Source of the DNA: a virus
Lineage: Duplodnaviria; Heunggongvirae; Uroviricota; Caudoviricetes
Virus record (IMG/VR): IMGVR_UViG_3300017565_000001
Span: 301,741 to 365,740 of that record
DNA: 64,000 bases
Direction: 5' to 3' (one strand)
Shown here: positions 1 to 64,000 of the stretch, one piece after another
Position numbering within the stretch: the first letter of the stretch is position 1
How the letters are laid out: each line of letters opens with the position of its first letter
The notes under the pieces: model-generated
Seen by the model: the letters and a program-made list of their open reading frames with translations, nothing else
What the model was told of the DNA's origin: nothing
The model's database searches: none
Made by a program: the position numbers and the translations under genes

Positions 1-1362
1 ATGCTGGTTGTTGGTGGCACCGTAAACGGTATGACACTGTGGGCTCTGAACACAGCCAATCCTATCGTTGTTGGTACAACTGATCTGGCTTTCACCCAGG
101 TTGGTGGTAGTTCAGGTGGTGGTGAAGTTATCACTGCTGGTAATGGTTTGCAGAAGGTTGAGTCTGAACTGTCCGTTAAACTTGACGGCGCAACTTTGGC
201 CGTTGGTGTTGACGGTCTGAAGGTTGCTGATGATATCATTGCTGATATCACTACAGCACAGAGTGACATTTCCGCAGCACAGGGTGATATTTCCACTCTG
301 CAGACTGACCTGGGTTCTTTGACTACCCGCGTCACGACTGCTGAAGGTGAAATTGATGATTTGCAAACGGCTGTCGCCGCCCTTGACAGCACACAAATCG
401 CATCAGCTGACGGTTTCACTAAGGTTGATACAGATGCGGTTGCCGGTCAAGTAACTGTTGATGTTTCTACTGGCACAGCCGCTTCGCGCATTGCCACATT
501 TAAGTCTGGGGCAGGTGCCACGACTGGCGTTATTTTTGATAACGTCGTTGAAGCCGACACGATCGTGTTCCAGGCTGATGGTACTGGTGATGACGTAAGC
601 ATTCACATCGCCCCTAAGGGTGCTGGTGAAGTCGTTATTGGTGAATCAGGCGTTCCTGGTGTAGTACAAGCCGATGATGGCCAATCCCTGACTCTGGCTG
701 GTGGTGACAATGCTGCTGGTTCTGGTGGTGACTTGATCCTGCGTGCAGGTTCCGGTTCAACAACAGATGGCGCAGTTATCATCGCCTCACCAAGCGAAGT
801 TCCGGTTGCTCGTTTTACTGGCGCTACTGACTCGACCGCCGCTCTGGATGTTGTTGCTGGTACGACCGATGTCACCGTTTCTGCAGCTGGTGACGAAGCT
901 AATATCGACTTGATCCTGGCTGGTAAGGGAACTGGTACGGTTGCTTTGAACTTCAGCAAGCTGACACAAGTTGCTGATCCAACAACCGCACAAGACGCTG
1001 CCACCAAGAACTACGTTGACAACGCAGTCAGCACTGGTGCTTCCAAAGTTGGTTCGATTCAAACCCGCACTGTTACTCTGGCGCAAGCCACTGCTAACGT
1101 GGCCGGTGTTGTTAAGGGTCGCGTTCGTCGTGTAATGATCAATGTGACAACTGCCTACTCGGCCGGCGCCACATTCACGATCGGTACAAGCACAACGGCT
1201 GATCAGGTTGTGGCCGCTGTTGATTTTGACGAATCAGCTATCGGCACATACGAAATCACCACCAATGTTGATTATGCTGTTGATACACAATTGGTAGTGA
1301 CTGTGAACGGTACGCCATCTGTTGGTGCTGCCACAATCGTTATCGAGTACGTTCAGGCCTAA
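1..1362 (+). CDS. Virion structural / tail fibre-like protein (probably 5' truncated by window)
   Basis: Gly/Ala/Thr/Val-rich beta-repeat sequence, coiled-coil segment (ADITTAQSDISAAQGDISTLQ), DPTTAQDAATKNYVD motif typical of phage fibre/adhesin proteins. Confidence 0.65.
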   Translation: MLVVGGTVNGMTLWALNTANPIVVGTTDLAFTQVGGSSGGGEVITAGNGLQKVESELSVKLDGATLAVGVDGLKVADDIIADITTAQSDISAAQGDISTLQTDLGSLTTRVTTAEGEIDDLQTAVAALDSTQIASADGFTKVDTDAVAGQVTVDVSTGTAASRIATFKSGAGATTGVIFDNVVEADTIVFQADGTGDDVSIHIAPKGAGEVVIGESGVPGVVQADDGQSLTLAGGDNAAGSGGDLILRAGSGSTTDGAVIIASPSEVPVARFTGATDSTAALDVVAGTTDVTVSAAGDEANIDLILAGKGTGTVALNFSKLTQVADPTTAQDAATKNYVDNAVSTGASKVGSIQTRTVTLAQATANVAGVVKGRVRRVMINVTTAYSAGATFTIGTSTTADQVVAAVDFDESAIGTYEITTNVDYAVDTQLVVTVNGTPSVGAATIVIEYVQA

Positions 1363-1374
1363 TAGCTTGATCTG

Positions 1375-1404
1375 ATGAAGCCGGGGAAAACTCCCCGGCT
1401 TCAT
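1375..1404 (+). terminator. Stem-loop after virion gene
   Basis: ATGAAGCCGGGGA-AAAC-TCCCCGGCTTCAT, 13-bp stem; no long U tract. Confidence 0.6.
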
Positions 1405-1429
1405 GCCATGCATGGTTCATCTACCATTC

Positions 1430-1437
1430 TATAAATA
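1430..1437 (+). promoter_or_regulatory. T4-type late promoter
   Basis: Exact TATAAATA just upstream of holin. Confidence 0.75.
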
Positions 1438-1446
1438 CATAATCAA

Positions 1447-1830
1447 ATGAGGTCATTTAAAATGGCACGAGAACGTTCTGAAACCTGGTATACTAAATCA
1501 TGGCGGCCCTTTGCCGCCTACGTGTACCTATTCATCTGCCTGAATGACTTCGTAGGTATGCCAATATATTACGAATATTCTAAGCGAATCCAAGAAACCC
1601 AATACGTGGAAATGGCTTTGAAATTCCCAGAAGGAGTTTCACAGATCGAGGCTTTGAAAGCCCTACAGCGAAGCCAGAGCTGGGAGCCGTTGACGCTTCA
1701 GGCTACTGGATTGTTTCACATTGCCTTTGGTGCAATTCTGGGTGTTTCTGCTTGGACTCGTGCCCGTGATAAATGGGATGATAGACCTGATGGTCGTGGA
1801 CGCACCGATCGAGACGAGAATCAACAATGA
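1447..1830 (+). CDS. Holin (3TM / GTA-holin-like family)
   Basis: WRPFAAYVYLFICLNDF and WEPLTLQATGLFHIAFGAILGVSAWTR hydrophobic motifs, charged C-tail, late promoter upstream. Confidence 0.65.
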   Translation: MRSFKMARERSETWYTKSWRPFAAYVYLFICLNDFVGMPIYYEYSKRIQETQYVEMALKFPEGVSQIEALKALQRSQSWEPLTLQATGLFHIAFGAILGVSAWTRARDKWDDRPDGRGRTDRDENQQ

Positions 1831-2465
1831 GAAAACAAGCCAATATTCCAATTTACGTGAAGTTGACTAGCCAAGAACATCTTGGTATCAAGGCAGCTAG
1901 AGAATGGTATCGTTTAATTCTGAAGGTTCTTCCATCCGGTTTGCCATCATATATCTCTTCAATGGATTCGCAAGGAAATATTGAAGAAACTCGCTTAGTT
2001 CGCCGTAATATTGATGACGGCACTGAACTGATTGTTCCGTTGAACCGAGATCTCGTTCCCACCGAATTGAAGGCATTGGCCGATGCTTGGCGGGAAATTT
2101 CCCCACCCGGTCAATACTCGATCTCCACAAATCCCACCCAGGATCAAAAGCTGAACCAAGCTGTGACTGGTCTCAAGATTGAACAAGACGAGTATCAGAG
2201 TCTATGCCTACAGATGGCTAAAGTTCAACATGAAGGTTGGATGCGTGATAAAGCCAAACAAGGTTGGCGCTACGGGCCAGTCCTGAGCATCAGCGAAAAA
2301 ACCCACCCCATGATGCGTCCCTGGGATGACCTCCCAGCTCAATACAAGGACGTTGACACTAACAATCCAGAAAACTTCCTGAATTTCCTGAACAACCAAG
2401 GATACGCGGTTGTTCGCCAGGAAGAACTTGGTGCCTTGTTGAAAGTTCTGCGCAATATCAAATAA
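1827..2465 (+). CDS. RyR-domain protein
   Basis: C-terminal AKVQHEGWMRDKAKQGWRYG...KTHPMMRPWDDLP matches RyR repeat pattern. Confidence 0.7.
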   Translation: MRKQANIPIYVKLTSQEHLGIKAAREWYRLILKVLPSGLPSYISSMDSQGNIEETRLVRRNIDDGTELIVPLNRDLVPTELKALADAWREISPPGQYSISTNPTQDQKLNQAVTGLKIEQDEYQSLCLQMAKVQHEGWMRDKAKQGWRYGPVLSISEKTHPMMRPWDDLPAQYKDVDTNNPENFLNFLNNQGYAVVRQEELGALLKVLRNIK

Positions 2466-2471
2466 AGGTGC

Positions 2472-2500
2472 TTGACTCCAAGTGAAACCATGTTTATCAT
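2472..2500 (+). promoter_or_regulatory. sigma70-like early promoter
   Basis: TTGACT-17nt-TATCAT. Confidence 0.7.
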
Positions 2501-2530
2501 TTGATATACAGAAGATCACAAGGAGCCAAT

Positions 2531-2716
2531 ATGAATGTCCGTGAACTCAAAGATTTACTGGACCAATTTCCTGATGACATGCCTCTTGAGATCGAAGATC
2601 AGCAAACGTCCAAGCAATTCGAACTGATCGAAGTTGATCAAGGCATGCATCGTGATCCATACGATCAGGACTGGGATCATTCGGTGGTGAAGATCACCAT
2701 AAAGACCAAAGACTAA
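2531..2716 (+). CDS. Hypothetical small early protein
   Basis: AGGAG SD, MNVRELKDLLDQFPDDM start typical of small phage proteins. Confidence 0.7.
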   Translation: MNVRELKDLLDQFPDDMPLEIEDQQTSKQFELIEVDQGMHRDPYDQDWDHSVVKITIKTKD

Positions 2717-2729
2717 ATGACAGCAACTC

Positions 2730-2761
2730 AAAACCTGGTGAAAATATTTTCACCAGGTTTT
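2730..2761. repeat. Perfect 32-bp palindrome (terminator/cruciform)
   Basis: AAAACCTGGTGAAAAT|ATTTTCACCAGGTTTT. Confidence 0.8.
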
Positions 2762-2771
2762 CATCCATGTG

Positions 2772-2800
2772 TTGACCTCGTAGCCAAATGAACTTATTAT
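2772..2800 (+). promoter_or_regulatory. sigma70-like early promoter
   Basis: TTGACC-17nt-TATTAT. Confidence 0.7.
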
Positions 2801-2833
2801 ACGAACATGGTAAACGCAACGGAGAAAACGCAA

Positions 2834-3265
2834 ATGTCCAACAACGATAAAGCTGTTCGTGAAGTCAACGCTCATATTGCTCGCGAACTCAATGCTTTGA
2901 TGGGCTATTATCTGGAAAACGGCGTAGAGGGTCTCGAACAAGCCATGCGTGAAATGGCTATCCATGAAATGAACAAGCGCCGCGAACGCATTGCTCGCAA
3001 CAACGCAAAACTCGCCGCTCTGATGAGCCAAGTGACCGATCGCCAAGCCAACTCCATCTACAAAAACGAGGCCAATGGTTACAAGTTCAACCAGGTCATT
3101 TTCAGCAAGCGCAATCCCCGTGGCAATGTAGCAGTCATGCTCGTCAAGGAACAGGTTTACAACGAGATGACCGGTCGTATGGGCAAGAAAACCATGGTCG
3201 TTTACAGTGACGGTCACGTTGACTCCACTTTCGACAAGTCTATCCAAATCAGCAAAGACCTGTAA
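2834..3265 (+). CDS. Hypothetical early protein
   Basis: GGAG SD before ATG 2834; host-like codon usage. Confidence 0.7.
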   Translation: MSNNDKAVREVNAHIARELNALMGYYLENGVEGLEQAMREMAIHEMNKRRERIARNNAKLAALMSQVTDRQANSIYKNEANGYKFNQVIFSKRNPRGNVAVMLVKEQVYNEMTGRMGKKTMVVYSDGHVDSTFDKSIQISKDL

Positions 3266-3274
3266 GGAGGCCAG

Positions 3275-3442
3275 ATGTCAGTACGCAAGCAGAAAGAAAA
3301 GCTTAACAAGATTGACCGCAACCTGGAGATGTTGGATGAGGCTCGTAAATCCCTGCCAGTGGGTGCCCCTCTGGGCGAAGTTATTCGCCACTATCGTGAA
3401 CAGCGGATTGCCGCCGCCAACAAGATTGGACGCAAGAAGTAA
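3275..3442 (+). CDS. Small basic protein, 55 aa (not in ORF track)
   Basis: TAAGGAGG SD; MSVRKQKEKLNKIDRNLEMLDEARKSLPVGAPLGEVIRHYREQRIAAANKIGRKK. Confidence 0.75.
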   Translation: MSVRKQKEKLNKIDRNLEMLDEARKSLPVGAPLGEVIRHYREQRIAAANKIGRKK

Positions 3443-3455
3443 CTGCTGTCCGTAA

Positions 3456-3484
3456 TTGACTGGCAGCTCATTTGAGTGTAGATT
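3456..3484 (+). promoter_or_regulatory. sigma70-like promoter
   Basis: TTGACT-17nt-TAGATT upstream of ligase. Confidence 0.6.
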
Positions 3485-3516
3485 GATGCGTCTTAATAAC
3501 AATGGGAGATGCATTA

Positions 3517-4890
3517 ATGTCCACAGTCGACATCATCCGTGCCCTTGCGGCTACTAATAGCCGTACGGACAAGGAACAAATTCTCCTTGACGCTTGGATG
3601 AATGGTGAGCGGGATCTGTTCAAAGGTGGCCAGCTCGCCTACGACATCCTGATGCCCTTCAACGTCAAGAAAGTCGCCGAGATCGAATCCGAAGACGGCG
3701 ACTTGTTCGAACCCACATTCACGTTCCAGAATTTTCTGGATCTCGCCAACAAACTTCACACTCGTCAAATCACAGGCAATGCTGCTCGCGATGCCATCCA
3801 TGCGGCGGCCGGCTCATGTGATGCGGTTGTCTGGAATGAATTCTACCGCCGCGTCCTGCTCAAGGATCTCCGCGCTGGTGTGACCGATACCACATTCAAC
3901 AAAGTTCTTGGCAAGCTTGCCAAGAGCGACAGTACGGCCAATGACTATCTGGTTCCCGTGTTCAGCTGTCAGCTGGCCAAGGACGGAGCTGACGAAGCCA
4001 ACGCCAAGAAGGTTGCTGGCGTCAAGATGCTTGACATCAAGCTGGACGGTGTGCGGCTGCTGACCTTCGTGGACAAGGAAGCGCGGACGGTCACGCAATA
4101 CACTCGCAACGGTAAGGTGAACGACAACTTCACCCACATCCGTGGCATTTTTGAAGCCATCATGGACGAACTTCCGTGCAGCATGGTCTTCGACGGTGAA
4201 ATCACTGGCAAGAACTTCCAGGAGCTTATGACCCAAGTCAACCGTTCCGAAAAGGTCGCCACTGAAGACACCAAGCTGGCTCTGTTCGACATGCTGCCCG
4301 TGGCTGACTTCAAAGCCGGCAGGTGCAAGATGCCCCAGAAGGATCGCCACACCGCAATGGTGGGGTTCTTCAACTCGTCGCAAGCAATCATGGGTACTCT
4401 GCAATACGGCAAAGCCGTGTATGTGGTACCCAAGCTGACGGTTGATCTGCGCACTCCTGAGGGCCAGAAAGCATTCAAGGAATTCAACCGGGAGGCAGTT
4501 GAAGCCGGCTATGAAGGCATCATGGTCAAGGACCCCGAGGCCCCATACGAAACCAAGCGCACGTTTGCCTGGTTGAAGATCAAGCCCTTCATTGAAATCA
4601 GCCTGAAGATCGTGGGCTGGGAAGAAGGAACGGGTAAGAACGTTGGTAAGCTGGGTGCGTGGATCATGGAAGGTACGGACGACGACAAGTTCATCCGTAC
4701 CAACTGCGGTGGTGGCTTCTCGGACAAGGAGCGTGAAGAGTTCTGGCGCGACCGTGAAAAGTACATGGGTTTCATCGGTGAAGTACGCTGCGACGTGCTG
4801 ACGCTTGAGCGCAACAGCACGGACGTATGGTCTGCTCGTTTTCCGCGTTGGAAGGGCTTTCGTGGGACTGAGCCGGGTGAAAAGCTGTAA
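3517..4890 (+). CDS. lig: ATP-dependent DNA ligase
   Basis: Motif I KLDGVR, FDGEI, EGIMVKD, WLKIK, OB-fold RFP. Confidence 0.95.
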   Translation: MSTVDIIRALAATNSRTDKEQILLDAWMNGERDLFKGGQLAYDILMPFNVKKVAEIESEDGDLFEPTFTFQNFLDLANKLHTRQITGNAARDAIHAAAGSCDAVVWNEFYRRVLLKDLRAGVTDTTFNKVLGKLAKSDSTANDYLVPVFSCQLAKDGADEANAKKVAGVKMLDIKLDGVRLLTFVDKEARTVTQYTRNGKVNDNFTHIRGIFEAIMDELPCSMVFDGEITGKNFQELMTQVNRSEKVATEDTKLALFDMLPVADFKAGRCKMPQKDRHTAMVGFFNSSQAIMGTLQYGKAVYVVPKLTVDLRTPEGQKAFKEFNREAVEAGYEGIMVKDPEAPYETKRTFAWLKIKPFIEISLKIVGWEEGTGKNVGKLGAWIMEGTDDDKFIRTNCGGGFSDKEREEFWRDREKYMGFIGEVRCDVLTLERNSTDVWSARFPRWKGFRGTEPGEKL

Positions 4891-4903
4891 AGTCTGATCC
4901 CTT

Positions 4904-4931
4904 GATGATGGGCCCATATGGGCCCATCATC
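4904..4931. repeat. Perfect 28-bp palindrome
   Basis: GATGATGGGCCCAT|ATGGGCCCATCATC, containing two tandem copies of palindrome ATGGGCCCAT. Confidence 0.8.
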
Positions 4932-4942
4932 GCGATATAAGG

Positions 4943-5317
4943 ATGCCACATCATATGTTAACGCTCGTTCCGCCAGGCCACGCCCCAAGAGTACCAAACG
5001 ATTGGGTATGCTTTGAATTTCTATTCATTGAAGCATTCTTTTCGAGTTCAAATGATCGGTGCGGGCATGGGCGCGGTCCGGTTTTCGATGAAATTGTCCA
5101 AATACTAAGTGATCATAGTTCTGAAGGCTACTACAAAGTATATCAACGTGACACTGAAGTGAGTATTGAACATCTCGGACAAATCCACAAGTCATTTACT
5201 ATGATGCCGCTTTGGTATATACAAGTCATGGTCTCACCAGAAATGATGATGATTATAAAAATGCTGTCGACGCACGCCGACAAACTAAAGAGCACAGAGT
5301 TCAAATGGGAAGATTAA
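4943..5317 (+). CDS. Hypothetical protein
   Basis: ORF filling gap, overlaps next start. Confidence 0.55.
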   Translation: MPHHMLTLVPPGHAPRVPNDWVCFEFLFIEAFFSSSNDRCGHGRGPVFDEIVQILSDHSSEGYYKVYQRDTEVSIEHLGQIHKSFTMMPLWYIQVMVSPEMMMIIKMLSTHADKLKSTEFKWED

Positions 5318-5805
5318 TTACACTTCAGATGGCAAAAGAAGGATTGGGATCGGGATGGTATTCAGAAGGATCCAACAACCTAGTCCTGCCATGTCCTGAA
5401 TATCAACATGCTGTTCATATTGCTAAGGATGCCCTTGATGGGCATCGCATAGCCATCCGCAAATGGATTGAACGGAACACTGATGAAACAGTGATACTGA
5501 CTTATCTGGATCTTCGTTACTACTACAACTGGGGCCGTCGATACAGTGATCACGGTTACCAAGTCAGTCATGGATACCATCAATTTTACTTTGAAGAGTC
5601 CACAACCGCGCTTGCTTTTGGCCTCGCATTCACTGATGTCATAACGCACGAGCCCATGCTGTATTCGGAAAACAATGTTCCCCACAGAGAAACCAGATAT
5701 CTGTTGGATGATGGTTCTATCGAAACTCGGGAAGAAACCGAAAACGTATCCGTCGCACACGAACAAGAACGCAAGAGCCGCCTTTACAACCATCGCGGAT
5801 ATTAA
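5305..5805 (+). CDS. Hypothetical protein (FxxxExAxxFxL family)
   Basis: FYFEESTTALAFGL motif; start re-assigned to ATG 5305. Confidence 0.65.
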   Translation: MGRLITLQMAKEGLGSGWYSEGSNNLVLPCPEYQHAVHIAKDALDGHRIAIRKWIERNTDETVILTYLDLRYYYNWGRRYSDHGYQVSHGYHQFYFEESTTALAFGLAFTDVITHEPMLYSENNVPHRETRYLLDDGSIETREETENVSVAHEQERKSRLYNHRGY

Positions 5806-5961
5806 GTACCAGCTAAATACCAACTCACGGAGAGGGTGATCCTCTCCGTCGCCATTTTTGCACTTTGTCACCACCATGTTTATTATGTGATTCTGCTGAT
5901 TAACAGCCACATAACAAACGCGACATTGCTCGCTTCAAATAGGCCTAAGATAAGGCATCAA

Positions 5962-6984
5962 ATGACGGGAAGAATTGGTTTTTGCTGTAGTTGGGTGAGC
6001 TCAACCCAAGATGAGAATGAAGAGCTGCTGATGAATCAACGCACCACGACTATTACGTCGTTGAGTAAGTTGGGTACTATCAAAGCAACTGACAAGCTTC
6101 TGAAGCTAGTCAGAAACAACATGGATACGTTGGAACGCGCGGTTGAATGGGTGGGTAACCTCCCAGAAGGTCAGCGTATGTTTCGTATCGGTTCCGAAAT
6201 CCTACCAGCATATACACATGAAGTAGCAGAAGCCATATATCTGGAACCTGTTATGCGTGATGCTATGGAGACAGGTTTTGCTAAGATCGGACAAGTCGCC
6301 AGAGAATACGATGTTCGTCTATCCTTCCACCCAGGACAATACTGCCTATTGAATACCCTGAACCCTGTCGCAAAGATTCGCGCCATCAAAGAATTCGAAT
6401 ATCACGTCGACATGATGCGCATGATGGGCTACACAGGTGGATGGCATCCACATGGTGCCGCAATTAATATCCACGTTGGAAGTAGGGCTGGCGGTGTTGA
6501 TGGCTTCATCGAAGGTTTGAAAGAACTCTCGACTGAAGGTCAAAACCTGATCACTGTTGAGAATGACGAATATTCGTTTGGTCTTGATAGCATGGAGCCC
6601 ATTGCTGAACATTGCCCAATCGTTCTGGATATTCATCATGAATGGGTTTTCAGTGGTGGTGAATACATTCAACCTGATGATCCCAGGATCCAATATGTGA
6701 AGGATTCGTGGAGGGGAGTTAGGCCCTTGGGTCATTACAGCCTTAGCCGCGAGACCGTCCTCAGGGGCGCACCAACAGACGTTCAACCCGACTTTGATGC
6801 CTTGAGACTAAAGGGATTCAGCCTGCGCGATCTACGGGCCCATTCCGAAATGTGTTGGAACACTGCTTGTAATGACTGGGCAATTTCTCATCTGGATTGG
6901 ATGGACATTGAGGTTGAAGCCAAACAAAAGAACCTGGCTAGTGAACAACTTTATCAACAATGGCAAGCAAGCAAGAAAAACTGA
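5962..6984 (+). CDS. uvsE: UV-damage endonuclease (UvsE/UVDE)
   Basis: RIGFCC, FRIGSEILP, RLSFHPGQY, INIHVG, ITVENDE, LDIHH, HS, EAKQK motifs; start re-assigned to ATG 5962. Confidence 0.9.
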   Translation: MTGRIGFCCSWVSSTQDENEELLMNQRTTTITSLSKLGTIKATDKLLKLVRNNMDTLERAVEWVGNLPEGQRMFRIGSEILPAYTHEVAEAIYLEPVMRDAMETGFAKIGQVAREYDVRLSFHPGQYCLLNTLNPVAKIRAIKEFEYHVDMMRMMGYTGGWHPHGAAINIHVGSRAGGVDGFIEGLKELSTEGQNLITVENDEYSFGLDSMEPIAEHCPIVLDIHHEWVFSGGEYIQPDDPRIQYVKDSWRGVRPLGHYSLSRETVLRGAPTDVQPDFDALRLKGFSLRDLRAHSEMCWNTACNDWAISHLDWMDIEVEAKQKNLASEQLYQQWQASKKN

Positions 6985-6992
6985 TTTCTATT

Positions 6993-7021
6993 TTGACGCA
7001 GTAAACCACAAAACATACCAT
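6993..7021 (+). promoter_or_regulatory. sigma70-like promoter
   Basis: TTGACG-17nt-TACCAT. Confidence 0.55.
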
Positions 7022-7051
7022 ATACTCACTAACTTGGAGAAGAGACAGAAA

Positions 7052-7309
7052 ATGTCCGACAACAACACCATCAATCTCGACAAAGACAAACTCAAGGAAA
7101 CCATCGAAAAGGGCCTGCGTCTGCAACAAGAAATCGCCGATCTGCGCGAAGACTTGAAGGCAATGGTTACCGAAGCCGCTCAACTGGTCAATGTCAAGCC
7201 CGCTATCCTGAACAAGGCCATCCGTGTCGCGTTCAAGAGCTCGCTGAGCAAGCAACGCGAAGATATCGAAACTCTGGAAGAAATTCTGGAAGCTGCTGGT
7301 CGCGGTTAA
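7052..7309 (+). CDS. dsDNA-binding protein, T4 DsbA/GapR-like
   Basis: 85 aa coiled helix LQQEIADLREDLK...KPAILNKAIRVAFK; GGAG SD. Confidence 0.65.
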   Translation: MSDNNTINLDKDKLKETIEKGLRLQQEIADLREDLKAMVTEAAQLVNVKPAILNKAIRVAFKSSLSKQREDIETLEEILEAAGRG

Positions 7310-7358
7310 TTCTTTGGGGAGGGTTCTCCTCCCCAACAGCTAAATCAATAATAAGAAA

Positions 7359-7664
7359 ATGCTGACATTCAAAAGGCCTGCCATCTTTAATGGCATCTTG
7401 GATAACTGGAAACATGATTACAAACATAACCCAGCTATCTTTTGGCTTGAACTAATTGGTACCCTGGGATGTGTTGTGGCCGCAGGCTCGCTTGCTCTAC
7501 TTGCACCCCACCCCAATTTGATTCTGACATATTGCGCGTACCTTGTTGGTAGCACATCATTGTCAATCAGTAGCTACATGCGAAACAACGGTTTCTGGTT
7601 GCTATTGAATATGTTCTTTGCCATTGTCGATATTATCGGCTTGACAAAGACACTAATGGCTTAA
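7359..7664 (+). CDS. Small membrane protein
   Basis: Three hydrophobic segments. Confidence 0.65.
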   Translation: MLTFKRPAIFNGILDNWKHDYKHNPAIFWLELIGTLGCVVAAGSLALLAPHPNLILTYCAYLVGSTSLSISSYMRNNGFWLLLNMFFAIVDIIGLTKTLMA

Positions 7665-7721
7665 TTAAGAGCCATACTCGGAAAGGTCTGCCGGCCAGAA
7701 ACGGCATTCGGAGGAAGTAAC

Positions 7722-10538
7722 ATGTACGTGGACGCAATCCATTCGCGTGATTCCGACGAGATTCATATTGTTGAACGTAATAAAAATGGCGAGCGAGTAT
7801 ACAAAACTTTGCCCGCCAATTACGTTTTCTACTATCCTGATTCTCGCGGGAAATACAAGAGTATCTTTGGTGATGCTCTATCAAAATATTCAACTGTAAA
7901 CGGTAAAGCTTTCAATCGAGAAAAGATGCTCGTGGGAAGCAAAAAGAAACTGTTTGAAAGTGATATCAATCCAGTGTTCAGGTGTTTGGAAGAAAACTAC
8001 CTGCACGCTGACACCCCAGTTTTGAACCTGGGTTTCTTCGATATTGAGGTCGCATTTGACCTTAAACGTGGCTTTGCCCCAACTGAAGATCCATTCAACC
8101 AGGTTACGGCTATCTCAGTCCATATCAGCAATTTGAACAAGCTAGTGACGTTGGTATTACCACCGCCCACTATGTCACTTGATGAAGCTGAACGAATCGC
8201 CAACAAGTTTCAGGACACTATCGTGTTTGATGACGAAGCTGATATGCTTCGTGCATTCCTGGATTTGATTGACGACGTGGATGTTCTGAGTGGTTGGAAC
8301 TCAACGGGCTTCGATATTCCCTATATGGTGAATCGTATTATCCGTGTGTTGGGTAAGGACGAAGCACGACGTTTCTGCTTGTGGGGCCAAATGCCCAAGA
8401 AGCGGGAATACATTAAGTTCAAGAAAAAGAACTTCACTTATGATCTGGTTGGTCGTGTTCACCTGGATTATTTGGAACTGTATCAAAAGCACAACCCGCA
8501 ACAGCTTCACAGCTATCGACTGGACTTTGTGGGTGAAATCGAAGTTGGCGAAAACAAGACACCGTATGAAGGTACGCTGGATGATTTGTACAAGAAGGAC
8601 TTTGAAAAGTTCATCGAATACAACCGTCAAGATACCATGCTGCTGGTGAAGATCGACGCGAAGAAACGCTTCATCGAACTTGCTAACCAGATTGCGCACA
8701 CCAACACGGTGCTTCTTAAGACCACCATGGGATCGGTTGCACTTATTGAGCAAGCTATCACGAATGAAGCACATGAGCGTGGCATGATCATTCCTGACCG
8801 CAAGCCACGTCCCGGTACATATGGTTCAGATGACGATGAAGAAGCATTCGACGATGATGACGATGATGATGACTCTCCTAAGGGTAAGTTGACTGCTGTC
8901 GGCGCATACGTGGCTGATCCTAAGACTGGCATTCAGGATGAGATTGGTTGCTGCGACATTAACTCCCTGTACCCGTCCACTCTTCGCGCCCTCAATATGA
9001 GCCCCGAAACGTTGGTTGGGCATATTCGCCCCATTGCAACGGATGCTATGTTGGATAATCGCTTGCGATCAATGGCCAGCAATCTGATCTGGGAAGGTGT
9101 GTTCTGTACTCTGGAGTTTGACAGCATCAGAGACCGTACTATGGACGCCATCGAGATCGACTTTGAAGATGGTACCAGCACTAAGATGCGGGCTGAAGAA
9201 CTGAACAACTACATCTTCCACGAAGGTCGTCCTCTGTCGATCAGTGCAAACGGTACTTTGTTCCGTACTGATATCGAGGGTGTGATTCCTGGTCTTCTGG
9301 CAAAGTGGTATAGCCAACGAAAGACTATGCAGAAAAAGGAGAAGGAATTCTCCAAGTTGCTCAAGGAAGAGAAGGCTAAAGATAACCCAGATGCTGCACT
9401 GATTGCTGAATATTCATATCAGGAAACTTTCTGGAATCAACGTCAACAAGCTCGTAAGATTTTGTTGAACTCGCTATACGGCGCTTTGTTGAACGAAAGC
9501 ATGAAGTTTTATGACAAGCGTATTGGTCAATCGGTTACTTTGACCGGTCGTTCAATTGCTCGTCACATGAATAGCAAGATCAACGAGATTATCACCGGCG
9601 CTTATGATTATAAGGGTGACGCGATTATCTATGCTGATACTGACTCGTCATATTTCAGCGCAAAGGCAGTTTGGCAGAATCGTCCAGAATACAAGGACTT
9701 TGAATTCACTCGTGACAATATTATCGCTCTTTACGATGGTATTGGTGACGAAGTGAACGAAAGTTTCCCTGAATTCATGCATCGTTCATTCAACACTGGT
9801 CTGGAACGCGGGGCCATTATTGCTGCTGGTCGTGAACTGGTTGCTAGTAAGGGTCTGTTCATTAAGAAAAAGAAGTACGCGGTACTCATGTACGACAAGG
9901 AAGGTTTCCGGTACGATACTGACGGTAAGCCTGGCAAGTTGAAGGTCATGGGCCTGGACCTGAAGCGCAGCGATACGCCTCAATTCATGCAAGACTTCCT
10001 GGAAGAAGTCCTGATGTCAACGCTGACTGGCAAGACTCAGGATGACATCTTTGAACGTATTCGTGGATTCCGTCGTGATTTCCGTGAACGTCCAGGTTGG
10101 GAAAAGGGTACTCCCAAGAAAGTAAACGGCTTGACCGATTACATGGACAGGGAAAACGCTGCTGGTAGTTTGGGTAAGAACATTTTCACCAGCGCAAACG
10201 TGGGAACGAAGAGCAAGGTGAATATGCCAGGTCACGTTCGTGCTGCTATGAACTGGATGAAGCTGCGTAAGATGCATGGCGACAATTTCAGTATGAGCAT
10301 TACTGACGGTCAAAAGGTTATCGTATGCAAGCTGAAGCCTAATCCAATGAAGATGGATTCGGTTGCTTATCCGATCGACGAACCACACTTGCCGCAATGG
10401 TTCAAAGAATTGCCGTTTGATCATTCGTTGATGGAAGAAACGATTATCGACTTCAAACTGTCCAACCTGTTGGGCGTTCTGAAGTGGGATTTGAGCAAAA
10501 CCAACGACGACATCGAAAACGAACTGTTTAGCTGGTAA
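7722..10538 (+). CDS. Family B DNA polymerase (gp43-like)
   Basis: Exo motifs FDIE, GWNSTGFD, YNRQD; pol motifs DINSLYPS, KILLNSLYG, YADTDS, KKKY. Confidence 0.97.
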   Translation: MYVDAIHSRDSDEIHIVERNKNGERVYKTLPANYVFYYPDSRGKYKSIFGDALSKYSTVNGKAFNREKMLVGSKKKLFESDINPVFRCLEENYLHADTPVLNLGFFDIEVAFDLKRGFAPTEDPFNQVTAISVHISNLNKLVTLVLPPPTMSLDEAERIANKFQDTIVFDDEADMLRAFLDLIDDVDVLSGWNSTGFDIPYMVNRIIRVLGKDEARRFCLWGQMPKKREYIKFKKKNFTYDLVGRVHLDYLELYQKHNPQQLHSYRLDFVGEIEVGENKTPYEGTLDDLYKKDFEKFIEYNRQDTMLLVKIDAKKRFIELANQIAHTNTVLLKTTMGSVALIEQAITNEAHERGMIIPDRKPRPGTYGSDDDEEAFDDDDDDDDSPKGKLTAVGAYVADPKTGIQDEIGCCDINSLYPSTLRALNMSPETLVGHIRPIATDAMLDNRLRSMASNLIWEGVFCTLEFDSIRDRTMDAIEIDFEDGTSTKMRAEELNNYIFHEGRPLSISANGTLFRTDIEGVIPGLLAKWYSQRKTMQKKEKEFSKLLKEEKAKDNPDAALIAEYSYQETFWNQRQQARKILLNSLYGALLNESMKFYDKRIGQSVTLTGRSIARHMNSKINEIITGAYDYKGDAIIYADTDSSYFSAKAVWQNRPEYKDFEFTRDNIIALYDGIGDEVNESFPEFMHRSFNTGLERGAIIAAGRELVASKGLFIKKKKYAVLMYDKEGFRYDTDGKPGKLKVMGLDLKRSDTPQFMQDFLEEVLMSTLTGKTQDDIFERIRGFRRDFRERPGWEKGTPKKVNGLTDYMDRENAAGSLGKNIFTSANVGTKSKVNMPGHVRAAMNWMKLRKMHGDNFSMSITDGQKVIVCKLKPNPMKMDSVAYPIDEPHLPQWFKELPFDHSLMEETIIDFKLSNLLGVLKWDLSKTNDDIENELFSW

Positions 10539-10542
10539 TTTG

Positions 10543-10578
10543 AAGGTGGTGCGGAAAATAATTTGCGCACCACCTTTT
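10543..10578 (+). terminator. Intrinsic terminator overlapping the next promoter
   Basis: AAGGTGGTGCG...CGCACCACCTT-TT; promoter TTGCGC-17-TACAAT at 10563-10591. Confidence 0.65.
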
Positions 10579-10642
10579 ACTCACATACAATAGAATCAAT
10601 AAACAAAAGCCCACTGGGCACATAACAACAAGAAGAGAAAAT

Positions 10643-11380
10643 ATGCGCGAAATTCTAACCGACGTCGTTAAGAAGATTGGTGGTCTGGGCTTTGTGGATA
10701 CCGTGAAGGTTACCGGTACCGCCGACGAAACTAAGATCGAAGCCATCGACAATGACAAGACCGTCATTATCAAGGCTAAGTTGAATGCCCCTCAAGCCGA
10801 CCTTATTGGTGACTTTGGTATCAGCTCCCTGCCCCTGCTGAGCGGCCTGCTGAACTTCACCAGCTACAAGACTGATGACGCCACGTTCAACGTGAAGCGT
10901 CGTGACATGAACGGTAAAACTGTTCCTGAAGAATTCGAATTCCGTGATGCCGCTGGCCTGGGTTCCAACTTCCGTCTGATGAGCGCCAACCTGGTGTCAG
11001 AACAACCCATCGTTGCTGACATCAAGTGGGACGTTTCGTTTGTTCCCACCAAGAGCAAGATCCAGGAATTCTCCTCGCTGGCCGGTCTGTACAGCCAGTT
11101 CGACCAGTTCTTCTCTGTTAAGACCAAGGACGGCAACCTGGTTGTCGCTATTGGTGAAGAAGCTGCTGCTACTCACCGTGCTTCCATGGTTTTGGTTGAG
11201 GGCGTGGCCGGTGAATTGAAGGGCGAACTGCTGTGGCCCATCTCGCAATTCCTGAGCATTGTGAAGCTGGCTGATGGTAACGACTACACGGTCGGTATCA
11301 CCAGCAAAGGCGCTCTGCAAGTCGAAGTCACGACTGAGCACGCCAATTACAAATTCATTATGCCTGCACGTCGTCGTTAA
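10643..11380 (+). CDS. Sliding clamp (gp45-like)
   Basis: 245 aa, directly after polymerase, beta-rich two-domain pattern, C-terminal YKFIMPA. Confidence 0.7.
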   Translation: MREILTDVVKKIGGLGFVDTVKVTGTADETKIEAIDNDKTVIIKAKLNAPQADLIGDFGISSLPLLSGLLNFTSYKTDDATFNVKRRDMNGKTVPEEFEFRDAAGLGSNFRLMSANLVSEQPIVADIKWDVSFVPTKSKIQEFSSLAGLYSQFDQFFSVKTKDGNLVVAIGEEAAATHRASMVLVEGVAGELKGELLWPISQFLSIVKLADGNDYTVGITSKGALQVEVTTEHANYKFIMPARRR

Positions 11381-11398
11381 TCTTTGATTGACTGACTG

Positions 11399-11421
11399 GA
11401 TGGCTCCCTAGTGGAGCCATC
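11399..11421 (+). terminator. Stem-loop
   Basis: GATGGCTCC-CTAGT-GGAGCCATC followed by ATTCAT. Confidence 0.55.
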
Positions 11422-11438
11422 ATTCATAGGAAATTCAT

Positions 11439-11768
11439 ATGCACGATTTCAATGAATTGTTCAAAGAACAATTGGCAAACGAATTACCGTACACAAAAGG
11501 TATGGTCAATTCAACCCTGCACTTGATGGCACATACCATGACGCCCAGGGAAATCATGGCCAAGAGCAAAGAGCTTAAGGCCAAAATTGGCAAGAAGCGA
11601 GTCATGTATTACCTGGTTGGTCGCAACGCTGATAGTTCACCTAAGACCGCACGGATTCTGAAAGTATGGGAAGATGACTTTGAGCAGTTGCAAAAAGAAC
11701 TGGCAGAGTATAACTTTGTAGGCTACGAGGGCAAGTTGCCAAAGTTCGCACACAAAGACTTGAAATGA
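11439..11768 (+). CDS. Hypothetical protein
   Basis: AGGA SD, operonic ORF. Confidence 0.7.
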   Translation: MHDFNELFKEQLANELPYTKGMVNSTLHLMAHTMTPREIMAKSKELKAKIGKKRVMYYLVGRNADSSPKTARILKVWEDDFEQLQKELAEYNFVGYEGKLPKFAHKDLK

Positions 11769-12067
11769 ATCTTATCACCATCCAGGGTATTGGTACCATT
11801 CGAATGGTATCAATGAAAACGCTCAGAGAAGCAAAGCCATTGCACGAAACTGACCGCTATCAGTATGTGATGACAAAGCGGCGTTTGCGGCCGTCATTTG
11901 AATACGGTGTGCCGATCAAAAACTTTCATGATCTTGATCGGTTGAAACATATCGGTGGGCGGCATGTCACGCTTCAAGCGCAAAACGCAGAGAATCAAGG
12001 AACCTATGTCTTTGTGCTGTTCGAGGACCCAGAGACTGCTCTAGCATTTCAATTGGCAATCGGATGA
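11765..12067 (+). CDS. Hypothetical protein (FxxxExAxxFxL family)
   Basis: C-terminal FEDPETALAFQL; ATGA overlap. Confidence 0.7.
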   Translation: MNLITIQGIGTIRMVSMKTLREAKPLHETDRYQYVMTKRRLRPSFEYGVPIKNFHDLDRLKHIGGRHVTLQAQNAENQGTYVFVLFEDPETALAFQLAIG

Positions 12068-12384
12068 AGTACGACTCCTGCGTATACCTGGATGGTGTTG
12101 GTACCATTTTGACTCCGTTGTTCCCCAGATGGGGCGTCAATGCTGAGTGGTGTAAGAGTGCCGGTATTCAATATGTCGCTACTCACTTGTTCTCAGTATA
12201 TGATGAACTGGCAAAATACAAAGTTTTCACCTTGTCCAAATATGTACCAAACAAATATACTGAACAAGCTATCTGTCAAGTTTATATGACAGATTTCAGC
12301 CACGATAGCGCGTGGCTGCTGGGCTTTGAGACCGACGAAGAATCAATTATTTTCCACCTAACAAAAAATGAATTTTCTAGTTGA
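12064..12384 (+). CDS. Hypothetical protein (FxxxExAxxFxL family)
   Basis: C-terminal FETDEESIIFHL; ATGA overlap. Confidence 0.65.
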   Translation: MKYDSCVYLDGVGTILTPLFPRWGVNAEWCKSAGIQYVATHLFSVYDELAKYKVFTLSKYVPNKYTEQAICQVYMTDFSHDSAWLLGFETDEESIIFHLTKNEFSS

Positions 12385-12934
12385 CCCCACGGTAGTAACC
12401 AAATTTGATCGAACGGATGAAGAGCTGGAACTCTATTGGCTTTTCTGTCAAGTAGTGGCTGGTAAGACAGCCAGGGTTCAAGCCAAAGCACTCGCTGCCT
12501 TCTTTGCCCTAGAAAGCACTGGAGGCCCCTTTGACCGCATCCGCGCAATGATTCAGAGTGGAACACTCACCGACAACCTCAAGACGGCCAGGCTTGGCCA
12601 ATACAAGCGGTTGACAGAAGGATTCACTCAGAGTGTTGCCTTGAACTTGCGTACGGCGACCGTAGATGATCTGAAAGCGATCAAGGGCGTGGGCGATAAA
12701 ACCGCTCGATACTTCATCCTGCATACTAGGCCAGATCAACAATTGGCTGTATTGGATCGCCACGTGCTTCGCTATCTGGGGACCTTGGGCTATACCGTTC
12801 CTGAGGGTTCTGCCAATCCCAAACAATATTTGGTTCTTGAACAAGTCTTCCTGGAAGAAGCCAAGAAAGCAAACATGACCCCAGCTGACTTTGACCTGAT
12901 GTTGTGGAACAAATTCAGTAAGGTCACCAAATGA
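12368..12934 (+). CDS. HhH-GPD DNA glycosylase (8-oxoG glycosylase-like)
   Basis: HhH LKAIKGVGDKTARYF followed by AVLDRHVLRYL and C-terminal DLMLW. Confidence 0.75.
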   Translation: MNFLVDPTVVTKFDRTDEELELYWLFCQVVAGKTARVQAKALAAFFALESTGGPFDRIRAMIQSGTLTDNLKTARLGQYKRLTEGFTQSVALNLRTATVDDLKAIKGVGDKTARYFILHTRPDQQLAVLDRHVLRYLGTLGYTVPEGSANPKQYLVLEQVFLEEAKKANMTPADFDLMLWNKFSKVTK

Positions 12935-12979
12935 TTCTACCCTATACTCAATCACGAGTGTAGTTAGTAAGGCGCCATA

Positions 12980-13399
12980 ATGCATTACAACATGTCAAAA
13001 GCTGGTCGATTCACAATATCGATCAACAGCGTATTCGCCAGACTGCATCATACCGAAGACATCGATGAGTTGATTGATTATGGCGTGTGTTCGGTCGGTT
13101 CATTGAATTGGCTACCTGATCCAACTGGACAACCGCATACGGTTGATGTAGTAATTGACGACGACGAAGACGGGTTGATTGGTGATTATTTGGCATTGAT
13201 AGTTCAAGATCAATCCTCTCTTGAAGTAATGGTTTACATGACTGATAGTGATGATGAAGTCAAGGCCAATTATCGGTTGGAATCCCCGTTAATCACTAAG
13301 TTGACTACTTCTCCCAGAACCAGGTTTACTGAGGAATACGAGAAGGATTGTCGGTTCACTCTGACTCTTAACTATTCGTTCGCTAAAAAGACGAATTGA
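12980..13399 (+). CDS. Hypothetical protein, possible degenerate tail-tube (gp19) paralogue
   Basis: Pattern RFTISI...TVDVVIDDD..G...YRL...FTLTLNY resembles myovirus tail tube. Confidence 0.45.
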   Translation: MHYNMSKAGRFTISINSVFARLHHTEDIDELIDYGVCSVGSLNWLPDPTGQPHTVDVVIDDDEDGLIGDYLALIVQDQSSLEVMVYMTDSDDEVKANYRLESPLITKLTTSPRTRFTEEYEKDCRFTLTLNYSFAKKTN

Positions 13400-13401
13400 T
13401 A

Positions 13402-13430
13402 TTGCCAAGTATACCAAACAGCCGTATAAT
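13402..13430 (+). promoter_or_regulatory. sigma70-like promoter
   Basis: TTGCCA-17nt-TATAAT. Confidence 0.75.
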
Positions 13431-13466
13431 GTGGCATTGACAAACTCCAATAACAAGAAGAATAAT

Positions 13467-13862
13467 ATGGAAAAACGCTCCAAGATTTTTGTCACCTTCC
13501 AACGTGAAGGCATTCACAAGTATCCAGCAGCACTGACCGACCCCAATTTGGCTACTGGTGGTCCTGATGACGTGAGTTTCCTGGGTTATCCACATCGCCA
13601 CATGTTTCATTTCCGGGTCACCATTGACGTATTCCATGATGACCGTGATATTGAATTCATTCAGTTCAAGCGTTGGCTGGAAGGCTTGTATGGTTCGAAC
13701 ACTCTGGCTCTGGATTATCGTAGCTGCGAGATGATCGCTGACGATTTGAATGCACAAATCGTGGCCAAGTATCCAGGTCGTAACACCATCATCGAAGTTG
13801 CCGAAGACGGTGAGAACGGCGCAATCGTTGAGTTTTTCAACGTCACCGCGTCGCATGACTGA
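13467..13862 (+). CDS. QueD-like T-fold protein, DpdL-type (7-carboxy-7-deazaguanine decarboxylase candidate)
   Basis: LGYPHRHMF = LxxxHRHxF, plus H in EGIH, DRDIEF, SCE and EDGENG; next to folE/queE. Confidence 0.7.
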   Translation: MEKRSKIFVTFQREGIHKYPAALTDPNLATGGPDDVSFLGYPHRHMFHFRVTIDVFHDDRDIEFIQFKRWLEGLYGSNTLALDYRSCEMIADDLNAQIVAKYPGRNTIIEVAEDGENGAIVEFFNVTASHD

Positions 13863-14103
13863 ATGGTTTAAGCGCCTGTTTGATGCTCGACGGCTGCGCG
13901 AAATTGAAATGAACGCAGCCATAATTCTCATGATCGAAACGGTCATGAAGAATACTCGTCATCGCCATAATGATATCGATATCTCAGAAATCGTTGCCTT
14001 AAACGAACGCATGATTGCATTGCGATTTAGGAATATTGACTTGACGGAACGATTGAGTCTTAGGGCACAATCCGTTTTGGTCCAGAAGAAATTAGAAAAA
14101 TGA
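13855..14103 (+). CDS. Hypothetical protein
   Basis: Start re-assigned to ATG 13855, coupled to upstream stop. Confidence 0.55.
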   Translation: MTEWFKRLFDARRLREIEMNAAIILMIETVMKNTRHRHNDIDISEIVALNERMIALRFRNIDLTERLSLRAQSVLVQKKLEK

Positions 14104-14522
14104 CAATCAAAACAGTAACGGTTGATCTGGAAACAGATATTGTCTCGGATCCAGAGTTTGTTGCATTGATGGCTGATGACATCTTTTGTGCTGAACTATG
14201 GACTGCGTTTGCTAATCAGGATTGGCAAAAGGTTAGATTCCCTGGCTTTACTGATGCTGAAGTAATCGCATACCGACTGGCCAATGAATCAAAATCTGAT
14301 TGGTATAACTGGGATGTTTGGGGAGCTTCATTTCGTGGTATGGGTGGCGTTATTGCGGGCATTCGCAATGACTGTCATAATATGAATGAAGATTATATTA
14401 ATTGGTATTGTTCCAATCATTCGATTGATGCCAATTATGGTGATATTTCGGAGCGAGTGCTAACCAATCTAGCCAGACTTGGTTGGGAACCGTACTACCC
14501 AGAAACACAGGAAAAGAAATGA
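14100..14522 (+). CDS. Hypothetical protein
   Basis: Operonic ORF; SFRGMGGVIAGIR...YINWYCS motif. Confidence 0.65.
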   Translation: MTIKTVTVDLETDIVSDPEFVALMADDIFCAELWTAFANQDWQKVRFPGFTDAEVIAYRLANESKSDWYNWDVWGASFRGMGGVIAGIRNDCHNMNEDYINWYCSNHSIDANYGDISERVLTNLARLGWEPYYPETQEKK

Positions 14523-15619
14523 AGAATACAATTTTTATCGTGGACCTTGAAAGTGTCCCGACTCGTTATACTTGCCAATGGCAGGAAGGCCTCCCAGCGG
14601 CACTAGGAAAATACATTGCTGACAACGGTCTCAATTACGACGTCATCAATATCTCGGGCGAAGAAACGGAACAAATCACCACACCTGGTGCCTTTCTGAA
14701 CTTTGCTGGTACAAATGCCTATAAGGCCCAACAAGCAATCGCCATCAGCCAAATGGTTGCTGATGGCCGTGTGCGGGATGGTGATCGTTTTCTGTTCACC
14801 GATGCATGGAATCCAGTCATCATTCAAGTCAAGTACATGATGGAGCTCCTGGGTATTAATGCCAAGCTGCATGGTATCTGGCATGCTGGTTCGTATGATC
14901 CTCAGGATTTCTTGGGGCGTTTGGTCAAGGACAAGCGTTGGAGCTTGAACACCGAACGAGCAATTTTCCATGCACTTGACAAGAACATTTTCGCAACTGA
15001 ATTTCACAAGAAGTTGTTTGTGAATAATGTTCTGTTGTCAACTGAACTGTATGGTGGTGATATCGATGCTGATATTGAATCCAAGATCTATATTTCCGGT
15101 CAACCACACGAAAGTATGGTTGAAGAACTGTCCAAGTTCAGGGGTCGCAAAAAGCGCGATCTGATCCTGTTTCCACACCGCATCGCTCCAGAGAAGCAAC
15201 CAGAAATATTCAAGGATTTGCAAGCCAGTTTGCCTGAATATCAATTCATCATGTGTCAGGAACAGCAACTGACTAAAGATCAGTATCACGAAATGATGGC
15301 TGAGGCCAAAATCGTGTTCAGCGCCAACTTACAAGAAACCCTTGGCATCTCTGCAATGGAAGCCTTTGTGGTTGACACCATCGCGCTTGTTCCTGATCGG
15401 CTTTCGTACGTGGAAATGTATGATGAAACATTTAAGTATGCGTCTGAATGGACGATTGACTGGGATGCATACGTCAAGCACAAGAATCAATTGATTCAAT
15501 CAATCAAAGAGCTGATGAATTTCTTTGATGCCTATCATGTTGACATTGAAACTCAACGTGAACGCCTGCTTGCCGATTACATGAATGCTGATGCCATGTA
15601 TCGAGAATTGACTCAATAA
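14519..15619 (+). CDS. GT-B fold glycosyltransferase
   Basis: FPHRIAPEKQP and SANLQETLGISAMEA (ExxGxxxxEA) donor-binding motif; WHAGSYDP. Confidence 0.8.
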   Translation: MKNTIFIVDLESVPTRYTCQWQEGLPAALGKYIADNGLNYDVINISGEETEQITTPGAFLNFAGTNAYKAQQAIAISQMVADGRVRDGDRFLFTDAWNPVIIQVKYMMELLGINAKLHGIWHAGSYDPQDFLGRLVKDKRWSLNTERAIFHALDKNIFATEFHKKLFVNNVLLSTELYGGDIDADIESKIYISGQPHESMVEELSKFRGRKKRDLILFPHRIAPEKQPEIFKDLQASLPEYQFIMCQEQQLTKDQYHEMMAEAKIVFSANLQETLGISAMEAFVVDTIALVPDRLSYVEMYDETFKYASEWTIDWDAYVKHKNQLIQSIKELMNFFDAYHVDIETQRERLLADYMNADAMYRELTQ

Positions 15620-15634
15620 CTGGCAAAAAGAATA

Positions 15635-15671
15635 TTGATAGCTGGTAACTTGCCAGCTAGAATGCTAAATA
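15635..15671 (+). promoter_or_regulatory. Tandem sigma70 promoter and late promoter upstream of folE
   Basis: TTGATA-17nt palindromic spacer-TAGAAT immediately followed by GCTAAATA. Confidence 0.6.
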
Positions 15672-15749
15672 CATGAGGAAGCACTGCCTTCCCATGTCTC
15701 TAGCAAGAGGTTAGAGATAATAACAACAAAGCAATAAGAGGTTGCTCAT

Positions 15750-16433
15750 ATGTCTTTCAATAAAAACAAGGCCGATCCTATTCTGGGTAAGGCTGTTCAT
15801 GAACATCTGGTTTCGCTTGGTCTGGAAACTCCCACCACTGATAAGCTCACGGCTGTCACTGCGAAACAAAAGATTGCCAAAATCGAAAAGCACTTCAAAG
15901 AAATTTTGACCACTCTGGGTCTTGATCTGACTGATGACAGTTTGATCGAAACGCCGACTCGCGTGGCAAAAATGTACGTGAACGAGATCTTCTGGGGTCT
16001 GGATTACGAAGCGTTCCCCAAGTGTACCGCTGTCGAAAACAAGATGCAATACGACGAAATGGTCGTTGAGCGTGACGTTTCTGTTCAATCCAACTGCGAA
16101 CATCACCTGGTGGTGATCGACGGTCTGGCAACTGTGGCATATCTGCCCGGCAAGAAGGTTCTGGGTCTGTCCAAGATCAACCGCGTTGTTGAATACTTTG
16201 CCAAGCGTCCCCAGATTCAAGAGCGTCTGACCAGCCAGATCGCCGCTGCTCTGCAATTCATTCTGGAAACTGAAGATGTTGCCGTTGTGATCAATGCCTC
16301 CCACTACTGCGTGAAGTCGCGCGGTGTTGAAGACACTGGTTCCAGCACCATCACCAGCCACCTGGGTGGTAAGTTCCGCACTGACCCCATGGTCCGTAGC
16401 GAATTCCTGGCGATCGCAAACCATGGTAAGTAA
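15750..16433 (+). CDS. folE: GTP cyclohydrolase I
   Basis: [39 protein letters not shown]. Confidence 0.95.
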
Positions 16434-16887
16434 GCGCTTCGTCACCTATGACGATGTGAATACGATGCTGGCCAAAATGTTTCGCGACATGGCCATCGCA
16501 GGTTACAAGCCCGACCTGGTGGTCGGGTTGGTACGTGGTGGTATGGTTCCCGCTATTCACGTCAGTCATTACTTTGATGTTCCCATGATGGCGTTCAAAT
16601 ATAGCCTTCGCGATCATCCAGGCAAGGATGCAGTCGGTAAGTTGACTTCAGAATTGTGGATGGGCCGTAATGTGCTGATCGTTGACGACATCTGTGACGA
16701 AGGCCACACACTGCACGACATCTACACTGAGATCAACATGTTTGATCCCTTGGTGGCAGCATCATGCGTTAAGACGGCTGTTCTCCAACATAATCTGGGT
16801 TCTGGATTATTCACCCCAGATTTCTGTGGCGAAGAGATCAACAAGGTTGAAAAACCCGAGTGGATCGTCTATCCCTGGGAATACTGA
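16423..16887 (+). CDS. Type I phosphoribosyltransferase (xanthine/guanine PRT-like)
   Basis: [24 protein letters not shown] loop, WIVYPWE; overlaps folE stop. Confidence 0.85.
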
Positions 16888-16893
16888 TCGGGA

Positions 16894-17100
16894 ATGGGGA
16901 AGATCATAAGTCTCCCCACTAAGAAGCATCAGTGGGAAATCAAATTCAAGACGCCAGTTAGACATAAGACTGCTGGCATCCTACCGTTCAAATTGATGCT
17001 GGGCCCCCAGGTCAGTAAAGCCTGGGTGGAAGCCCGAACACTCCAACAAGCACGACACATCGTCAGTCAACACATTCCAGTCAGTGAGTGGGTTGACTGA
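16894..17100 (+). CDS. Hypothetical protein
   Basis: Short operonic ORF. Confidence 0.5.
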   Translation: MGKIISLPTKKHQWEIKFKTPVRHKTAGILPFKLMLGPQVSKAWVEARTLQQARHIVSQHIPVSEWVD

Positions 17101-17160
17101 CGTTTTCTATTTGCGGCATAGTGACAAAGCGTGTCATAATGCCAATCTACTGGAAATATC

Positions 17161-18198
17161 ATGACGACACCAATTCGAGAAAAGCAATACCAATATTCAG
17201 AAATCTTCGGTGACACCTTCCAAGGCGAAGGTCGATACACGGGAGTCCCAACCGTTTGGGTGAGGTTTTGGGGCTGCAACTTCGATTGTAATGGCTTCGG
17301 TCAGGTTGATCCCACCGACCCCAGCACTTATGATCTCAGCTACCAGACTGTTGACATCAGCAACATCAAGCGCATGGAAGACCTGCCTGTTTTCAATACC
17401 GGCTGTGACAGTTCGTATTCATGGGCAAAGAAGTTTGCGCATTTGGCCCACAAAGACACCGTGAGCGAAATGTGCAATAAGCTGGAAGCGTTCATGAAGA
17501 GTGAACATAACCCAGAAGGCAAGTTTTTGCATCCTAAGAGCGGCCAATGGACTCACTTGGCGTTCACAGGCGGTGAACCCATGATGAACCAAAATGCCAT
17601 CGTGGATATCATGCTGGAATTTGCTCGCAGGGGCAACGTGCCCAAATACGTGACTGTTGAAACGAACGGTACACAAAAAGCTCGTGCGAAGTTCGCAGAA
17701 TACCTGGAAGGTATGCCACGTGATGACGACGATCAAGTCGTCCTGTATGACGAATCTTTTGACTACACGAAGTCTTTCTACATGACTGGTCAACGCATCA
17801 TGCGTGGCGAGCAGATGGTTGGGCTCGAAGCCGAACTGGAAGCTCTAAGTGGTATTGAGTGGTTCTGGTCTGTGAGCCCCAAACTGTACTTGAGTGGTGA
17901 ACAAAAGGCCGATGCTTTGCAGCCTGATGTCGTGGCCCATTACGCTCGTTTGAGCAATGTGGGTCAACTCAAATACGTCTGTGATGGCTCAGATCGTGCA
18001 TGGCAGGAAGTAGAAGAATTCACGGCTGCATTCCGTGCCGCAGGGGTTAACTGGCCCGTCTGGATCATGCCAGTGGGAGCCACGGTCGAGGGACAGAACA
18101 AAGTTCAGGCTAAGGTGGCTGAAGAAGCGGTGCGTCGTGGTTATAACGTCGCCGCCCGTGTTCACTGCTTCGTGTTCGCAAACGTTATCGGAAAATAA
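17161..18198 (+). CDS. queE: 7-carboxy-7-deazaguanine synthase (radical SAM)
   Basis: EIFGDTFQGEG, VRFWGCNFDC...GCDS, TGGEP, VETNG, SVSPKL. Confidence 0.9.
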   Translation: MTTPIREKQYQYSEIFGDTFQGEGRYTGVPTVWVRFWGCNFDCNGFGQVDPTDPSTYDLSYQTVDISNIKRMEDLPVFNTGCDSSYSWAKKFAHLAHKDTVSEMCNKLEAFMKSEHNPEGKFLHPKSGQWTHLAFTGGEPMMNQNAIVDIMLEFARRGNVPKYVTVETNGTQKARAKFAEYLEGMPRDDDDQVVLYDESFDYTKSFYMTGQRIMRGEQMVGLEAELEALSGIEWFWSVSPKLYLSGEQKADALQPDVVAHYARLSNVGQLKYVCDGSDRAWQEVEEFTAAFRAAGVNWPVWIMPVGATVEGQNKVQAKVAEEAVRRGYNVAARVHCFVFANVIGK

Positions 18199-18500
18199 TG
18201 GCGCTGATCCAGCTCCCTATTGAAATGTGTAGATCTTCCTTAGAGCGAGTTTCTAAGGAAGATCGAACCATCAGAACTGTTCGACGATTGTCCAAGCAAA
18301 TGAAAAGTTGGCTGAAGAATCGTGACATCGAATACTCGTTTGAACATGTAGTAGAACGCTATAAGATTTCAGATGGCACGCCGAGGGAGTTCATGGGTCA
18401 GATCTATTATTTCGGCCAGAAGTGGCATTTTGAAGAACGCTGCGAACTCACTATTCCAAATGAAGACGCGGCGCTCCAGTTCAGATTGACATGGCTATGA
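18198..18500 (+). CDS. Hypothetical protein (FxxxExAxxFxL family)
   Basis: C-terminal IPNEDAALQFRLTW. Confidence 0.65.
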   Translation: MALIQLPIEMCRSSLERVSKEDRTIRTVRRLSKQMKSWLKNRDIEYSFEHVVERYKISDGTPREFMGQIYYFGQKWHFEERCELTIPNEDAALQFRLTWL

Positions 18501-18790
18501 CTAAAGAACTTTCCGTCGAAGTCCCCACAAAATGGTGGAAACTTATATCAACCAATAACGGCTTTGGTATGGCTTTCACTGGGTTGGAACAAGACATTCG
18601 AACTGACTTGGATGACTTTGACTACCGGGAAGTTCCACCCATGATCATCAGGGAATCACCAGACTCCCTCAAACATGGTATAGTCAACAAGGGGTATCTG
18701 ATTTTCAACACCCCAGAAGAAGCTGTTCGTTTCATCCTCATATGGGGCGATGCTATAGCTAATGACTGGTACACGTGGCAGAGAAAATGA
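18491..18790 (+). CDS. Hypothetical protein (FxxxExAxxFxL family)
   Basis: FNTPEEAVRFILIWG. Confidence 0.65.
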   Translation: MAMTKELSVEVPTKWWKLISTNNGFGMAFTGLEQDIRTDLDDFDYREVPPMIIRESPDSLKHGIVNKGYLIFNTPEEAVRFILIWGDAIANDWYTWQRK

Positions 18791-19116
18791 CTGACGAATA
18801 CAAGGTATTTGAAATTGTTTACGAACACGAGTTTATCACCTATGAGGAAATTCGTAATGAGAATCTGGGGTACAAGGTCGTTGACAATTCACATCCCTGG
18901 TTGGTGTCAGGATTCCATCATGGTGGCCTAACTGATGATGGTCGAGTCATATTGCGCATCAAGTATCAATTAGATGTCGACGTTTACAATCTATTCTTCC
19001 AGAATGAAATCATGTGCATGGTAATGCGCACCAATAAATTACCATGTGATGAGCTGATAATGGTGTTCGAAACGCCAGAACAAGCTGTTTTAGCTACACT
19101 GCTATGTGACAAGTAA
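18775..19116 (+). CDS. Hypothetical protein (FxxxExAxxFxL family)
   Basis: FETPEQAVLATL. Confidence 0.65.
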   Translation: MAEKMTDEYKVFEIVYEHEFITYEEIRNENLGYKVVDNSHPWLVSGFHHGGLTDDGRVILRIKYQLDVDVYNLFFQNEIMCMVMRTNKLPCDELIMVFETPEQAVLATLLCDK

Positions 19117-19117
19117 T

Positions 19118-19146
19118 TTGTACCAGGTATTGGCGCCAAGTATAAT
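19118..19146 (+). promoter_or_regulatory. sigma70-like promoter
   Basis: TTGTAC-17nt-TATAAT. Confidence 0.65.
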
Positions 19147-19169
19147 GGTTGTCAACAGGAATAATAACA

Positions 19170-19781
19170 ATGAAACTACCATTTGGATGGCTGCCCGGCC
19201 ATTGGGGTCTTAAAGGCACCACTCGGGCAATTGCAAAAGCTGAATACGAGTTGACAGGCTACGACTTGGATGCTGAGCTCGTTAAGATCAAGTATCAGGA
19301 TGAGCCCAACAAATTGGGTAGCGAACTTGATCGAGTCATGTTGAAGCATGGCAAAATCACACAACGTGAATTCGATACTGCGCAAGCACACCGTGAATAC
19401 ACGGGGACAAAGCTTGACGCAGTATTGCTTGAAATTGCATACGATTATGGCGAGTTGACTGACAACGAGTTCAACAAGAAGTTGGCCACACTTAAGGGTG
19501 AGCCGTATATCGCAGTGATTGACAGCGACTATGATCCTGAACTGGTTCTGGATGGCTTTCACTTTGAATTTGACTGGAATGAAAAGTGGATTGAAACCCT
19601 GATTGCACACGGTTACGCGGGCGCAAGCGAGGACTTGGTCGTTCAAGCCTGGTTTGAAGACGTGTGTCGTGGTGTTGTAAGCGACAGCTTCAATCAGAAC
19701 ACGGTTCCATTTAATAGCCAGGGCCCCCAGCGCCCCACCAATCGCATTCCAAGGGAAGGCGGCAAGGCTGATTATACCTAA
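19170..19781 (+). CDS. Conserved hypothetical phage protein
   Basis: ATLKGEPYI...FEFDWNEKWI...WFEDVC motif; AGGA SD. Confidence 0.7.
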   Translation: MKLPFGWLPGHWGLKGTTRAIAKAEYELTGYDLDAELVKIKYQDEPNKLGSELDRVMLKHGKITQREFDTAQAHREYTGTKLDAVLLEIAYDYGELTDNEFNKKLATLKGEPYIAVIDSDYDPELVLDGFHFEFDWNEKWIETLIAHGYAGASEDLVVQAWFEDVCRGVVSDSFNQNTVPFNSQGPQRPTNRIPREGGKADYT

Positions 19782-19798
19782 AAGAACTGGAGAAATTC

Positions 19799-20812
19799 TT
19801 GTCAAAATATATTGTGGTTGACGCAGCCAACCTTTTCTTCCGCTGCATTCATGGCGCTCAAGGTGACGCTTATTCAAAGGCTGGTTTAGCCCTTCACATC
19901 ATTCTGCGCTCAATCAAGAAGCTGTGGCGTGAACAGAAGGCAGATCATATCGTATTCGCTCTTGAATCAAAGAGCTGGCGCTACGAAATCTTCCCCAAGT
20001 ACAAGGCTCACCGTAAGGTTGCTGCACAATTGAAATCGGTTAGGGAGCAAGAAGATGATATGGTTTATAGGGAAACGCTTGACGAGTTCAACAATTTCCT
20101 GAAGACAAAAACCAATACCACCGTTCTTCAGTGTGACCGAGCCGAGGGTGATGACTTCATTGCCCGCTGGACGCAAGTTCACCCAGACGATGAACACATT
20201 ATTGTGAGTAGTGACACTGACTTCATCCAACTATTGGCTGATAACGTTAGCATTTACGACGGCGTGAAGGACATCATGATCAAGCCCGACGGCGTGTTCA
20301 ATGCTGACGGTGCTCCCCTGAAGTTCACAGTAAAAAGCGACGGCAAGCTGAAGATTGGCGAAGAAGTTGACATGGTTAATGGTGACTTTGAAGTCGAACC
20401 CGAATGGTGGCGCCGTGCGCTGTTCATGAAGTGTATGCGTGGTGATTCCGGTGATGGCATTTTCAGTGCATATCCCAAAGTTCGCGAGACCAAGCTGAAG
20501 GCTGCGTGGGAAGATCGAATCGAACGTGGCTACAACTGGAACAACCTGATGCTTCAGACGTGGGATGATGCCGGTCAGGAAGCCAAAGTTCAAGACCGTT
20601 ATGAGTTCAACCGTGAATTGATTGACTTGACTCGCCAACCCCAGGACGTCAAGGATATCATGGATCAAGCCATTGTTGAAGCGGTGTCTCAACCCAGTAA
20701 AACAGGTGTTGGTATTCACTTTCTGCGGTTCTGTGAAAAGAACGGTTTGGTGAACGTCAGCAAAGAAGCCAAAGACCATACGGGCTACTTGAACGCCCCA
20801 TATGCAAAGTGA
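19799..20812 (+). CDS. rnh: 5'-3' exonuclease / T4 RNase H-like flap nuclease
   Basis: IVVDAANLFFR, YKAHR, EGDDFIA, SSDTDFIQL, RGDSGDGI; TTG start. Confidence 0.9.
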   Translation: MSKYIVVDAANLFFRCIHGAQGDAYSKAGLALHIILRSIKKLWREQKADHIVFALESKSWRYEIFPKYKAHRKVAAQLKSVREQEDDMVYRETLDEFNNFLKTKTNTTVLQCDRAEGDDFIARWTQVHPDDEHIIVSSDTDFIQLLADNVSIYDGVKDIMIKPDGVFNADGAPLKFTVKSDGKLKIGEEVDMVNGDFEVEPEWWRRALFMKCMRGDSGDGIFSAYPKVRETKLKAAWEDRIERGYNWNNLMLQTWDDAGQEAKVQDRYEFNRELIDLTRQPQDVKDIMDQAIVEAVSQPSKTGVGIHFLRFCEKNGLVNVSKEAKDHTGYLNAPYAK

Positions 20813-20869
20813 AAATATTGATATGATGTGATAGCCATTGCATCATATCAGTCAACACATAAGATAATC

Positions 20870-21418
20870 ATGCCGATTGAAAACGAACGGAAATATGTCC
20901 TAAGGGACGAAGATTCATCTGGATTTAAGGCTAAACTGGTAACTATGCCAGGTGCAACGTCCTTGGATCTGAAACAAGGTTACCTGGACAAAGCCAATCG
21001 AATCCGGTCAATCCGTCGACTGGACGGGACGGTCCAATACTTGTTCACCTACAAGACAAAAGTGAACGGCAACCAGATTGAAATTGAAAACGAAATCTCG
21101 GAACGTGACTTCAACAGTCTGTGGACTCTCGTAGGTAATGTCATTACCAAAACTCGGATTGTTGTCCCATTTGGGGATTACAAATGGGAAGTAGACTTCC
21201 TGCATAGCTACAAGAAGAAAACGCTGGGTGAGTGCTATCTGGTTATGGCAGAAGTTGAGTTGCCAGAAGATCAGGAGCTCCCCAATCAAGTGCCCGACTT
21301 CATATCCGAAAACCTGGTTTATCTGGTTCCCCGGGATGATCGCCGCTTTATTAATCGTAATCTATCTAGGGTTGGTACCGTCAAGCAGATGGTCCAAGAA
21401 TTGAAAAATGTCCAATAA
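20870..21418 (+). CDS. CYTH-domain (triphosphate tunnel) protein
   Basis: IENERKY (ExExK), QGYL, IEIENEI, KTR, WEVDF, AEVEL. Confidence 0.85.
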   Translation: MPIENERKYVLRDEDSSGFKAKLVTMPGATSLDLKQGYLDKANRIRSIRRLDGTVQYLFTYKTKVNGNQIEIENEISERDFNSLWTLVGNVITKTRIVVPFGDYKWEVDFLHSYKKKTLGECYLVMAEVELPEDQELPNQVPDFISENLVYLVPRDDRRFINRNLSRVGTVKQMVQELKNVQ

Positions 21419-21884
21419 CGTAAATCTACACAAAGTCACAGCCAACTGCTGGATTGCCAACACAAATGGCAGCCCCATTGCATTGATTCATCGGGGCGAT
21501 GATCACTATCTGTACATGACTCCGGATGGTTCCCAGAAGTTCAAAAACATGGCTGACATCAAGACCTATCTGGGTGGTACTGTCAAGGAACAGATTACCG
21601 AAGCCAAGTCAGGACTTGACAGCGAGGCAATGGAAGATATTGATGGCTTCCCGGTCAAGCACGCAAACATCTCGGTAGAAACTGGTGGTGAACGCCCCGT
21701 TTACGTGCGCGGTAAGAAGATTCAACACGTGGCTGGATACTGGTGCATCAAGTTCAGCAAGAGCTGGGTGCCAAGCTTCTGCCCACTGCTCAATACGGTC
21801 GAAAAGTATCAGAGCGCCGGTCCTTTCAAGACTCGGCTGGAAATGATGAACAACCTTTCTGAACTCAACAGGGCCGCTAAATAA
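21408..21884 (+). CDS. Conserved hypothetical phage protein
   Basis: AGYWCIKF..WVPSFCPLL...GPFKT motif. Confidence 0.7.
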   Translation: MSNNVNLHKVTANCWIANTNGSPIALIHRGDDHYLYMTPDGSQKFKNMADIKTYLGGTVKEQITEAKSGLDSEAMEDIDGFPVKHANISVETGGERPVYVRGKKIQHVAGYWCIKFSKSWVPSFCPLLNTVEKYQSAGPFKTRLEMMNNLSELNRAAK

Positions 21885-21904
21885 TTGCCCTGAAGGAGAG
21901 AAAT

Positions 21905-22168
21905 ATGAAGATTGAAGTATATTCCAAGACCGTTTGTCCGTTCTGCACCCAAGCCAAAGCTTGGTTGAAGAATAACGGATTTGAGTACCAGGAAGTAAAC
22001 CTGGACAACGACGAAGAGCGTATGGCCTTTTACGAACGAGTCGGGAACGGCGTTCGTACTGTTCCACAAATCTATGTTGATGGTACTCGCCTGGGTGGCT
22101 TTCAGGACCTTATCAAGAGTGACTTGATCGAACGCCGTAACGCCAGTTCGTTCGACGAGGATTTCTGA
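21905..22168 (+). CDS. Glutaredoxin
   Basis: CPFC, RTVPQIY, GGF. Confidence 0.95.
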   Translation: MKIEVYSKTVCPFCTQAKAWLKNNGFEYQEVNLDNDEERMAFYERVGNGVRTVPQIYVDGTRLGGFQDLIKSDLIERRNASSFDEDF

Positions 22169-22263
22169 GCGCCCGTTACAGTATAGTTCTTGCTAACCTT
22201 TGCGAGTTTCTATATTGTATACAAATGGCGTAGGTAGCCAGACAGCGACAAACTCAATAATAA

Positions 22264-22293
22264 GGCCCCAGACAATGATCTGGGGCCATTCAT
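22264..22293 (+). terminator. Stem-loop
   Basis: GGCCCCAGA-CAATGA-TCTGGGGCC followed by ATTCAT. Confidence 0.6.
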
Positions 22294-22333
22294 TTGGTGA
22301 ATTAAAGTGAGGGTTCACTTGGTAGGGGTATGG

Positions 22334-22341
22334 CATAAATA
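22334..22341 (+). promoter_or_regulatory. Late promoter motif
   Basis: CATAAATA upstream of 22374. Confidence 0.55.
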
Positions 22342-22373
22342 TGTGGTAAGTTCATTAGTGAGGTAATGATAAA

Positions 22374-22697
22374 ATGAGCCGCCCGAAGCCGTCTGTTCTG
22401 CTGAATCACACTGACAGCAGAACTTATAAAAGCGAGCAGATCCTCGCTGCTGACGCCATTTATGCCGTGTTTTATGAAGGTAAACCCATCAACTTGCGCT
22501 CACTAAATAGTTTGGTGAACTATCCAGGGCCCAAGTACAAGAAGGTCTCGTTCAGTAATCCTGGACATGCATTCAATCTAGCCGAAAAGCTGAATGCTCT
22601 GTTCAAGACTGACAAGTTCGAGGTCTTCAAGCTAACCCAAGGCGAGAAGGTCAAAGAATTCCAGGAATCCGATGACAATCCACCAGAAGATAGCTGA
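22374..22697 (+). CDS. Conserved hypothetical phage protein
   Basis: MSRPKP...PGPKYKKVSFSNPGHA; GAGG SD. Confidence 0.75.
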   Translation: MSRPKPSVLLNHTDSRTYKSEQILAADAIYAVFYEGKPINLRSLNSLVNYPGPKYKKVSFSNPGHAFNLAEKLNALFKTDKFEVFKLTQGEKVKEFQESDDNPPEDS

Positions 22698-23103
22698 AGC
22701 ACTGATAATACAAGCTGAAGCAAAAAGCAGTCCCCTGAAGAACTTGCTGGATGGTAAAACTGTCCAGCAAGTTTGCCATTTGATTTTCATGAATTATCGT
22801 GAGGGTAACGGTCGAACCGTCAAAGGTCTTCGTTTAAGCGATACTGGCCTACAACTCATGAAAGCTTTCTTCCAATGCCATGATGTGACTCTGACACCAG
22901 GGTATCGCATCACTGCCCCACATCTCATCTATATGGATCGCGTCAATCGCATGCCATATTGGTTCAACAATTCCTATTGCGCAATGTTCGACACCGAGCT
23001 CGCCATGATGCTCAAACTGGCAGATGGCAAGATCCAAGGATTGATCGATATGCGTTTTAGGCTCGTCTCTTCTGACTCTACGCTGAATCCAGACCAAGAC
23101 TAG
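22672..23103 (+). CDS. Hypothetical protein
   Basis: GLRLSDTG...MDR...PYW motif. Confidence 0.65.
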   Translation: MTIHQKIAEALIIQAEAKSSPLKNLLDGKTVQQVCHLIFMNYREGNGRTVKGLRLSDTGLQLMKAFFQCHDVTLTPGYRITAPHLIYMDRVNRMPYWFNNSYCAMFDTELAMMLKLADGKIQGLIDMRFRLVSSDSTLNPDQD

Positions 23104-23221
23104 GTCTGACTTCCGCAACATCCCACACCACTGTTACAATTTAGTGAATGGCGCAAACCTAGAATCCAAGCGGTTTGCCAGTCCACCAACTTTTTATTTG
23201 ATGAAAAATCAATAAATTCGC

Positions 23222-23250
23222 TTGACTGGCATTTCATTGTTCTTTAATCT
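23222..23250 (+). promoter_or_regulatory. sigma70-like early promoter
   Basis: TTGACT-17nt-TAATCT with AT-rich upstream tract. Confidence 0.6.
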
Positions 23251-23339
23251 TGCTTTTGTGCTGAAACACAAAGCGCAAGCGCAACAAGCGCAGCAAGTAT
23301 TAAGTAACCCGCCCGCATAAAGCCAAGGAGCTAAATTCG

Positions 23340-24470
23340 ATGAGCAAGAACAAGCAAGAAGCCAACCTGATCAAGCTGAAGCCCAGCGAAACCACGCAAG
23401 CCCTGCGTCACATGGTCAACAAGAAGACCGCCGTGTTCCTGTGGGGTCCCCCGGGCATCGGCAAGTCCAGCCTGATCAAGGCGCTGGCTGCTGAACTCGG
23501 CTACGACTTCATCGACATTCGACTGTCCCAGATGGATCCCACCGACCTGCGCGGTATCCCGTATCCCACCGAAGAACTCGACGCCGACGGCAAGCCGCAG
23601 AAGGGCATGAAGTGGTCGCCCCCGCTGGTGCTGCCCCGTGACCCGAACGCCAAGGCCCTGATCCTGCTGGATGAATTCAACTCGGCCGCTCCGACCGTGC
23701 AAGCCGCGTCGTATCAGCTGGTGCTGGACCGCGCACTGGGCGAGTACGTGCTGCCCGAGAACTGCGTGATCATCGCTGCAGGCAACCGCGAAACGGACAA
23801 GGGCATCACGTTCCGTATGCCGACCCCGATCGCGAACCGTTTCGTTCACATCGAAATGGAAGCCAACTTCGATGACTGGCTGCAAGTCGCGCTGAACGCG
23901 AACTACGACAAGGACGTCGTCGGCTACCTGACCGCATTCAAGCACGAACTGTTCAGCTTCGACGCTGGCAGCGCAAGCCGCGGCTTCCAGACGCCTCGTT
24001 CGTGGGAATTCGTGTCCCGCATCATGGACGGCGCCAACGCCCTGCCCGGCCAGGTCCTGACGGGTCTGATCACGGGTGCGATCGGCGACGGTCAAGCGAT
24101 GAAGTTCCTGGAGCACCGCAAGAACGCGGAACACATGCCCAACCCGTCCGACGTGCTGGCCGGCACCGTGAAGCAGCTGAAGCGCAACGACGTTTCGCTC
24201 TGCTACGCGCTGACGACCGCGCTCTGCTACGAGCTGCGCGACCGCTGGACCGAAGCGACCCGTGAAGGCAAGCCGAAGGACGAAGTGCGTACGGCATGGC
24301 TGAAGCAAGCCAACAACTTCATCGACTTCATGATGAAGAACTTCGGTCCCGAAGTGACGGTGATGGGCGCCAAGACCGCGCTGAGCGTCTTCAAGCTGCC
24401 CTTCGATCCCAAGAAGATGCCGGCCTTCGAAGAGTTCACCAAGAAGTTCAAGGACATGATTATGTCTTAA
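23340..24470 (+). CDS. MoxR-family AAA+ ATPase
   Basis: Walker A GPPGIGKS, Walker B LLDEFN, AAGN, NRF; AAGGAG SD. Confidence 0.9.
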   Translation: MSKNKQEANLIKLKPSETTQALRHMVNKKTAVFLWGPPGIGKSSLIKALAAELGYDFIDIRLSQMDPTDLRGIPYPTEELDADGKPQKGMKWSPPLVLPRDPNAKALILLDEFNSAAPTVQAASYQLVLDRALGEYVLPENCVIIAAGNRETDKGITFRMPTPIANRFVHIEMEANFDDWLQVALNANYDKDVVGYLTAFKHELFSFDAGSASRGFQTPRSWEFVSRIMDGANALPGQVLTGLITGAIGDGQAMKFLEHRKNAEHMPNPSDVLAGTVKQLKRNDVSLCYALTTALCYELRDRWTEATREGKPKDEVRTAWLKQANNFIDFMMKNFGPEVTVMGAKTALSVFKLPFDPKKMPAFEEFTKKFKDMIMS

Positions 24471-24490
24471 GGCGCGGGCGGAAACGTGCC

Positions 24491-24520
24491 GGGGCGAGGC
24501 TTTCGGGCCTCGCCCTTTTC
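24491..24520 (+). terminator. Intrinsic terminator
   Basis: GGGCGAGGC(T)-TTCG-(G)GCCTCGCCC-TTTT. Confidence 0.8.
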
Positions 24521-24647
24521 ATTAGCAATAACCCCGTACCTGGTTGCGTATCACAATCATGTTATCCTGGTAGCCAGGAATCCGCCGATAACGGGGCAAT
24601 AACCAGCCATGACAGATGTAACTTTCACTTGCCAGTCATGAAATCAC

Positions 24648-24676
24648 TTGACTGTTATGGCAACAAAGTCTAGAAT
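24648..24676 (+). promoter_or_regulatory. sigma70-like early promoter
   Basis: TTGACT-17nt-TAGAAT. Confidence 0.75.
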
Positions 24677-24708
24677 CAGTTACCTTAAAAAAGTGAGGAC
24701 CGCCCCGC

Positions 24709-25935
24709 ATGTCACAAGATTACAATAGCGACCCCATCGTCAAAGCGATTGTCGCCGCCCGCATCAAGCTCCTTCTGGAGAAGCCCTTCTTCGGCAACCT
24801 GGCGACGCGTCTGATTCTGATGGACGCCTCGGACTGGTGCAAGACTGCCGCAACCGACGGACGCCATCTCTTCTACAACCGTGAATTCATCAAGGGCCTG
24901 TCCCAAGCTGAACTTCTGTTCCTGCTGGGCCACGAAGTGCTTCACTGCGTTTACGATCACTTGGGTCGTCGTGGTGGTCGTGATCCCAAGGTGTGGAACA
25001 TGGCCAACGACTACATCGTCAACTATACGCTGACGAAAGAAGGTTGCGGCCGTATGCCCCAAGGCGGCCTGTACGAAGACAAGTACAACGACACCATGTC
25101 GTCGGAAGAGGTCTACAACATCCTGATGAAGAACAGCACGACCATCAAGATGACGCTGGACGAGCACATCGACCCGACCACTGGCCAGCCGGAAGACGGT
25201 GAAGGTGGCGAAGGCGGCAAGGAAGTCGAAGTCCGCGTGATGGGCAAAAACGGCCCGCCCAAGCTGACCGAAGAAGAAATGCAGGAAATCCGCAACGAAA
25301 TTCGTTCGGCTACCATGCAAGCTGCGCAGGCTGTGGGTGCGGACAAGACCCCCGGTGGCGTGAAGCGCCTGATCGATGCGTTCACCAAGCCCAAGATGGA
25401 CTGGCGTGCCCTGCTGGAAACGCACCTGAAGTCCAGCATCCGCAACGACTACACCTTCCAGCGCGTAAACCGTCGCTCGTGGTCGGTCGGGGCAATTCTG
25501 CCTGGCATGGACTACATGGACACGGTCGAGCTGGCCATCGCGATCGATACCTCGGGTTCGATGACCGATGAAATGCTGCGCGACTTCCTGGGTGAAGTGA
25601 AGGGCATCATGGATACGTTCCAGGATTTCAAGCTGACGCTCTGGACGTTCGATACCCAGGTCTGGAACCCGCAACAGTTCTCCATGGAGAACGCGGAAGA
25701 AATCCTGTCCTACGACCCCAAGGGCGGTGGTGGTACCCTGTTCGAAGTGAACTGGGACTACATGAAGGAAGAAGGCTTGCAGCCGCAGCGCTTCGTGATG
25801 TTCACCGACGGCTACCCGGGTCACACCTGGGGTGACGAGAACTACGTGGACACGCTGTTCGTGATTCACGGCGGGTTCACGGGTGAAGCTCCGTTCGGTA
25901 TCACGGCGTACTACGACGGCCCGAAGGAAAAGTAA
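24709..25935 (+). CDS. DUF2201-type metallopeptidase-like + vWA protein (MoxR partner)
   Basis: TAATDG, HEVLH zincin motif, MIDAS DTSGS, GGGGT, FTDG. Confidence 0.88.
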   Translation: MSQDYNSDPIVKAIVAARIKLLLEKPFFGNLATRLILMDASDWCKTAATDGRHLFYNREFIKGLSQAELLFLLGHEVLHCVYDHLGRRGGRDPKVWNMANDYIVNYTLTKEGCGRMPQGGLYEDKYNDTMSSEEVYNILMKNSTTIKMTLDEHIDPTTGQPEDGEGGEGGKEVEVRVMGKNGPPKLTEEEMQEIRNEIRSATMQAAQAVGADKTPGGVKRLIDAFTKPKMDWRALLETHLKSSIRNDYTFQRVNRRSWSVGAILPGMDYMDTVELAIAIDTSGSMTDEMLRDFLGEVKGIMDTFQDFKLTLWTFDTQVWNPQQFSMENAEEILSYDPKGGGGTLFEVNWDYMKEEGLQPQRFVMFTDGYPGHTWGDENYVDTLFVIHGGFTGEAPFGITAYYDGPKEK

Positions 25936-25954
25936 GCCGGCCAGCAGTACAAGG

Positions 25955-25984
25955 ATGGGACCCCAAATGGGGTCCCATTTCATT
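25955..25984 (+). terminator. Stem-loop
   Basis: ATGGGACCCCA-AA-TGGGGTCCCAT then TTCAT. Confidence 0.65.
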
Positions 25985-26078
25985 CTGTACTTGATTATTG
26001 TTCATCTACGACGTTAGAATGAAATTCGCAGCGTTACATCTTATGAGGAAATAACCCCAACTATAAGGAACCTTTGCC

Positions 26079-26684
26079 ATGACGATCGAACGTATTACCA
26101 AGAATTTGGTTGAAAGCGGTCTGCCCAAAGAGCTTGCGGAACTATTCGCAAGCGGTGACATTGAAGCGGCGTTGTGGCAATGGGAAAACGGTTCCAAGTA
26201 CGAAACGCACGGGGAATATTCCAACCTCAGAATGATGCTGTATCGGGCACGAACCAAGATGACGAACGAGGTTCTCGCACGTTCGAACAGTATGCCCATT
26301 TATGGGACTGATCTGGTCATACCATGGGGCTTGGCGATCAAGCATCAAGCTCGCATCAAACAGAACACCAAGCAAACCCTGGAAACCATGCGGGATAGTG
26401 GCGGTTTGACGCCGTGCGAAATGCTTGCCGCTCTGGAAGAGCGGGATGTGACAAGCATACCCGAAAAAGACGCCATCGCTCGAATCCAGGAAATTGTGTC
26501 CGAGTTCCAGGCTGAAGAACGTAGCCTGGCTCTGAAACCGCTCACTGATGAAATCGATAGTGTTGCGATGACCTATGACATTATCGCAGCTCAGGGCAAC
26601 GGCATCGTGGGCGCTCGCCAAGTGGCAGCCGACATTCGAATGAACATCATTCCCGCTATCAAGCGATTCTTTTCGAGAACTTGA
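26079..26684 (+). CDS. Hypothetical protein
   Basis: AAGGA SD; IPW...H...Q...QTLE...GGL..CE motif. Confidence 0.7.
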   Translation: MTIERITKNLVESGLPKELAELFASGDIEAALWQWENGSKYETHGEYSNLRMMLYRARTKMTNEVLARSNSMPIYGTDLVIPWGLAIKHQARIKQNTKQTLETMRDSGGLTPCEMLAALEERDVTSIPEKDAIARIQEIVSEFQAEERSLALKPLTDEIDSVAMTYDIIAAQGNGIVGARQVAADIRMNIIPAIKRFFSRT

Positions 26685-26863
26685 TGTCCACCAAGTTTAA
26701 AGCATGCCATACTAGTGTTCCAAAAGGAAAGCGTGTTCGAGTTGTGTTGCGAAATGGTGATTCGTTCATTGACAAGTTCGTCGAGAAGAAATCGGGTCGC
26801 ATCATCTTTGAAACTCGAACCATCAACACGAGAGAAATGGCGTCAATGACGATTGTTAGATGA
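26681..26863 (+). CDS. Hypothetical small beta-rich protein
   Basis: Coupled ORF, HTSVPKGKRVRVVL. Confidence 0.6.
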   Translation: MMSTKFKACHTSVPKGKRVRVVLRNGDSFIDKFVEKKSGRIIFETRTINTREMASMTIVR

Positions 26864-27096
26864 AATTCTGTGTGATTTGTAGTGAGTCCAAAGCCATCCA
26901 CCAGGTCGAAACCCGGGTGATGACGAATGGCTCAAAGAAAACCACATATCTTTCCAGGTGGTGGCATTGTCGGTCGTGTGGTTGTGATCTAACCACAGCG
27001 GATGATATGAAGTTCAATGCCATTGCTGTGCGAAAAGCCAAAAGGCGTCTAGGCCTTGACATAAAGCCTTTGAATGGCAAGAAATCTCGTATATAA
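26860..27096 (+). CDS. Zinc-ribbon protein (MqsA/YgiT-type)
   Basis: CVIC...HCRSCG followed by helix. Confidence 0.6.
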   Translation: MKFCVICSESKAIHQVETRVMTNGSKKTTYLSRWWHCRSCGCDLTTADDMKFNAIAVRKAKRRLGLDIKPLNGKKSRI

Positions 27097-27124
27097 TGGC
27101 TACTAGACGTTTTAGCTGAGCCTC

Positions 27125-27466
27125 ATGATACCCGATAAAGTTACATTCACCGGTTTGACCGTACCCAGCAACATCATGTATGGTGCTAGTCGCGGCCGCA
27201 AACAATTCTCGCCCTGGCCTGCATCGTGGACTCGATTGGTCGAAAAGGATCCGCAGAATTCGCGGGGATTGTCAGCCAAAGAGATCACACAAGCAATCGA
27301 CGTATGGCTTGAAAAGAACATTCAAGGAGCATGGGGCTGTTATAGCAACATGCGGAATGCCACTACTGTTTTCTTCTTCCAAGAAGAAAGCGACGCAATT
27401 TTATTCAAATTGATGGGTGGATTGGCCACCTGTTTTGAAAAAACCCCCGAAGGAGAAGTTAAATGA
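27125..27466 (+). CDS. Hypothetical protein (FxxxExAxxFxL family)
   Basis: WLEKNIQGAW...FFFQEESDAILFKL. Confidence 0.7.
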   Translation: MIPDKVTFTGLTVPSNIMYGASRGRKQFSPWPASWTRLVEKDPQNSRGLSAKEITQAIDVWLEKNIQGAWGCYSNMRNATTVFFFQEESDAILFKLMGGLATCFEKTPEGEVK

Positions 27467-28059
27467 GTCTGGTCCCCATGGTCATCTCGCGCGAAGGTAA
27501 CAACGAACGCGCAATGGACATCTACAGCAAAATGCTGGATGAACGCATCATCTTCGTGACAGGGCCCGTCACTCAGGCGATGGCAGACAGCGTCTGCGCC
27601 CAATTGCTTTTCCTGGAAAGCACCGGCCCCAAGCGTGACATTACCATGTATGTCAATTCGCCGGGCGGCAGCGTTTACGCTGGTCTCGCCATCCGTGACA
27701 CCATGAACTACGTGAAGTGTGACATCACCACCGTGTGCATGGGCATGGCTGCGAGCATGGGTTCGGTTCTGCTGGCTAGTGGCACCAAGGGCAAGCGTTT
27801 GATTCTGCCGGATGCCACTGTCATGATTCACCAAGTGTCGAGTGGCACTCAGGGCACGGTCATGGATCAAGAGCGCGGACTGTACGAAGCCGTACGCCTG
27901 AACGATCGCTTGCATCACATCTTGGCCGAAGCGACGGATGGCAAGGTCAACTATGAGCGCATGAAAGAACTGTGCTCGCGTGATCACTACATGAGCGCCC
28001 AAGCCACTCTGGAACTGGGCCTGGTCGACAAGATCATCGACCGCAACCCGAACGAATAA
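27463..28059 (+). CDS. clpP: ATP-dependent Clp protease proteolytic subunit
   Basis: DIYSKMLDERII, NSPGGSV, AASMGS (Ser), MIHQ (His), RDHYM (Asp). Confidence 0.95.
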   Translation: MSLVPMVISREGNNERAMDIYSKMLDERIIFVTGPVTQAMADSVCAQLLFLESTGPKRDITMYVNSPGGSVYAGLAIRDTMNYVKCDITTVCMGMAASMGSVLLASGTKGKRLILPDATVMIHQVSSGTQGTVMDQERGLYEAVRLNDRLHHILAEATDGKVNYERMKELCSRDHYMSAQATLELGLVDKIIDRNPNE

Positions 28060-28078
28060 CTGGCAATTCACCAGTAAT

Positions 28079-28108
28079 TGAAGGGCGGGGAAATTCCCCG
28101 CCCTTCAT
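28079..28108 (+). terminator. Stem-loop
   Basis: TGAAGGGCGGGGAA-A-TTCCCCGCCCTTCA(T). Confidence 0.65.
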
Positions 28109-28138
28109 ACCATGCTAAATCAAAGGTGGCACAAAGTT

Positions 28139-28167
28139 TTGACGCCAGTTCAACTGTAAAGTATTAT
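28139..28167 (+). promoter_or_regulatory. sigma70-like promoter (probably leaderless mRNA)
   Basis: TTGACG-17nt-TATTAT, ATG 5 nt after -10. Confidence 0.65.
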
Positions 28168-28172
28168 TTGGT

Positions 28173-29342
28173 ATGAAAAAGATTCCCCTAAACAGTCTGG
28201 TTTTTCTCATTGATGTTTCGCCTCAAGAGGCTGAAGCAAGGTTTCCTGCCAATGAGATCATGAGTTCTGATGCTTTCACCACAGAGCTTCTGGGCCCTAT
28301 GGTGAGGCCAGACTTGCGTGGAGTCGTTCAGGCTGAACTAGAACGCACGGTGTTCCTGAAGTTGTCTCTGGGGCAGCGTGTGGTGGTAAGTATGCCAGAT
28401 CTACGTAGAGATGCAAGGATCAATATGGCACGTGAAGCGCAGAATCGTGGTTTCACAGTCATTTACCTGGTCGATGATCTTAACATCAGACGAGATATGG
28501 CACGTGGTGATCGAGTGGCTGACGTGGTTGACACCAATTCATCTTTTGAAGTCGTGATGCCTCTCCCTGATGAAAATTTCTTTGCTGAGCTTAAGAAACG
28601 TGGTTTTAAGGGTGTGACTGTTGTTCCAGACATACACGGAACGATGAATCCCCTAAGAGATGCAATTTCTTGGGCAAGAAGCAGAAATAACTTTCTGCTT
28701 TTTCTGGGTGATCTCATAGACTATGGGATTGATACGCTGGAAGTCGTAGATGAAGTGTATCAACTCGTGGTCCGTGGTGAAGCTGAAGCCCTTGAAGGTA
28801 ATCATGAAAAGAAGATCTTCAAGCATTTGGCACAAGTTGAACGAACGGGTGTTTCACATGTTCGTTTGAGCGAAGGCAACAAGGTCACGGTTTCCCGAAT
28901 GCAAGCATTGGGGAAGTTCGACCATGATCGTTGGGTCACGAGATTCAAGGCGTTGGTCCACATGATGCGCAATCACCGAGTGAGCGATGGCTTCATTTTT
29001 GCTCACGGGGCGGTTAAGCCAGAAATGTGGACAATCACCGACAACAGGCTACCAACCTCTCTGGAGGAGGTCAGTCTGTATGGTGAGGTTGATACTTCCG
29101 TTAATCGGTCTGACGGATATCCCAACCGTGTTTACAATTGGGTAGACGAGCTTACGCCAAACCAGATCGCTGTTGTGGGTCACGACATCAGAAGTGATTT
29201 CGAGCCCCTAAAACATCAAGGCGCCAAAGGCGGCACTGCCATATTCATGGATACTGGATGTGGCAAGGGTGGCCATTTGAGTACGCTTGACATTCGCTTT
29301 GATGGTGACGTCGTTAAGGTTGAGAATTTCAACTTGCATTAA
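28173..29342 (+). CDS. Pnkp-like protein: degenerate kinase module + metallophosphoesterase
   Basis: DIHG, GDLIDYG, GNHE, AHG, GH, DTGCGKGG; N-terminus Pnkp-like but without P-loop. Confidence 0.8.
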   Translation: MKKIPLNSLVFLIDVSPQEAEARFPANEIMSSDAFTTELLGPMVRPDLRGVVQAELERTVFLKLSLGQRVVVSMPDLRRDARINMAREAQNRGFTVIYLVDDLNIRRDMARGDRVADVVDTNSSFEVVMPLPDENFFAELKKRGFKGVTVVPDIHGTMNPLRDAISWARSRNNFLLFLGDLIDYGIDTLEVVDEVYQLVVRGEAEALEGNHEKKIFKHLAQVERTGVSHVRLSEGNKVTVSRMQALGKFDHDRWVTRFKALVHMMRNHRVSDGFIFAHGAVKPEMWTITDNRLPTSLEEVSLYGEVDTSVNRSDGYPNRVYNWVDELTPNQIAVVGHDIRSDFEPLKHQGAKGGTAIFMDTGCGKGGHLSTLDIRFDGDVVKVENFNLH

Positions 29343-29370
29343 ATAAATATCTGCACATATAAAGGGGCCT

Positions 29371-29946
29371 ATGATGGTCGAACAAATGAATTTCAACGCA
29401 GGCGGGGACGTGCTGGTACTGAACAGCGACGGCCTGCCTTTGAGTATGTTGCCAATCAGCACTGTGAACTGGAAAGAAGCCATCAAGGCTTACTGGCTGG
29501 ATCAAGTGGACGTATTGGAATCGTACGAAGATTGGGTCATCCGCAGCCCAAGCGTGGAAATGTTCGTGCCGGCCGTCATTATGACTCGTCAGTGGGTTCG
29601 TATGGGCCGCTCGGTCAAGTTCTCGCGCTCGAATGTGTACATGCGGGACCGCCATAAGTGCCAATACTGTGGCGAAATTTTCCGTCATGATCAGCTGACA
29701 CTGGATCACGTCGTTCCTCGTTTCGAGGGTGGTAAGACTACCTGGGATAACGTCGTTGCTGCTTGCTCGCCTTGCAATCACAAGAAGAGCCACTTCAATG
29801 AAATGAAGCCCATGAACGCTCCACGTCGCCCATCGTACGGTGAAATGCTGACCATCGTCCGTGAACGTCCAGTTGTTGTTCGTCATGCCAGCTGGAATAC
29901 CTACCTGCAATGGCCTGACGACATGGTAAAGGTGGCAGGCAAATGA
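29371..29946 (+). CDS. HNH endonuclease (McrA-like)
   Basis: RDRHKCQYCG, TLDHVVP, NVVAACSPCNHKK; TAAATAAATA upstream. Confidence 0.9.
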   Translation: MMVEQMNFNAGGDVLVLNSDGLPLSMLPISTVNWKEAIKAYWLDQVDVLESYEDWVIRSPSVEMFVPAVIMTRQWVRMGRSVKFSRSNVYMRDRHKCQYCGEIFRHDQLTLDHVVPRFEGGKTTWDNVVAACSPCNHKKSHFNEMKPMNAPRRPSYGEMLTIVRERPVVVRHASWNTYLQWPDDMVKVAGK

Positions 29947-30116
29947 ACCGAACGTTTATGAGCTTGTACCGAGATGAAATCGTCAATTCAGAAATGGTTG
30001 ACGATTTTATCGAGGAATGGCATTCAGCAAACTCCCAGGAATCTCTAGCAGATTATCTGGGTATGACTACTAGCGAATACGAATTCTTTGCCATAACTGG
30101 TGAACTACCAGAATAA
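29943..30116 (+). CDS. Small acidic protein, 57 aa (not in ORF track)
   Basis: ATGA overlap with HNH; MNRTFMSLYRDEIVNSEMVDDFIEEWHSANSQESLADYLGMTTSEYEFFAITGELPE. Confidence 0.7.
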   Translation: MNRTFMSLYRDEIVNSEMVDDFIEEWHSANSQESLADYLGMTTSEYEFFAITGELPE

Positions 30117-30135
30117 TAAAGCTGATTGATTTATT

Positions 30136-30164
30136 TTGACGGGGGCCAATGGCCCCCTTATAAT
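30136..30164 (+). promoter_or_regulatory. sigma70-like promoter with palindromic spacer
   Basis: TTGACG-17nt-TATAAT; GGGGGCCA-A-TGGCCCCC at 30141-30157. Confidence 0.8.
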
Positions 30165-30207
30165 CATGTTTACGCCGTTATAGAACAATAACAAACAGGA
30201 GTAAACA

Positions 30208-30480
30208 ATGGCTGATACACAAGACCAAGCGGGTGAAGTTCAAGGCCCCGTTATCAATATCACCGATCTGGAAAACGTGGTTAAGATCATCGACCACGCC
30301 GCCGATCAAGGCGCCTTCAAGGGTTGGGTCGTTGTCGAGCAGGTTCTAGCCGTTCGCAACAAGATTCAAGCATTCGTGGCCGCAGCTCAACCACAAGATC
30401 AAGAAGCACCCGCTGAAGCACCCGCCAAGCCTGCTCGCAAGACCGCAAAGGCCACCAAGGCCAGCAAGACTGCCAAGTAA
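30208..30480 (+). CDS. Conserved T4-like small protein with Lys/Ala-rich tail
   Basis: DLENVVKIID...GAFKG motif; AGGAG SD. Confidence 0.75.
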   Translation: MADTQDQAGEVQGPVINITDLENVVKIIDHAADQGAFKGWVVVEQVLAVRNKIQAFVAAAQPQDQEAPAEAPAKPARKTAKATKASKTAK

Positions 30481-30486
30481 ATCACA

Positions 30487-30502
30487 GGGTGGTTCGCCAC
30501 CC
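30487..30502 (+). terminator. UUCG stem-loop
   Basis: GGGTGG-TTCG-CCACCC. Confidence 0.55.
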
Positions 30503-30521
30503 GTCCCTATAGAGAGAATCT

Positions 30522-31127
30522 ATGTCAATCAAGAAACATATTGGTAAGGTCGTTTCTACCGACCAACGTTGTGTCGTTGTTTTCATGCGTCTCCCCGATG
30601 CCGAAGACAAGGCCCTCATCATCAATACCGAATCCCTGCAACCATACTATGAGCAAATCCTCATGGAAGTGGTCAATTCCCCGGAAGGTCAACAAGCTGG
30701 TAATCTGGCTGATGTGCTGTCGCGTCGTATGGTTCAACAGACAGGCCGCACCATTCTGGAAGAGTTCCACAATCGTGGTCTGATGCGTGCTGAACTGGTT
30801 TCTAACATCGTCATGCTGCCACGCCCCAACATGCCCATGCCACTGGCTGACATTCTGGCTGCAATGGATCCAGAAAGCGCTGAGACTGCGCCAACTCAGA
30901 ACTATAACAAGTTCAACCCCATCGCCAACAACATTTCGGCCGCATCCTCGGAAGAACGCCTGCAAATGGCACACAATCTGATCGTTGAAGCAGAAATGCT
31001 GGAAGCCGAAGCTGCCAAGAAGCGTGAAATCGCATATGCCGCCGTTCCGACCCTCCGACCTGTTGCTGATACGCCAATCGTCCCTGTGGCGGATGACGCT
31101 CCCGCTCAGGCCACTGGTAATGAGTGA
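30522..31127 (+). CDS. Conserved hypothetical phage protein
   Basis: KHIGK...CVVVF motif, C-terminal coiled coil. Confidence 0.75.
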   Translation: MSIKKHIGKVVSTDQRCVVVFMRLPDAEDKALIINTESLQPYYEQILMEVVNSPEGQQAGNLADVLSRRMVQQTGRTILEEFHNRGLMRAELVSNIVMLPRPNMPMPLADILAAMDPESAETAPTQNYNKFNPIANNISAASSEERLQMAHNLIVEAEMLEAEAAKKREIAYAAVPTLRPVADTPIVPVADDAPAQATGNE

Positions 31128-31407
31128 ACGTTCCGCAAAGCTCCTTGAGCGAATCGTATCCGAACGTGATCGTCAAAAGACCCTACCAGGTTCTGAATAT
31201 GACGCTAAAAATTCGGTTAATGATTGGATTGCAATTGCTGGGCATTATCTGAATGAACCAGCAAAGCGCAAAAGTTCTGCTTCTTATAACCGAGGATCTA
31301 TCCCCACTCAGGAAGATTTCGAGGCAAGTTTGATCAAAGCCGCAGCGGTTATTTTGGCTGCTTTGGAACAAGCAGAAACGCTAAAGAAGAACGGCGACTT
31401 GCAATAA
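31120..31407 (+). CDS. All-alpha NTP-pyrophosphatase (MazG-like) candidate
   Basis: ERDRQ...NDW...LIKAAAVILAALE; start re-assigned to 31120. Confidence 0.45.
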   Translation: MSERSAKLLERIVSERDRQKTLPGSEYDAKNSVNDWIAIAGHYLNEPAKRKSSASYNRGSIPTQEDFEASLIKAAAVILAALEQAETLKKNGDLQ

Positions 31408-31451
31408 CCAGGAAGCCCTAGACCCCTAGGGCTTTTTCTTGACTTTAAAAA

Positions 31452-31784
31452 ATGAAACCTAACATAACAGTGGAAACCACTCCGGTGACCATGACCACCC
31501 CAAAACCCAACGACCTCCAGAATATCGTATGGGGATCCACGACACAAATTTCTTCTACCATGAATATCGGCATAGAAGATCTCATGGCTGAATCGATGGT
31601 AGCCGAGATTACAAAAGAAATCGACCGAGAAATTTTCCGTGAACTGGTTACCGTCGAGGAAAAGGAACGGTATTATCGGGAACGTGATGCCAAACAACGG
31701 GCTGAAAATCCTGCTCTACAGGAAGCTTGGGACAATTATCAAGTCCTACTCAGGCTCACCAATGAAAAAGGCGTAAATACATGA
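31452..31784 (+). CDS. Hypothetical protein containing a gp23-like capsid fragment
   Basis: IEDLMAESMVAEITKEIDREIF plus NPALQEAW tail. Confidence 0.6.
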   Translation: MKPNITVETTPVTMTTPKPNDLQNIVWGSTTQISSTMNIGIEDLMAESMVAEITKEIDREIFRELVTVEEKERYYRERDAKQRAENPALQEAWDNYQVLLRLTNEKGVNT

Positions 31785-32068
31785 GTGAAATTAACGCCTT
31801 GGAGGCCGATATGAACTTCAGTGAACTTATCAATCAAACGATAAACGAAGTGGACATCATGGACTTGTCAAGAGACTACGTGATTCTAGCCAATGTTGTA
31901 TTTGAAGACGGCGATGAACAGGTAGTCATGGTTGATCAGTTGAATGAAGTTCTGATGGAATACAAGGACGATATCGTTTCCGTCGGTTTGGTCGTAGATG
32001 TTGTGGCATTAAAAGAAGACATCATCGCAGTCACCCAGCAAATGCTCGAAGAAGTATTTGGTTCTTAA
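31781..32068 (+). CDS. Hypothetical acidic protein
   Basis: ATGA-coupled ORF. Confidence 0.65.
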   Translation: MSEINALEADMNFSELINQTINEVDIMDLSRDYVILANVVFEDGDEQVVMVDQLNEVLMEYKDDIVSVGLVVDVVALKEDIIAVTQQMLEEVFGS

Positions 32069-32120
32069 TTTAGACAAATCCTCCCAACCACCTTACAATT
32101 GGTGGAAAGGAGGATTTTCC

Positions 32121-32402
32121 ATGCCTTACAATACGCCTGAATATCAAGCACAGGCAAAAATCATCACCAGGTTGAACGAAGAAATTCGTCAACTCAAAGA
32201 ACGCATCATGGCACAACAAGATCGATACGATCGAGTATCAGATGCCGGCGAGTTCTACAAACAAATGCAAACACTCATTATCGCCAACCCAGTGCTACAA
32301 GCAGCCTGGAGTGAGTTCATTGCGACTATGGTTTTGGTCTCCCCAGAAATGAAAAACTGGACTGTGCCGTCACTAGTAAAAAGTGAATCGTTCTATGTTT
32401 GA
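32121..32402 (+). CDS. Hypothetical coiled-coil protein
   Basis: AAGGAGG SD before ATG 32121; NPVLQAAW motif. Confidence 0.7.
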   Translation: MPYNTPEYQAQAKIITRLNEEIRQLKERIMAQQDRYDRVSDAGEFYKQMQTLIIANPVLQAAWSEFIATMVLVSPEMKNWTVPSLVKSESFYV

Positions 32403-32739
32403 ACCAATTATTCCAATAGAAGAAGTGGACGCTAGATTAGCATTATGCAAAGACGTCTTTGAGCGATTTGAAATCCTCAATGAATACAGTTCAATGTTGC
32501 AAGTAATCTCAGCTGATTACCATAACGCTGTTGGTCGGTATGCATATATGGAACTGCAAGTGAAAAACGCGGAACAGTTCAAGGTTAAGGCCGCGCTATA
32601 TGATACCATGATGGAAGTTTTCAATAAACACCCAGAACTGGTTGATGACTGGCATGCTCTTTTGGTGAAAGCAAAGCTAGTCAATTCTGACATCGAAGCC
32701 GATTTGAATGATATCGGCAAATATCTTTACAAAATATGA
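32395..32739 (+). CDS. Hypothetical protein
   Basis: HPELVDDW motif; coupled ORF. Confidence 0.65.
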   Translation: MFEPIIPIEEVDARLALCKDVFERFEILNEYSSMLQVISADYHNAVGRYAYMELQVKNAEQFKVKAALYDTMMEVFNKHPELVDDWHALLVKAKLVNSDIEADLNDIGKYLYKI

Positions 32740-33251
32740 AAATATCAATGATTGTAGCCGTGGCAGATAACAATGTCATCGGTATTAACAACGGCCTACC
32801 TTGGCCCCATAACTCAGAAGACATGAAATGGTTCAAAGCCAACACGTCAGGAAAGGTCGTGGTAATGGGTTCAAGCACTTGGGACAGTTTGCCCTTCAAA
32901 CCGCTACCAAAGCGCACCAACGTCGTTCTGACAAGTCGCAACAGTATCCAGGATGCAGACTTGACGCTTAGTGGTGAGCCTGAAGAGGTCATCGAATACT
33001 TGAAATCTACCTATGCCGATCTTGACGAGGTTGTGTTCATGGGTGGAGCAAAGGTATATAGTGACTTTCTGAAATACATGGACGTCATCTACCTGTCAAG
33101 GATTCGTGGTTCTTTTGAGGGTGATACATTCCTGGATGTTGACACCCTAATGAGCATACATAACAGTGAGACCGCAAAGTTTACCAAAACTTCAAGCCAC
33201 CATCTTGAAGGTGAATACGCGGTTGATTTTGAAATTTGGGAAAAACAATGA
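32736..33251 (+). CDS. frd: Dihydrofolate reductase
   Basis: IVAVADNNVIG, LPWP..EDMKWF, VVMG, PLPKRTNVVLT, GG, GDTF. Confidence 0.95.
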   Translation: MKISMIVAVADNNVIGINNGLPWPHNSEDMKWFKANTSGKVVVMGSSTWDSLPFKPLPKRTNVVLTSRNSIQDADLTLSGEPEEVIEYLKSTYADLDEVVFMGGAKVYSDFLKYMDVIYLSRIRGSFEGDTFLDVDTLMSIHNSETAKFTKTSSHHLEGEYAVDFEIWEKQ

Positions 33252-34285
33252 AAGAATATTTGGATCTAATGGGTGAAGTTCTGCAGAACGGTGACCCTCG
33301 TTTGGATCGTACTGGTACTGGAACTCGTGCGGTATTTGGTCGTCGTATGGAGTTCGACCTGTCGAAAGGCTTCCCTGCTATGACCTCCAAGAAGCTGGCA
33401 TGGAAATCGGTTGTGTCAGAACTGTTGTGGTTTATGGAAGGTTCTGGCAATGAACGTCGTCTTGCAGAAATCATGCATGGTAAGGATTCACCCAAGGCTA
33501 CCATCTGGACTGGCAATGCTGAGGCTGATTATTGGAAGCCCAAGGCCAAGTTCATTGGTGACTTGGGTCGTGTTTACGGTGTTCAGTGGCGCTTCTGGCG
33601 CAAGCAACCCAATACGCTATGGGGCAAGATCAAGGCTATCTTCAACAAATATGAAACCGTTGATCAACTTCAACAGTTGGTTGATGGTTTGAAGAATGAT
33701 CCGTTTGGACGTCGTCATATTATCTCGGCTTGGAATCCTGGTGAGCTGGATCAAATGGCTCTCCCACCCTGCCACATGTTTGCACAATTCTTTGTGGAAC
33801 AATTGACGCCTGAAGAGATCCAAACTTCGTACCTTACTCTCCGGGAATCCATTCCATCATCAGAGCGTAAGGTTCGCATCGACACCGATGCAAGTGGCAA
33901 GTCGCGCAAGAACCGCACCAAGACATTGGCCGACCTGGAAGAGTTGGGTCTACCCACTCACAAGCTGTCATGCCAGATGTATCAACGTTCAGCTGACATG
34001 TTCTTGGGTGTTCCGTTCAATATTGCGTCGTATTCGCTCATGACGCACATGTTGGCACAAGTCTGTGGCTATGCAGTTGGCAACTTCATCCATATTCTGG
34101 GTGACACGCATATCTACGAGAATCACATCGAGCAAACGCAAGAACAGTTGACGCGCAAACCCTTGCCGTTGCCTACGTTGAAACTGAATCCCAATATCAC
34201 CAACATCCTGGACTTCACCATGGATGATATTGAATTGGTTGACTACCAACACCACGAGCCAATTAAGGCCAAGATGGCGGTTTGA
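33248..34285 (+). CDS. thyA: Thymidylate synthase
   Basis: DRTGTGT, ELLWF, YGVQWR, ALPPCH, YQRSADMFLGVPFN, DTHIYENH. Confidence 0.96.
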   Translation: MKEYLDLMGEVLQNGDPRLDRTGTGTRAVFGRRMEFDLSKGFPAMTSKKLAWKSVVSELLWFMEGSGNERRLAEIMHGKDSPKATIWTGNAEADYWKPKAKFIGDLGRVYGVQWRFWRKQPNTLWGKIKAIFNKYETVDQLQQLVDGLKNDPFGRRHIISAWNPGELDQMALPPCHMFAQFFVEQLTPEEIQTSYLTLRESIPSSERKVRIDTDASGKSRKNRTKTLADLEELGLPTHKLSCQMYQRSADMFLGVPFNIASYSLMTHMLAQVCGYAVGNFIHILGDTHIYENHIEQTQEQLTRKPLPLPTLKLNPNITNILDFTMDDIELVDYQHHEPIKAKMAV

Positions 34286-34288
34286 TGG

Positions 34289-34296
34289 TATAAATA
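34289..34296 (+). promoter_or_regulatory. T4-type late promoter
   Basis: Exact TATAAATA. Confidence 0.75.
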
Positions 34297-34442
34297 CTTG
34301 GGGAACATTGTTCCCCAAGTTTTCAATTTGCTCTACTGGAACAAATTGAACGAAGATGCGGCGAAGAGTCTCATCTTCTACCCCAATGGGGTTTAGGCTT
34401 GATGACTTCTCCAGTCGTCTTTTTTCGCAGGCGCAATGCCTG
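34296..34442 (+). ncRNA. Candidate structured RNA / leader (six tandem hairpins)
   Basis: Consecutive stems at 34296-320, 34322-350, 34352-378, 34380-392, 34401-419 (+T6) and 34428-442. Confidence 0.45.
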
Positions 34443-34448
34443 AATGTT

Positions 34449-35768
34449 ATGGAACTCACCCTAGCGACATTCCTGGGTATCGCCCTTGGAATAATTTCTG
34501 GCATATTGCCTGGCATCGGATCAGCCAGCATCATGCTTACCTTCTACATGATCCTGATCGCTTTTGATCCCTTGAATGCAATGGTCTGTTATCTGGCCCT
34601 TGTAATCAGTAGTCAATACGTGGCGAGTCTCACCGCAATTTACACCGGTATTCCCGGAGCCGAAAGTTCATTCCCTACAGCAAAAGAAAGCCATAATCTC
34701 ATCAGCATGGGATTGACGCAAACTGCCGTCGCTCAGAACGCTCTCGCGTCTGTAGTGGGCAATAGTGTGGGTATGGTTCTTTTGATCTTGTTCATCCCCC
34801 TCGCAACCAAGATCCTTGGGATCTTTGGAGCAGCCCTACAGCTGACGATCATCATGGCTTCAGTACTCGTTGTGATCCTCACTACTGAACGTCGCTTGGC
34901 TGCCCTTATATCAATTCTACTCGCTTTCTCACTTATGTATTTGGGGCCAAACGCGCACACCTTTCAAGTGATTGATCTGGGGATGAATTTTCTGAGTGGT
35001 GGCCTGTCATGGGTAGCACTCACAATGGGAGCCATTATCGGACATGCGATGAACTCCATGAAAGGATACCAGAAAGTACAAATCAACACCCAAGGGGTTA
35101 TGGGTTTCAACCTAGCCATGCAGTCACTCAAGAATAAATGGGGTGCGTTGATGCGTGGATCATTTGTGGGATTCTTCGTGGGTCTAGTTCCCGGCCTAAG
35201 CTATATCTTGAGTTCAACGGTTTGCTATCAAGTTGAACAAAAGATTGGACAATCCAAGAAACTCAATGATAAGGATCGAGTTCTCAGCAGTATCATGAGT
35301 TCAGATGCAGCGCATTGTTCAGGCACTCTTGCAATGCTTCTTCCCTTGTTGGCTTTTGGTGTGCCAATTACTGCGAGTGAGGGGGTGATTTATAACATCA
35401 TCACTCTGTCAACAACCACCAAAGATTTACTGGCAAGTATCTACGATAATTGGTTTGTCATCGCACTTGTCATATTATTCGTGAATATGATTTCCATGTT
35501 CACAGCATGGAAATTAGGTAGCAAACTCGTCTCAGTACTCATGTTGCCACGTATGTTCTTGATGTCTTTGATTCTGATCATCAGTCTCCTAGCAGTCATT
35601 TACATCGCTTCAATGACCGGCACAATTTGGCTGTCGGTGGCCACATTTGTCCTGATAGGACTTGTGTTCTTTGTAACACGGATGAACCCGCTACCGTTCA
35701 TCTTCGGAGTCCTTGTCTTTAACCTGTTGCAGTCACTCATAGTGAGTGTCAGCCAACTCTACTTTTGA
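34449..35768 (+). CDS. TctA-like tripartite transporter permease
   Basis: About 11-12 TM segments; GILPGIG, GIPG, GLVPGL, PLLAFGVP repeats typical of TctA; start re-assigned to ATG 34449. Confidence 0.75.
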   Translation: MELTLATFLGIALGIISGILPGIGSASIMLTFYMILIAFDPLNAMVCYLALVISSQYVASLTAIYTGIPGAESSFPTAKESHNLISMGLTQTAVAQNALASVVGNSVGMVLLILFIPLATKILGIFGAALQLTIIMASVLVVILTTERRLAALISILLAFSLMYLGPNAHTFQVIDLGMNFLSGGLSWVALTMGAIIGHAMNSMKGYQKVQINTQGVMGFNLAMQSLKNKWGALMRGSFVGFFVGLVPGLSYILSSTVCYQVEQKIGQSKKLNDKDRVLSSIMSSDAAHCSGTLAMLLPLLAFGVPITASEGVIYNIITLSTTTKDLLASIYDNWFVIALVILFVNMISMFTAWKLGSKLVSVLMLPRMFLMSLILIISLLAVIYIASMTGTIWLSVATFVLIGLVFFVTRMNPLPFIFGVLVFNLLQSLIVSVSQLYF

Positions 35769-35772
35769 TTAT

Positions 35773-36657
35773 ATGAACATTTCTAAATTTTTCGCATCAG
35801 CTTTTGCTGCTCTGATTCTGTCGGCATCTGCCGTAGCTCAACCCACAGTAAACGTACTTCGTTTGGCTCCCCCAGGGGCCGGAACGGCAGCATGGGCGGA
35901 AGCTATTTCTCAAACACTGACTGAGAACGGCTATACGACCAATATTCTGGGTTTTAAGAATTGCCAAGAAGGTGCAAAGTGGCTGAAGGATAATCCCAAG
36001 GAGCCAGTCGTAGCGATGAACTTTAGCGACCCGTTCTTGTTGAATATCGCCGAACCGTCCAATCCTGCCGGTTGCGGGTTTCCAGTAAATGAACAGTCCC
36101 TAGTGGCCGTTGCTGGTAAGTGGTTCCACTTTATTTGTGGCCACGCAGATGCCGGTGGTCTGAAGGGTTTGCTGGCAAGTGATGGCGCAAAGGTTGGTTC
36201 TTGGAACAGCCCAGTACAAATGAAGATCGTTCAAGATCAATTGACTGATATTGGCGTTAAGAACTTCAAGGTCATCGGCTATGCGGCTGGTAAAGATCAA
36301 CTCCAGGCGTTCGTTTCTGGTGATACACAATACATCATCCTGAGTTCCGAATCGTTGGCTAAAGGTCTCCCAAATGCTGAATGTTTCGCAACTTCAGCAG
36401 AACCCGCCATCGCTGCCGGTATGAACCGCACGTCATATTCCGAACTGAATCCACAAGTACGTCACCAAGATAGCGGCCTTTGGCCCATCATTGTTGGCTA
36501 CAACGTTGATATGACGAAGGTTCGAGAAATCCTGGGTGCTTCTGGCAATCACGGCGTTCTGCAACAATCCCTCAGCAAGAATTATATCCCGGTGTTTGAT
36601 TCAATCGAAACTCAACTCCGTGATATCAATAAGCGAGCTCAAGGCATCAAACAATGA
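35773..36657 (+). CDS. TctC/Bug-like periplasmic substrate-binding protein
   Basis: Signal peptide, APPGAGT loop, VIGY...QAFVSGD; follows tctA-like gene. Confidence 0.6.
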   Translation: MNISKFFASAFAALILSASAVAQPTVNVLRLAPPGAGTAAWAEAISQTLTENGYTTNILGFKNCQEGAKWLKDNPKEPVVAMNFSDPFLLNIAEPSNPAGCGFPVNEQSLVAVAGKWFHFICGHADAGGLKGLLASDGAKVGSWNSPVQMKIVQDQLTDIGVKNFKVIGYAAGKDQLQAFVSGDTQYIILSSESLAKGLPNAECFATSAEPAIAAGMNRTSYSELNPQVRHQDSGLWPIIVGYNVDMTKVREILGASGNHGVLQQSLSKNYIPVFDSIETQLRDINKRAQGIKQ

Positions 36658-37754
36658 AGCATTATTACCGCATCGGGGACGAAAAATACATCAACGCCAT
36701 TGAGGCGTGGAGTCGCATTCGTTCCTTACAGGCAGTCAATCAACTGACTACCTTCGAACTAGTTCTCGAAGCCGGTAAGCTTCAGCATTATGACTGGCAA
36801 CAATCCACCACGAAAACGATCGAAAGTCTAGAAGAAGAGTATGCGACTCGTATTCGTGGTGAATACCAATATGTGCGGTTGCTGTATAGCGGAGGGTCGG
36901 ACAGTTACTCAGTAGCTGACGCCTTCTTGCGGAGCGGTAACCCCATAGACGAATTCATTTTGTATGAATGGCAGACTATGGAAAATGTCTGCATTGACGC
37001 TGCCAACAATACCGCAATGAAGATCCGTTGGCTTAAGGATATGCATGCCAAATATGGTCTTGATTGCGGCAAGATCTCAGTCATAACAATAGACCAGAAA
37101 GTTCACGAACGCCACTTCCAAAAGGATTGGTTTCTGAAGTCTGCTGGTCATGCTGGAACTGAAAGCTTCAATGTCAACCACATGGCTGACATGATCGATT
37201 TGTGCCCTCTTCCACCTGGTGTTACCAACTATGTGGATTTGATGGGTTTTGAGAAACCACGATTGTTTGCTGATGACAATATGATTTGGTTTCAAATGAA
37301 CGACAAGAATACTATGTATGGCGCCAGGAAGCAGGAGGAACCTCACATTTGGTTCTATTTGTCCGGCGATGCTCCTGAGTTGATTCGAGCACAATGCCAA
37401 GGCGCTATCCGGGTAGCCAAGATGTTATTCCCCAGAATGCCTTTGAAGGATGCACTGCACAAATTGCAGAACGACAAGAATTACTACCACGAATGGTGTT
37501 ATTCAGTTGGGCGCCGCACAAGCAAGTTTCAGAATTCTTTCGTGTTGCTGGCAAAGAACGTCGGTCAATCAGCAAGTATGAACAATGGTCGATACCTTCA
37601 CATCGATCAATATGCTGGAGAACGGGCTTCTGCGTGGAAAGCATATGAAGAATACGTGGATGTAGTGAAGGATTTGGGCCAGGGTTCAATCGTACCTGGT
37701 ATCAAAACTCAGAAATTCGTATTGGAGAAGAACTATGTTCACAGTCATTGGTAA
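36654..37754 (+). CDS. PP-loop (adenine nucleotide alpha-hydrolase / asparagine synthase-like) protein
   Basis: LLYSGGSDS PP-loop, GFEKP. Confidence 0.65.
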   Translation: MKHYYRIGDEKYINAIEAWSRIRSLQAVNQLTTFELVLEAGKLQHYDWQQSTTKTIESLEEEYATRIRGEYQYVRLLYSGGSDSYSVADAFLRSGNPIDEFILYEWQTMENVCIDAANNTAMKIRWLKDMHAKYGLDCGKISVITIDQKVHERHFQKDWFLKSAGHAGTESFNVNHMADMIDLCPLPPGVTNYVDLMGFEKPRLFADDNMIWFQMNDKNTMYGARKQEEPHIWFYLSGDAPELIRAQCQGAIRVAKMLFPRMPLKDALHKLQNDKNYYHEWCYSVGRRTSKFQNSFVLLAKNVGQSASMNNGRYLHIDQYAGERASAWKAYEEYVDVVKDLGQGSIVPGIKTQKFVLEKNYVHSHW

Positions 37755-38412
37755 TATAAGAAACCTGCCATCTAGAGAAGAGCTTATGGCAGGAAGTGGA
37801 GGATTCACACCCAAAGAACAATTGGCAGCCGATCCCAAATTCGTGCCTCTTAGGTACAGTTCACAGCAACAGGCCCTAGACATAATTTCGTCTAAGACTG
37901 GTGCCGATACGAAGACTGCGAATTTTGCCAATGCTCCTGGATTTCAACGAGTTGGTTTGTCTGATGAAGTTGTCAATCGACTGGCTGAAATATTGAAGCT
38001 CACCAAACCTCAAGCTAGACTGCAAGTGTTGGAACCTGGCAATGTGACAATGATGCATCTGGATGATTTGGATCTGGGTTACATAAATCCCATTGAGGAA
38101 TCTCTAAAGACTATCACATTTACCGATCAGGAACGAGAGCAGTTTCGTGATGATGTGCGCTCAGCCACCAGGTATTTGATCATGTTGGAAGACTGGCAAT
38201 GGGGACAAGGAATGATGTTTCACGACAAAACGCTGACCGGTTGGAAAGCGGGTGACATCATTTATTGGGATTGGCCAACTGTCGCACATTCAACATTCAA
38301 TACTAGCTTTTGGCCTCGAGGTTTGATTCGCATTACTGGTCTTCAAACTGATGGTTCTAGAAAAATAAACGAATGGGCGCTAAACGGCGGCCGCATATTG
38401 GTTGAATATTAA
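37735..38412 (+). CDS. Cupin / Fe(II)-2OG dioxygenase-like protein
   Basis: EPG..MHLD (HxD), distal HSTFN and R; WKAGD. Confidence 0.65.
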   Translation: MFTVIGNIRNLPSREELMAGSGGFTPKEQLAADPKFVPLRYSSQQQALDIISSKTGADTKTANFANAPGFQRVGLSDEVVNRLAEILKLTKPQARLQVLEPGNVTMMHLDDLDLGYINPIEESLKTITFTDQEREQFRDDVRSATRYLIMLEDWQWGQGMMFHDKTLTGWKAGDIIYWDWPTVAHSTFNTSFWPRGLIRITGLQTDGSRKINEWALNGGRILVEY

Positions 38413-39389
38413 TGGCAAAAGTATTGGTGACTGGAAGCAGTGGGTTCATCGGGCACAATGTCGTGAATCAGTTAAATGGTCATACCGTATATGGTCTCGA
38501 CAACTGTGACTCATATGCTAGTCTTAATCAATTCGAACTCAACTCATTGATTTGTGAACGCATGGATTCCATACGTGATACTGGGGTTGATTTTCAAGAT
38601 CTGTATCAAGACATCAGGGAACCTTTTGAGGATGAGCACGGTCCACTTCTGGGGCATTTCAACATTCATCCTGAAATCGTTATTCACCTAGCCAGTTTTC
38701 CACGCCAATACGAAGTACAGTTGGCGCCAGCCCAAGCCAGTGCTACAATGGTGGGCGGCCTTTTGAATGTTTTAGAGGCGGTGAGACAAACGTGTAAGCG
38801 ATTTGTCTTTGTGAGTTCGAGCATGGTTTATGGTGACTTTCAAAACCTCACTACCGAAAGTCACCCTCTAAACCCCAATACTCTGTATGGTATCCTTAAG
38901 CAAACAGGTGAACAGATAGTGTGTGATTTCTGTTCCAAGAATGGCATCGAATATACCATCATCCGGCCCAGTGCCGTTTATGGTGAACGCGATGTTTCCA
39001 ATAGACTGGTTGGAAAGTTTTTGACAGCGGCTCGCCGTGGAGAAACCCTATTGGTCAAGGGCCCCGAGGAAGTGTTGGATTTCACCCATGTGAGTGATGT
39101 GGCTCGAGGTATGGTTTTGGCAGCGTTCTCACCAAACGCTGCCAATCGTGCCTACAATTTGACTAGATCAAGCGAAACTCCTCGAACCATTCAAGACGCC
39201 GCAAATCTTGCTGTATCTCTTATGGGAAACGGCAACATCCAGGTTCTAAATCGTGATGCTTCCTTCCCATCCAGAGGGACTTTATCTATTCAGCAAGCCA
39301 GGGATGACTTCGGATATAACCCAACCATTGACATCGAACAAGGTTTCGCACAATATGCAAAATGGATTTCTGGACGTTCCGTTCAATAA
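38412..39389 (+). CDS. NAD-dependent epimerase/dehydratase
   Basis: GSSGFIG, SSSMVYG, YGILK (YxxxK), DFTHVSD. Confidence 0.92.
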   Translation: MAKVLVTGSSGFIGHNVVNQLNGHTVYGLDNCDSYASLNQFELNSLICERMDSIRDTGVDFQDLYQDIREPFEDEHGPLLGHFNIHPEIVIHLASFPRQYEVQLAPAQASATMVGGLLNVLEAVRQTCKRFVFVSSSMVYGDFQNLTTESHPLNPNTLYGILKQTGEQIVCDFCSKNGIEYTIIRPSAVYGERDVSNRLVGKFLTAARRGETLLVKGPEEVLDFTHVSDVARGMVLAAFSPNAANRAYNLTRSSETPRTIQDAANLAVSLMGNGNIQVLNRDASFPSRGTLSIQQARDDFGYNPTIDIEQGFAQYAKWISGRSVQ

Positions 39390-40443
39390 CGTCAAGCTGC
39401 AGAATCAATCCGTAAAAGAGGAACTGATGGAAGCCATCAGTTCTGTTCTGGATTCAAATCAAGTGCTTGATGGTCCTCACAGAGAAGAACTTGAGGCAAA
39501 TATTGCTCAGATCACTGGACGTAAACACGCCATTGTCACCCATAGTGGCACTGCTGCACTCGGTATCATATCTAAGGCGTTTTATCAACCAAATCGATAT
39601 GTGGATTTGCCAGCAGTTTCGTTCATTGCCACCGCAAACGCTTTCAAGAATGATGGCTGGCGTCTTTCCTTCTACAACAATCTAAATGTGAGTGTCATAT
39701 CACAAGACGTGGCATTAATCGTTGGTGTTGGGCTATTTGGGAAACCTTGCTATATGTCCACCATGGGAGTTCCCTATGTGGAAGACGCCTGTCAAAGTTG
39801 GTTAGCATCACCCTGGATGCAACCGTATAGCTCCAGGCACACACAAGTCATAAGCTTCGATCCCACAAAAAATATAGCCGGGTTGGGTAATGGTGGCGCA
39901 ATAGCTACTGATGACGAAATATTGTCGAGGTTCGTCCGTAAGTACATCAATCACGGAAAAGGTCCTGATGGTTTCGGTATGGTTGGGATGAATCTAAGAA
40001 TGTCAGAACTGGAGTGCGCAACGCTGAATGTGAAGCTCAAACATATGGAAAGCTGGCAACAGAGGCGTAGAGCTATAGCCATGTTTTACTTGAATGAATT
40101 CGCAAATACGCCACAAGTTGAAACAGTTATGAAACACCAAGACATTTGGAATCACGGTCTACAGAAGTTCGTGATATCCGTTCCTGGTGAAGATCGTGAT
40201 GCGCTTGTTGCTTATTTGAGCAATCGTGGAATTGAATGCAAGATTCATTACGAGAAAACCATGTTTGAATATGGATTCTTGAATGACTTTGAAGATCATG
40301 ATGCTTATTATTTGCGTATTCACGACGAATTGAAAACAACAATGGCCGGATGGTTGAGTCTGCCGTTTTATCCCGAATTGACGGCAGACCAGATGCATCA
40401 TGTCGTCAACAGCGTTGACGCATACTTTTCAGAAAAGAATTGA
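39355..40443 (+). CDS. DegT/DnrJ/EryC1/StrS sugar aminotransferase
   Basis: SGTAAL, SFIATANA, EDACQS, SFDPTKNI (PLP Lys), SLPFYP; start re-assigned to 39355. Confidence 0.9.
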   Translation: MQNGFLDVPFNNVKLQNQSVKEELMEAISSVLDSNQVLDGPHREELEANIAQITGRKHAIVTHSGTAALGIISKAFYQPNRYVDLPAVSFIATANAFKNDGWRLSFYNNLNVSVISQDVALIVGVGLFGKPCYMSTMGVPYVEDACQSWLASPWMQPYSSRHTQVISFDPTKNIAGLGNGGAIATDDEILSRFVRKYINHGKGPDGFGMVGMNLRMSELECATLNVKLKHMESWQQRRRAIAMFYLNEFANTPQVETVMKHQDIWNHGLQKFVISVPGEDRDALVAYLSNRGIECKIHYEKTMFEYGFLNDFEDHDAYYLRIHDELKTTMAGWLSLPFYPELTADQMHHVVNSVDAYFSEKN

Positions 40444-41438
40444 TCCAACCACTTCCATTCGTAGCTTGCTAGAAGCTTCGTATAATCCCCACCAACAGAC
40501 GTGAAGTACAGGAGCGCATCGTGCGCTCCTTTTTGCGACCAATCACCGTATAGGGCGTGGGAAGGGGCCAGCCAGCGTTCTAGGCGGTAACTTGCTTCCT
40601 GTTCTCCACGCTCACTGTAAAGTTTCAACTTCAATGCTTCCCTGAAGGCCGTGCGCCAAGCATGTTGGGGGCTGGTATTAAACACGGCCGTACCAGACAA
40701 TCGATTTACTTCTTCGTATGGTTGCGCCAACGTGAAATCAATCTCATCACCTGGGTTTACGAGCACTAGCTTCTTGCAATAGGCAATCACAGCTTGATGG
40801 CCGTAAACCAATCCATTTACTGGATTTTCAGCCATGAACACATAGTGGCGATCTTCGTATTTTGCAGGGGTCCAGCTAAAGTCAAAGTCAGGATAGATTT
40901 TGATCTTCGCAAATACAGCAAAGAAGTGTTCTGTATTGCTTGCTTGTGCCGCAGTCTTATAGGCTGCCGATCGTCCAGTCACACCATCAACCCTAACTAC
41001 TCTATTGGGAATATGATCGGTGACTTCTTGTAGAAGAGACCAATGCTCTTCAGCGGTTGATTCCCCGTTTGAAATGAATACGATATCCAGGGGATCATTC
41101 TTAACAAAAGACGAACGTTGATTGATGACACGAACCTCGTTATTGAATATAGCTCGTTCATCTGTTATTTCCAATTTCTTGGGGATTAGGGCCACTCCCA
41201 AGGATTCATTGGAGTTTCGGCAACAATGCACCAAGTCCTGATCCCATGGTTCCACCGTGTAATCAAAATTGAAATTGTCCAAGACCAGCATGTCATCCCA
41301 CACCACCCAATAGTATTTGGTGAACGATTTGCGGCGGGCTTCAGCTATTGAACCAACAGCTTTGATTCGTGGAAATCTATTTTTGAGTTTCTGGTATTGG
41401 TCAGAAGGATTATTGGTTATCAGGAATATGTCGTACAT
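40398..41438 (-). CDS. GT-A-like glycosyltransferase (paralogue of 47015..47935)
   Basis: DIVFISNGE, RVDGVTG, NGLVYG, AWRTAFRE; partial internal duplication. Confidence 0.6.
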   Translation of the reverse strand: MYDIFLITNNPSDQYQKLKNRFPRIKAVGSIAEARRKSFTKYYWVVWDDMLVLDNFNFDYTVEPWDQDLVHCCRNSNESLGVALIPKKLEITDERAIFNNEVRVINQRSSFVKNDPLDIVFISNGESTAEEHWSLLQEVTDHIPNRVVRVDGVTGRSAAYKTAAQASNTEHFFAVFAKIKIYPDFDFSWTPAKYEDRHYVFMAENPVNGLVYGHQAVIAYCKKLVLVNPGDEIDFTLAQPYEEVNRLSGTAVFNTSPQHAWRTAFREALKLKLYSERGEQEASYRLERWLAPSHALYGDWSQKGAHDALLYFTSVGGDYTKLLASYEWKWLDQFFSEKYASTLLTT

Positions 41439-41440
41439 GA

Positions 41441-42346
41441 TCAGAATTGCATGTTCTTTTTCCACTGCGATTTGACGACAGTGGTCTGGCCCACTTTACC
41501 ACATGCTCGTTGACATGTGACATGGGGATCAGTCGTTAGTCGATTGATGATAGTATCTATCACCCGATCTTTCGGAATATCCCGTATGCCGTGGTCCGAC
41601 TCAATATCAGCCTTGGTAGCGATATAACAACACGGGTACCATTCACCTAACGAATTCACGAACACACTTCGATCTCGTAGGGCTTCGCATTCTATTCCTT
41701 GAATTTCTGGTTCCTTGTACTCACTAACCTTCTTGAGCCAAAAGACCGTTTGATGAACTTGCCTTTCGGTTTCTTTCAATCGGAACCACAGGAAGCCCAT
41801 AGAGCGCGCCAAAGCCTCTGCTTCATCGACCTGATGTTTGTTATGCTCAAACACCAAATAATCCCAGTGAGCGTGTCCTCCCGCGTCTATGAATGCTTGG
41901 GCGTTAGTCATTACCTTCGACCATACGGCATCACGGCGATAGATGTGATTAGTATCTTCCAATCCATCTATAGACCAGATGACAAAGTCCAGGGGTTGAT
42001 TTAAGATCCCAGCCAATTCCCGCCACCAGGCCGCGTTCCGTAAACTACCATTCGTATTCATCCCAAGCTCGATGTCTGGGTTACATTCACGAAAATACCG
42101 GTAGATATCCAGACAATCTTTAGCCATAGCAGGTTCACCAAAGTTGCCACACATGAACATTTTGCGAAGACCACGAATGAACTCTGGACTGAAGGTTTGC
42201 TTTGCTCTTTCCAGAGTCATTTCACCATGACGTAGTGTTTCGTTTGGCAAATCACCTTCAGTTCTGCGGCATTGAGGGCACCGTAGGTTGCAATTAGTGG
42301 TGACTTCAAGATGTAAAACATCCGCTTCGTGTTGTAATGATGTCAT
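41441..42346 (-). CDS. Radical SAM enzyme with C-terminal Twitch-like domain
   Basis: CNLRCPQC, GNFGEP, NTNG, SIDG; C..PCC..CQRAC. Confidence 0.9.
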   Translation of the reverse strand: MTSLQHEADVLHLEVTTNCNLRCPQCRRTEGDLPNETLRHGEMTLERAKQTFSPEFIRGLRKMFMCGNFGEPAMAKDCLDIYRYFRECNPDIELGMNTNGSLRNAAWWRELAGILNQPLDFVIWSIDGLEDTNHIYRRDAVWSKVMTNAQAFIDAGGHAHWDYLVFEHNKHQVDEAEALARSMGFLWFRLKETERQVHQTVFWLKKVSEYKEPEIQGIECEALRDRSVFVNSLGEWYPCCYIATKADIESDHGIRDIPKDRVIDTIINRLTTDPHVTCQRACGKVGQTTVVKSQWKKNMQF

Positions 42347-43056
42347 AGAGTATAAGGTTTGGTTGGTACCACAAAACTACTCGAATACAACCCAATGCCA
42401 TTCAGAATACGCATGTCGTCCAAACAACCATCAAAATACCGTTGATTGGTAAAGAAGCCACCCACATAACAGGAACCACCAAAGCTATCAAAGTTCTGAA
42501 CTTGATTGAGTGTGGTATCCAGAACTCCATTTACGAAGATCATGAATACGTTGTTGATGCGAGTTATCGCCACGTGCGTCCAAGTTTGTGGCGATATTGT
42601 GATGTTACCCAGGAGAAGTACCGAGTTGGTGATGTAGCTGTATAGGCGAATCTTACCCAGGTTGTTTATTCCCACCATGAGAAAATTCCCCGCTGCCGAA
42701 GCTCCCATGGTCAGGATCGGACTATGGACTACGCTTGCACTGACATATTGATTCAACCAACAAAAACATTCAATGGTAAAATCGTTTGTCCCCAATACCA
42801 ACTTATTGATCTTCGGGACATTCACATATTGCTGATTGGTGGACGATGAGCCGCGCAGGTCCAAGGAACCACCAAACTTAGAAAGAGTGTTGGTTATTTT
42901 GGCGTTCCCTACTATCGAGATGGGGCCATCTGGAGAGGTTGCAACTATTTGAGTAGAACCTTCTTCACCATCAAAATGAGACGCGAATCCCACTTGGTCT
43001 CGATACTGTGATTCGGGTGAAGATGAAGCAGACAAAAGCTTAGTAGTTAAATTCAT
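42343..43056 (-). CDS. LamG/ConA-like domain protein
   Basis: SKFGGS, DFTIECF, WTHVAITR, FVNG, FDGCLDDMRI. Confidence 0.85.
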   Translation of the reverse strand: MNLTTKLLSASSSPESQYRDQVGFASHFDGEEGSTQIVATSPDGPISIVGNAKITNTLSKFGGSLDLRGSSSTNQQYVNVPKINKLVLGTNDFTIECFCWLNQYVSASVVHSPILTMGASAAGNFLMVGINNLGKIRLYSYITNSVLLLGNITISPQTWTHVAITRINNVFMIFVNGVLDTTLNQVQNFDSFGGSCYVGGFFTNQRYFDGCLDDMRILNGIGLYSSSFVVPTKPYTL

Positions 43057-43093
43057 TTGGGTTCTTGCTATAAAATCGAGCGCTATCCGTTAT

Positions 43094-43258
43094 TTACCTA
43101 TCAAGTTTGCGAATATCTACCTGGAGTTCTGTCAGGGTAAAGAGACCCTTATGACTCTCCATGAATGTACCAGTTACCAATTCCCATAAGTCTACCTGGA
43201 GATTCCCCTCATCATCAGGAATTGATCCCCCAATCCCATTGATATCCTTGAACATCAT
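43094..43258 (-). CDS. Possible small protein, 54 aa (not in ORF track)
   Basis: MMFKDINGIGGSIPDDEGNLQVDLWELVTGTFMESHKGLFTLTELQVDIRKLDR; GGGGA upstream; stop overlaps GGTAAATA late motif. Confidence 0.35.
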   Translation of the reverse strand: MMFKDINGIGGSIPDDEGNLQVDLWELVTGTFMESHKGLFTLTELQVDIRKLDR

Positions 43259-43302
43259 CCGTAAAGAATGATCCCCTAGATACTATCACACACCATTAGA
43301 AC

Positions 43303-43329
43303 AAAGAGGAACATTTTCTGTTCCTCTTT
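43303..43329. terminator. Stem-loop terminator
   Basis: AAAGAGGAACA-TTTTC-TGTTCCTCTTT. Confidence 0.65.
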
Positions 43330-43331
43330 CT

Positions 43332-44030
43332 TTATTTCCATGTCAATGGATCGAAGGTTTGTGTCCTTGCCACTAGTTCATATCTGAACTGTGATATCAA
43401 TCCCCTGTAGCCATACCTAGCTGAATTACCACCCGTGTAGCCACTTCTATCACCGATACCACCAATATACATGTTTAGATTCGACGGATTTGCTCCTTGT
43501 GCTGGACCGAATGGTTTACCATCAATAAATCCCGTTATAGTTCCAGTTGAGCGTTCGTATGCCATTGCCACATGACGCCAGGTACCTACTGGTGATGCAG
43601 TGTCGCTATAGGCTCCTGATACTGAGCCACCAACAGATCCTGTCTTGGGGTACGTTGCCGTTCCTGTTCCACTCATAACCACGTAATTGAGATTCAGACC
43701 GCTAAATGGTCCAATCTGCAGAATCCAGGCTTGTGGTGGTGAATTGCCATATTGCGGCTGATAACTGGTTGGATTTATGAAGAAGCCAACCGTGAACGAA
43801 TTCAATCCCAGGGTTGGTGCCAGATCGTATTGCAAGCAGGATGCGCCTGTATCACTCCACAGGTTGCAAGAGTCACCATTCGGTGCGATTGTCGCTGATG
43901 TTGCAGTACCAGAACCAGCCCAAGTGGTTCTGGGAGTCATTGATGAAAATTGAATAATACCACGAGGACCATCTTGCTCAGTCTCACCGTCGTATGCAGC
44001 AAACAACAGTTTGTATACGATAGGGATCAT
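43332..44030 (-). CDS. LamG/ConA-like domain protein
   Basis: SFTVGFFI, WRHVAMAY, FIDG, YRGLISQFR. Confidence 0.75.
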   Translation of the reverse strand: MIPIVYKLLFAAYDGETEQDGPRGIIQFSSMTPRTTWAGSGTATSATIAPNGDSCNLWSDTGASCLQYDLAPTLGLNSFTVGFFINPTSYQPQYGNSPPQAWILQIGPFSGLNLNYVVMSGTGTATYPKTGSVGGSVSGAYSDTASPVGTWRHVAMAYERSTGTITGFIDGKPFGPAQGANPSNLNMYIGGIGDRSGYTGGNSARYGYRGLISQFRYELVARTQTFDPLTWK

Positions 44031-44053
44031 AAAGGTGTGCTCAAAACCTTTAT

Positions 44054-45592
44054 TTACTTTGATGGTGGTACAAAGTCCTGTGAACCTGGATTTGTCTTAC
44101 TCTTGTCTAGGATCCATCCTTCCTGTTTGGCTCTTTCTTTCAATTCTCTTTCGTGGGGCCATTCCTCGACCCTGCCCTTCTCCAGCTTGATAGGAATAAG
44201 CTTGGTATCGGGAATGCTGTCAAACCATTCAACCAGTTGTGGGAATGTAGCCCTGAAGTCCTTGCCCCTACGAGCGTCGTATTGCTTGAAGAAACTGCGG
44301 AAGTCGCGCTCTCTAGATTTCAGGCTGCTGGTATGAGCATGACCCTCAGTGACTTCTCTCAGGTATTGGATGAGGCGAACGATACCATCGTGTTCGTGTT
44401 GTTGAAGAATTCCCCTACCCTTCAAATGTTCAGGTTGGTAATCCCAATTGTGCTTCAACCAGGTTTCAATGTGGTCGGCGCGTTCCAACCTAATATGTTC
44501 TGGTAGTGTCACTGCACTCTGAAAACTAGGGAATCTCAGAATATTGAAGCTCATGCTGCAATGATGCATGCCGTATTGTTCTTTGATTCTATTCAATGAA
44601 TCCATAAAGTCCGTGATGCTAAACAGGCAAAGACTGTTTACGGTCATCATCACGTGTGTGGCAGCAAAATTACCATCCTGAATGCACGTTTTTAGGTTGT
44701 GCAACCATTCATCCCAGTGCAAGCCATCCCTGATATATTCAGCATGAGCTCCGAATGATTCATTGCTAGTGTATAGATGAATATCCTTGAACGAATGACT
44801 GGCAGTAACGAGTCGCTTCAACAGTTTGGCGTTAACACCCAGATTGCTATTCAGGGCGAGACGAACCTTACATTCAGGATGTTCTTGCCACCAATCCATA
44901 AGCTTCCAGAAGTCTTGACTCATGGTAGCCTCACCACCAGTAATTCGGAGCTCAGTCAGACTATGCTGCAACTCTGCTTCCCACCACTGCCAGAACGCCG
45001 CCAAATAGGGATTATCGGTATTCCGGATACCATAGGGTTGTGCCCAGGAACCGTCCTGTTGGAAAGCACCACCACCATCACTCACTAGATCCTGGTACGG
45101 ACCGTTCTTCTTGACATCAGCCATCCAGGTGGTAGAGAAGCTGGGATTACAATACGAACAAGCGAAATTGCAGTTGGCGTCGAAGGCAATTTCCAAAGTC
45201 TTCAAGTCAACGTCACCCGTGGCACCATGAACTTCGGCAGCTTGTGCCAACTCTTCGTCGGTGTAAATGACACTCTTGAACACACGATCACTGACTTGAT
45301 CCTTACCCAAGTCTTCAATCTTCCAGCAGTAATCGCACTCTTCGGGACGTTCACCCCTGAGCATTTGTTCCCTGACCATCTTCTTGTATGAAGTATTGTG
45401 AATCGCCTTGTAATTGGCCAACACTTCTTCAACTGAAATCTTGTGAGCAGGTGGGTGATGACAGCTTGCAGTCGTACCACTACCCAGCCAGATCGTTGCG
45501 TTATACCACTTTGCACCACAGAATGACGGGCTGATGGGATCAACTACTCGATCCCTGTATTCAACGTATGACTCAGTTTGAATTTTTGGCAC
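44054..45592 (-). CDS. Radical SAM enzyme with N-terminal Twitch/SPASM-like domain
   Basis: FCGAKW..SCHH..CDYCW then CNFACSYC, ITGGE. Confidence 0.9.
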   Translation of the reverse strand: MPKIQTESYVEYRDRVVDPISPSFCGAKWYNATIWLGSGTTASCHHPPAHKISVEEVLANYKAIHNTSYKKMVREQMLRGERPEECDYCWKIEDLGKDQVSDRVFKSVIYTDEELAQAAEVHGATGDVDLKTLEIAFDANCNFACSYCNPSFSTTWMADVKKNGPYQDLVSDGGGAFQQDGSWAQPYGIRNTDNPYLAAFWQWWEAELQHSLTELRITGGEATMSQDFWKLMDWWQEHPECKVRLALNSNLGVNAKLLKRLVTASHSFKDIHLYTSNESFGAHAEYIRDGLHWDEWLHNLKTCIQDGNFAATHVMMTVNSLCLFSITDFMDSLNRIKEQYGMHHCSMSFNILRFPSFQSAVTLPEHIRLERADHIETWLKHNWDYQPEHLKGRGILQQHEHDGIVRLIQYLREVTEGHAHTSSLKSRERDFRSFFKQYDARRGKDFRATFPQLVEWFDSIPDTKLIPIKLEKGRVEEWPHERELKERAKQEGWILDKSKTNPGSQDFVPPSK

Positions 45593-47015
45593 GATACACC
45601 TCCTTGCATGACTCCAAGAATTCCTTGTATTCAGGGAAAGTCTTCAGGAAGTCTGTTCCGCGACGACGATCATATTCGGGATAGAACGCACCAATGTCAT
45701 TCATATGATTGAACATTTGGTCCTGGGGAATTTCTTCCATCATGTATTCACCCAAGCGTTCAATCTGATCAATCTCCTCCAAGTAAAATCTGCCCTTGGA
45801 ATCTGGACTGTTGTGACGCATCAACCCAGTCATGTAGGTTTTGATTTCCTGCAAGTAACGTTCCTTGATTTCCCGGGGTGCGACCCTGACATCCTGAAAC
45901 GGTGGCCAACGCAGATAATTGATCATCATTGGCAACCTGTTCATCGCATCGTCGGGGTTGAATTCGGTCCGCATGGTCCAAATGTCTTGCATGAAATCCT
46001 TGAACGTACTCAGGCTCAACATGTTGAATGTGATCATGAAGTTAAGTCTCGACCATTCACCAGTTTGCGACAAGAACTTGCGGCAGTTGGCAATGAATGA
46101 ATCGTAGTTCATACCGAAGCGAATGTATTCTGCGGCAGGCCCAGCTGCTTCACAACTGGTGAACACATCAAAAGCCTTGATGTTTGGTGCGATCTCGTTA
46201 TACAGCTTGATGAACTTATCCATGAGCTCATCAGGTACCTGGAGATTCGTATTAATGGCCAGGGTAAGATCAGCTCGTGGATTGTCTCTGATCTCTTCAA
46301 GAACGCGCCATGTATGCTTACTCAACAGGGGCTCACCACCCGTGATGCGGAATGTATGCAGGCTCTTGTAAAGATCAGGCCACCATTCCCAGAAAGCATC
46401 CACGTATGGGTTCTCTTCCCTGTTGGGAATAGGCATTTTGCCTATCTTTTCCAGCCACTGAATGTTACCCACTGAATAAGTGGTGCCCTGATATGGACCG
46501 TATTGTTTGACCTCTTCCATCCACTTGGACGAAATGTCAGGCGTGCAATACATGCACTTCAGATTGCAGGTGTTGTCAAATGCGACTTCCAGGTAGGACG
46601 GATTGACGTCCTGGCCTTCCTTTGATTCGATGACTTTCTGCAGGTTGGGATATGCCCAACCCATGTCAGCACTCTTGTATGTGCGATCACTGAAGTGATT
46701 ACCAGGAAGGTCTTCCACTTTCCAACAATAACTGCATTCAGGAGGACGTTCACCACTCAACATCTTCTTGCGAACTTCGACCTTGTATTCGGTGTTGTGC
46801 AGAGCTGATGGCTTACGTTTTATCTCGCTGATGGGGATCTTGTGCGTGGATGGGTGGTGACAAGAATGGGTGTGACCGTTCATCAAATAAACGGTACTTT
46901 GCAGCCACTTTGCCAAACACATTGTGGGTGAGCCACTTTGCTTTTCCACATCATCCATCCGCTCAGCCATTTTTTCAATGTTGATCTGATTGGGTGACTT
47001 GGGGGTATCGGACAT
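45573..47015 (-). CDS. Radical SAM enzyme with N-terminal Twitch/SPASM-like domain
   Basis: MCLAKW..SCHH..CSYCW then CNLKCMYC, ITGGEP. Confidence 0.9.
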   Translation of the reverse strand: MSDTPKSPNQINIEKMAERMDDVEKQSGSPTMCLAKWLQSTVYLMNGHTHSCHHPSTHKIPISEIKRKPSALHNTEYKVEVRKKMLSGERPPECSYCWKVEDLPGNHFSDRTYKSADMGWAYPNLQKVIESKEGQDVNPSYLEVAFDNTCNLKCMYCTPDISSKWMEEVKQYGPYQGTTYSVGNIQWLEKIGKMPIPNREENPYVDAFWEWWPDLYKSLHTFRITGGEPLLSKHTWRVLEEIRDNPRADLTLAINTNLQVPDELMDKFIKLYNEIAPNIKAFDVFTSCEAAGPAAEYIRFGMNYDSFIANCRKFLSQTGEWSRLNFMITFNMLSLSTFKDFMQDIWTMRTEFNPDDAMNRLPMMINYLRWPPFQDVRVAPREIKERYLQEIKTYMTGLMRHNSPDSKGRFYLEEIDQIERLGEYMMEEIPQDQMFNHMNDIGAFYPEYDRRRGTDFLKTFPEYKEFLESCKEVYRAKNSN

Positions 47016-47935
47016 TAGATGTTCCTGAGTTTGAAAGTTTCGCGGAAGAACGCACTAGTATCCGCGTCTAGTGTTGGTACACTGATCTTGGTGGTTTCCT
47101 TGATGTAAGCACCAAGTTTCTTGATTTCTTCTTCAACAAAGAAGAGTGCATGGTCTTCTGTTCGTTGCTTGCCCATATTGGGCAGATAGATCTGATGAGA
47201 CACTTCAGCCCAGTATTGGTTGAACCAGTCATAATCACGGATCACGGAGAAGTCCCATGTGGCGTCACACATCTTGCACCATGCCAAACGAGTGCCGTAA
47301 ATAGCCCAGAGACCATGCTCCACATCAGCACCAACTGACGACCAGATGCGTAGGTTACGCAAATTTACGCCGTGTAGTTGCGTCTTCATAAGTTCGGGTT
47401 TGATGCGCTGGCCCCTATCTAGGGCCAATTTGACACCCTCTCGGAACCCCACACGAAACGCCTGGTATGGGGAACCGTTGTTCCAGACTTCACTGAATGC
47501 CTTGTGAATACCCTTGTAGTTTTCATCCCAACAGAAATCCACGGCCTGTCCATCTTCAGACAGTTCATGGCTACGCATATTCAGGGCAAATTCTTTGGAC
47601 CACAATTTCAGGCCACCATTACCGTACATCAAACCATTCATCATGTTGATGCCGTTCCAACAGAAGCTCTTGTTGCGATCCAGGGTATCGTCTAATTCGA
47701 TTGTTTCGTCGAAGAATTCTGGCAACACAATGTTGTCAGCATCGACTGTGATGAACCACGGAGTTTCGCTTTGTTCCGCGCAAGCTCTATGAGCTGCGTC
47801 AAAGCCCTTTACGCCATGGACTCGTTTAGCCCAAGGCGCCTTGTCAAGTAAATCAGCCCAATGCTTTTCGGCATTGGGCTCGTCGTAACTCAAAAAGAAA
47901 ATATCAAATTCACTGATGCCGTAAGTCTTTTTCAT
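47015..47935 (-). CDS. GT-A-like glycosyltransferase
   Basis: DIFFLSYDEP, RVHGVKG, TVDADN (DxD), NGLMYGNGG, FRVGFREG. Confidence 0.65.
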   Translation of the reverse strand: MKKTYGISEFDIFFLSYDEPNAEKHWADLLDKAPWAKRVHGVKGFDAAHRACAEQSETPWFITVDADNIVLPEFFDETIELDDTLDRNKSFCWNGINMMNGLMYGNGGLKLWSKEFALNMRSHELSEDGQAVDFCWDENYKGIHKAFSEVWNNGSPYQAFRVGFREGVKLALDRGQRIKPELMKTQLHGVNLRNLRIWSSVGADVEHGLWAIYGTRLAWCKMCDATWDFSVIRDYDWFNQYWAEVSHQIYLPNMGKQRTEDHALFFVEEEIKKLGAYIKETTKISVPTLDADTSAFFRETFKLRNI

Positions 47936-48849
47936 TCTTGTTTTCGTATGAAGAGCATCTGATCAGCAATCGGGAACCCCGACACGCCAAACTTTGCTCC
48001 TGCTTTCTTCTTGACCTTGGTTGTCAGACCACCTTTCTCGATCAATTCGTTGACATCGTAGTCGATCGTGTCAACAAAGATCATGGGGTCACCGGCCTTA
48101 GTCAAGAACACTGACGGCTTGGAACTTTCTGGCGTGTACAGCTGGGGCTCACCAACAACCTTGAGCTCAAGTGTGTTGTTATTTATGAGATGATACACTA
48201 CCACTCCTTCAAAGTCTTCTGGTACCTGAGTTGCTTGTTTGAAGACAGTCAATTTGTTCATATGCCCAGTTCTTACATGGGCGGTCATCCAGTCTGCATT
48301 CCGAATCACCAATTGATAGTTACGGAACACCTTGATAGTGCTCACCGCATAATCACTGATTTGGTTCTTGAATTGGTAACGAACTGAACCTCGTTCCACC
48401 AACTGCTTGACATTGATCTTGAATTCACCCAAGACCATAGACGGATCCTTTTGCTTATGCAGAATGAAGCGGAGTTCCTGTTCAGTGATATTCACCAATG
48501 GCACACCGACAAATTTCTGAGGAATTGATACTTCAAAAGTGTTGCTCTTCAGGTAAAGGGCGACCGTGATTGTTGGGACGTTTGAATCGCCAGTTGAATC
48601 CTGGGGGATTGCGATGACTGTGCCGGCATCACTTGGAACGGAATCCAAAACATTCTGTTGAAGGTTGAAAACACCATCCCCAGTTTCAACAACAAACCAC
48701 TCATCAACGCTATATTCAGCAGTGATGAACTTCAGAGCTACTTCCTCATCCACGATATGGAAATCGTAATCACCAAATTCTTCTTGAGGGGCTGGGGCGA
48801 CTGCTTTGATGGCACCTTGATTGTCATGGTAAATGTAGAATGAAGTCAT
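47932..48849 (-). CDS. Hypothetical protein
   Basis: Coupled ORF with internal repeat (KQKDPSM / KAGDPMI). Confidence 0.7.
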   Translation of the reverse strand: MTSFYIYHDNQGAIKAVAPAPQEEFGDYDFHIVDEEVALKFITAEYSVDEWFVVETGDGVFNLQQNVLDSVPSDAGTVIAIPQDSTGDSNVPTITVALYLKSNTFEVSIPQKFVGVPLVNITEQELRFILHKQKDPSMVLGEFKINVKQLVERGSVRYQFKNQISDYAVSTIKVFRNYQLVIRNADWMTAHVRTGHMNKLTVFKQATQVPEDFEGVVVYHLINNNTLELKVVGEPQLYTPESSKPSVFLTKAGDPMIFVDTIDYDVNELIEKGGLTTKVKKKAGAKFGVSGFPIADQMLFIRKQE

Positions 48850-49718
48850 AGTCCTAGTTTCTCCTCATAGGTGGCAATCATATCGTCTGTAAGGAATTCT
48901 TTGATATGATAGTGGAGTGGCGCAATTTGGCGACAACGTCCGATCTTTAGTTCCAGATCTTCTGTGAAATAAACGCCGATGTGTTTTGTCCAATCCTCTG
49001 TAATTGATTTATCGTCCCAATTTTGCAGTTTGGATTTCATGTGAACAAAATGTGGGAACTTTCTAACCGTATTCGTACACTGATCATCCGCATCGAGCAA
49101 TCGCATAGCAAGGGCAAATACCACATCTGTACTAACCTCTGCTGGACGTGGCTCATCAGTAAATTCGTAGCGGAATTTTTCCCAGTTCTGGTAGATGATT
49201 TCGGCCATATCAAACAGTTCTTTGGCCATATCGCTTGACTTGAAAAACATGAATGCCGTGTAAACATTTGACAGCTTGTTTGCCGTAAATGTCTTTCGGT
49301 AAAAGTCACTGGTGATTTCTTCACCCCTGAACGTCAATGCTGTTGTGGCAGCCCATACGTCCTGAAGCTCCAACGTATCCCACCATGCATCGATGTTCTG
49401 CAGGAAAAGCATGTCACAATCCAGCTTGATTGTTTGCTCATACGGAGTCATGTGATAAGCCTTCCATTCATTCTGAAGCTTCCATGACGCATCCTCGGCC
49501 GCATCGCCCCATGGAATTTCAATCACTTCATCAAACACCTTCCGGTATTTCTCAGGCACTTCTTGGCCAGGCGTGATGCCTACTGCCAAGTATGGAACTT
49601 CGACCTGGGTGGCTTTCAGGCTAAGGGCCAGTCCATATGCCAACCGCAAGTAATCGTATGAACCATTTTGTGCGAAGGTGAAGAACCCACGTTTACGTTT
49701 GAAATCTCGTTGACTCAT
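48846..49718 (-). CDS. GT-A glycosyltransferase (GT8-like)
   Basis: TPYEQTIKLDCDMLF (DxD), TDVVFALA, FVHMK. Confidence 0.75.
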   Translation of the reverse strand: MSQRDFKRKRGFFTFAQNGSYDYLRLAYGLALSLKATQVEVPYLAVGITPGQEVPEKYRKVFDEVIEIPWGDAAEDASWKLQNEWKAYHMTPYEQTIKLDCDMLFLQNIDAWWDTLELQDVWAATTALTFRGEEITSDFYRKTFTANKLSNVYTAFMFFKSSDMAKELFDMAEIIYQNWEKFRYEFTDEPRPAEVSTDVVFALAMRLLDADDQCTNTVRKFPHFVHMKSKLQNWDDKSITEDWTKHIGVYFTEDLELKIGRCRQIAPLHYHIKEFLTDDMIATYEEKLGL

Positions 49719-50602
49719 TTTCTATACAACTCAATCAGTTTATCCGCATGGCGGAGGATTGCATATTTGTTCATTGCGTGAACGGTGACGCCCTTTACTT
49801 TGCTCAACAGGAAGCGCCATGATTCGTGTTGATCTTGCGCCAAGAATGTCAGTTCATTCCGGCCCACTTCCATAATATCATCCACATCAAAACTACTCAG
49901 GATTTTGCTTTGAGGGAATGGCTTAAACTCGTCATTCTCCAGGAACCCATTCAACATGTGGATGGCAATACTAAACACGTAATCGTTACGATAAAGCTTG
50001 CCTGGAAACTCATAGACGTACTGATAATATTCGTAATTGGATTTAATTTGCTCAACTAGGTCGAACAGAATTTGTGCTCGTTCACTCTTACGGAAATATA
50101 CCATGGTAGCCCAATACATGGGGATGGACGTGCTATCAAGTCGGCGTTCTGAATCCTTGGGAGGAGTATGAAGCAAAGTCAATGCATCTTTGTTGATGAG
50201 GACTTCTTCGTCATTTCCCCAAACCAAATCAAACATACCGTCTTGCACCAGAACGTCACTGTCCAGAATGATGGTTTCATCGTAAGGCGTCAGTTCGTAT
50301 GCTGTGCTGCGAGTCCCGTTATGCCAAGTCAGATGCTTTACGGTGCTCTTCGTATCCAGGAATTGACGTTGTTTGGATTGACGCTTGAATTCGTATCCAA
50401 TTACTTTGATGTGATCGAAAGCTTGTTTGATTAACTCATCACCCAGACTACTTTGCATCCAATCAAGAGTTCCTTGATCCGTCACTAGACAGACGCTGTT
50501 TTCCCTGAGATTTGCTTTAATCATCAGGGCGCAACAGAGTGCGATTTTGCCATAATCAACTTCTTCGTTGTTATGGGCGTAGATAAGAAATCCTCTACTC
50601 AT
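49715..50602 (-). CDS. GT-A glycosyltransferase (GT8-like)
   Basis: TPYDETIILDSDV (DxD), RNDYVFSIA, HAMNK. Confidence 0.75.
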   Translation of the reverse strand: MSRGFLIYAHNNEEVDYGKIALCCALMIKANLRENSVCLVTDQGTLDWMQSSLGDELIKQAFDHIKVIGYEFKRQSKQRQFLDTKSTVKHLTWHNGTRSTAYELTPYDETIILDSDVLVQDGMFDLVWGNDEEVLINKDALTLLHTPPKDSERRLDSTSIPMYWATMVYFRKSERAQILFDLVEQIKSNYEYYQYVYEFPGKLYRNDYVFSIAIHMLNGFLENDEFKPFPQSKILSSFDVDDIMEVGRNELTFLAQDQHESWRFLLSKVKGVTVHAMNKYAILRHADKLIELYRK

Positions 50603-50946
50603 TTTCCAGTCGCTTGCTCAACAGTGCGAGCCTTACGAATCTTTTCGTATTCGGCCAAATACTCATTGGTTGCTTCAAAATATTTGCTGATGACTTCATC
50701 CAGGAAGTCCTGCAAGTTGCTGATAAGAACCGGGTTTCCCCTAGCATCAATCAGAACGGCTTCGGTCTGTTCTCGACGGACTAGAACGTCCACAAACGCA
50801 ATCAACTGATCACTTACCGTAAAGATGCCACCATTGTGGGCGTAAGTGAGCAGATTTTCCATGCGAAGCTTGAGGTTCTGCTTCTGATTGTAAACCGTAA
50901 CCTTGTAGTTGGAATGGGCAAGAGCCTTAGTCAAACGGTCGTCCAT
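50599..50946 (-). CDS. Conserved hypothetical phage protein
   Basis: MDDRLTKAL..GGIF..LIDARGNP; GGAG SD. Confidence 0.75.
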   Translation of the reverse strand: MDDRLTKALAHSNYKVTVYNQKQNLKLRMENLLTYAHNGGIFTVSDQLIAFVDVLVRREQTEAVLIDARGNPVLISNLQDFLDEVISKYFEATNEYLAEYEKIRKARTVEQATGK

Positions 50947-51015
50947 AATTTCTCCATATTGATTTACTTATGATAGCTTGCGGGTGACTACTGTTCAAAA
51001 TAGCCAAAGGTGGTG

Positions 51016-51041
51016 AAGGGGAGTGGAAAACCACTCCCCTT
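51016..51041 (-). terminator. Stem-loop after tail genes
   Basis: AAGGGGAGTGG-TTTT-CCACTCCCCTT on minus strand. Confidence 0.6.
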
Positions 51042-51056
51042 GTTAGTCACTGAAAA

Positions 51057-51965
51057 TCAAAGACCGTTGCCGTTGAAAAGCGAGAATGTGGGTGTAACTA
51101 GCGTTGGGTTGTCCAAATATGTAGTGGCCTTCAGGTGTGAGAACCTAATGGACGTACCTGACGTCATAGTGGCACCATTTTGTTCAATCAATTGAACCAG
51201 GAAGCGAACACCGTTGGTGGTACGCTTGGCACGCACATAGAAGTCATCCATGAATTGATATGACGGAATACCAGCATACGTGGGATCAAAGTTCGTACCA
51301 TCCAGAATAATCGAATAGCCCGCTGGATCAACTGGCAATTCATAGAATCCAGCATTGGCCGGCGTGCCGTAATCACCAGTTCTGGTGGTCGTATGTGCTT
51401 TCATTGCCACAGTACCAACTCGACTCAATGCATTGGCCCATGAATTGTCATTAGCCGTTCCCGTAGGATGCGACGTGACAATACGAATTTCACCACCACT
51501 GTTGAAGAACCAACGAGCAGCATCGGCAGAGGGCCAAGTCACATCAATTTCCGCGTCAATCGTACCCGACCATGCAGCAGCGCGAGTATTAGTAAATGCA
51601 TTGGCAGTCAGCGTCATACTAGCTGCACCATACGTCAACGATTGCGCAAAGATTTCGTTGGTTTTGGCTTCATAAGCATTTGCGATTGCGGCAGAAATAA
51701 GCGTCGAACCAGCTACGGGGATTGGAAGATCGGCCTCCACATAACCCGTCGAATTACCCAACTGATGCCTACGAGCAGCGTTGATGTAATTGCGCATTTC
51801 GATCCATTTGGCAGCGGTGCTCACATCAGCCGTAGTGGCATCAACCCATGTGCCAATGCTTTGGCCATAGCCCTTGTCACCACTACCAGTTGACAACATG
51901 CTCACAACCCGTGCTTTCATTGAGTTGTAAAACGATGCTGTGAGAATATCACCGACGTTTGCCAT
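51057..51965 (-). CDS. Virion structural (tail/baseplate fibre-associated) protein
   Basis: GYGQ, ARWFFNSGGEIR motifs; Ala/Thr-rich; in tail gene block. Confidence 0.65.
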   Translation of the reverse strand: MANVGDILTASFYNSMKARVVSMLSTGSGDKGYGQSIGTWVDATTADVSTAAKWIEMRNYINAARRHQLGNSTGYVEADLPIPVAGSTLISAAIANAYEAKTNEIFAQSLTYGAASMTLTANAFTNTRAAAWSGTIDAEIDVTWPSADAARWFFNSGGEIRIVTSHPTGTANDNSWANALSRVGTVAMKAHTTTRTGDYGTPANAGFYELPVDPAGYSIILDGTNFDPTYAGIPSYQFMDDFYVRAKRTTNGVRFLVQLIEQNGATMTSGTSIRFSHLKATTYLDNPTLVTPTFSLFNGNGL

Positions 51966-52933
51966 TACTTCGCTCCCAACGCCACTTCGATCAATTCAAC
52001 ATCATGCGATTCTTTGTTGACCAAAGAGCGTCCAATGATTTGGAACGTTGTAAGCTCACCAGAAACACGGCTTTCTGCAATGGCAACACCGCGTTCACCG
52101 CTTGCAACTAGACGCTCACCCTTCTTGACGGCTCCCTTGACCTTTACTGGAACACGACCAACTAGTGCCACGTATGGGTGCGTTTCGTCAGTACCAGCAT
52201 CAGCGTTCATCTTGAAACCAGGAGCAGTTGAGATCACGCCGAATACTTGTTCAGACCTGCAATCACGCACCTTCTGGATTTCCTTGTCACCACCCAGTTC
52301 GACCACGTCACCGGGTTCAACTGGTTCGCTTGTTTCATAGCGTTCGGCCAAGTCAGCGAATCGAGCTGACGTTGCAACACCATTGAAAGTAGTGGCATAA
52401 ACAGTCGCAAATCGACGAGTAGTAGAACCCAGATCAAAAGCGTTGTTGGTTGTGGGGCCAGTATTAGCGTTGGACTTCAAGTAATTGGTAGCGAGACCAG
52501 CACCTTCCAATGCGGCAAGCATTTCGGCCAAGGTCACGAACTTGTAGCCGGAACCATCAGGCAGAACTTGAATGAATTTGTTGGCATCAGCGGGAACAGG
52601 CTTCAGACCCAGGCCACCTTGAACGGGTGGGACCAATACGGTAGAATTGCTTGATTCACCAAAGATGACCTTCCAGGCACCATTCGACCACACTTTCAAT
52701 GCTGAGACACCGGTGTCAAACCACAATTGGCCAACAAGCGGAGTACCAGCTGGAGCAGTCGTATTAGCAAAGTTCGACAGTTGACGAACCGTGTTGATGG
52801 CAAATGCCTGGCCATAGCCAGGACCGCCACGACCGACCAATGTCAGTGCGGTAGAAGTAGTGTCCAGAGCCCCGGCCACGACGGTGAGCGCACCATTAGG
52901 GCCATACGCGGGGATGATATAATTGTTGGACAT
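51965..52933 (-). CDS. Tail fibre protein with C-terminal autoproteolytic (peptidase G2/IMC-like) domain
   Basis: NFA...P...GQLWFD, FADLAERY, GVIST.PG, VALVGRVPVKV. Confidence 0.75.
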   Translation of the reverse strand: MSNNYIIPAYGPNGALTVVAGALDTTSTALTLVGRGGPGYGQAFAINTVRQLSNFANTTAPAGTPLVGQLWFDTGVSALKVWSNGAWKVIFGESSNSTVLVPPVQGGLGLKPVPADANKFIQVLPDGSGYKFVTLAEMLAALEGAGLATNYLKSNANTGPTTNNAFDLGSTTRRFATVYATTFNGVATSARFADLAERYETSEPVEPGDVVELGGDKEIQKVRDCRSEQVFGVISTAPGFKMNADAGTDETHPYVALVGRVPVKVKGAVKKGERLVASGERGVAIAESRVSGELTTFQIIGRSLVNKESHDVELIEVALGAK

Positions 52934-52960
52934 TAGTTAAGCTCCAGAGTTATCTGAAAA

Positions 52961-52992
52961 TATTTATCGCGGTATTTATGTGAGTATTTAAT
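52961..52992 (-). promoter_or_regulatory. Three tandem late-promoter motifs
   Basis: ATTAAATA, CATAAATA, GATAAATA at 12-nt period on minus strand. Confidence 0.6.
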
Positions 52993-53605
52993 TAGGTGCA
53001 ACCATACTGATTCGCACCGTATAAATGATCTCAATTGCGCGGTTCAGTGACTTCTGGACTGGGTGGAAAATCACGTGAGTCAGCAATCGGCGAACGTTTG
53101 TGTTTGAATTCACCGTTTTCAGGCCCATTTCATCGAAAATATATCGAGCATTGGGGTCGTCACTTTGGCTGGCATTTTGTACCACCGCATCGTCATATTG
53201 CGCTGCATCAGCTGGTTCACCGTAGCCCAACGTGCATGTGATCACGATGTCTGTATAGGTGGTACCAACAGTATGCTGAATGCGAACATTGGTCTTGGTG
53301 GGATCGTCGGTGAAATACGGGCTGCGATCATTAACCACCTTGGAATAGGTGGGATTGTAAAGATCAGCATTGATACCTTGAACCTGGGGTGTGTTATAGT
53401 CCAACTCACCTGTAGAATTCACAATGGTACCACCATTACCAAAGTGGATTTCTTCGATAACACCGTTGTCATATTTGGCAAAAGACAGCGCCAAAGCTTC
53501 GCTGAAGTTTTCCAAGTGGATATCGTTATGGACATCGCGGAGGATTTCCCCCGAATCAATATCACGAATCAGCACATGGCCAGTCGCGAACACTGGGTTG
53601 TTCAT
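52988..53605 (-). CDS. Virion structural protein (baseplate region)
   Basis: GHVLIRD, FGNGG, FDEMGL, THVIFHPVQKS; start probably ATG 53605. Confidence 0.65.
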   Translation of the reverse strand: MNNPVFATGHVLIRDIDSGEILRDVHNDIHLENFSEALALSFAKYDNGVIEEIHFGNGGTIVNSTGELDYNTPQVQGINADLYNPTYSKVVNDRSPYFTDDPTKTNVRIQHTVGTTYTDIVITCTLGYGEPADAAQYDDAVVQNASQSDDPNARYIFDEMGLKTVNSNTNVRRLLTHVIFHPVQKSLNRAIEIIYTVRISMVAPN

Positions 53606-53606
53606 T

Positions 53607-53759
53607 TCATTCATCCCATTCCCCATCTTGTCTTTTCGTAGAACCAGACTGATCGATGATCACTTCTTTGGTATCTGCATCTCGAATCATTAGATGTTCT
53701 CGAATGCAGATACCTTGATGGTCATCTACGTCCAGGTTTAGAGTGGATTCATTATTCAT
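53607..53759 (-). CDS. Small protein, 50 aa (not in ORF track)
   Basis: MNNESTLNLDVDDHQGICIREHLMIRDADTKEVIIDQSGSTKRQDGEWDE; GCTAAATA late motif at 53768-53775. Confidence 0.65.
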   Translation of the reverse strand: MNNESTLNLDVDDHQGICIREHLMIRDADTKEVIIDQSGSTKRQDGEWDE

Positions 53760-53808
53760 AGTACGGGTATTTAGCTGACACCAAATAGTGATACTTAACT
53801 TCCATCCA

Positions 53809-56800
53809 TTAGTTTTCTTGGAATTTGAGAATAGATGGATAGTTTAGAATCTCAGATGCATTCGGTGAGCAACCATAATATGGATTTGGTAATGGCACTT
53901 GATTGAAGGTATTGCCATCAGGGGCCCAAGAACCATTGTCTGGGAGTTCAAACTGATATGTAAAGTGTGGTGTCCCCAATTCCAAGTGCCAAAAGCCTTT
54001 AGTTGAAAGTGGATCCGGAACGTCAGGTGCTAAAATACTCACGACCATGCTCCAAGGCATAGCTATGTCTTGAACATTCACGCTATTGATGCTGTTGGCG
54101 GTGACTATGAACGTCTCAATCTTGGCGCTTGCGAGATCAGGCATTGGATAACAATGTAGAGCCACCACCTGAGCTTCGTGCGTTATTTCCCCAGTCAAAT
54201 AATCTGTTTCAAACGAGTATATGAGTGGTACCGTTTGTGTTATTTGTTCAGTCACATCACAGTATGAGGAACTACCAGTGAGTACGTTATACTGACCCTT
54301 ACAACTGGCCGTACCACATTCACCAATACCCATGTTTGATTGTTTAATTTGCGCAATCGCTTGAGCGGCTTGCAATGCGGTTCCACTGTAGTTACCCGTA
54401 GATGGCATGCTATCCACACCGATACCAGACGAATCGATCGTTATCGTTGTTTGATTCTCATCTCCGTCCGGCCCACTACATTCACCAACCATTTGGCCAT
54501 ATGTTGAGGCCCATTGTGTTGGTGTCATCCCATCTTGCGGTGGGTTGCTTTGGATCCAGTAACTGTAAAGTGTAGTACCAGGTGCGTCAGTTATTTCTCG
54601 ATTGAACAAGACTGAGCCACCCGGTCCTCCTGGATTGGTGCTTGGATTACTGGGGGTGGTATATGGCCCGTTAACCGCAGGAGCGGTTACTACCCACCAC
54701 CCTCTGCGGTTTTCCGAAATGTAATCGAGCTCAAGCGCGGCCTCGACTGCGTGGTTGACACCCTTATGTACAGTAAAGGTCAGTGTGTCATCCGTGTCTT
54801 CATCCTCATTGATACGACGTGCCAAAACTCTAGGATTACCAGCAGTCATATCCCATTCGAAATAATCCAGAACTGCTCGACCGTATTGCTCTGGGTCAAA
54901 ATAGCGATCCAAGTAATCTTCAGTCGTGATTGTTTCATCCCAATCGTATGCCGATATGCCATCATATCGGATGTAATCCCAACCATACTCGCCGTGAACT
55001 GCTGGACCATCCTGGCGATAGATCTTCATGTTGATCGTTTCACCAATATGAATGTCAGCAACATCCAGGGGAGCGAGTGTGATGTTCATCTTACGTACCT
55101 TGGCATTGTTGTTGAAAGCAAACTGGTTATACCAGTGCTTCCACATGCCACCTTGCATGATTGCCACGTCAGCTGGTACCCTTGCATCCAGGATACGGTT
55201 GCGCCCAAGAGCAACGTCATAGTATGCAGGCTTGTCAAAGTCCAGAGCCATAACGTTGGCGACTTCGGTATCGACACCGTACTTGCTAATGAAGTCGCGA
55301 ACCTTCACATGATAAGGCTTCACTTCGTTGATGTACGACAGCAGATTGCTGGTAAGATCCGCAAAAGCAATTGGATCCTGGCGCAGACGATCGCTATAAC
55401 CGGTCACATACATGAACGAGGTCTTGAAGCTCCAGTCAATGAAGTCTTGCTCCGTGTGAGCATAGTGGACCCAACCAAAGAACATTTCGTTGGTCTCCAA
55501 ATCAGTCAACACGCCTTCACGCAGGGAATTCAGAACCTTGTTGAATTCGTAACCCTGATCCCTGGCAACGACCAAGTTACCAAAAACCACTGGATCAAAC
55601 GTATCAGTAGTCTTACCCAACGATTCCATTGAGTCTTCCAGGAATGTTCCTGTATTCTCCCATACAGTATCACTGAGCTTAATGGTACCAGCTTGCTTTG
55701 CAACAATTTGCCAAATGCCATCACGCAATTCAGTCCACATCCAACGACCACGACCGTCATCCAGAACTTTCGCAAAAGTCAGGTATGGGTTAGTCAGTTG
55801 GGCGTTATTGCGATCAGTTGCTGTGGCGAATACGTCACGTGGTGCATTCAATACGTCGTAACCGGTTTCGTACCAATCAACATAGGACCAAATATCCGAA
55901 CTGTCGTAGCGCTGGCTGGCAACCAATTCCAGCACAAAGCCGGCCTTGATTTCCCACAAGGTCCAGAAACCACCAGTTTCCAGATTAATGTCATCGTCAA
56001 CCTTAATACGTTGACCCACTTCCAGTTCAACTGTCGCAGTGCCGGCTTGGAGAGCTGATTCCAAGGCTTTCAGTTCTGCCAAGTTGTCAACTACATGATC
56101 AAACAATTTGACAGTGATTGCCAAACCATTGTCGTCACGTTGCATAACAGACCAGAACTGATCACTATCTTTCAACAAATAAACCAGATCAGGAGTTAGG
56201 TTGGACAGATTGTCTTCGTCATTGAACTTCTGGCCCCAGAAAGCTTGTTGTGGCAAAGGTTCAACGAAATAACTTTCATCAGCTTGTGTCCAGTGCAAGA
56301 ATTCATTCTTACCATCTGCCCCGTTCAAGATCTCAAGACCTCTACGAGTTTCGACCATAGGGGTTCTGGCAAAGATTTCATTCAAGTGCTGTACTGCACG
56401 CTTACGAGCAACTTTGACGTCTCTGAACAAGTTCTGGCCATTCTCCACGTCAAAACCAATACGATCCGTGTAGTAACGATCCATGCTTGGCAAACTTGCA
56501 CCCCAAGCATTGCGGCCAGTCAACGAATTGACAAATTTAGTCCACAAACTCTGAATTGGCAAGCTGCGTTCGTCGCCTTCACGCATCAAATCCCATTCAA
56601 CGTGGAGTGGAACCTGTGCTTCATTGCGAGCAACAGTGAATTGCAAGGACGAATTGCTTGACAGGAATTGATCCACACCAGCAATAATGAAGCTGTTTTC
56701 GTCCATAGGAGCAACCCACGCCAAACCAGCAGACGTTGGGTTCTCGATCATACGAGAAACCTCAAATGCCGAGATCTCACGAGCTTCATTACTCACTGGA

Positions 56801-59800
56801 GTCATCTTGCGATTCTTAACCCAGAAGTAATACACCGTGATGAAACGTCCCAATTGGGCATTCCATTCTTGCGACTCAACCCATGATGGATCAGCCGCAT
56901 TTAGAACTTCACCGTCATAGGTGTTTGGATCGCTGTTGTTTTCAAACGCAGTCTGCCATTCCGATGGGGTTAGAGTGCTGCGCGTCCATTCGTAAACATC
57001 CACGCTCGTGTTCGGTGCCAATTTACCCCAATTCGAAGTGCGGTAAAGCTTCTCAGCGTCATCCATGATATCGCTGGTTTCAGCAATCAGGAAGCGAACC
57101 GAGTTAAGATCCCACCACAAACGACCAACTTGAGCTGCGCCCCACTGCATACCAACGTTCTGGGTGGAACCCTCGTTGTAATAAGCAGGATCATATGGCA
57201 GCTTGTAGAACAATTCTTTGTCAGCTTGGCCGACAATCAAACCTTGAACTGGAGCAAACGATACGATTTCACCATAACGCAATGGCTTAGCGTTTAGGAC
57301 ACGATCAGTACGAACGCTGCGGTTTTCAAAGATCTTCACATCCACGATGCGGTCTCTACGGATCAATTCTGGCTGTGTGCGAACACGAGTGAATTGGCCA
57401 TTAGACTTCTGGAATACAGACCAGCGACGGTGAACTTCAGGCATCTTGTGCTGGAATGCAAACTCATAGCAAGCATCCACATAAATCAATTCACCATCCT
57501 GGTAGTCGCCCAAGCCCAAGTATTCGACTTGGCTGTTATTCAGCAGAGTTGCGGTGATGAGTGAACGATTAACAGGAGTGTCGGTGTCAAAGCGGAATCG
57601 AACGCTTTCCAGTTTGAAAGCCAAGGCACGTTCTTCATCTTCCATGTAGGTTTTCACATTCAGTGTGTCAACACCAACACGAACTTGCGTCAAATCCTCG
57701 CTTACCCAGTTGATGACGTGCGCACCAACCAGTTCTTCGGAATCAACCTGCATGTTCTTTTCAATGTACATCACGTCACCAACCTTGAATGTGGTTGGGG
57801 CAGCAAATGTGATAACTGTGCCATCCATCTCAGCACCAAAGCCTGCTATTTCGTTTGCATCAGTTGAGTAAGCGGTTGCTCGGTAAACATCCCAAGAACC
57901 CTTGTGGTCCTTGTAAATCCAGACACGGTCGCCCATAACAATGTCATCAATGCTTTCAGCCACAACGACATTTAGGGCAGCCAAATCAAGGGCGGGCCAC
58001 TTTACATCCGAAGTGCGAGCATAACCAGCCGTTGGCAACCAACCCTTTTCACGAACATATGATTCCTGAATTTCAAACAGGTTACCAGTAGGTGGAACAA
58101 TCCAACGACTATCAGTACCTTCAACACTCTTGTACAGACTGATGATGGTATCTTCCTTGCTATCATGATTGGCCATCTCGTCAGGAGTCGACATGCCGTA
58201 TGGATGCACATCATAAACGAAATAATCCCACAAGCTTTCATTCTTAGCAACCACCAATTGTGGGTCCTGTAGAACCAACTCTTTGTTGAATTCGAATTCA
58301 AACGTGGAGCGTGATTCAACACCACCGAATTGGCCCTTGCGGAAAGCCCATTCTTCCAAGAAGCTCAGGCTACGAGTCTGCGTCAATTCGCTGTTACGCA
58401 TCAAGCGCTTGAATACACCAGGGGCACCCTTCTGTTGGATCATACCCTGATAGAATTCAAACTGGTTGATGTCGTTATACATCAAGTTCTCCAGATATGA
58501 ACGATTCTGATAGCCAATTTGATGACGTGCATTGTCACGGAGTGGCAAATTGATCGTCTTCTCGATATCATACATGTAGCGGATATCTTCGGCCTGACGT
58601 TCAAAACTTGGGACCAGTCGGTTGTCAGTGATTACGAACCCTGGGGCATCCAAGCGACCCTTCCATTCAGTGCTCAATAGGGCAACCAAACGGATGCGGT
58701 TTTGACGCAGATTGAACAGTTGGTCGTAGATGACATCACTGAAGATGGTCTTGTTGTTGAAAATCAGAGCCTGCTCGACTTCGCTTACGAACACACGAGA
58801 ACCGAAAATGCCACCAGCAGTAACACCGATGTTGATTTCATCATCCAGACGGTTCACGGTAACAGTGCTAGATGGAACTGCGACACCTTGGCGATCCAGG
58901 AGTGAATAAACGCCATGTACCAGCTGTTCGACGTTTTGCACCGTACCGTGATCTGTCGTGAACTTAACTGAAGTTGATGCGGGGCTCAAAGCAATAAACG
59001 TGCCCGCTTCCCATTGTGCTTGAGTCCAGTACAAGAATTCTTGTGCCGAGTAGCGGAAGTCTTTGATGACGTTTGCTTCGTTGTCATAATAGTCAAATAC
59101 CCAGCCATCATTCTCTAGATTCTTCTGGTAACCACTGAGGAAGTCGGCGATGTCTTGGCGTGAATAGAACTCAGTGCCATAAGGAACAGTGTCAACGAAA
59201 TCTTCATGATCTTTATGCCAGATCAGGGAACTTGCTGGGCTGAACTTACCCGTGGACTCAGGAGTCCAGAAGTTTTGCTCAAATGCTCTACCACTTGTGT
59301 GTGATTTGATACAACGGTAATTGGTACCGTTGTATTGAACCAGAACACCTGATTGGTAATACGTGTCAACACGCCAGTCAACGGCGGAAGGACCATCGTC
59401 ACCGATAGAAATCTTAAATTTGCGGCCGGTTTCTCTGATAGGATTGATGGTGAATACTGGATTTACCACGTCGTAACCGAATACGCGCCAACCCTTACCC
59501 GTCCACTCAACAATCACACCACCATAAAATTCTTCCCTAATGCTAGGGGAGCGATACAGTGCAATGTTGACGTCTTCCTGAGGGACCAGACCTGAGTTCT
59601 CAGTGAATGCCTTTACGCTTGCTGGATCAACAAAACCACCCAGCTTGTGAGCAATGTTTGCACTCAGAGAGCGAACTTTATTACCGAACGACGTTGTGAC
59701 GTTTGCTCCTTGCGAACGCAGATAGTCACCAATCCATACTTGAACACCCAGTACACGAGTTGCGGTGGTACCAGTCATTTCATTGTGAACCAGTGACTTC

Positions 59801-62800
59801 AAGTCGGCGGCGCGGTTCTTGGTCTTACTGCTGAACCATTGTTCAAACGCAAATGTTTCGTCACCAGCCACCCAATTGCTTTCAACAAATCGAGCAGGCT
59901 TCATCAAGTAACTCAAGTGAGGGATCGTGAAGCTGGCCGAATAACTATTCCACCACATCATTTCGATTGGGGAACCATCACCAAAAGCCCATGGATTGCC
60001 GTACTTTTGCAAACCCGTATCCAACACGATGCCGGCTTCAACTGGATTCAACAGGTTACCCTGATCATCAACTGGAATGAAACGCGCCGCCGATGCTCGA
60101 GCATAGGTTTCGTTAGCTTCTCCGTTTGGATCAGCTTGGCCATTTTCGATAGCTGCAATCAAGGAAGCGCGTTTGGCGCTGTCCGTCCATGAGTACAGTG
60201 CATCCCAGAAGCTTGGCTTGCTTGTGTAGCCAAACATCTCCCAGGGGTGCGTGTGGGGACGATCAGTGTCAAAGTAATGACGGTAGATACCACGCCAGTA
60301 GCCTGGCAGTGCTTCACCATCAACATCCAGCAAAGTATTGTAGTTCCAAGTGAACGGATCATTTGCAACATACAATTCATTCTTGCGATAGTTGTAGCCG
60401 TTTTGAGCAGCCCAACGTTCAAACATTGGACGTGCCACTTGGTTGAGCTCGTCACGTGAGTAATCACGTGTGCGGAACTTACCAGAAGTGTAAACAGTCA
60501 GATCAAATATTGGGCGCTCACTCTTGAACTTGTTGTTGGTGCTGTCGTAAATCATGCGTTCCAACGTCAAAGTCACAACGTCGCGACCGCTGAATACGAT
60601 TTGATTCGTATCAACATCAAAAGTGGAAGTACCGCGAGTCAAACTACCATCATGGCCGCGCAACAGAACAGTGCCATTTTCAACGAAGATTTCGGGAACC
60701 CACAACGGGCTCATACCCAAATACGCGCCGGTGGCGGGAATGTAGTATTCACCAATAACACCAGTGTTGGCAAAAGGAAAATCAGGCGTCTTAGCTGATT
60801 TCAACATCGTCAGCAATTGCAAGACGGTTGATTCTGGATCAACAATGGAATTTGAATTAGCCCAACTATTCAAAGCTTGGTTGAACTTGTTGCGGAAGCG
60901 CAAATATTCGCGTTCATTGTAAATCGTAGATTTCTGGAAGTCCAAAGCTGAATTGCTGCAAAGAAGCATAGTCTTCAACAATGGGCTACGATGTTGCAGG
61001 ATAGAACGACCCAAACTCAAGTCAAAGAAGTCACTATCCTTCGTCCAGTCATTACCTTCACGAACAACCTTGAAGTGGTTATTCCATTCGTTGGATGAGA
61101 TCGTGGTGATTTCTTGATTCAGTGGGTTGGCTTGAAGATTGAATGGGATGGCGTAGAAACCATCAGCATTCTTATCTTGGTACGAACGACCTGCAGGTTG
61201 CCACACTGAATGCAGCGTATCCTCACCGCCTTCAACCAAATCATAGAACTTCAAACCATCAACGGTTCCACTCTGATACGTGATAACATCGGTGTTGATA
61301 TGGTTGGTAAACTCCAGACTACCATATTTGTTGCGGCTGACATCGATCCCCAGGATCTTGTCCTGTAGGGTTCCACGCTTGTATGCGAAGATCTTGCTGC
61401 CACGGAATGTAGTACCGGGCAGTTCTGACAGCATACGCCCTTGTGTGTCAAACAGTTCAAACAATGGCTCACTGCCATCATTCCATTGCTGTGTGACCCA
61501 ATTGGAACCGTCAAACCACCACGACTGTGCTTCGTCAATCAAAGCAACCGAGTCATAACGTTCTGGCATAGGTACTGTTGCGGCATCTTCCAAAGAAGTT
61601 AGACGCATACCATATTCCCAGTACTCATCGTTTGGGACATCCCAGTTGCTGAGTTCCAGATCAACGCCAACGCCATCCCATTCCATGGAATTAGTCAACA
61701 CTTCACCAGTCAGAATCTTCTTTTCAGCATTTGCTTGGGAGTTACGATTCACCAAGATGCGGATAGTGTTGGTGCCAGTTTGACCAATAGGTGGGAAGGT
61801 GATACCACGAACCCCACCGGTAATTGCCATCAAACCAACATCCATTTGTCCGATCATTGAGTACGGAGTATCCGAAGGATCATCCCAGCGGGCATTAACG
61901 TCCTGAAGACCATTAAATCCGTGATTGACCAAACGCAAGCTCTTATGAAACTCGATAATTGGACGAATAGCTTGGGTGGGCTGGTAATCCTCATGTGCAA
62001 AGAACATGAGGTCCTTGTGATACCAATGATTGGTGCGGCTCCAACGGTTAACGTTTTCGGCACCCTGCTCAATGGTCCAATACATGGGTTCTTCTACCCG
62101 AACTCCGGTTTGTGTCGGGGCGATCAAATCCAACAAACCATTTTCGTCACGAATGACCTGGTATACGTTGAATCCATTGTTGTCCTTGATTGCAACACTC
62201 ATTCCAGCACGCAAAGGAGGCGCATTTTCCACCAAAGATGGACCGTAGGTGACAGTCTTCGTGCCACCTGAAGTCTCAATCTGAGTGGTGATGTAGCCGT
62301 ACACTTGAACGGGGTGCAGATACTCTGCCTTACCCACGATGTTTTGTGTATAGTTGGCATTAGACCAGATCTCGATTACATCACCAGCAGGCCATGCACC
62401 GCTGAACACAACGTTAGCGCCCATGATGGTAAAACCGTTGTCCTGGTTCCCATCAACAGTTGGACCACCCGTGTTGCCATCCAGAACTCCATTCTGATCG
62501 TCGTTGCCGTCAACCACACCTTCGTTCGTGACTGGTACACCATTACGATGAATCACATAGTCGACCACCATGCCCGGAATAGCCGTAGGCAGGGGGTAAA
62601 CAGTTTGGAACCCATCAGAAACAGTATATGAATAGAATGGGTTATCATTCGTACCATTACCATCGTCATCACGGAAACCCAAGTCAAACAACATGACTGG
62701 GGGACCATCAGGCAACCAATAGTAGTCACGGTAACGAGTCAGCTTGTCGATGTTGATTGGAGGACACCAGCTGTAAAAGTCGGTCTCCAACAAACGTTCA

Positions 62801-63117
62801 TGATTTTCAGTAATAGCACCTTGGAATCGCAGTTGATTGATCAGGTCTGGATAGAACAACAGATCTTCAAATGTACCATCGGTTGCTTTCGTGGTCATGG
62901 CAGGTTCAAGCTGATAGAATTCCCGATCAGCGTTGATTTCACTCTTGTAAAAGTCTTTCGAGGGGTCGAAATACGAAGGCTTTCGACCAATGAAAGCATT
63001 TACGCTTTGGGTCTCGCCCGGTTGAAACACCTGATCCACTGTCGCATTGAAAAACTTCTGAAGCGTAGTGGTTTGGTGAATAACCGGAAGTTGCGAGATG
63101 AAACGTCTTTTTGCCAT
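53809..63117 (-). CDS. Giant (3102 aa) baseplate-associated virion protein
   Basis: Follows baseplate wedge gene; YINEVKPYHVK motif, CBM5/12-like module, uninterrupted ORF. Confidence 0.7.
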   Translation of the reverse strand: MAKRRFISQLPVIHQTTTLQKFFNATVDQVFQPGETQSVNAFIGRKPSYFDPSKDFYKSEINADREFYQLEPAMTTKATDGTFEDLLFYPDLINQLRFQGAITENHERLLETDFYSWCPPINIDKLTRYRDYYWLPDGPPVMLFDLGFRDDDGNGTNDNPFYSYTVSDGFQTVYPLPTAIPGMVVDYVIHRNGVPVTNEGVVDGNDDQNGVLDGNTGGPTVDGNQDNGFTIMGANVVFSGAWPAGDVIEIWSNANYTQNIVGKAEYLHPVQVYGYITTQIETSGGTKTVTYGPSLVENAPPLRAGMSVAIKDNNGFNVYQVIRDENGLLDLIAPTQTGVRVEEPMYWTIEQGAENVNRWSRTNHWYHKDLMFFAHEDYQPTQAIRPIIEFHKSLRLVNHGFNGLQDVNARWDDPSDTPYSMIGQMDVGLMAITGGVRGITFPPIGQTGTNTIRILVNRNSQANAEKKILTGEVLTNSMEWDGVGVDLELSNWDVPNDEYWEYGMRLTSLEDAATVPMPERYDSVALIDEAQSWWFDGSNWVTQQWNDGSEPLFELFDTQGRMLSELPGTTFRGSKIFAYKRGTLQDKILGIDVSRNKYGSLEFTNHINTDVITYQSGTVDGLKFYDLVEGGEDTLHSVWQPAGRSYQDKNADGFYAIPFNLQANPLNQEITTISSNEWNNHFKVVREGNDWTKDSDFFDLSLGRSILQHRSPLLKTMLLCSNSALDFQKSTIYNEREYLRFRNKFNQALNSWANSNSIVDPESTVLQLLTMLKSAKTPDFPFANTGVIGEYYIPATGAYLGMSPLWVPEIFVENGTVLLRGHDGSLTRGTSTFDVDTNQIVFSGRDVVTLTLERMIYDSTNNKFKSERPIFDLTVYTSGKFRTRDYSRDELNQVARPMFERWAAQNGYNYRKNELYVANDPFTWNYNTLLDVDGEALPGYWRGIYRHYFDTDRPHTHPWEMFGYTSKPSFWDALYSWTDSAKRASLIAAIENGQADPNGEANETYARASAARFIPVDDQGNLLNPVEAGIVLDTGLQKYGNPWAFGDGSPIEMMWWNSYSASFTIPHLSYLMKPARFVESNWVAGDETFAFEQWFSSKTKNRAADLKSLVHNEMTGTTATRVLGVQVWIGDYLRSQGANVTTSFGNKVRSLSANIAHKLGGFVDPASVKAFTENSGLVPQEDVNIALYRSPSIREEFYGGVIVEWTGKGWRVFGYDVVNPVFTINPIRETGRKFKISIGDDGPSAVDWRVDTYYQSGVLVQYNGTNYRCIKSHTSGRAFEQNFWTPESTGKFSPASSLIWHKDHEDFVDTVPYGTEFYSRQDIADFLSGYQKNLENDGWVFDYYDNEANVIKDFRYSAQEFLYWTQAQWEAGTFIALSPASTSVKFTTDHGTVQNVEQLVHGVYSLLDRQGVAVPSSTVTVNRLDDEINIGVTAGGIFGSRVFVSEVEQALIFNNKTIFSDVIYDQLFNLRQNRIRLVALLSTEWKGRLDAPGFVITDNRLVPSFERQAEDIRYMYDIEKTINLPLRDNARHQIGYQNRSYLENLMYNDINQFEFYQGMIQQKGAPGVFKRLMRNSELTQTRSLSFLEEWAFRKGQFGGVESRSTFEFEFNKELVLQDPQLVVAKNESLWDYFVYDVHPYGMSTPDEMANHDSKEDTIISLYKSVEGTDSRWIVPPTGNLFEIQESYVREKGWLPTAGYARTSDVKWPALDLAALNVVVAESIDDIVMGDRVWIYKDHKGSWDVYRATAYSTDANEIAGFGAEMDGTVITFAAPTTFKVGDVMYIEKNMQVDSEELVGAHVINWVSEDLTQVRVGVDTLNVKTYMEDEERALAFKLESVRFRFDTDTPVNRSLITATLLNNSQVEYLGLGDYQDGELIYVDACYEFAFQHKMPEVHRRWSVFQKSNGQFTRVRTQPELIRRDRIVDVKIFENRSVRTDRVLNAKPLRYGEIVSFAPVQGLIVGQADKELFYKLPYDPAYYNEGSTQNVGMQWGAAQVGRLWWDLNSVRFLIAETSDIMDDAEKLYRTSNWGKLAPNTSVDVYEWTRSTLTPSEWQTAFENNSDPNTYDGEVLNAADPSWVESQEWNAQLGRFITVYYFWVKNRKMTPVSNEAREISAFEVSRMIENPTSAGLAWVAPMDENSFIIAGVDQFLSSNSSLQFTVARNEAQVPLHVEWDLMREGDERSLPIQSLWTKFVNSLTGRNAWGASLPSMDRYYTDRIGFDVENGQNLFRDVKVARKRAVQHLNEIFARTPMVETRRGLEILNGADGKNEFLHWTQADESYFVEPLPQQAFWGQKFNDEDNLSNLTPDLVYLLKDSDQFWSVMQRDDNGLAITVKLFDHVVDNLAELKALESALQAGTATVELEVGQRIKVDDDINLETGGFWTLWEIKAGFVLELVASQRYDSSDIWSYVDWYETGYDVLNAPRDVFATATDRNNAQLTNPYLTFAKVLDDGRGRWMWTELRDGIWQIVAKQAGTIKLSDTVWENTGTFLEDSMESLGKTTDTFDPVVFGNLVVARDQGYEFNKVLNSLREGVLTDLETNEMFFGWVHYAHTEQDFIDWSFKTSFMYVTGYSDRLRQDPIAFADLTSNLLSYINEVKPYHVKVRDFISKYGVDTEVANVMALDFDKPAYYDVALGRNRILDARVPADVAIMQGGMWKHWYNQFAFNNNAKVRKMNITLAPLDVADIHIGETINMKIYRQDGPAVHGEYGWDYIRYDGISAYDWDETITTEDYLDRYFDPEQYGRAVLDYFEWDMTAGNPRVLARRINEDEDTDDTLTFTVHKGVNHAVEAALELDYISENRRGWWVVTAPAVNGPYTTPSNPSTNPGGPGGSVLFNREITDAPGTTLYSYWIQSNPPQDGMTPTQWASTYGQMVGECSGPDGDENQTTITIDSSGIGVDSMPSTGNYSGTALQAAQAIAQIKQSNMGIGECGTASCKGQYNVLTGSSSYCDVTEQITQTVPLIYSFETDYLTGEITHEAQVVALHCYPMPDLASAKIETFIVTANSINSVNVQDIAMPWSMVVSILAPDVPDPLSTKGFWHLELGTPHFTYQFELPDNGSWAPDGNTFNQVPLPNPYYGCSPNASEILNYPSILKFQEN

Positions 63118-64000
63118 TATGAGATCCTAAGGTTGGCCATTGTGTTGCCGTCGATGATTACAACGTCTTCGACTTGTGCTGTACTTATAAAGACTTCGTC
63201 TGTATCGCAGCGGACTTCGAAGAGTTCACCGAATTTGCCATTATCAGCTAGGGGAACGATCACTACAGAACTGATTGCAGCCGCCAATCGAATGTGCAAA
63301 TATGCTGCCAGCTCGGTGTAGTAGAAGGTTTCCCCAAATTCCCACTTATTTACGTCAAAATAATCATTGATCGCCTGGATTACTCGTGAGCGAATTTCAC
63401 CGTCACTCAACGAGGTATTGGGTAGACGAACGATCTTGAATTGTGCTTGTACCTCAGGACGTGCCTGGCTACCAAACAGATACTTGTATTTGACTGGACG
63501 CCATACCAACTGATCACTGAACATTTTGTATTGTTCAAAGTCCTGGAAGGTGTTCTTCAAATCCAAGTCTGATGGTGCGGCAGGAATATCGTCTTCCGGA
63601 GTGCCATCTTTAATCCATTGGCGAGTCAGGAAGTCATACTCAGAAGTCAGAACAAAAATGTCGATGATGTTCGTGACAGCTGGGTCAATACGAACATCGG
63701 AACCAGCGAAGTGGTCCCATTGGAACCGCAAGCTGCTACGACCCATCTCATAAACCAAAGACTCATCAACTGATGGCTCGTAAGCATTCAGAGATTCATT
63801 CCAAGTATAGAAGCCACGAGTGGAATCATTAGCTTGGGTACTTCCCTTCACAAAAACATCAGCCCCGTTGTAATTGGTTGGTAGCGTTGTGAACTGCTTA
63901 ATATCCGAACGCGGATTCAACTTCTGGAAAATGTCCTGCAGGTCCTTTTGGAACAATGCAAAGTCCAGAGGTTGAGAACTGCCATATTCGATATTGGCCA
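63117..64000 (-). CDS. Baseplate wedge subunit (gp6-like), C-terminal part; runs off window
   Basis: DPAVTNIIDIFVL, FGETFYYTEL, SVVIVP; frame open to window end. Confidence 0.7.
   Translation of the reverse strand, partial: ANIEYGSSQPLDFALFQKDLQDIFQKLNPRSDIKQFTTLPTNYNGADVFVKGSTQANDSTRGFYTWNESLNAYEPSVDESLVYEMGRSSLRFQWDHFAGSDVRIDPAVTNIIDIFVLTSEYDFLTRQWIKDGTPEDDIPAAPSDLDLKNTFQDFEQYKMFSDQLVWRPVKYKYLFGSQARPEVQAQFKIVRLPNTSLSDGEIRSRVIQAINDYFDVNKWEFGETFYYTELAAYLHIRLAAAISSVVIVPLADNGKFGELFEVRCDTDEVFISTAQVEDVVIIDGNTMANLRIS

Follow-up and report, generated by a model that had tools for sequence, protein, structure and literature searches.

Organization of the cassette downstream of the tail-fibre genes

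The window, a 64,000-nt stretch of DNA, belongs to the 424-kb genome of a huge phage, and carries a conserved cassette, most likely for building an unusual glycan, directly after the tail-fibre genes (Table 1). On one strand, the gene order is fibre protein (fibC), 115-aa protein, two GT8-like glycosyltransferases (GTs), protein X, GT2-like GT and N-terminal-twitch radical SAM enzyme. These genes are unstudied to date. They are designated below by their first coordinate.

The gene content listed in an initial annotation was largely recovered: the TctA permease, PP-loop enzyme, HxD...H protein, epimerase-type SDR, DegT aminotransferase, three radical SAM enzymes and two LamG proteins were supported, whereas a TctC protein and a fourth GT-A protein were not.

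Table 1. Features of the cassette and of the adjoining fibre module
Feature	Position	Strand	Evidence or remark
Late-type motif TATAAATA, directly followed by 11-bp hairpin; heads + arm	34289-34320	+	exact match; hairpin 34296-34320
TctA-family permease	34449-35768 (ORF opens at 34356)	+	Pfam PF01970, E=1.2e-46
Secreted protein, ~300 aa	35746-36657	+	N-terminal hydrophobic segment/signal peptide
PP-loop ATP-pyrophosphatase-like enzyme, virus-only family	36654-37754	+	SGGxDS
Cupin/2OG-oxygenase-like protein	37735-38412	+	HxD...H
NAD-dependent NDP-sugar epimerase-type SDR	38412-39389	+	PF01370, E=2.3e-36
DegT/DnrJ/EryC1 sugar aminotransferase	39253-40443	+	PF01041, E=2.2e-51
Degenerate GT2-like paralogue, N-terminal half-domain + full domain, DxD lost	40398-41465	-	32% identity to 47015
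Radical SAM, C-terminal Cys-rich (twitch/SPASM-like) tail	41441-42346	-	PF04055, E=2e-9; CX3CX2C
LamG-domain protein	42343-43056	-	PF13385, 2.5e-17
Second LamG-domain protein	43332-44030	-	PF13385, 1.8e-7
N-terminal-twitch radical SAM, paralogue 2	44054-45592	-	NF033640 N_Twi_rSAM, 303 bits
N-terminal-twitch radical SAM, core member	45573-47015	-	NF033640 N_Twi_rSAM, 345 bits
GT2-like GT-A glycosyltransferase, helical C-terminal domain	47015-47935	-	family without Pfam model
Protein X, internal repeat	47932-48849	-	conserved position
GT8-like (glycogenin-like) GT-A glycosyltransferase a	48846-49718	-	profile to glycogenin, 1.7e-7
GT8-like GT-A glycosyltransferase b, paralogue of a	49715-50602	-	26% identity to 48846
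Conserved 115-aa protein, first enzyme-operon gene in most loci	50599-50946	-	kept in all loci with GT8 pair
Fibre gene/enzyme operon gap: GC-rich hairpin, then sigma70-like TTGAAC-17-TATCAT	50970-51040	-
Fibre-module protein fibC, 20% Ser+Thr, Cys-free	51057-51965	-	in every locus with GT8 pair
Tail-fibre protein with intramolecular chaperone domain	51965-52933	-	PF11962, 7.6e-7; phrog_19602 tail fibre, 2.2e-15
Conserved structural protein	52988-53626	-	homologues in 93 jumbo-phage records
Virion structural protein, 3102 aa, upstream of fibre genes	53809-63117	-	phrog_10938, E=0

The large structural protein 53809 is collinear with ORF361 of the Ralstonia phage RsoM2USA, which was detected in virions (PMC8504454). 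LamG protein 42343 gave PHROG matches to baseplate wedge and virion structural proteins. In a related locus, L087, the interval of the two LamG genes instead holds a carbamoyltransferase gene and a 308-aa ORF without Pfam match. The 115-aa protein matched neither PDB nor Pfam entries.

Sugar-nucleotide and tailoring enzymes of the + arm

The TctA-family permease has 13 hydrophobic segments. The adjacent protein 35746, annotated as TctC-like, showed a signal peptide alone: TctC was not found at E<=10, no PDB match was obtained, and its 9 homologues carry neither a Pfam match nor an informative name. It is possibly a solute-binding partner. Both genes are accessory, being absent from related loci L004 and L087.

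The SGGSDS motif of PP-loop protein 36654 is invariant in 10 homologues, and an Atlas structure search gave TM 0.58-0.60 to Asn_synthase/QueC-bearing clusters; Pfam and NCBIfam gave no match. Similarly, residues H108, D110 and H185 of the cupin-like protein 37735 are invariant (3 homologues) and its Atlas structure lead is Asp_Arg_Hydrox, with no Pfam match, in line with the predicted Fe/2OG-type oxygenase. The two genes are also paired in L004 and L087. SDR 38412 matches phrog_540, nucleotide-sugar epimerase (3.5e-41), and its translation contains GxxGxxG, YxxxK and 'SSSMVYG'. The DegT aminotransferase carries the lysine motif 'SFDPTKN', and the true start of its gene is probably near 39355.

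Glycosyltransferases and protein X

Four GT-A proteins had been proposed in the 47015-50602 interval. Three were retained, two GT8/glycogenin-like and one GT2-like. The AF2 model of GT8-like 48846 (pLDDT 91) gave Foldseek matches to glycogenin (3e-9), LH3, LARGE1 and XXYLT1, and BFVD matches to GT8 proteins, including those of mimivirus and klosneuvirus. A DxD motif common to 48846 and 49715 is invariant in their family alignment (A1). For GT2-like 47015 (AF2 pLDDT 89), the top Foldseek match was SunS, with PBCV-1 A64R and TarS also found, VIA Z values to GT-A enzymes were 8.4-10.4, and D65xD67 is conserved in the alignment. Glycosyltransferases that act on proteins or peptides (glycogenin, LH3, XXYLT1, SunS and A64R) are among the best structural matches of the cassette GTs. 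The 47015 family comprises 1817 cluster representatives, and bacterial proteins named glycosyltransferase fuse this domain to a second GT domain, a Rosetta-stone hint. In the degenerate paralogue 40398, AVFAKIK stands at the VDxDN position of the family.

Protein X, the fourth proposed GT, found no support as such: it has no DxD, no family or PDB match and just 5 close relatives. It repeats an 'F.LTK..DP' motif, and its slot is filled by distant homologues in other loci.

Radical SAM enzymes

All three annotated radical SAM enzymes were recovered. Two exceed the 170-bit cut-off of NF033640, an uncharacterised NCBIfam family with an N-terminal twitch domain, and are 36% identical to each other. 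In core member 45573, present at 34 viral loci, residues C33, C52, C94 and C97 as well as C150, C154 and C157 are invariant; paralogue 44054 has an orthologue in L087. The third enzyme, 41441, matches phrog_21308 (1.8e-20) and, below threshold, SPASM/twitch maturases of NCBIfam.

At 10 bacterial loci, genes for N-twitch radical SAM proteins neighbour those for GT1, GT2, GT7, carbamoyltransferase, DegT and flagellin, the last in 2/10 loci. PqqD was likewise a neighbour in 2/10, and SPASM proteins were neighbours in some loci.

Co-inheritance of the enzymes with the fibre module

The proposed link to the tail module is strengthened by synteny across related phages. About 11 distinct phage lineages keep the core order from fibre protein to radical SAM, as does RsoM2USA, where every core gene is annotated hypothetical. 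Wherever upstream sequence exists, the enzyme core is co-inherited with fibC and the 115-aa protein. The enzymes share one phyletic pattern with fibC and the 115-aa protein: of 50,697 phage records, all of these occur in RsoM2USA only, which was also the sole tblastn match of the GT8-like and GT2-like proteins; by contrast, the neighbouring structural protein 52988 occurs in 93 records.

Accessory genes vary among relatives and include carbamoyltransferases, RmlC, UDP-glucose dehydrogenase, FkbM methyltransferases, GT7, PfkB with cytidylyltransferase, and 2OG oxygenases, some of the P4H type. The tail genes of RsoM2USA include a GDP-mannose 4,6-dehydratase; virion proteomics of this phage covered 10 abundant bands only (PMC8504454). 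In Sinorhizobium phage Phosso, the same position is occupied by a cupin and four Radical_SAM-domain proteins (one under the Pfam cut-off), and no GT was found by Pfam after the fibre gene.

Promoter-like motifs and timing

Of the two late motifs annotated, the one heading the + arm is exact, while the site at 43091-43097, upstream of LamG gene 42343, reads GTAAATA. TAAATA is enriched in intergenic DNA, with 10/19 sites in the 7.8% of the window that is intergenic. ATAAATA or CTAAATA precedes each of the genes 51965 and 52988, and a terminator-like hairpin (43303-43329) follows LamG gene 43332. No TAAATA was found upstream of 50599, with which the GT/radical SAM operon begins. Late co-expression of this operon with the fibre is unproven, because a hairpin lies between them and a sigma70-like site stands in place of TAAATA; this counts against fibre glycosylation.

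Proposed pathway and candidate acceptor

That the cassette encodes a phage pathway building and transferring a tailored glycan is well supported. This part of the initial proposal stands, with three GT-A enzymes, the SDR and DegT, with sugar enzymes swapped among relatives, and with GT and carbamoyltransferase genes around the bacterial N-twitch genes. Enzyme families and folds, conservation of catalytic motifs, synteny and co-inheritance are data; what we infer is the substrates, the sequence of reactions, the acceptor and the timing.

In the proposed scheme, cytoplasmic enzymes would make the tailored sugar, the epimerase-type SDR and DegT aminotransferase producing an amino sugar. A radical SAM dehydrogenase could perhaps supply DegT with its keto intermediate, as BtrN does for BtrS. 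The PP-loop enzyme and cupin oxygenase may introduce an amide (or amidine) together with a hydroxyl, and the N-terminal-twitch radical SAM enzymes might perform oxygen-independent tailoring of the sugar or growing glycan. Two retaining GT8-like and one GT2-like GT-A enzymes would transfer sugars onto the acceptor. Possible roles for protein X and the 115-aa protein are those of adaptors or chaperones, and the LamG proteins may be further structural partners.

We favour, with a probability of about one half, the view that the phage encodes a modular glycosylation cassette joined to its tail-fibre module, with a virion fibre protein as acceptor. A virion protein of this module is the most likely acceptor, and Ser/Thr-rich fibC, always inherited with the enzymes, appears the best candidate. 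In agreement with this, the GTs and radical SAM enzymes carry no membrane segments, and no cluster ORF matched the Pfam families of primer GTs, flippases, polymerases or ligases of lipid-carrier pathways.

The main rival acceptor is a host surface glycan. The soluble GTs and tailoring enzymes would then act on lipid-linked O-antigen, capsule or EPS intermediates, and change or mask the receptor of the co-inherited fibre; the benefit would be superinfection exclusion, or progeny not lost on cell debris. Co-inheritance of a receptor-binding protein with receptor-modifying enzymes would be expected and matches the pattern seen, the cassette content varies as that of surface-polysaccharide loci does, and O-antigen and capsule clusters typically hold soluble GT8/GT2-type enzymes. 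The GT1, carbamoyltransferase and flagellin neighbours of the bacterial N-twitch family, and the long infection (270-min latent period of RsoM2USA), point the same way. Absence of membrane segments is compatible with such a role, since lipid-linked glycans of the host are also among the substrates of soluble GTs. Nevertheless, we consider it unlikely: in addition to the missing lipid-carrier functions, no Gtr-type membrane protein was found in the cluster, and the cassette lies among the structural genes and on their strand, with LamG proteins resembling baseplate domains. Moreover, the phages here appear lytic, while most of the phage GTs known to modify surfaces belong to temperate phages (PMC12619734).

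Alternatively, the radical SAM enzymes could target amino-acid residues of the fibre proteins or of a small peptide (RiPP-like), in a direct radical/oxidative modification of which glycosylation would be one step only. Most SPASM/twitch radical SAM enzymes mature peptides or proteins, and enzymes of this kind are the best NCBIfam/PDB neighbours of both 41441 and the N-twitch core; this similarity is however limited to the radical SAM core and far under family cut-offs. The PqqD and SPASM neighbours of some bacterial loci would point to peptide substrates, and the Phosso gene set would fit direct protein modification equally well; both count against fibre glycosylation. The P4H-type oxygenases of relatives and the match of 47015 to SunS, a peptide S-glycosyltransferase, are also consistent with it. 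However, neither precursor peptide nor RRE domain was found in the window, where the small ORFs have no Pfam match, and the variable gene content is dominated by sugar-nucleotide and sugar-tailoring enzymes. Such a pathway seems quite improbable.

Decoration of a modified DNA base to evade restriction is very improbable: hypermodification with diverse glycans by phage GTs is known (Pyle et al. 2024, as cited in PMC12619734) and a thymidylate-synthase-family gene adjoins the + arm in this genome, as it does in L004, L044 and L087, but this gene, the only one of its family in the genome, has the dUMP-type 'PFNIASY' Asn and thus gives no sign of a dCMP hydroxymethylase, the GT tblastn search, matching RsoM2USA alone among the 50,697 phage records, therefore found no similarity to T-even DNA glycosyltransferase genes, and the co-inherited partner is a fibre protein, not nucleotide-metabolism genes.

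Comparison with known systems

Fibre glycosylation by the cassette would resemble bacterial flagellin and surface glycosylation islands, where SDR, DegT, PP-loop amidotransferase and GTs together decorate a surface filament with tailored amino sugars. The present cluster differs in having no Pfam match to nonulosonic acid synthase or CMP-transferase, and its PP-loop protein no NCBIfam model match. In 2-deoxystreptamine aminoglycoside pathways, the twitch radical SAM dehydrogenase BtrN generates a ketone that is aminated by the DegT-family enzyme BtrS, and GTs and a carbamoyltransferase (TobZ-type) follow. The enzyme families match those found here and in L087. BtrN differs by its C-terminal twitch domain (it matches the N-twitch profile at E about 0.09 only), and no cluster ORF matched the dehydroquinate-synthase-type (inosose synthase) Pfam family. 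Unlike a free aminoglycoside, the cassette product is probably protein-linked.

Mycobacteriophage GTs use host sugar nucleotides, and these phages differ in being without radical SAM, PP-loop, oxygenase and aminotransferase genes. As proposed here, structural proteins are modified by phage-encoded GTs, with glycans on capsid and tail-tube subunits (Freeman et al. 2023, as described in PMC12619734); the glycosylating phages described in PMC11256854 have one or two GTs each. No sequence relation to these GTs was found in the phage records, where GT8-like a, the GT2-like protein and the N-twitch enzyme match RsoM2USA only.

In Megavirinae fibril clusters and PBCV-1 capsid glycosylation, virus-encoded sugar-nucleotide enzymes (including DegT-type) and several GT-A enzymes likewise decorate fibrils or capsid. 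Radical SAM enzymes of this type are not known to us from Megavirinae or chlorovirus glycosylation clusters. Both are systems of eukaryotic viruses without a fixed link to a single fibre gene, while the phage glycan is a predicted one. Megavirinae glycosylation genes come in variable, clade-specific sets (PMC10117803). The relation extends to structure, PBCV-1 A64R being a match of 47015, and the mimivirus and klosneuvirus GT8 proteins matches of 48846.

Enzymes encoded by the cassette

The initial annotation inferred that the phage builds an unusual, tailored glycan. That the cassette builds and transfers a tailored glycan is well supported, and we put its probability at about 85%. The features are listed in the table. 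The two arms converge with a 46-bp overlap, their stops lying at 40443 (DegT) and 40398 (GT2-like paralogue).

Features of the cassette and its surroundings, in window coordinates; in the text, ORFs are named by their lowest coordinate
Feature	Position	Strand	Family match
Thymidylate-synthase-family protein	33236-34285	+	
TctA	34449-35768	+	Pfam, 159.7 bits (cut-off 28.9), model positions 2-422 of 423
Secreted protein	35746-36657	+	
Putative PP-loop protein	36654-37754	+	
Cupin, putative oxygenase	37735-38412	+	
SDR epimerase	38412-39389	+	Pfam
DegT aminotransferase	39253-40443	+	PF01041, 175.6 bits (cut-off 19.8)
GT2-like paralogue	40398-41465	-	
Radical SAM protein	41441-42346	-	Pfam
LamG protein	42343-43056	-	Pfam
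LamG protein	43332-44030	-	Pfam
N-twitch radical SAM protein	44054-45592	-	NF033640 N_Twi_rSAM, 303.2 bits, model positions 1-398
N-twitch radical SAM protein	45573-47015	-	NF033640 N_Twi_rSAM, 344.9 bits, model positions 1-398
GT2-like protein	47015-47935	-	
Protein X	47932-48849	-	
GT8a (predicted)	48846-49718	-	
GT8b (predicted)	49715-50602	-	
115-aa protein	50599-50946	-	
GC-rich hairpin (51012-51040) and sigma70-like site	50970-51040	-	
fibC	51057-51965	-	
Structural protein	52988-53626		
3102-aa virion structural protein	53809-63117	-	phrog_10938

TctA, the SDR epimerase, the DegT aminotransferase and the two LamG proteins, all named from the sequence alone, were recovered by Pfam, and DegT carries the PLP-lysine motif SFDPTKN. 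The secreted protein had been called TctC-like. A signal peptide is the only support for this name, with no Pfam or PDB match, and the TctC (Bug-family) model PF03401 finds nothing at E ≤ 10 in the whole genome; the TctC identity was therefore dropped as unverified. Similarly, no tctB-sized ORF occurs between the TctA-region genes.

The putative PP-loop and oxygenase assignments draw on conserved motifs and structural leads. In ORF 36654, SGGSDS is invariant in ten homologues, and its fold comes solely from an Atlas model (TM 0.58-0.60 to Asn_synthase/QueC clusters), the family having no HMM or PDB sequence match. In ORF 37735, HxD...H is invariant and the structural lead, again from the Atlas, points to Asp/Arg hydroxylases. 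Pfam, PHROG and NCBIfam scans returned nothing for 35746, 36654, 37735, 40398, 47932, 50599 and 51057, and profile-to-PDB sequence searches gave nothing useful for the GT2-like, PP-loop and 115-aa families, the secreted protein and fibC.

Three of the four GT-A proteins proposed in the - arm (48846, 49715 and 47015) could be retained, whereas the assignment was not upheld for protein X, which has no DxD and no detectable family. The paralogues 48846 and 49715 belong to a family whose profile matches glycogenin with E=1.7e-7, the family LDTD being aligned to the glycogenin DAD, and the AlphaFold model of 48846 (pLDDT 91) matches glycogenin in Foldseek at 3e-9 with probability 1.0, as well as LH3, LARGE1, XXYLT1, the UGGT catalytic domain and viral GT8 proteins. 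As judged by the modelled fold and the DxD motif, this family is predicted to be a GT8-type (glycogenin/LgtC-like) GT-A. Against Pfam, including its GT8 model, 48846 has no family at E ≤ 10, and 49715 only PH_33 at chance level (E 0.077).

In ORF 47015 (AF2 pLDDT 89), residues 3-169 form a GT-A domain, and a helical C-terminal domain follows. In VIA comparisons, residues 3-169 reach Z 8.4-10.4 to B4GALNT1, CHSY3, SpsA, SunS and A64R, nucleotidyltransferases with the same fold also reaching Z 8-9; Foldseek matches include SunS, PBCV-1 A64R and TarS. With this fold, an acidic motif behind the N-terminal strand and a DxD nearly invariant in the family (D65xD67), the protein qualifies as a GT2-like GT-A, while its match to PF00535 (E=0.069, 13.5 bits) stays under the 23.3 cut-off. 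ORF 40398 is an extra paralogue of 47015 which has lost the DxD. The family comprises about 1800 cluster representatives with no Pfam model, and it includes bacterial fusions named glycosyltransferase as well as giant proteins, P0052 (1735 aa), P0163 (1524 aa) and P0149 (1789 aa), in which its profile matches up to 12 times in tandem. As for protein X, it keeps its place between GT8a and the GT2-like gene although its sequence diverges fast, and an internal duplication is seen as F.L.K..DP near residues 128 and 248.

The radical SAM claim stood for all three ORFs, in which Pfam found Radical SAM domains; the two large ones are full-length members of NF033640 (twitch domain-containing radical SAM protein) with four N-terminal Cys, well over the NCBI curated cut-off of 170 bits. 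Among 25 aligned NF033640 relatives, C33, C52, C94 and C97 are invariant at the N-terminus, then C150, C154 and C157 of the CX3CX2C motif. In these N-twitch enzymes the SAM-cluster motif thus comes after the four-Cys auxiliary-cluster region. Membership of the BtrN-like sugar dehydrogenases is not supported: the N-twitch profile matches BtrN only at the SAM motif (E ~0.09-0.12), and the domain order is reversed. The third protein, 41441, has a C-terminal Cys-rich tail, and its best NCBIfam matches are other maturases, below their cut-offs. The best PDB match of the radical SAM profile is 8VPO, a RiPP cyclopropyl synthase, aligned over the core only.

In species-representative genomes, NF033640 is concentrated in Bdellovibrionota MAGs. 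Seven to eight N-twitch paralogues form arrays on two contigs from Bdellovibrionia and unclassified MAGs (L043 and L048). Neighbours in ten bacterial loci include GT1 (5/10), carbamoyltransferases (4/10), flagellin (2/10) and PqqD (2/10), together with further radical SAM/SPASM proteins, GT2, GT7, DUF6071 and DegT; carbamoyltransferase, GT7 and DUF6071 recur beside N-twitch genes in viral and bacterial loci alike. The longer, fused radical SAM and GT2-like proteins showed no informative partner domain by Pfam, the sole match, to T4 gp9/10, being sub-threshold and not relied on.

Conservation and modularity of the cassette

The source genome (424,529 bp with direct terminal repeats in the IMG/VR record, of which the window covers bases 301741-365740) was placed in a huge-myophage group with Atu_ph07, Phosso, GAP32 and Ralstonia phage RsoM2USA. 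Homologues of structural protein 52988 occur in 93 records of that group, and RsoM2USA ORF361, a protein identified in virions (PMC8504454), is collinear with the 3102-aa protein. Among 50,697 phage records, RsoM2USA alone is matched by each of five proteins: the N-twitch radical SAM, GT8a, the GT2-like protein, the 115-aa protein and fibC. In RsoM2USA the cassette (ORF346-355, with the radical SAM as ORF349 and the GTs as ORF350, 352 and 353) is annotated as hypothetical throughout. A megablast search with the DNA of this region gave no match in phage records.

The radical SAM gene is present in 34 IMG/VR loci. Synteny across related phages, which had been named as a check, was examined with BLAST and HMM maps and revealed a fixed one-strand order (fibre genes, fibC, 115-aa protein, GT8b, GT8a, X, GT2-like protein, N-twitch radical SAM) in about 11 non-redundant lineages, with fibC and the 115-aa protein in every locus having the GT8 pair and upstream sequence. 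Two of these lineages, both with full fibre and cassette synteny, were deposited as bacterial MAG contigs (L039, PBPT01000082, 'Neomarinimicrobiota'; L044, JANZYY010000027, 'Fischerella') and seem to be phage DNA that ended up in bacterial bins.

Downstream content is variable. In relatives it comprises extra N-twitch and C-terminal-cluster radical SAM genes, multi-domain GT2-like proteins, 2OG oxygenases, GT7, carbamoyltransferases, FkbM methyltransferases, SDRs, RmlC, UDP-glucose dehydrogenase, a sugar kinase with a cytidylyltransferase, QueC-like PP-loop and LamG proteins. The closest relatives, L004 and L087, differ in their accessory genes, and the cassette is therefore modular. L004 has 41441, 40398, DegT, SDR, cupin and PP-loop genes without TctA, the secreted protein, both LamG genes and 44054; L087 has both N-twitch genes, 41441, 40398, cupin and PP-loop without SDR and DegT, a carbamoyltransferase and a 308-aa ORF with no Pfam match filling the interval of the two LamG genes. 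The thymidylate-synthase-family gene, the sole one in the genome, adjoins the cassette in L004, L044 and L087 too; its PFNIASY motif is of the dUMP type, and an insertion of ~50 aa divides its Pfam match into two stretches.

In Sinorhizobium phage Phosso (PV764938, 16614-24763), an unrelated cassette occupies the same position behind the fibre gene. It encodes a cupin and four Radical_SAM-domain proteins, one of which scores under the Pfam cut-off; five more ORFs match no Pfam family, and Pfam finds no GT in it. In this phage group, enzyme cassettes may have a hotspot behind the fibre genes.

Transcription signals

Of the two late motifs proposed, TATAAATA was found exactly at 34289, before the + arm, while the 43091 site reads GTAAATA. 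Variants of this candidate T4-type late -10 element precede 52988, 51965 and 42343, and neither such a variant nor TAAATA is present upstream of 50599, the head of the GT/radical SAM operon. There, the hairpin comes directly behind the fibre gene, and next to it stands TTGAAC-17-TATCAT, 24 nt ahead of the 50599 start. From its sequence, this sigma70-like site could serve the enzyme operon as a promoter of its own.

Proposed acceptor of the glycan

As candidate acceptor we favour a virion fibre protein, fibC foremost. This is because fibC is strictly co-inherited with the enzymes, the cassette is placed in the structural block, the LamG proteins resemble baseplate domains and the structural neighbours of the GTs are protein-directed; moreover, no lipid-carrier machinery was detected by Pfam, and the GTs and radical SAMs are without membrane segments. 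Soluble GTs, however, also serve host polysaccharide pathways, which could be the acceptor side instead. Two further observations weigh against a firm conclusion for the virion: the enzyme operon is preceded by the hairpin and sigma70-like site and not by TAAATA, and the Phosso cupin and Radical_SAM-domain proteins hold the same position with no Pfam GT. DNA glycosylation is unlikely, given that the single thymidylate-synthase-family gene is of dUMP type and that tblastn of the GTs matches no T-even phage record. A free aminoglycoside-like product was set aside because no cluster ORF matched the dehydroquinate-synthase-type (inosose synthase) family.

Beyond a glycosylated fibre, one could tentatively envisage a widespread huge-phage lineage with a swappable 'fibre plus glycan factory', in which a dedicated fibre protein receives a lineage-specific glycan tailored by N-twitch radical SAMs. 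If so, which we consider somewhat less probable than not, radical sugar chemistry that needs no oxygen would let phages vary the chemical make-up of their receptor-binding organelles, and no such route to host-range change or evasion of defences has been described for bacteriophages.

Relation to known systems

Virion glycosylation by virus-encoded enzymes is known in giant viruses and a few actinophages, the nearest systems being giant-virus fibril and capsid glycosylation (PMC10117803) and mycobacteriophage virion glycosylation, as described in PMC12619734. Our literature search found no description of the cassette, the NF033640 family or N-terminal twitch enzymes; a conserved set of several enzymes that couples radical SAM chemistry to a tail-fibre gene has not been described before. 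Through it, two large families of unassigned function, NF033640 and the GT2-like family of 47015, gain a concrete biological setting. Glycosylated fibres would bear on host range, recognition by antibodies or defences, and phage engineering. RsoM2USA is the one cultured carrier and can be grown, so the question is directly testable; its published proteomics covers 10 abundant bands only (PMC8504454). In the same phage, a GDP-mannose 4,6-dehydratase-like SDR (ORF358, 25113-26090 of locus L002) lies between the genes for the tail sheath and for a structural protein.
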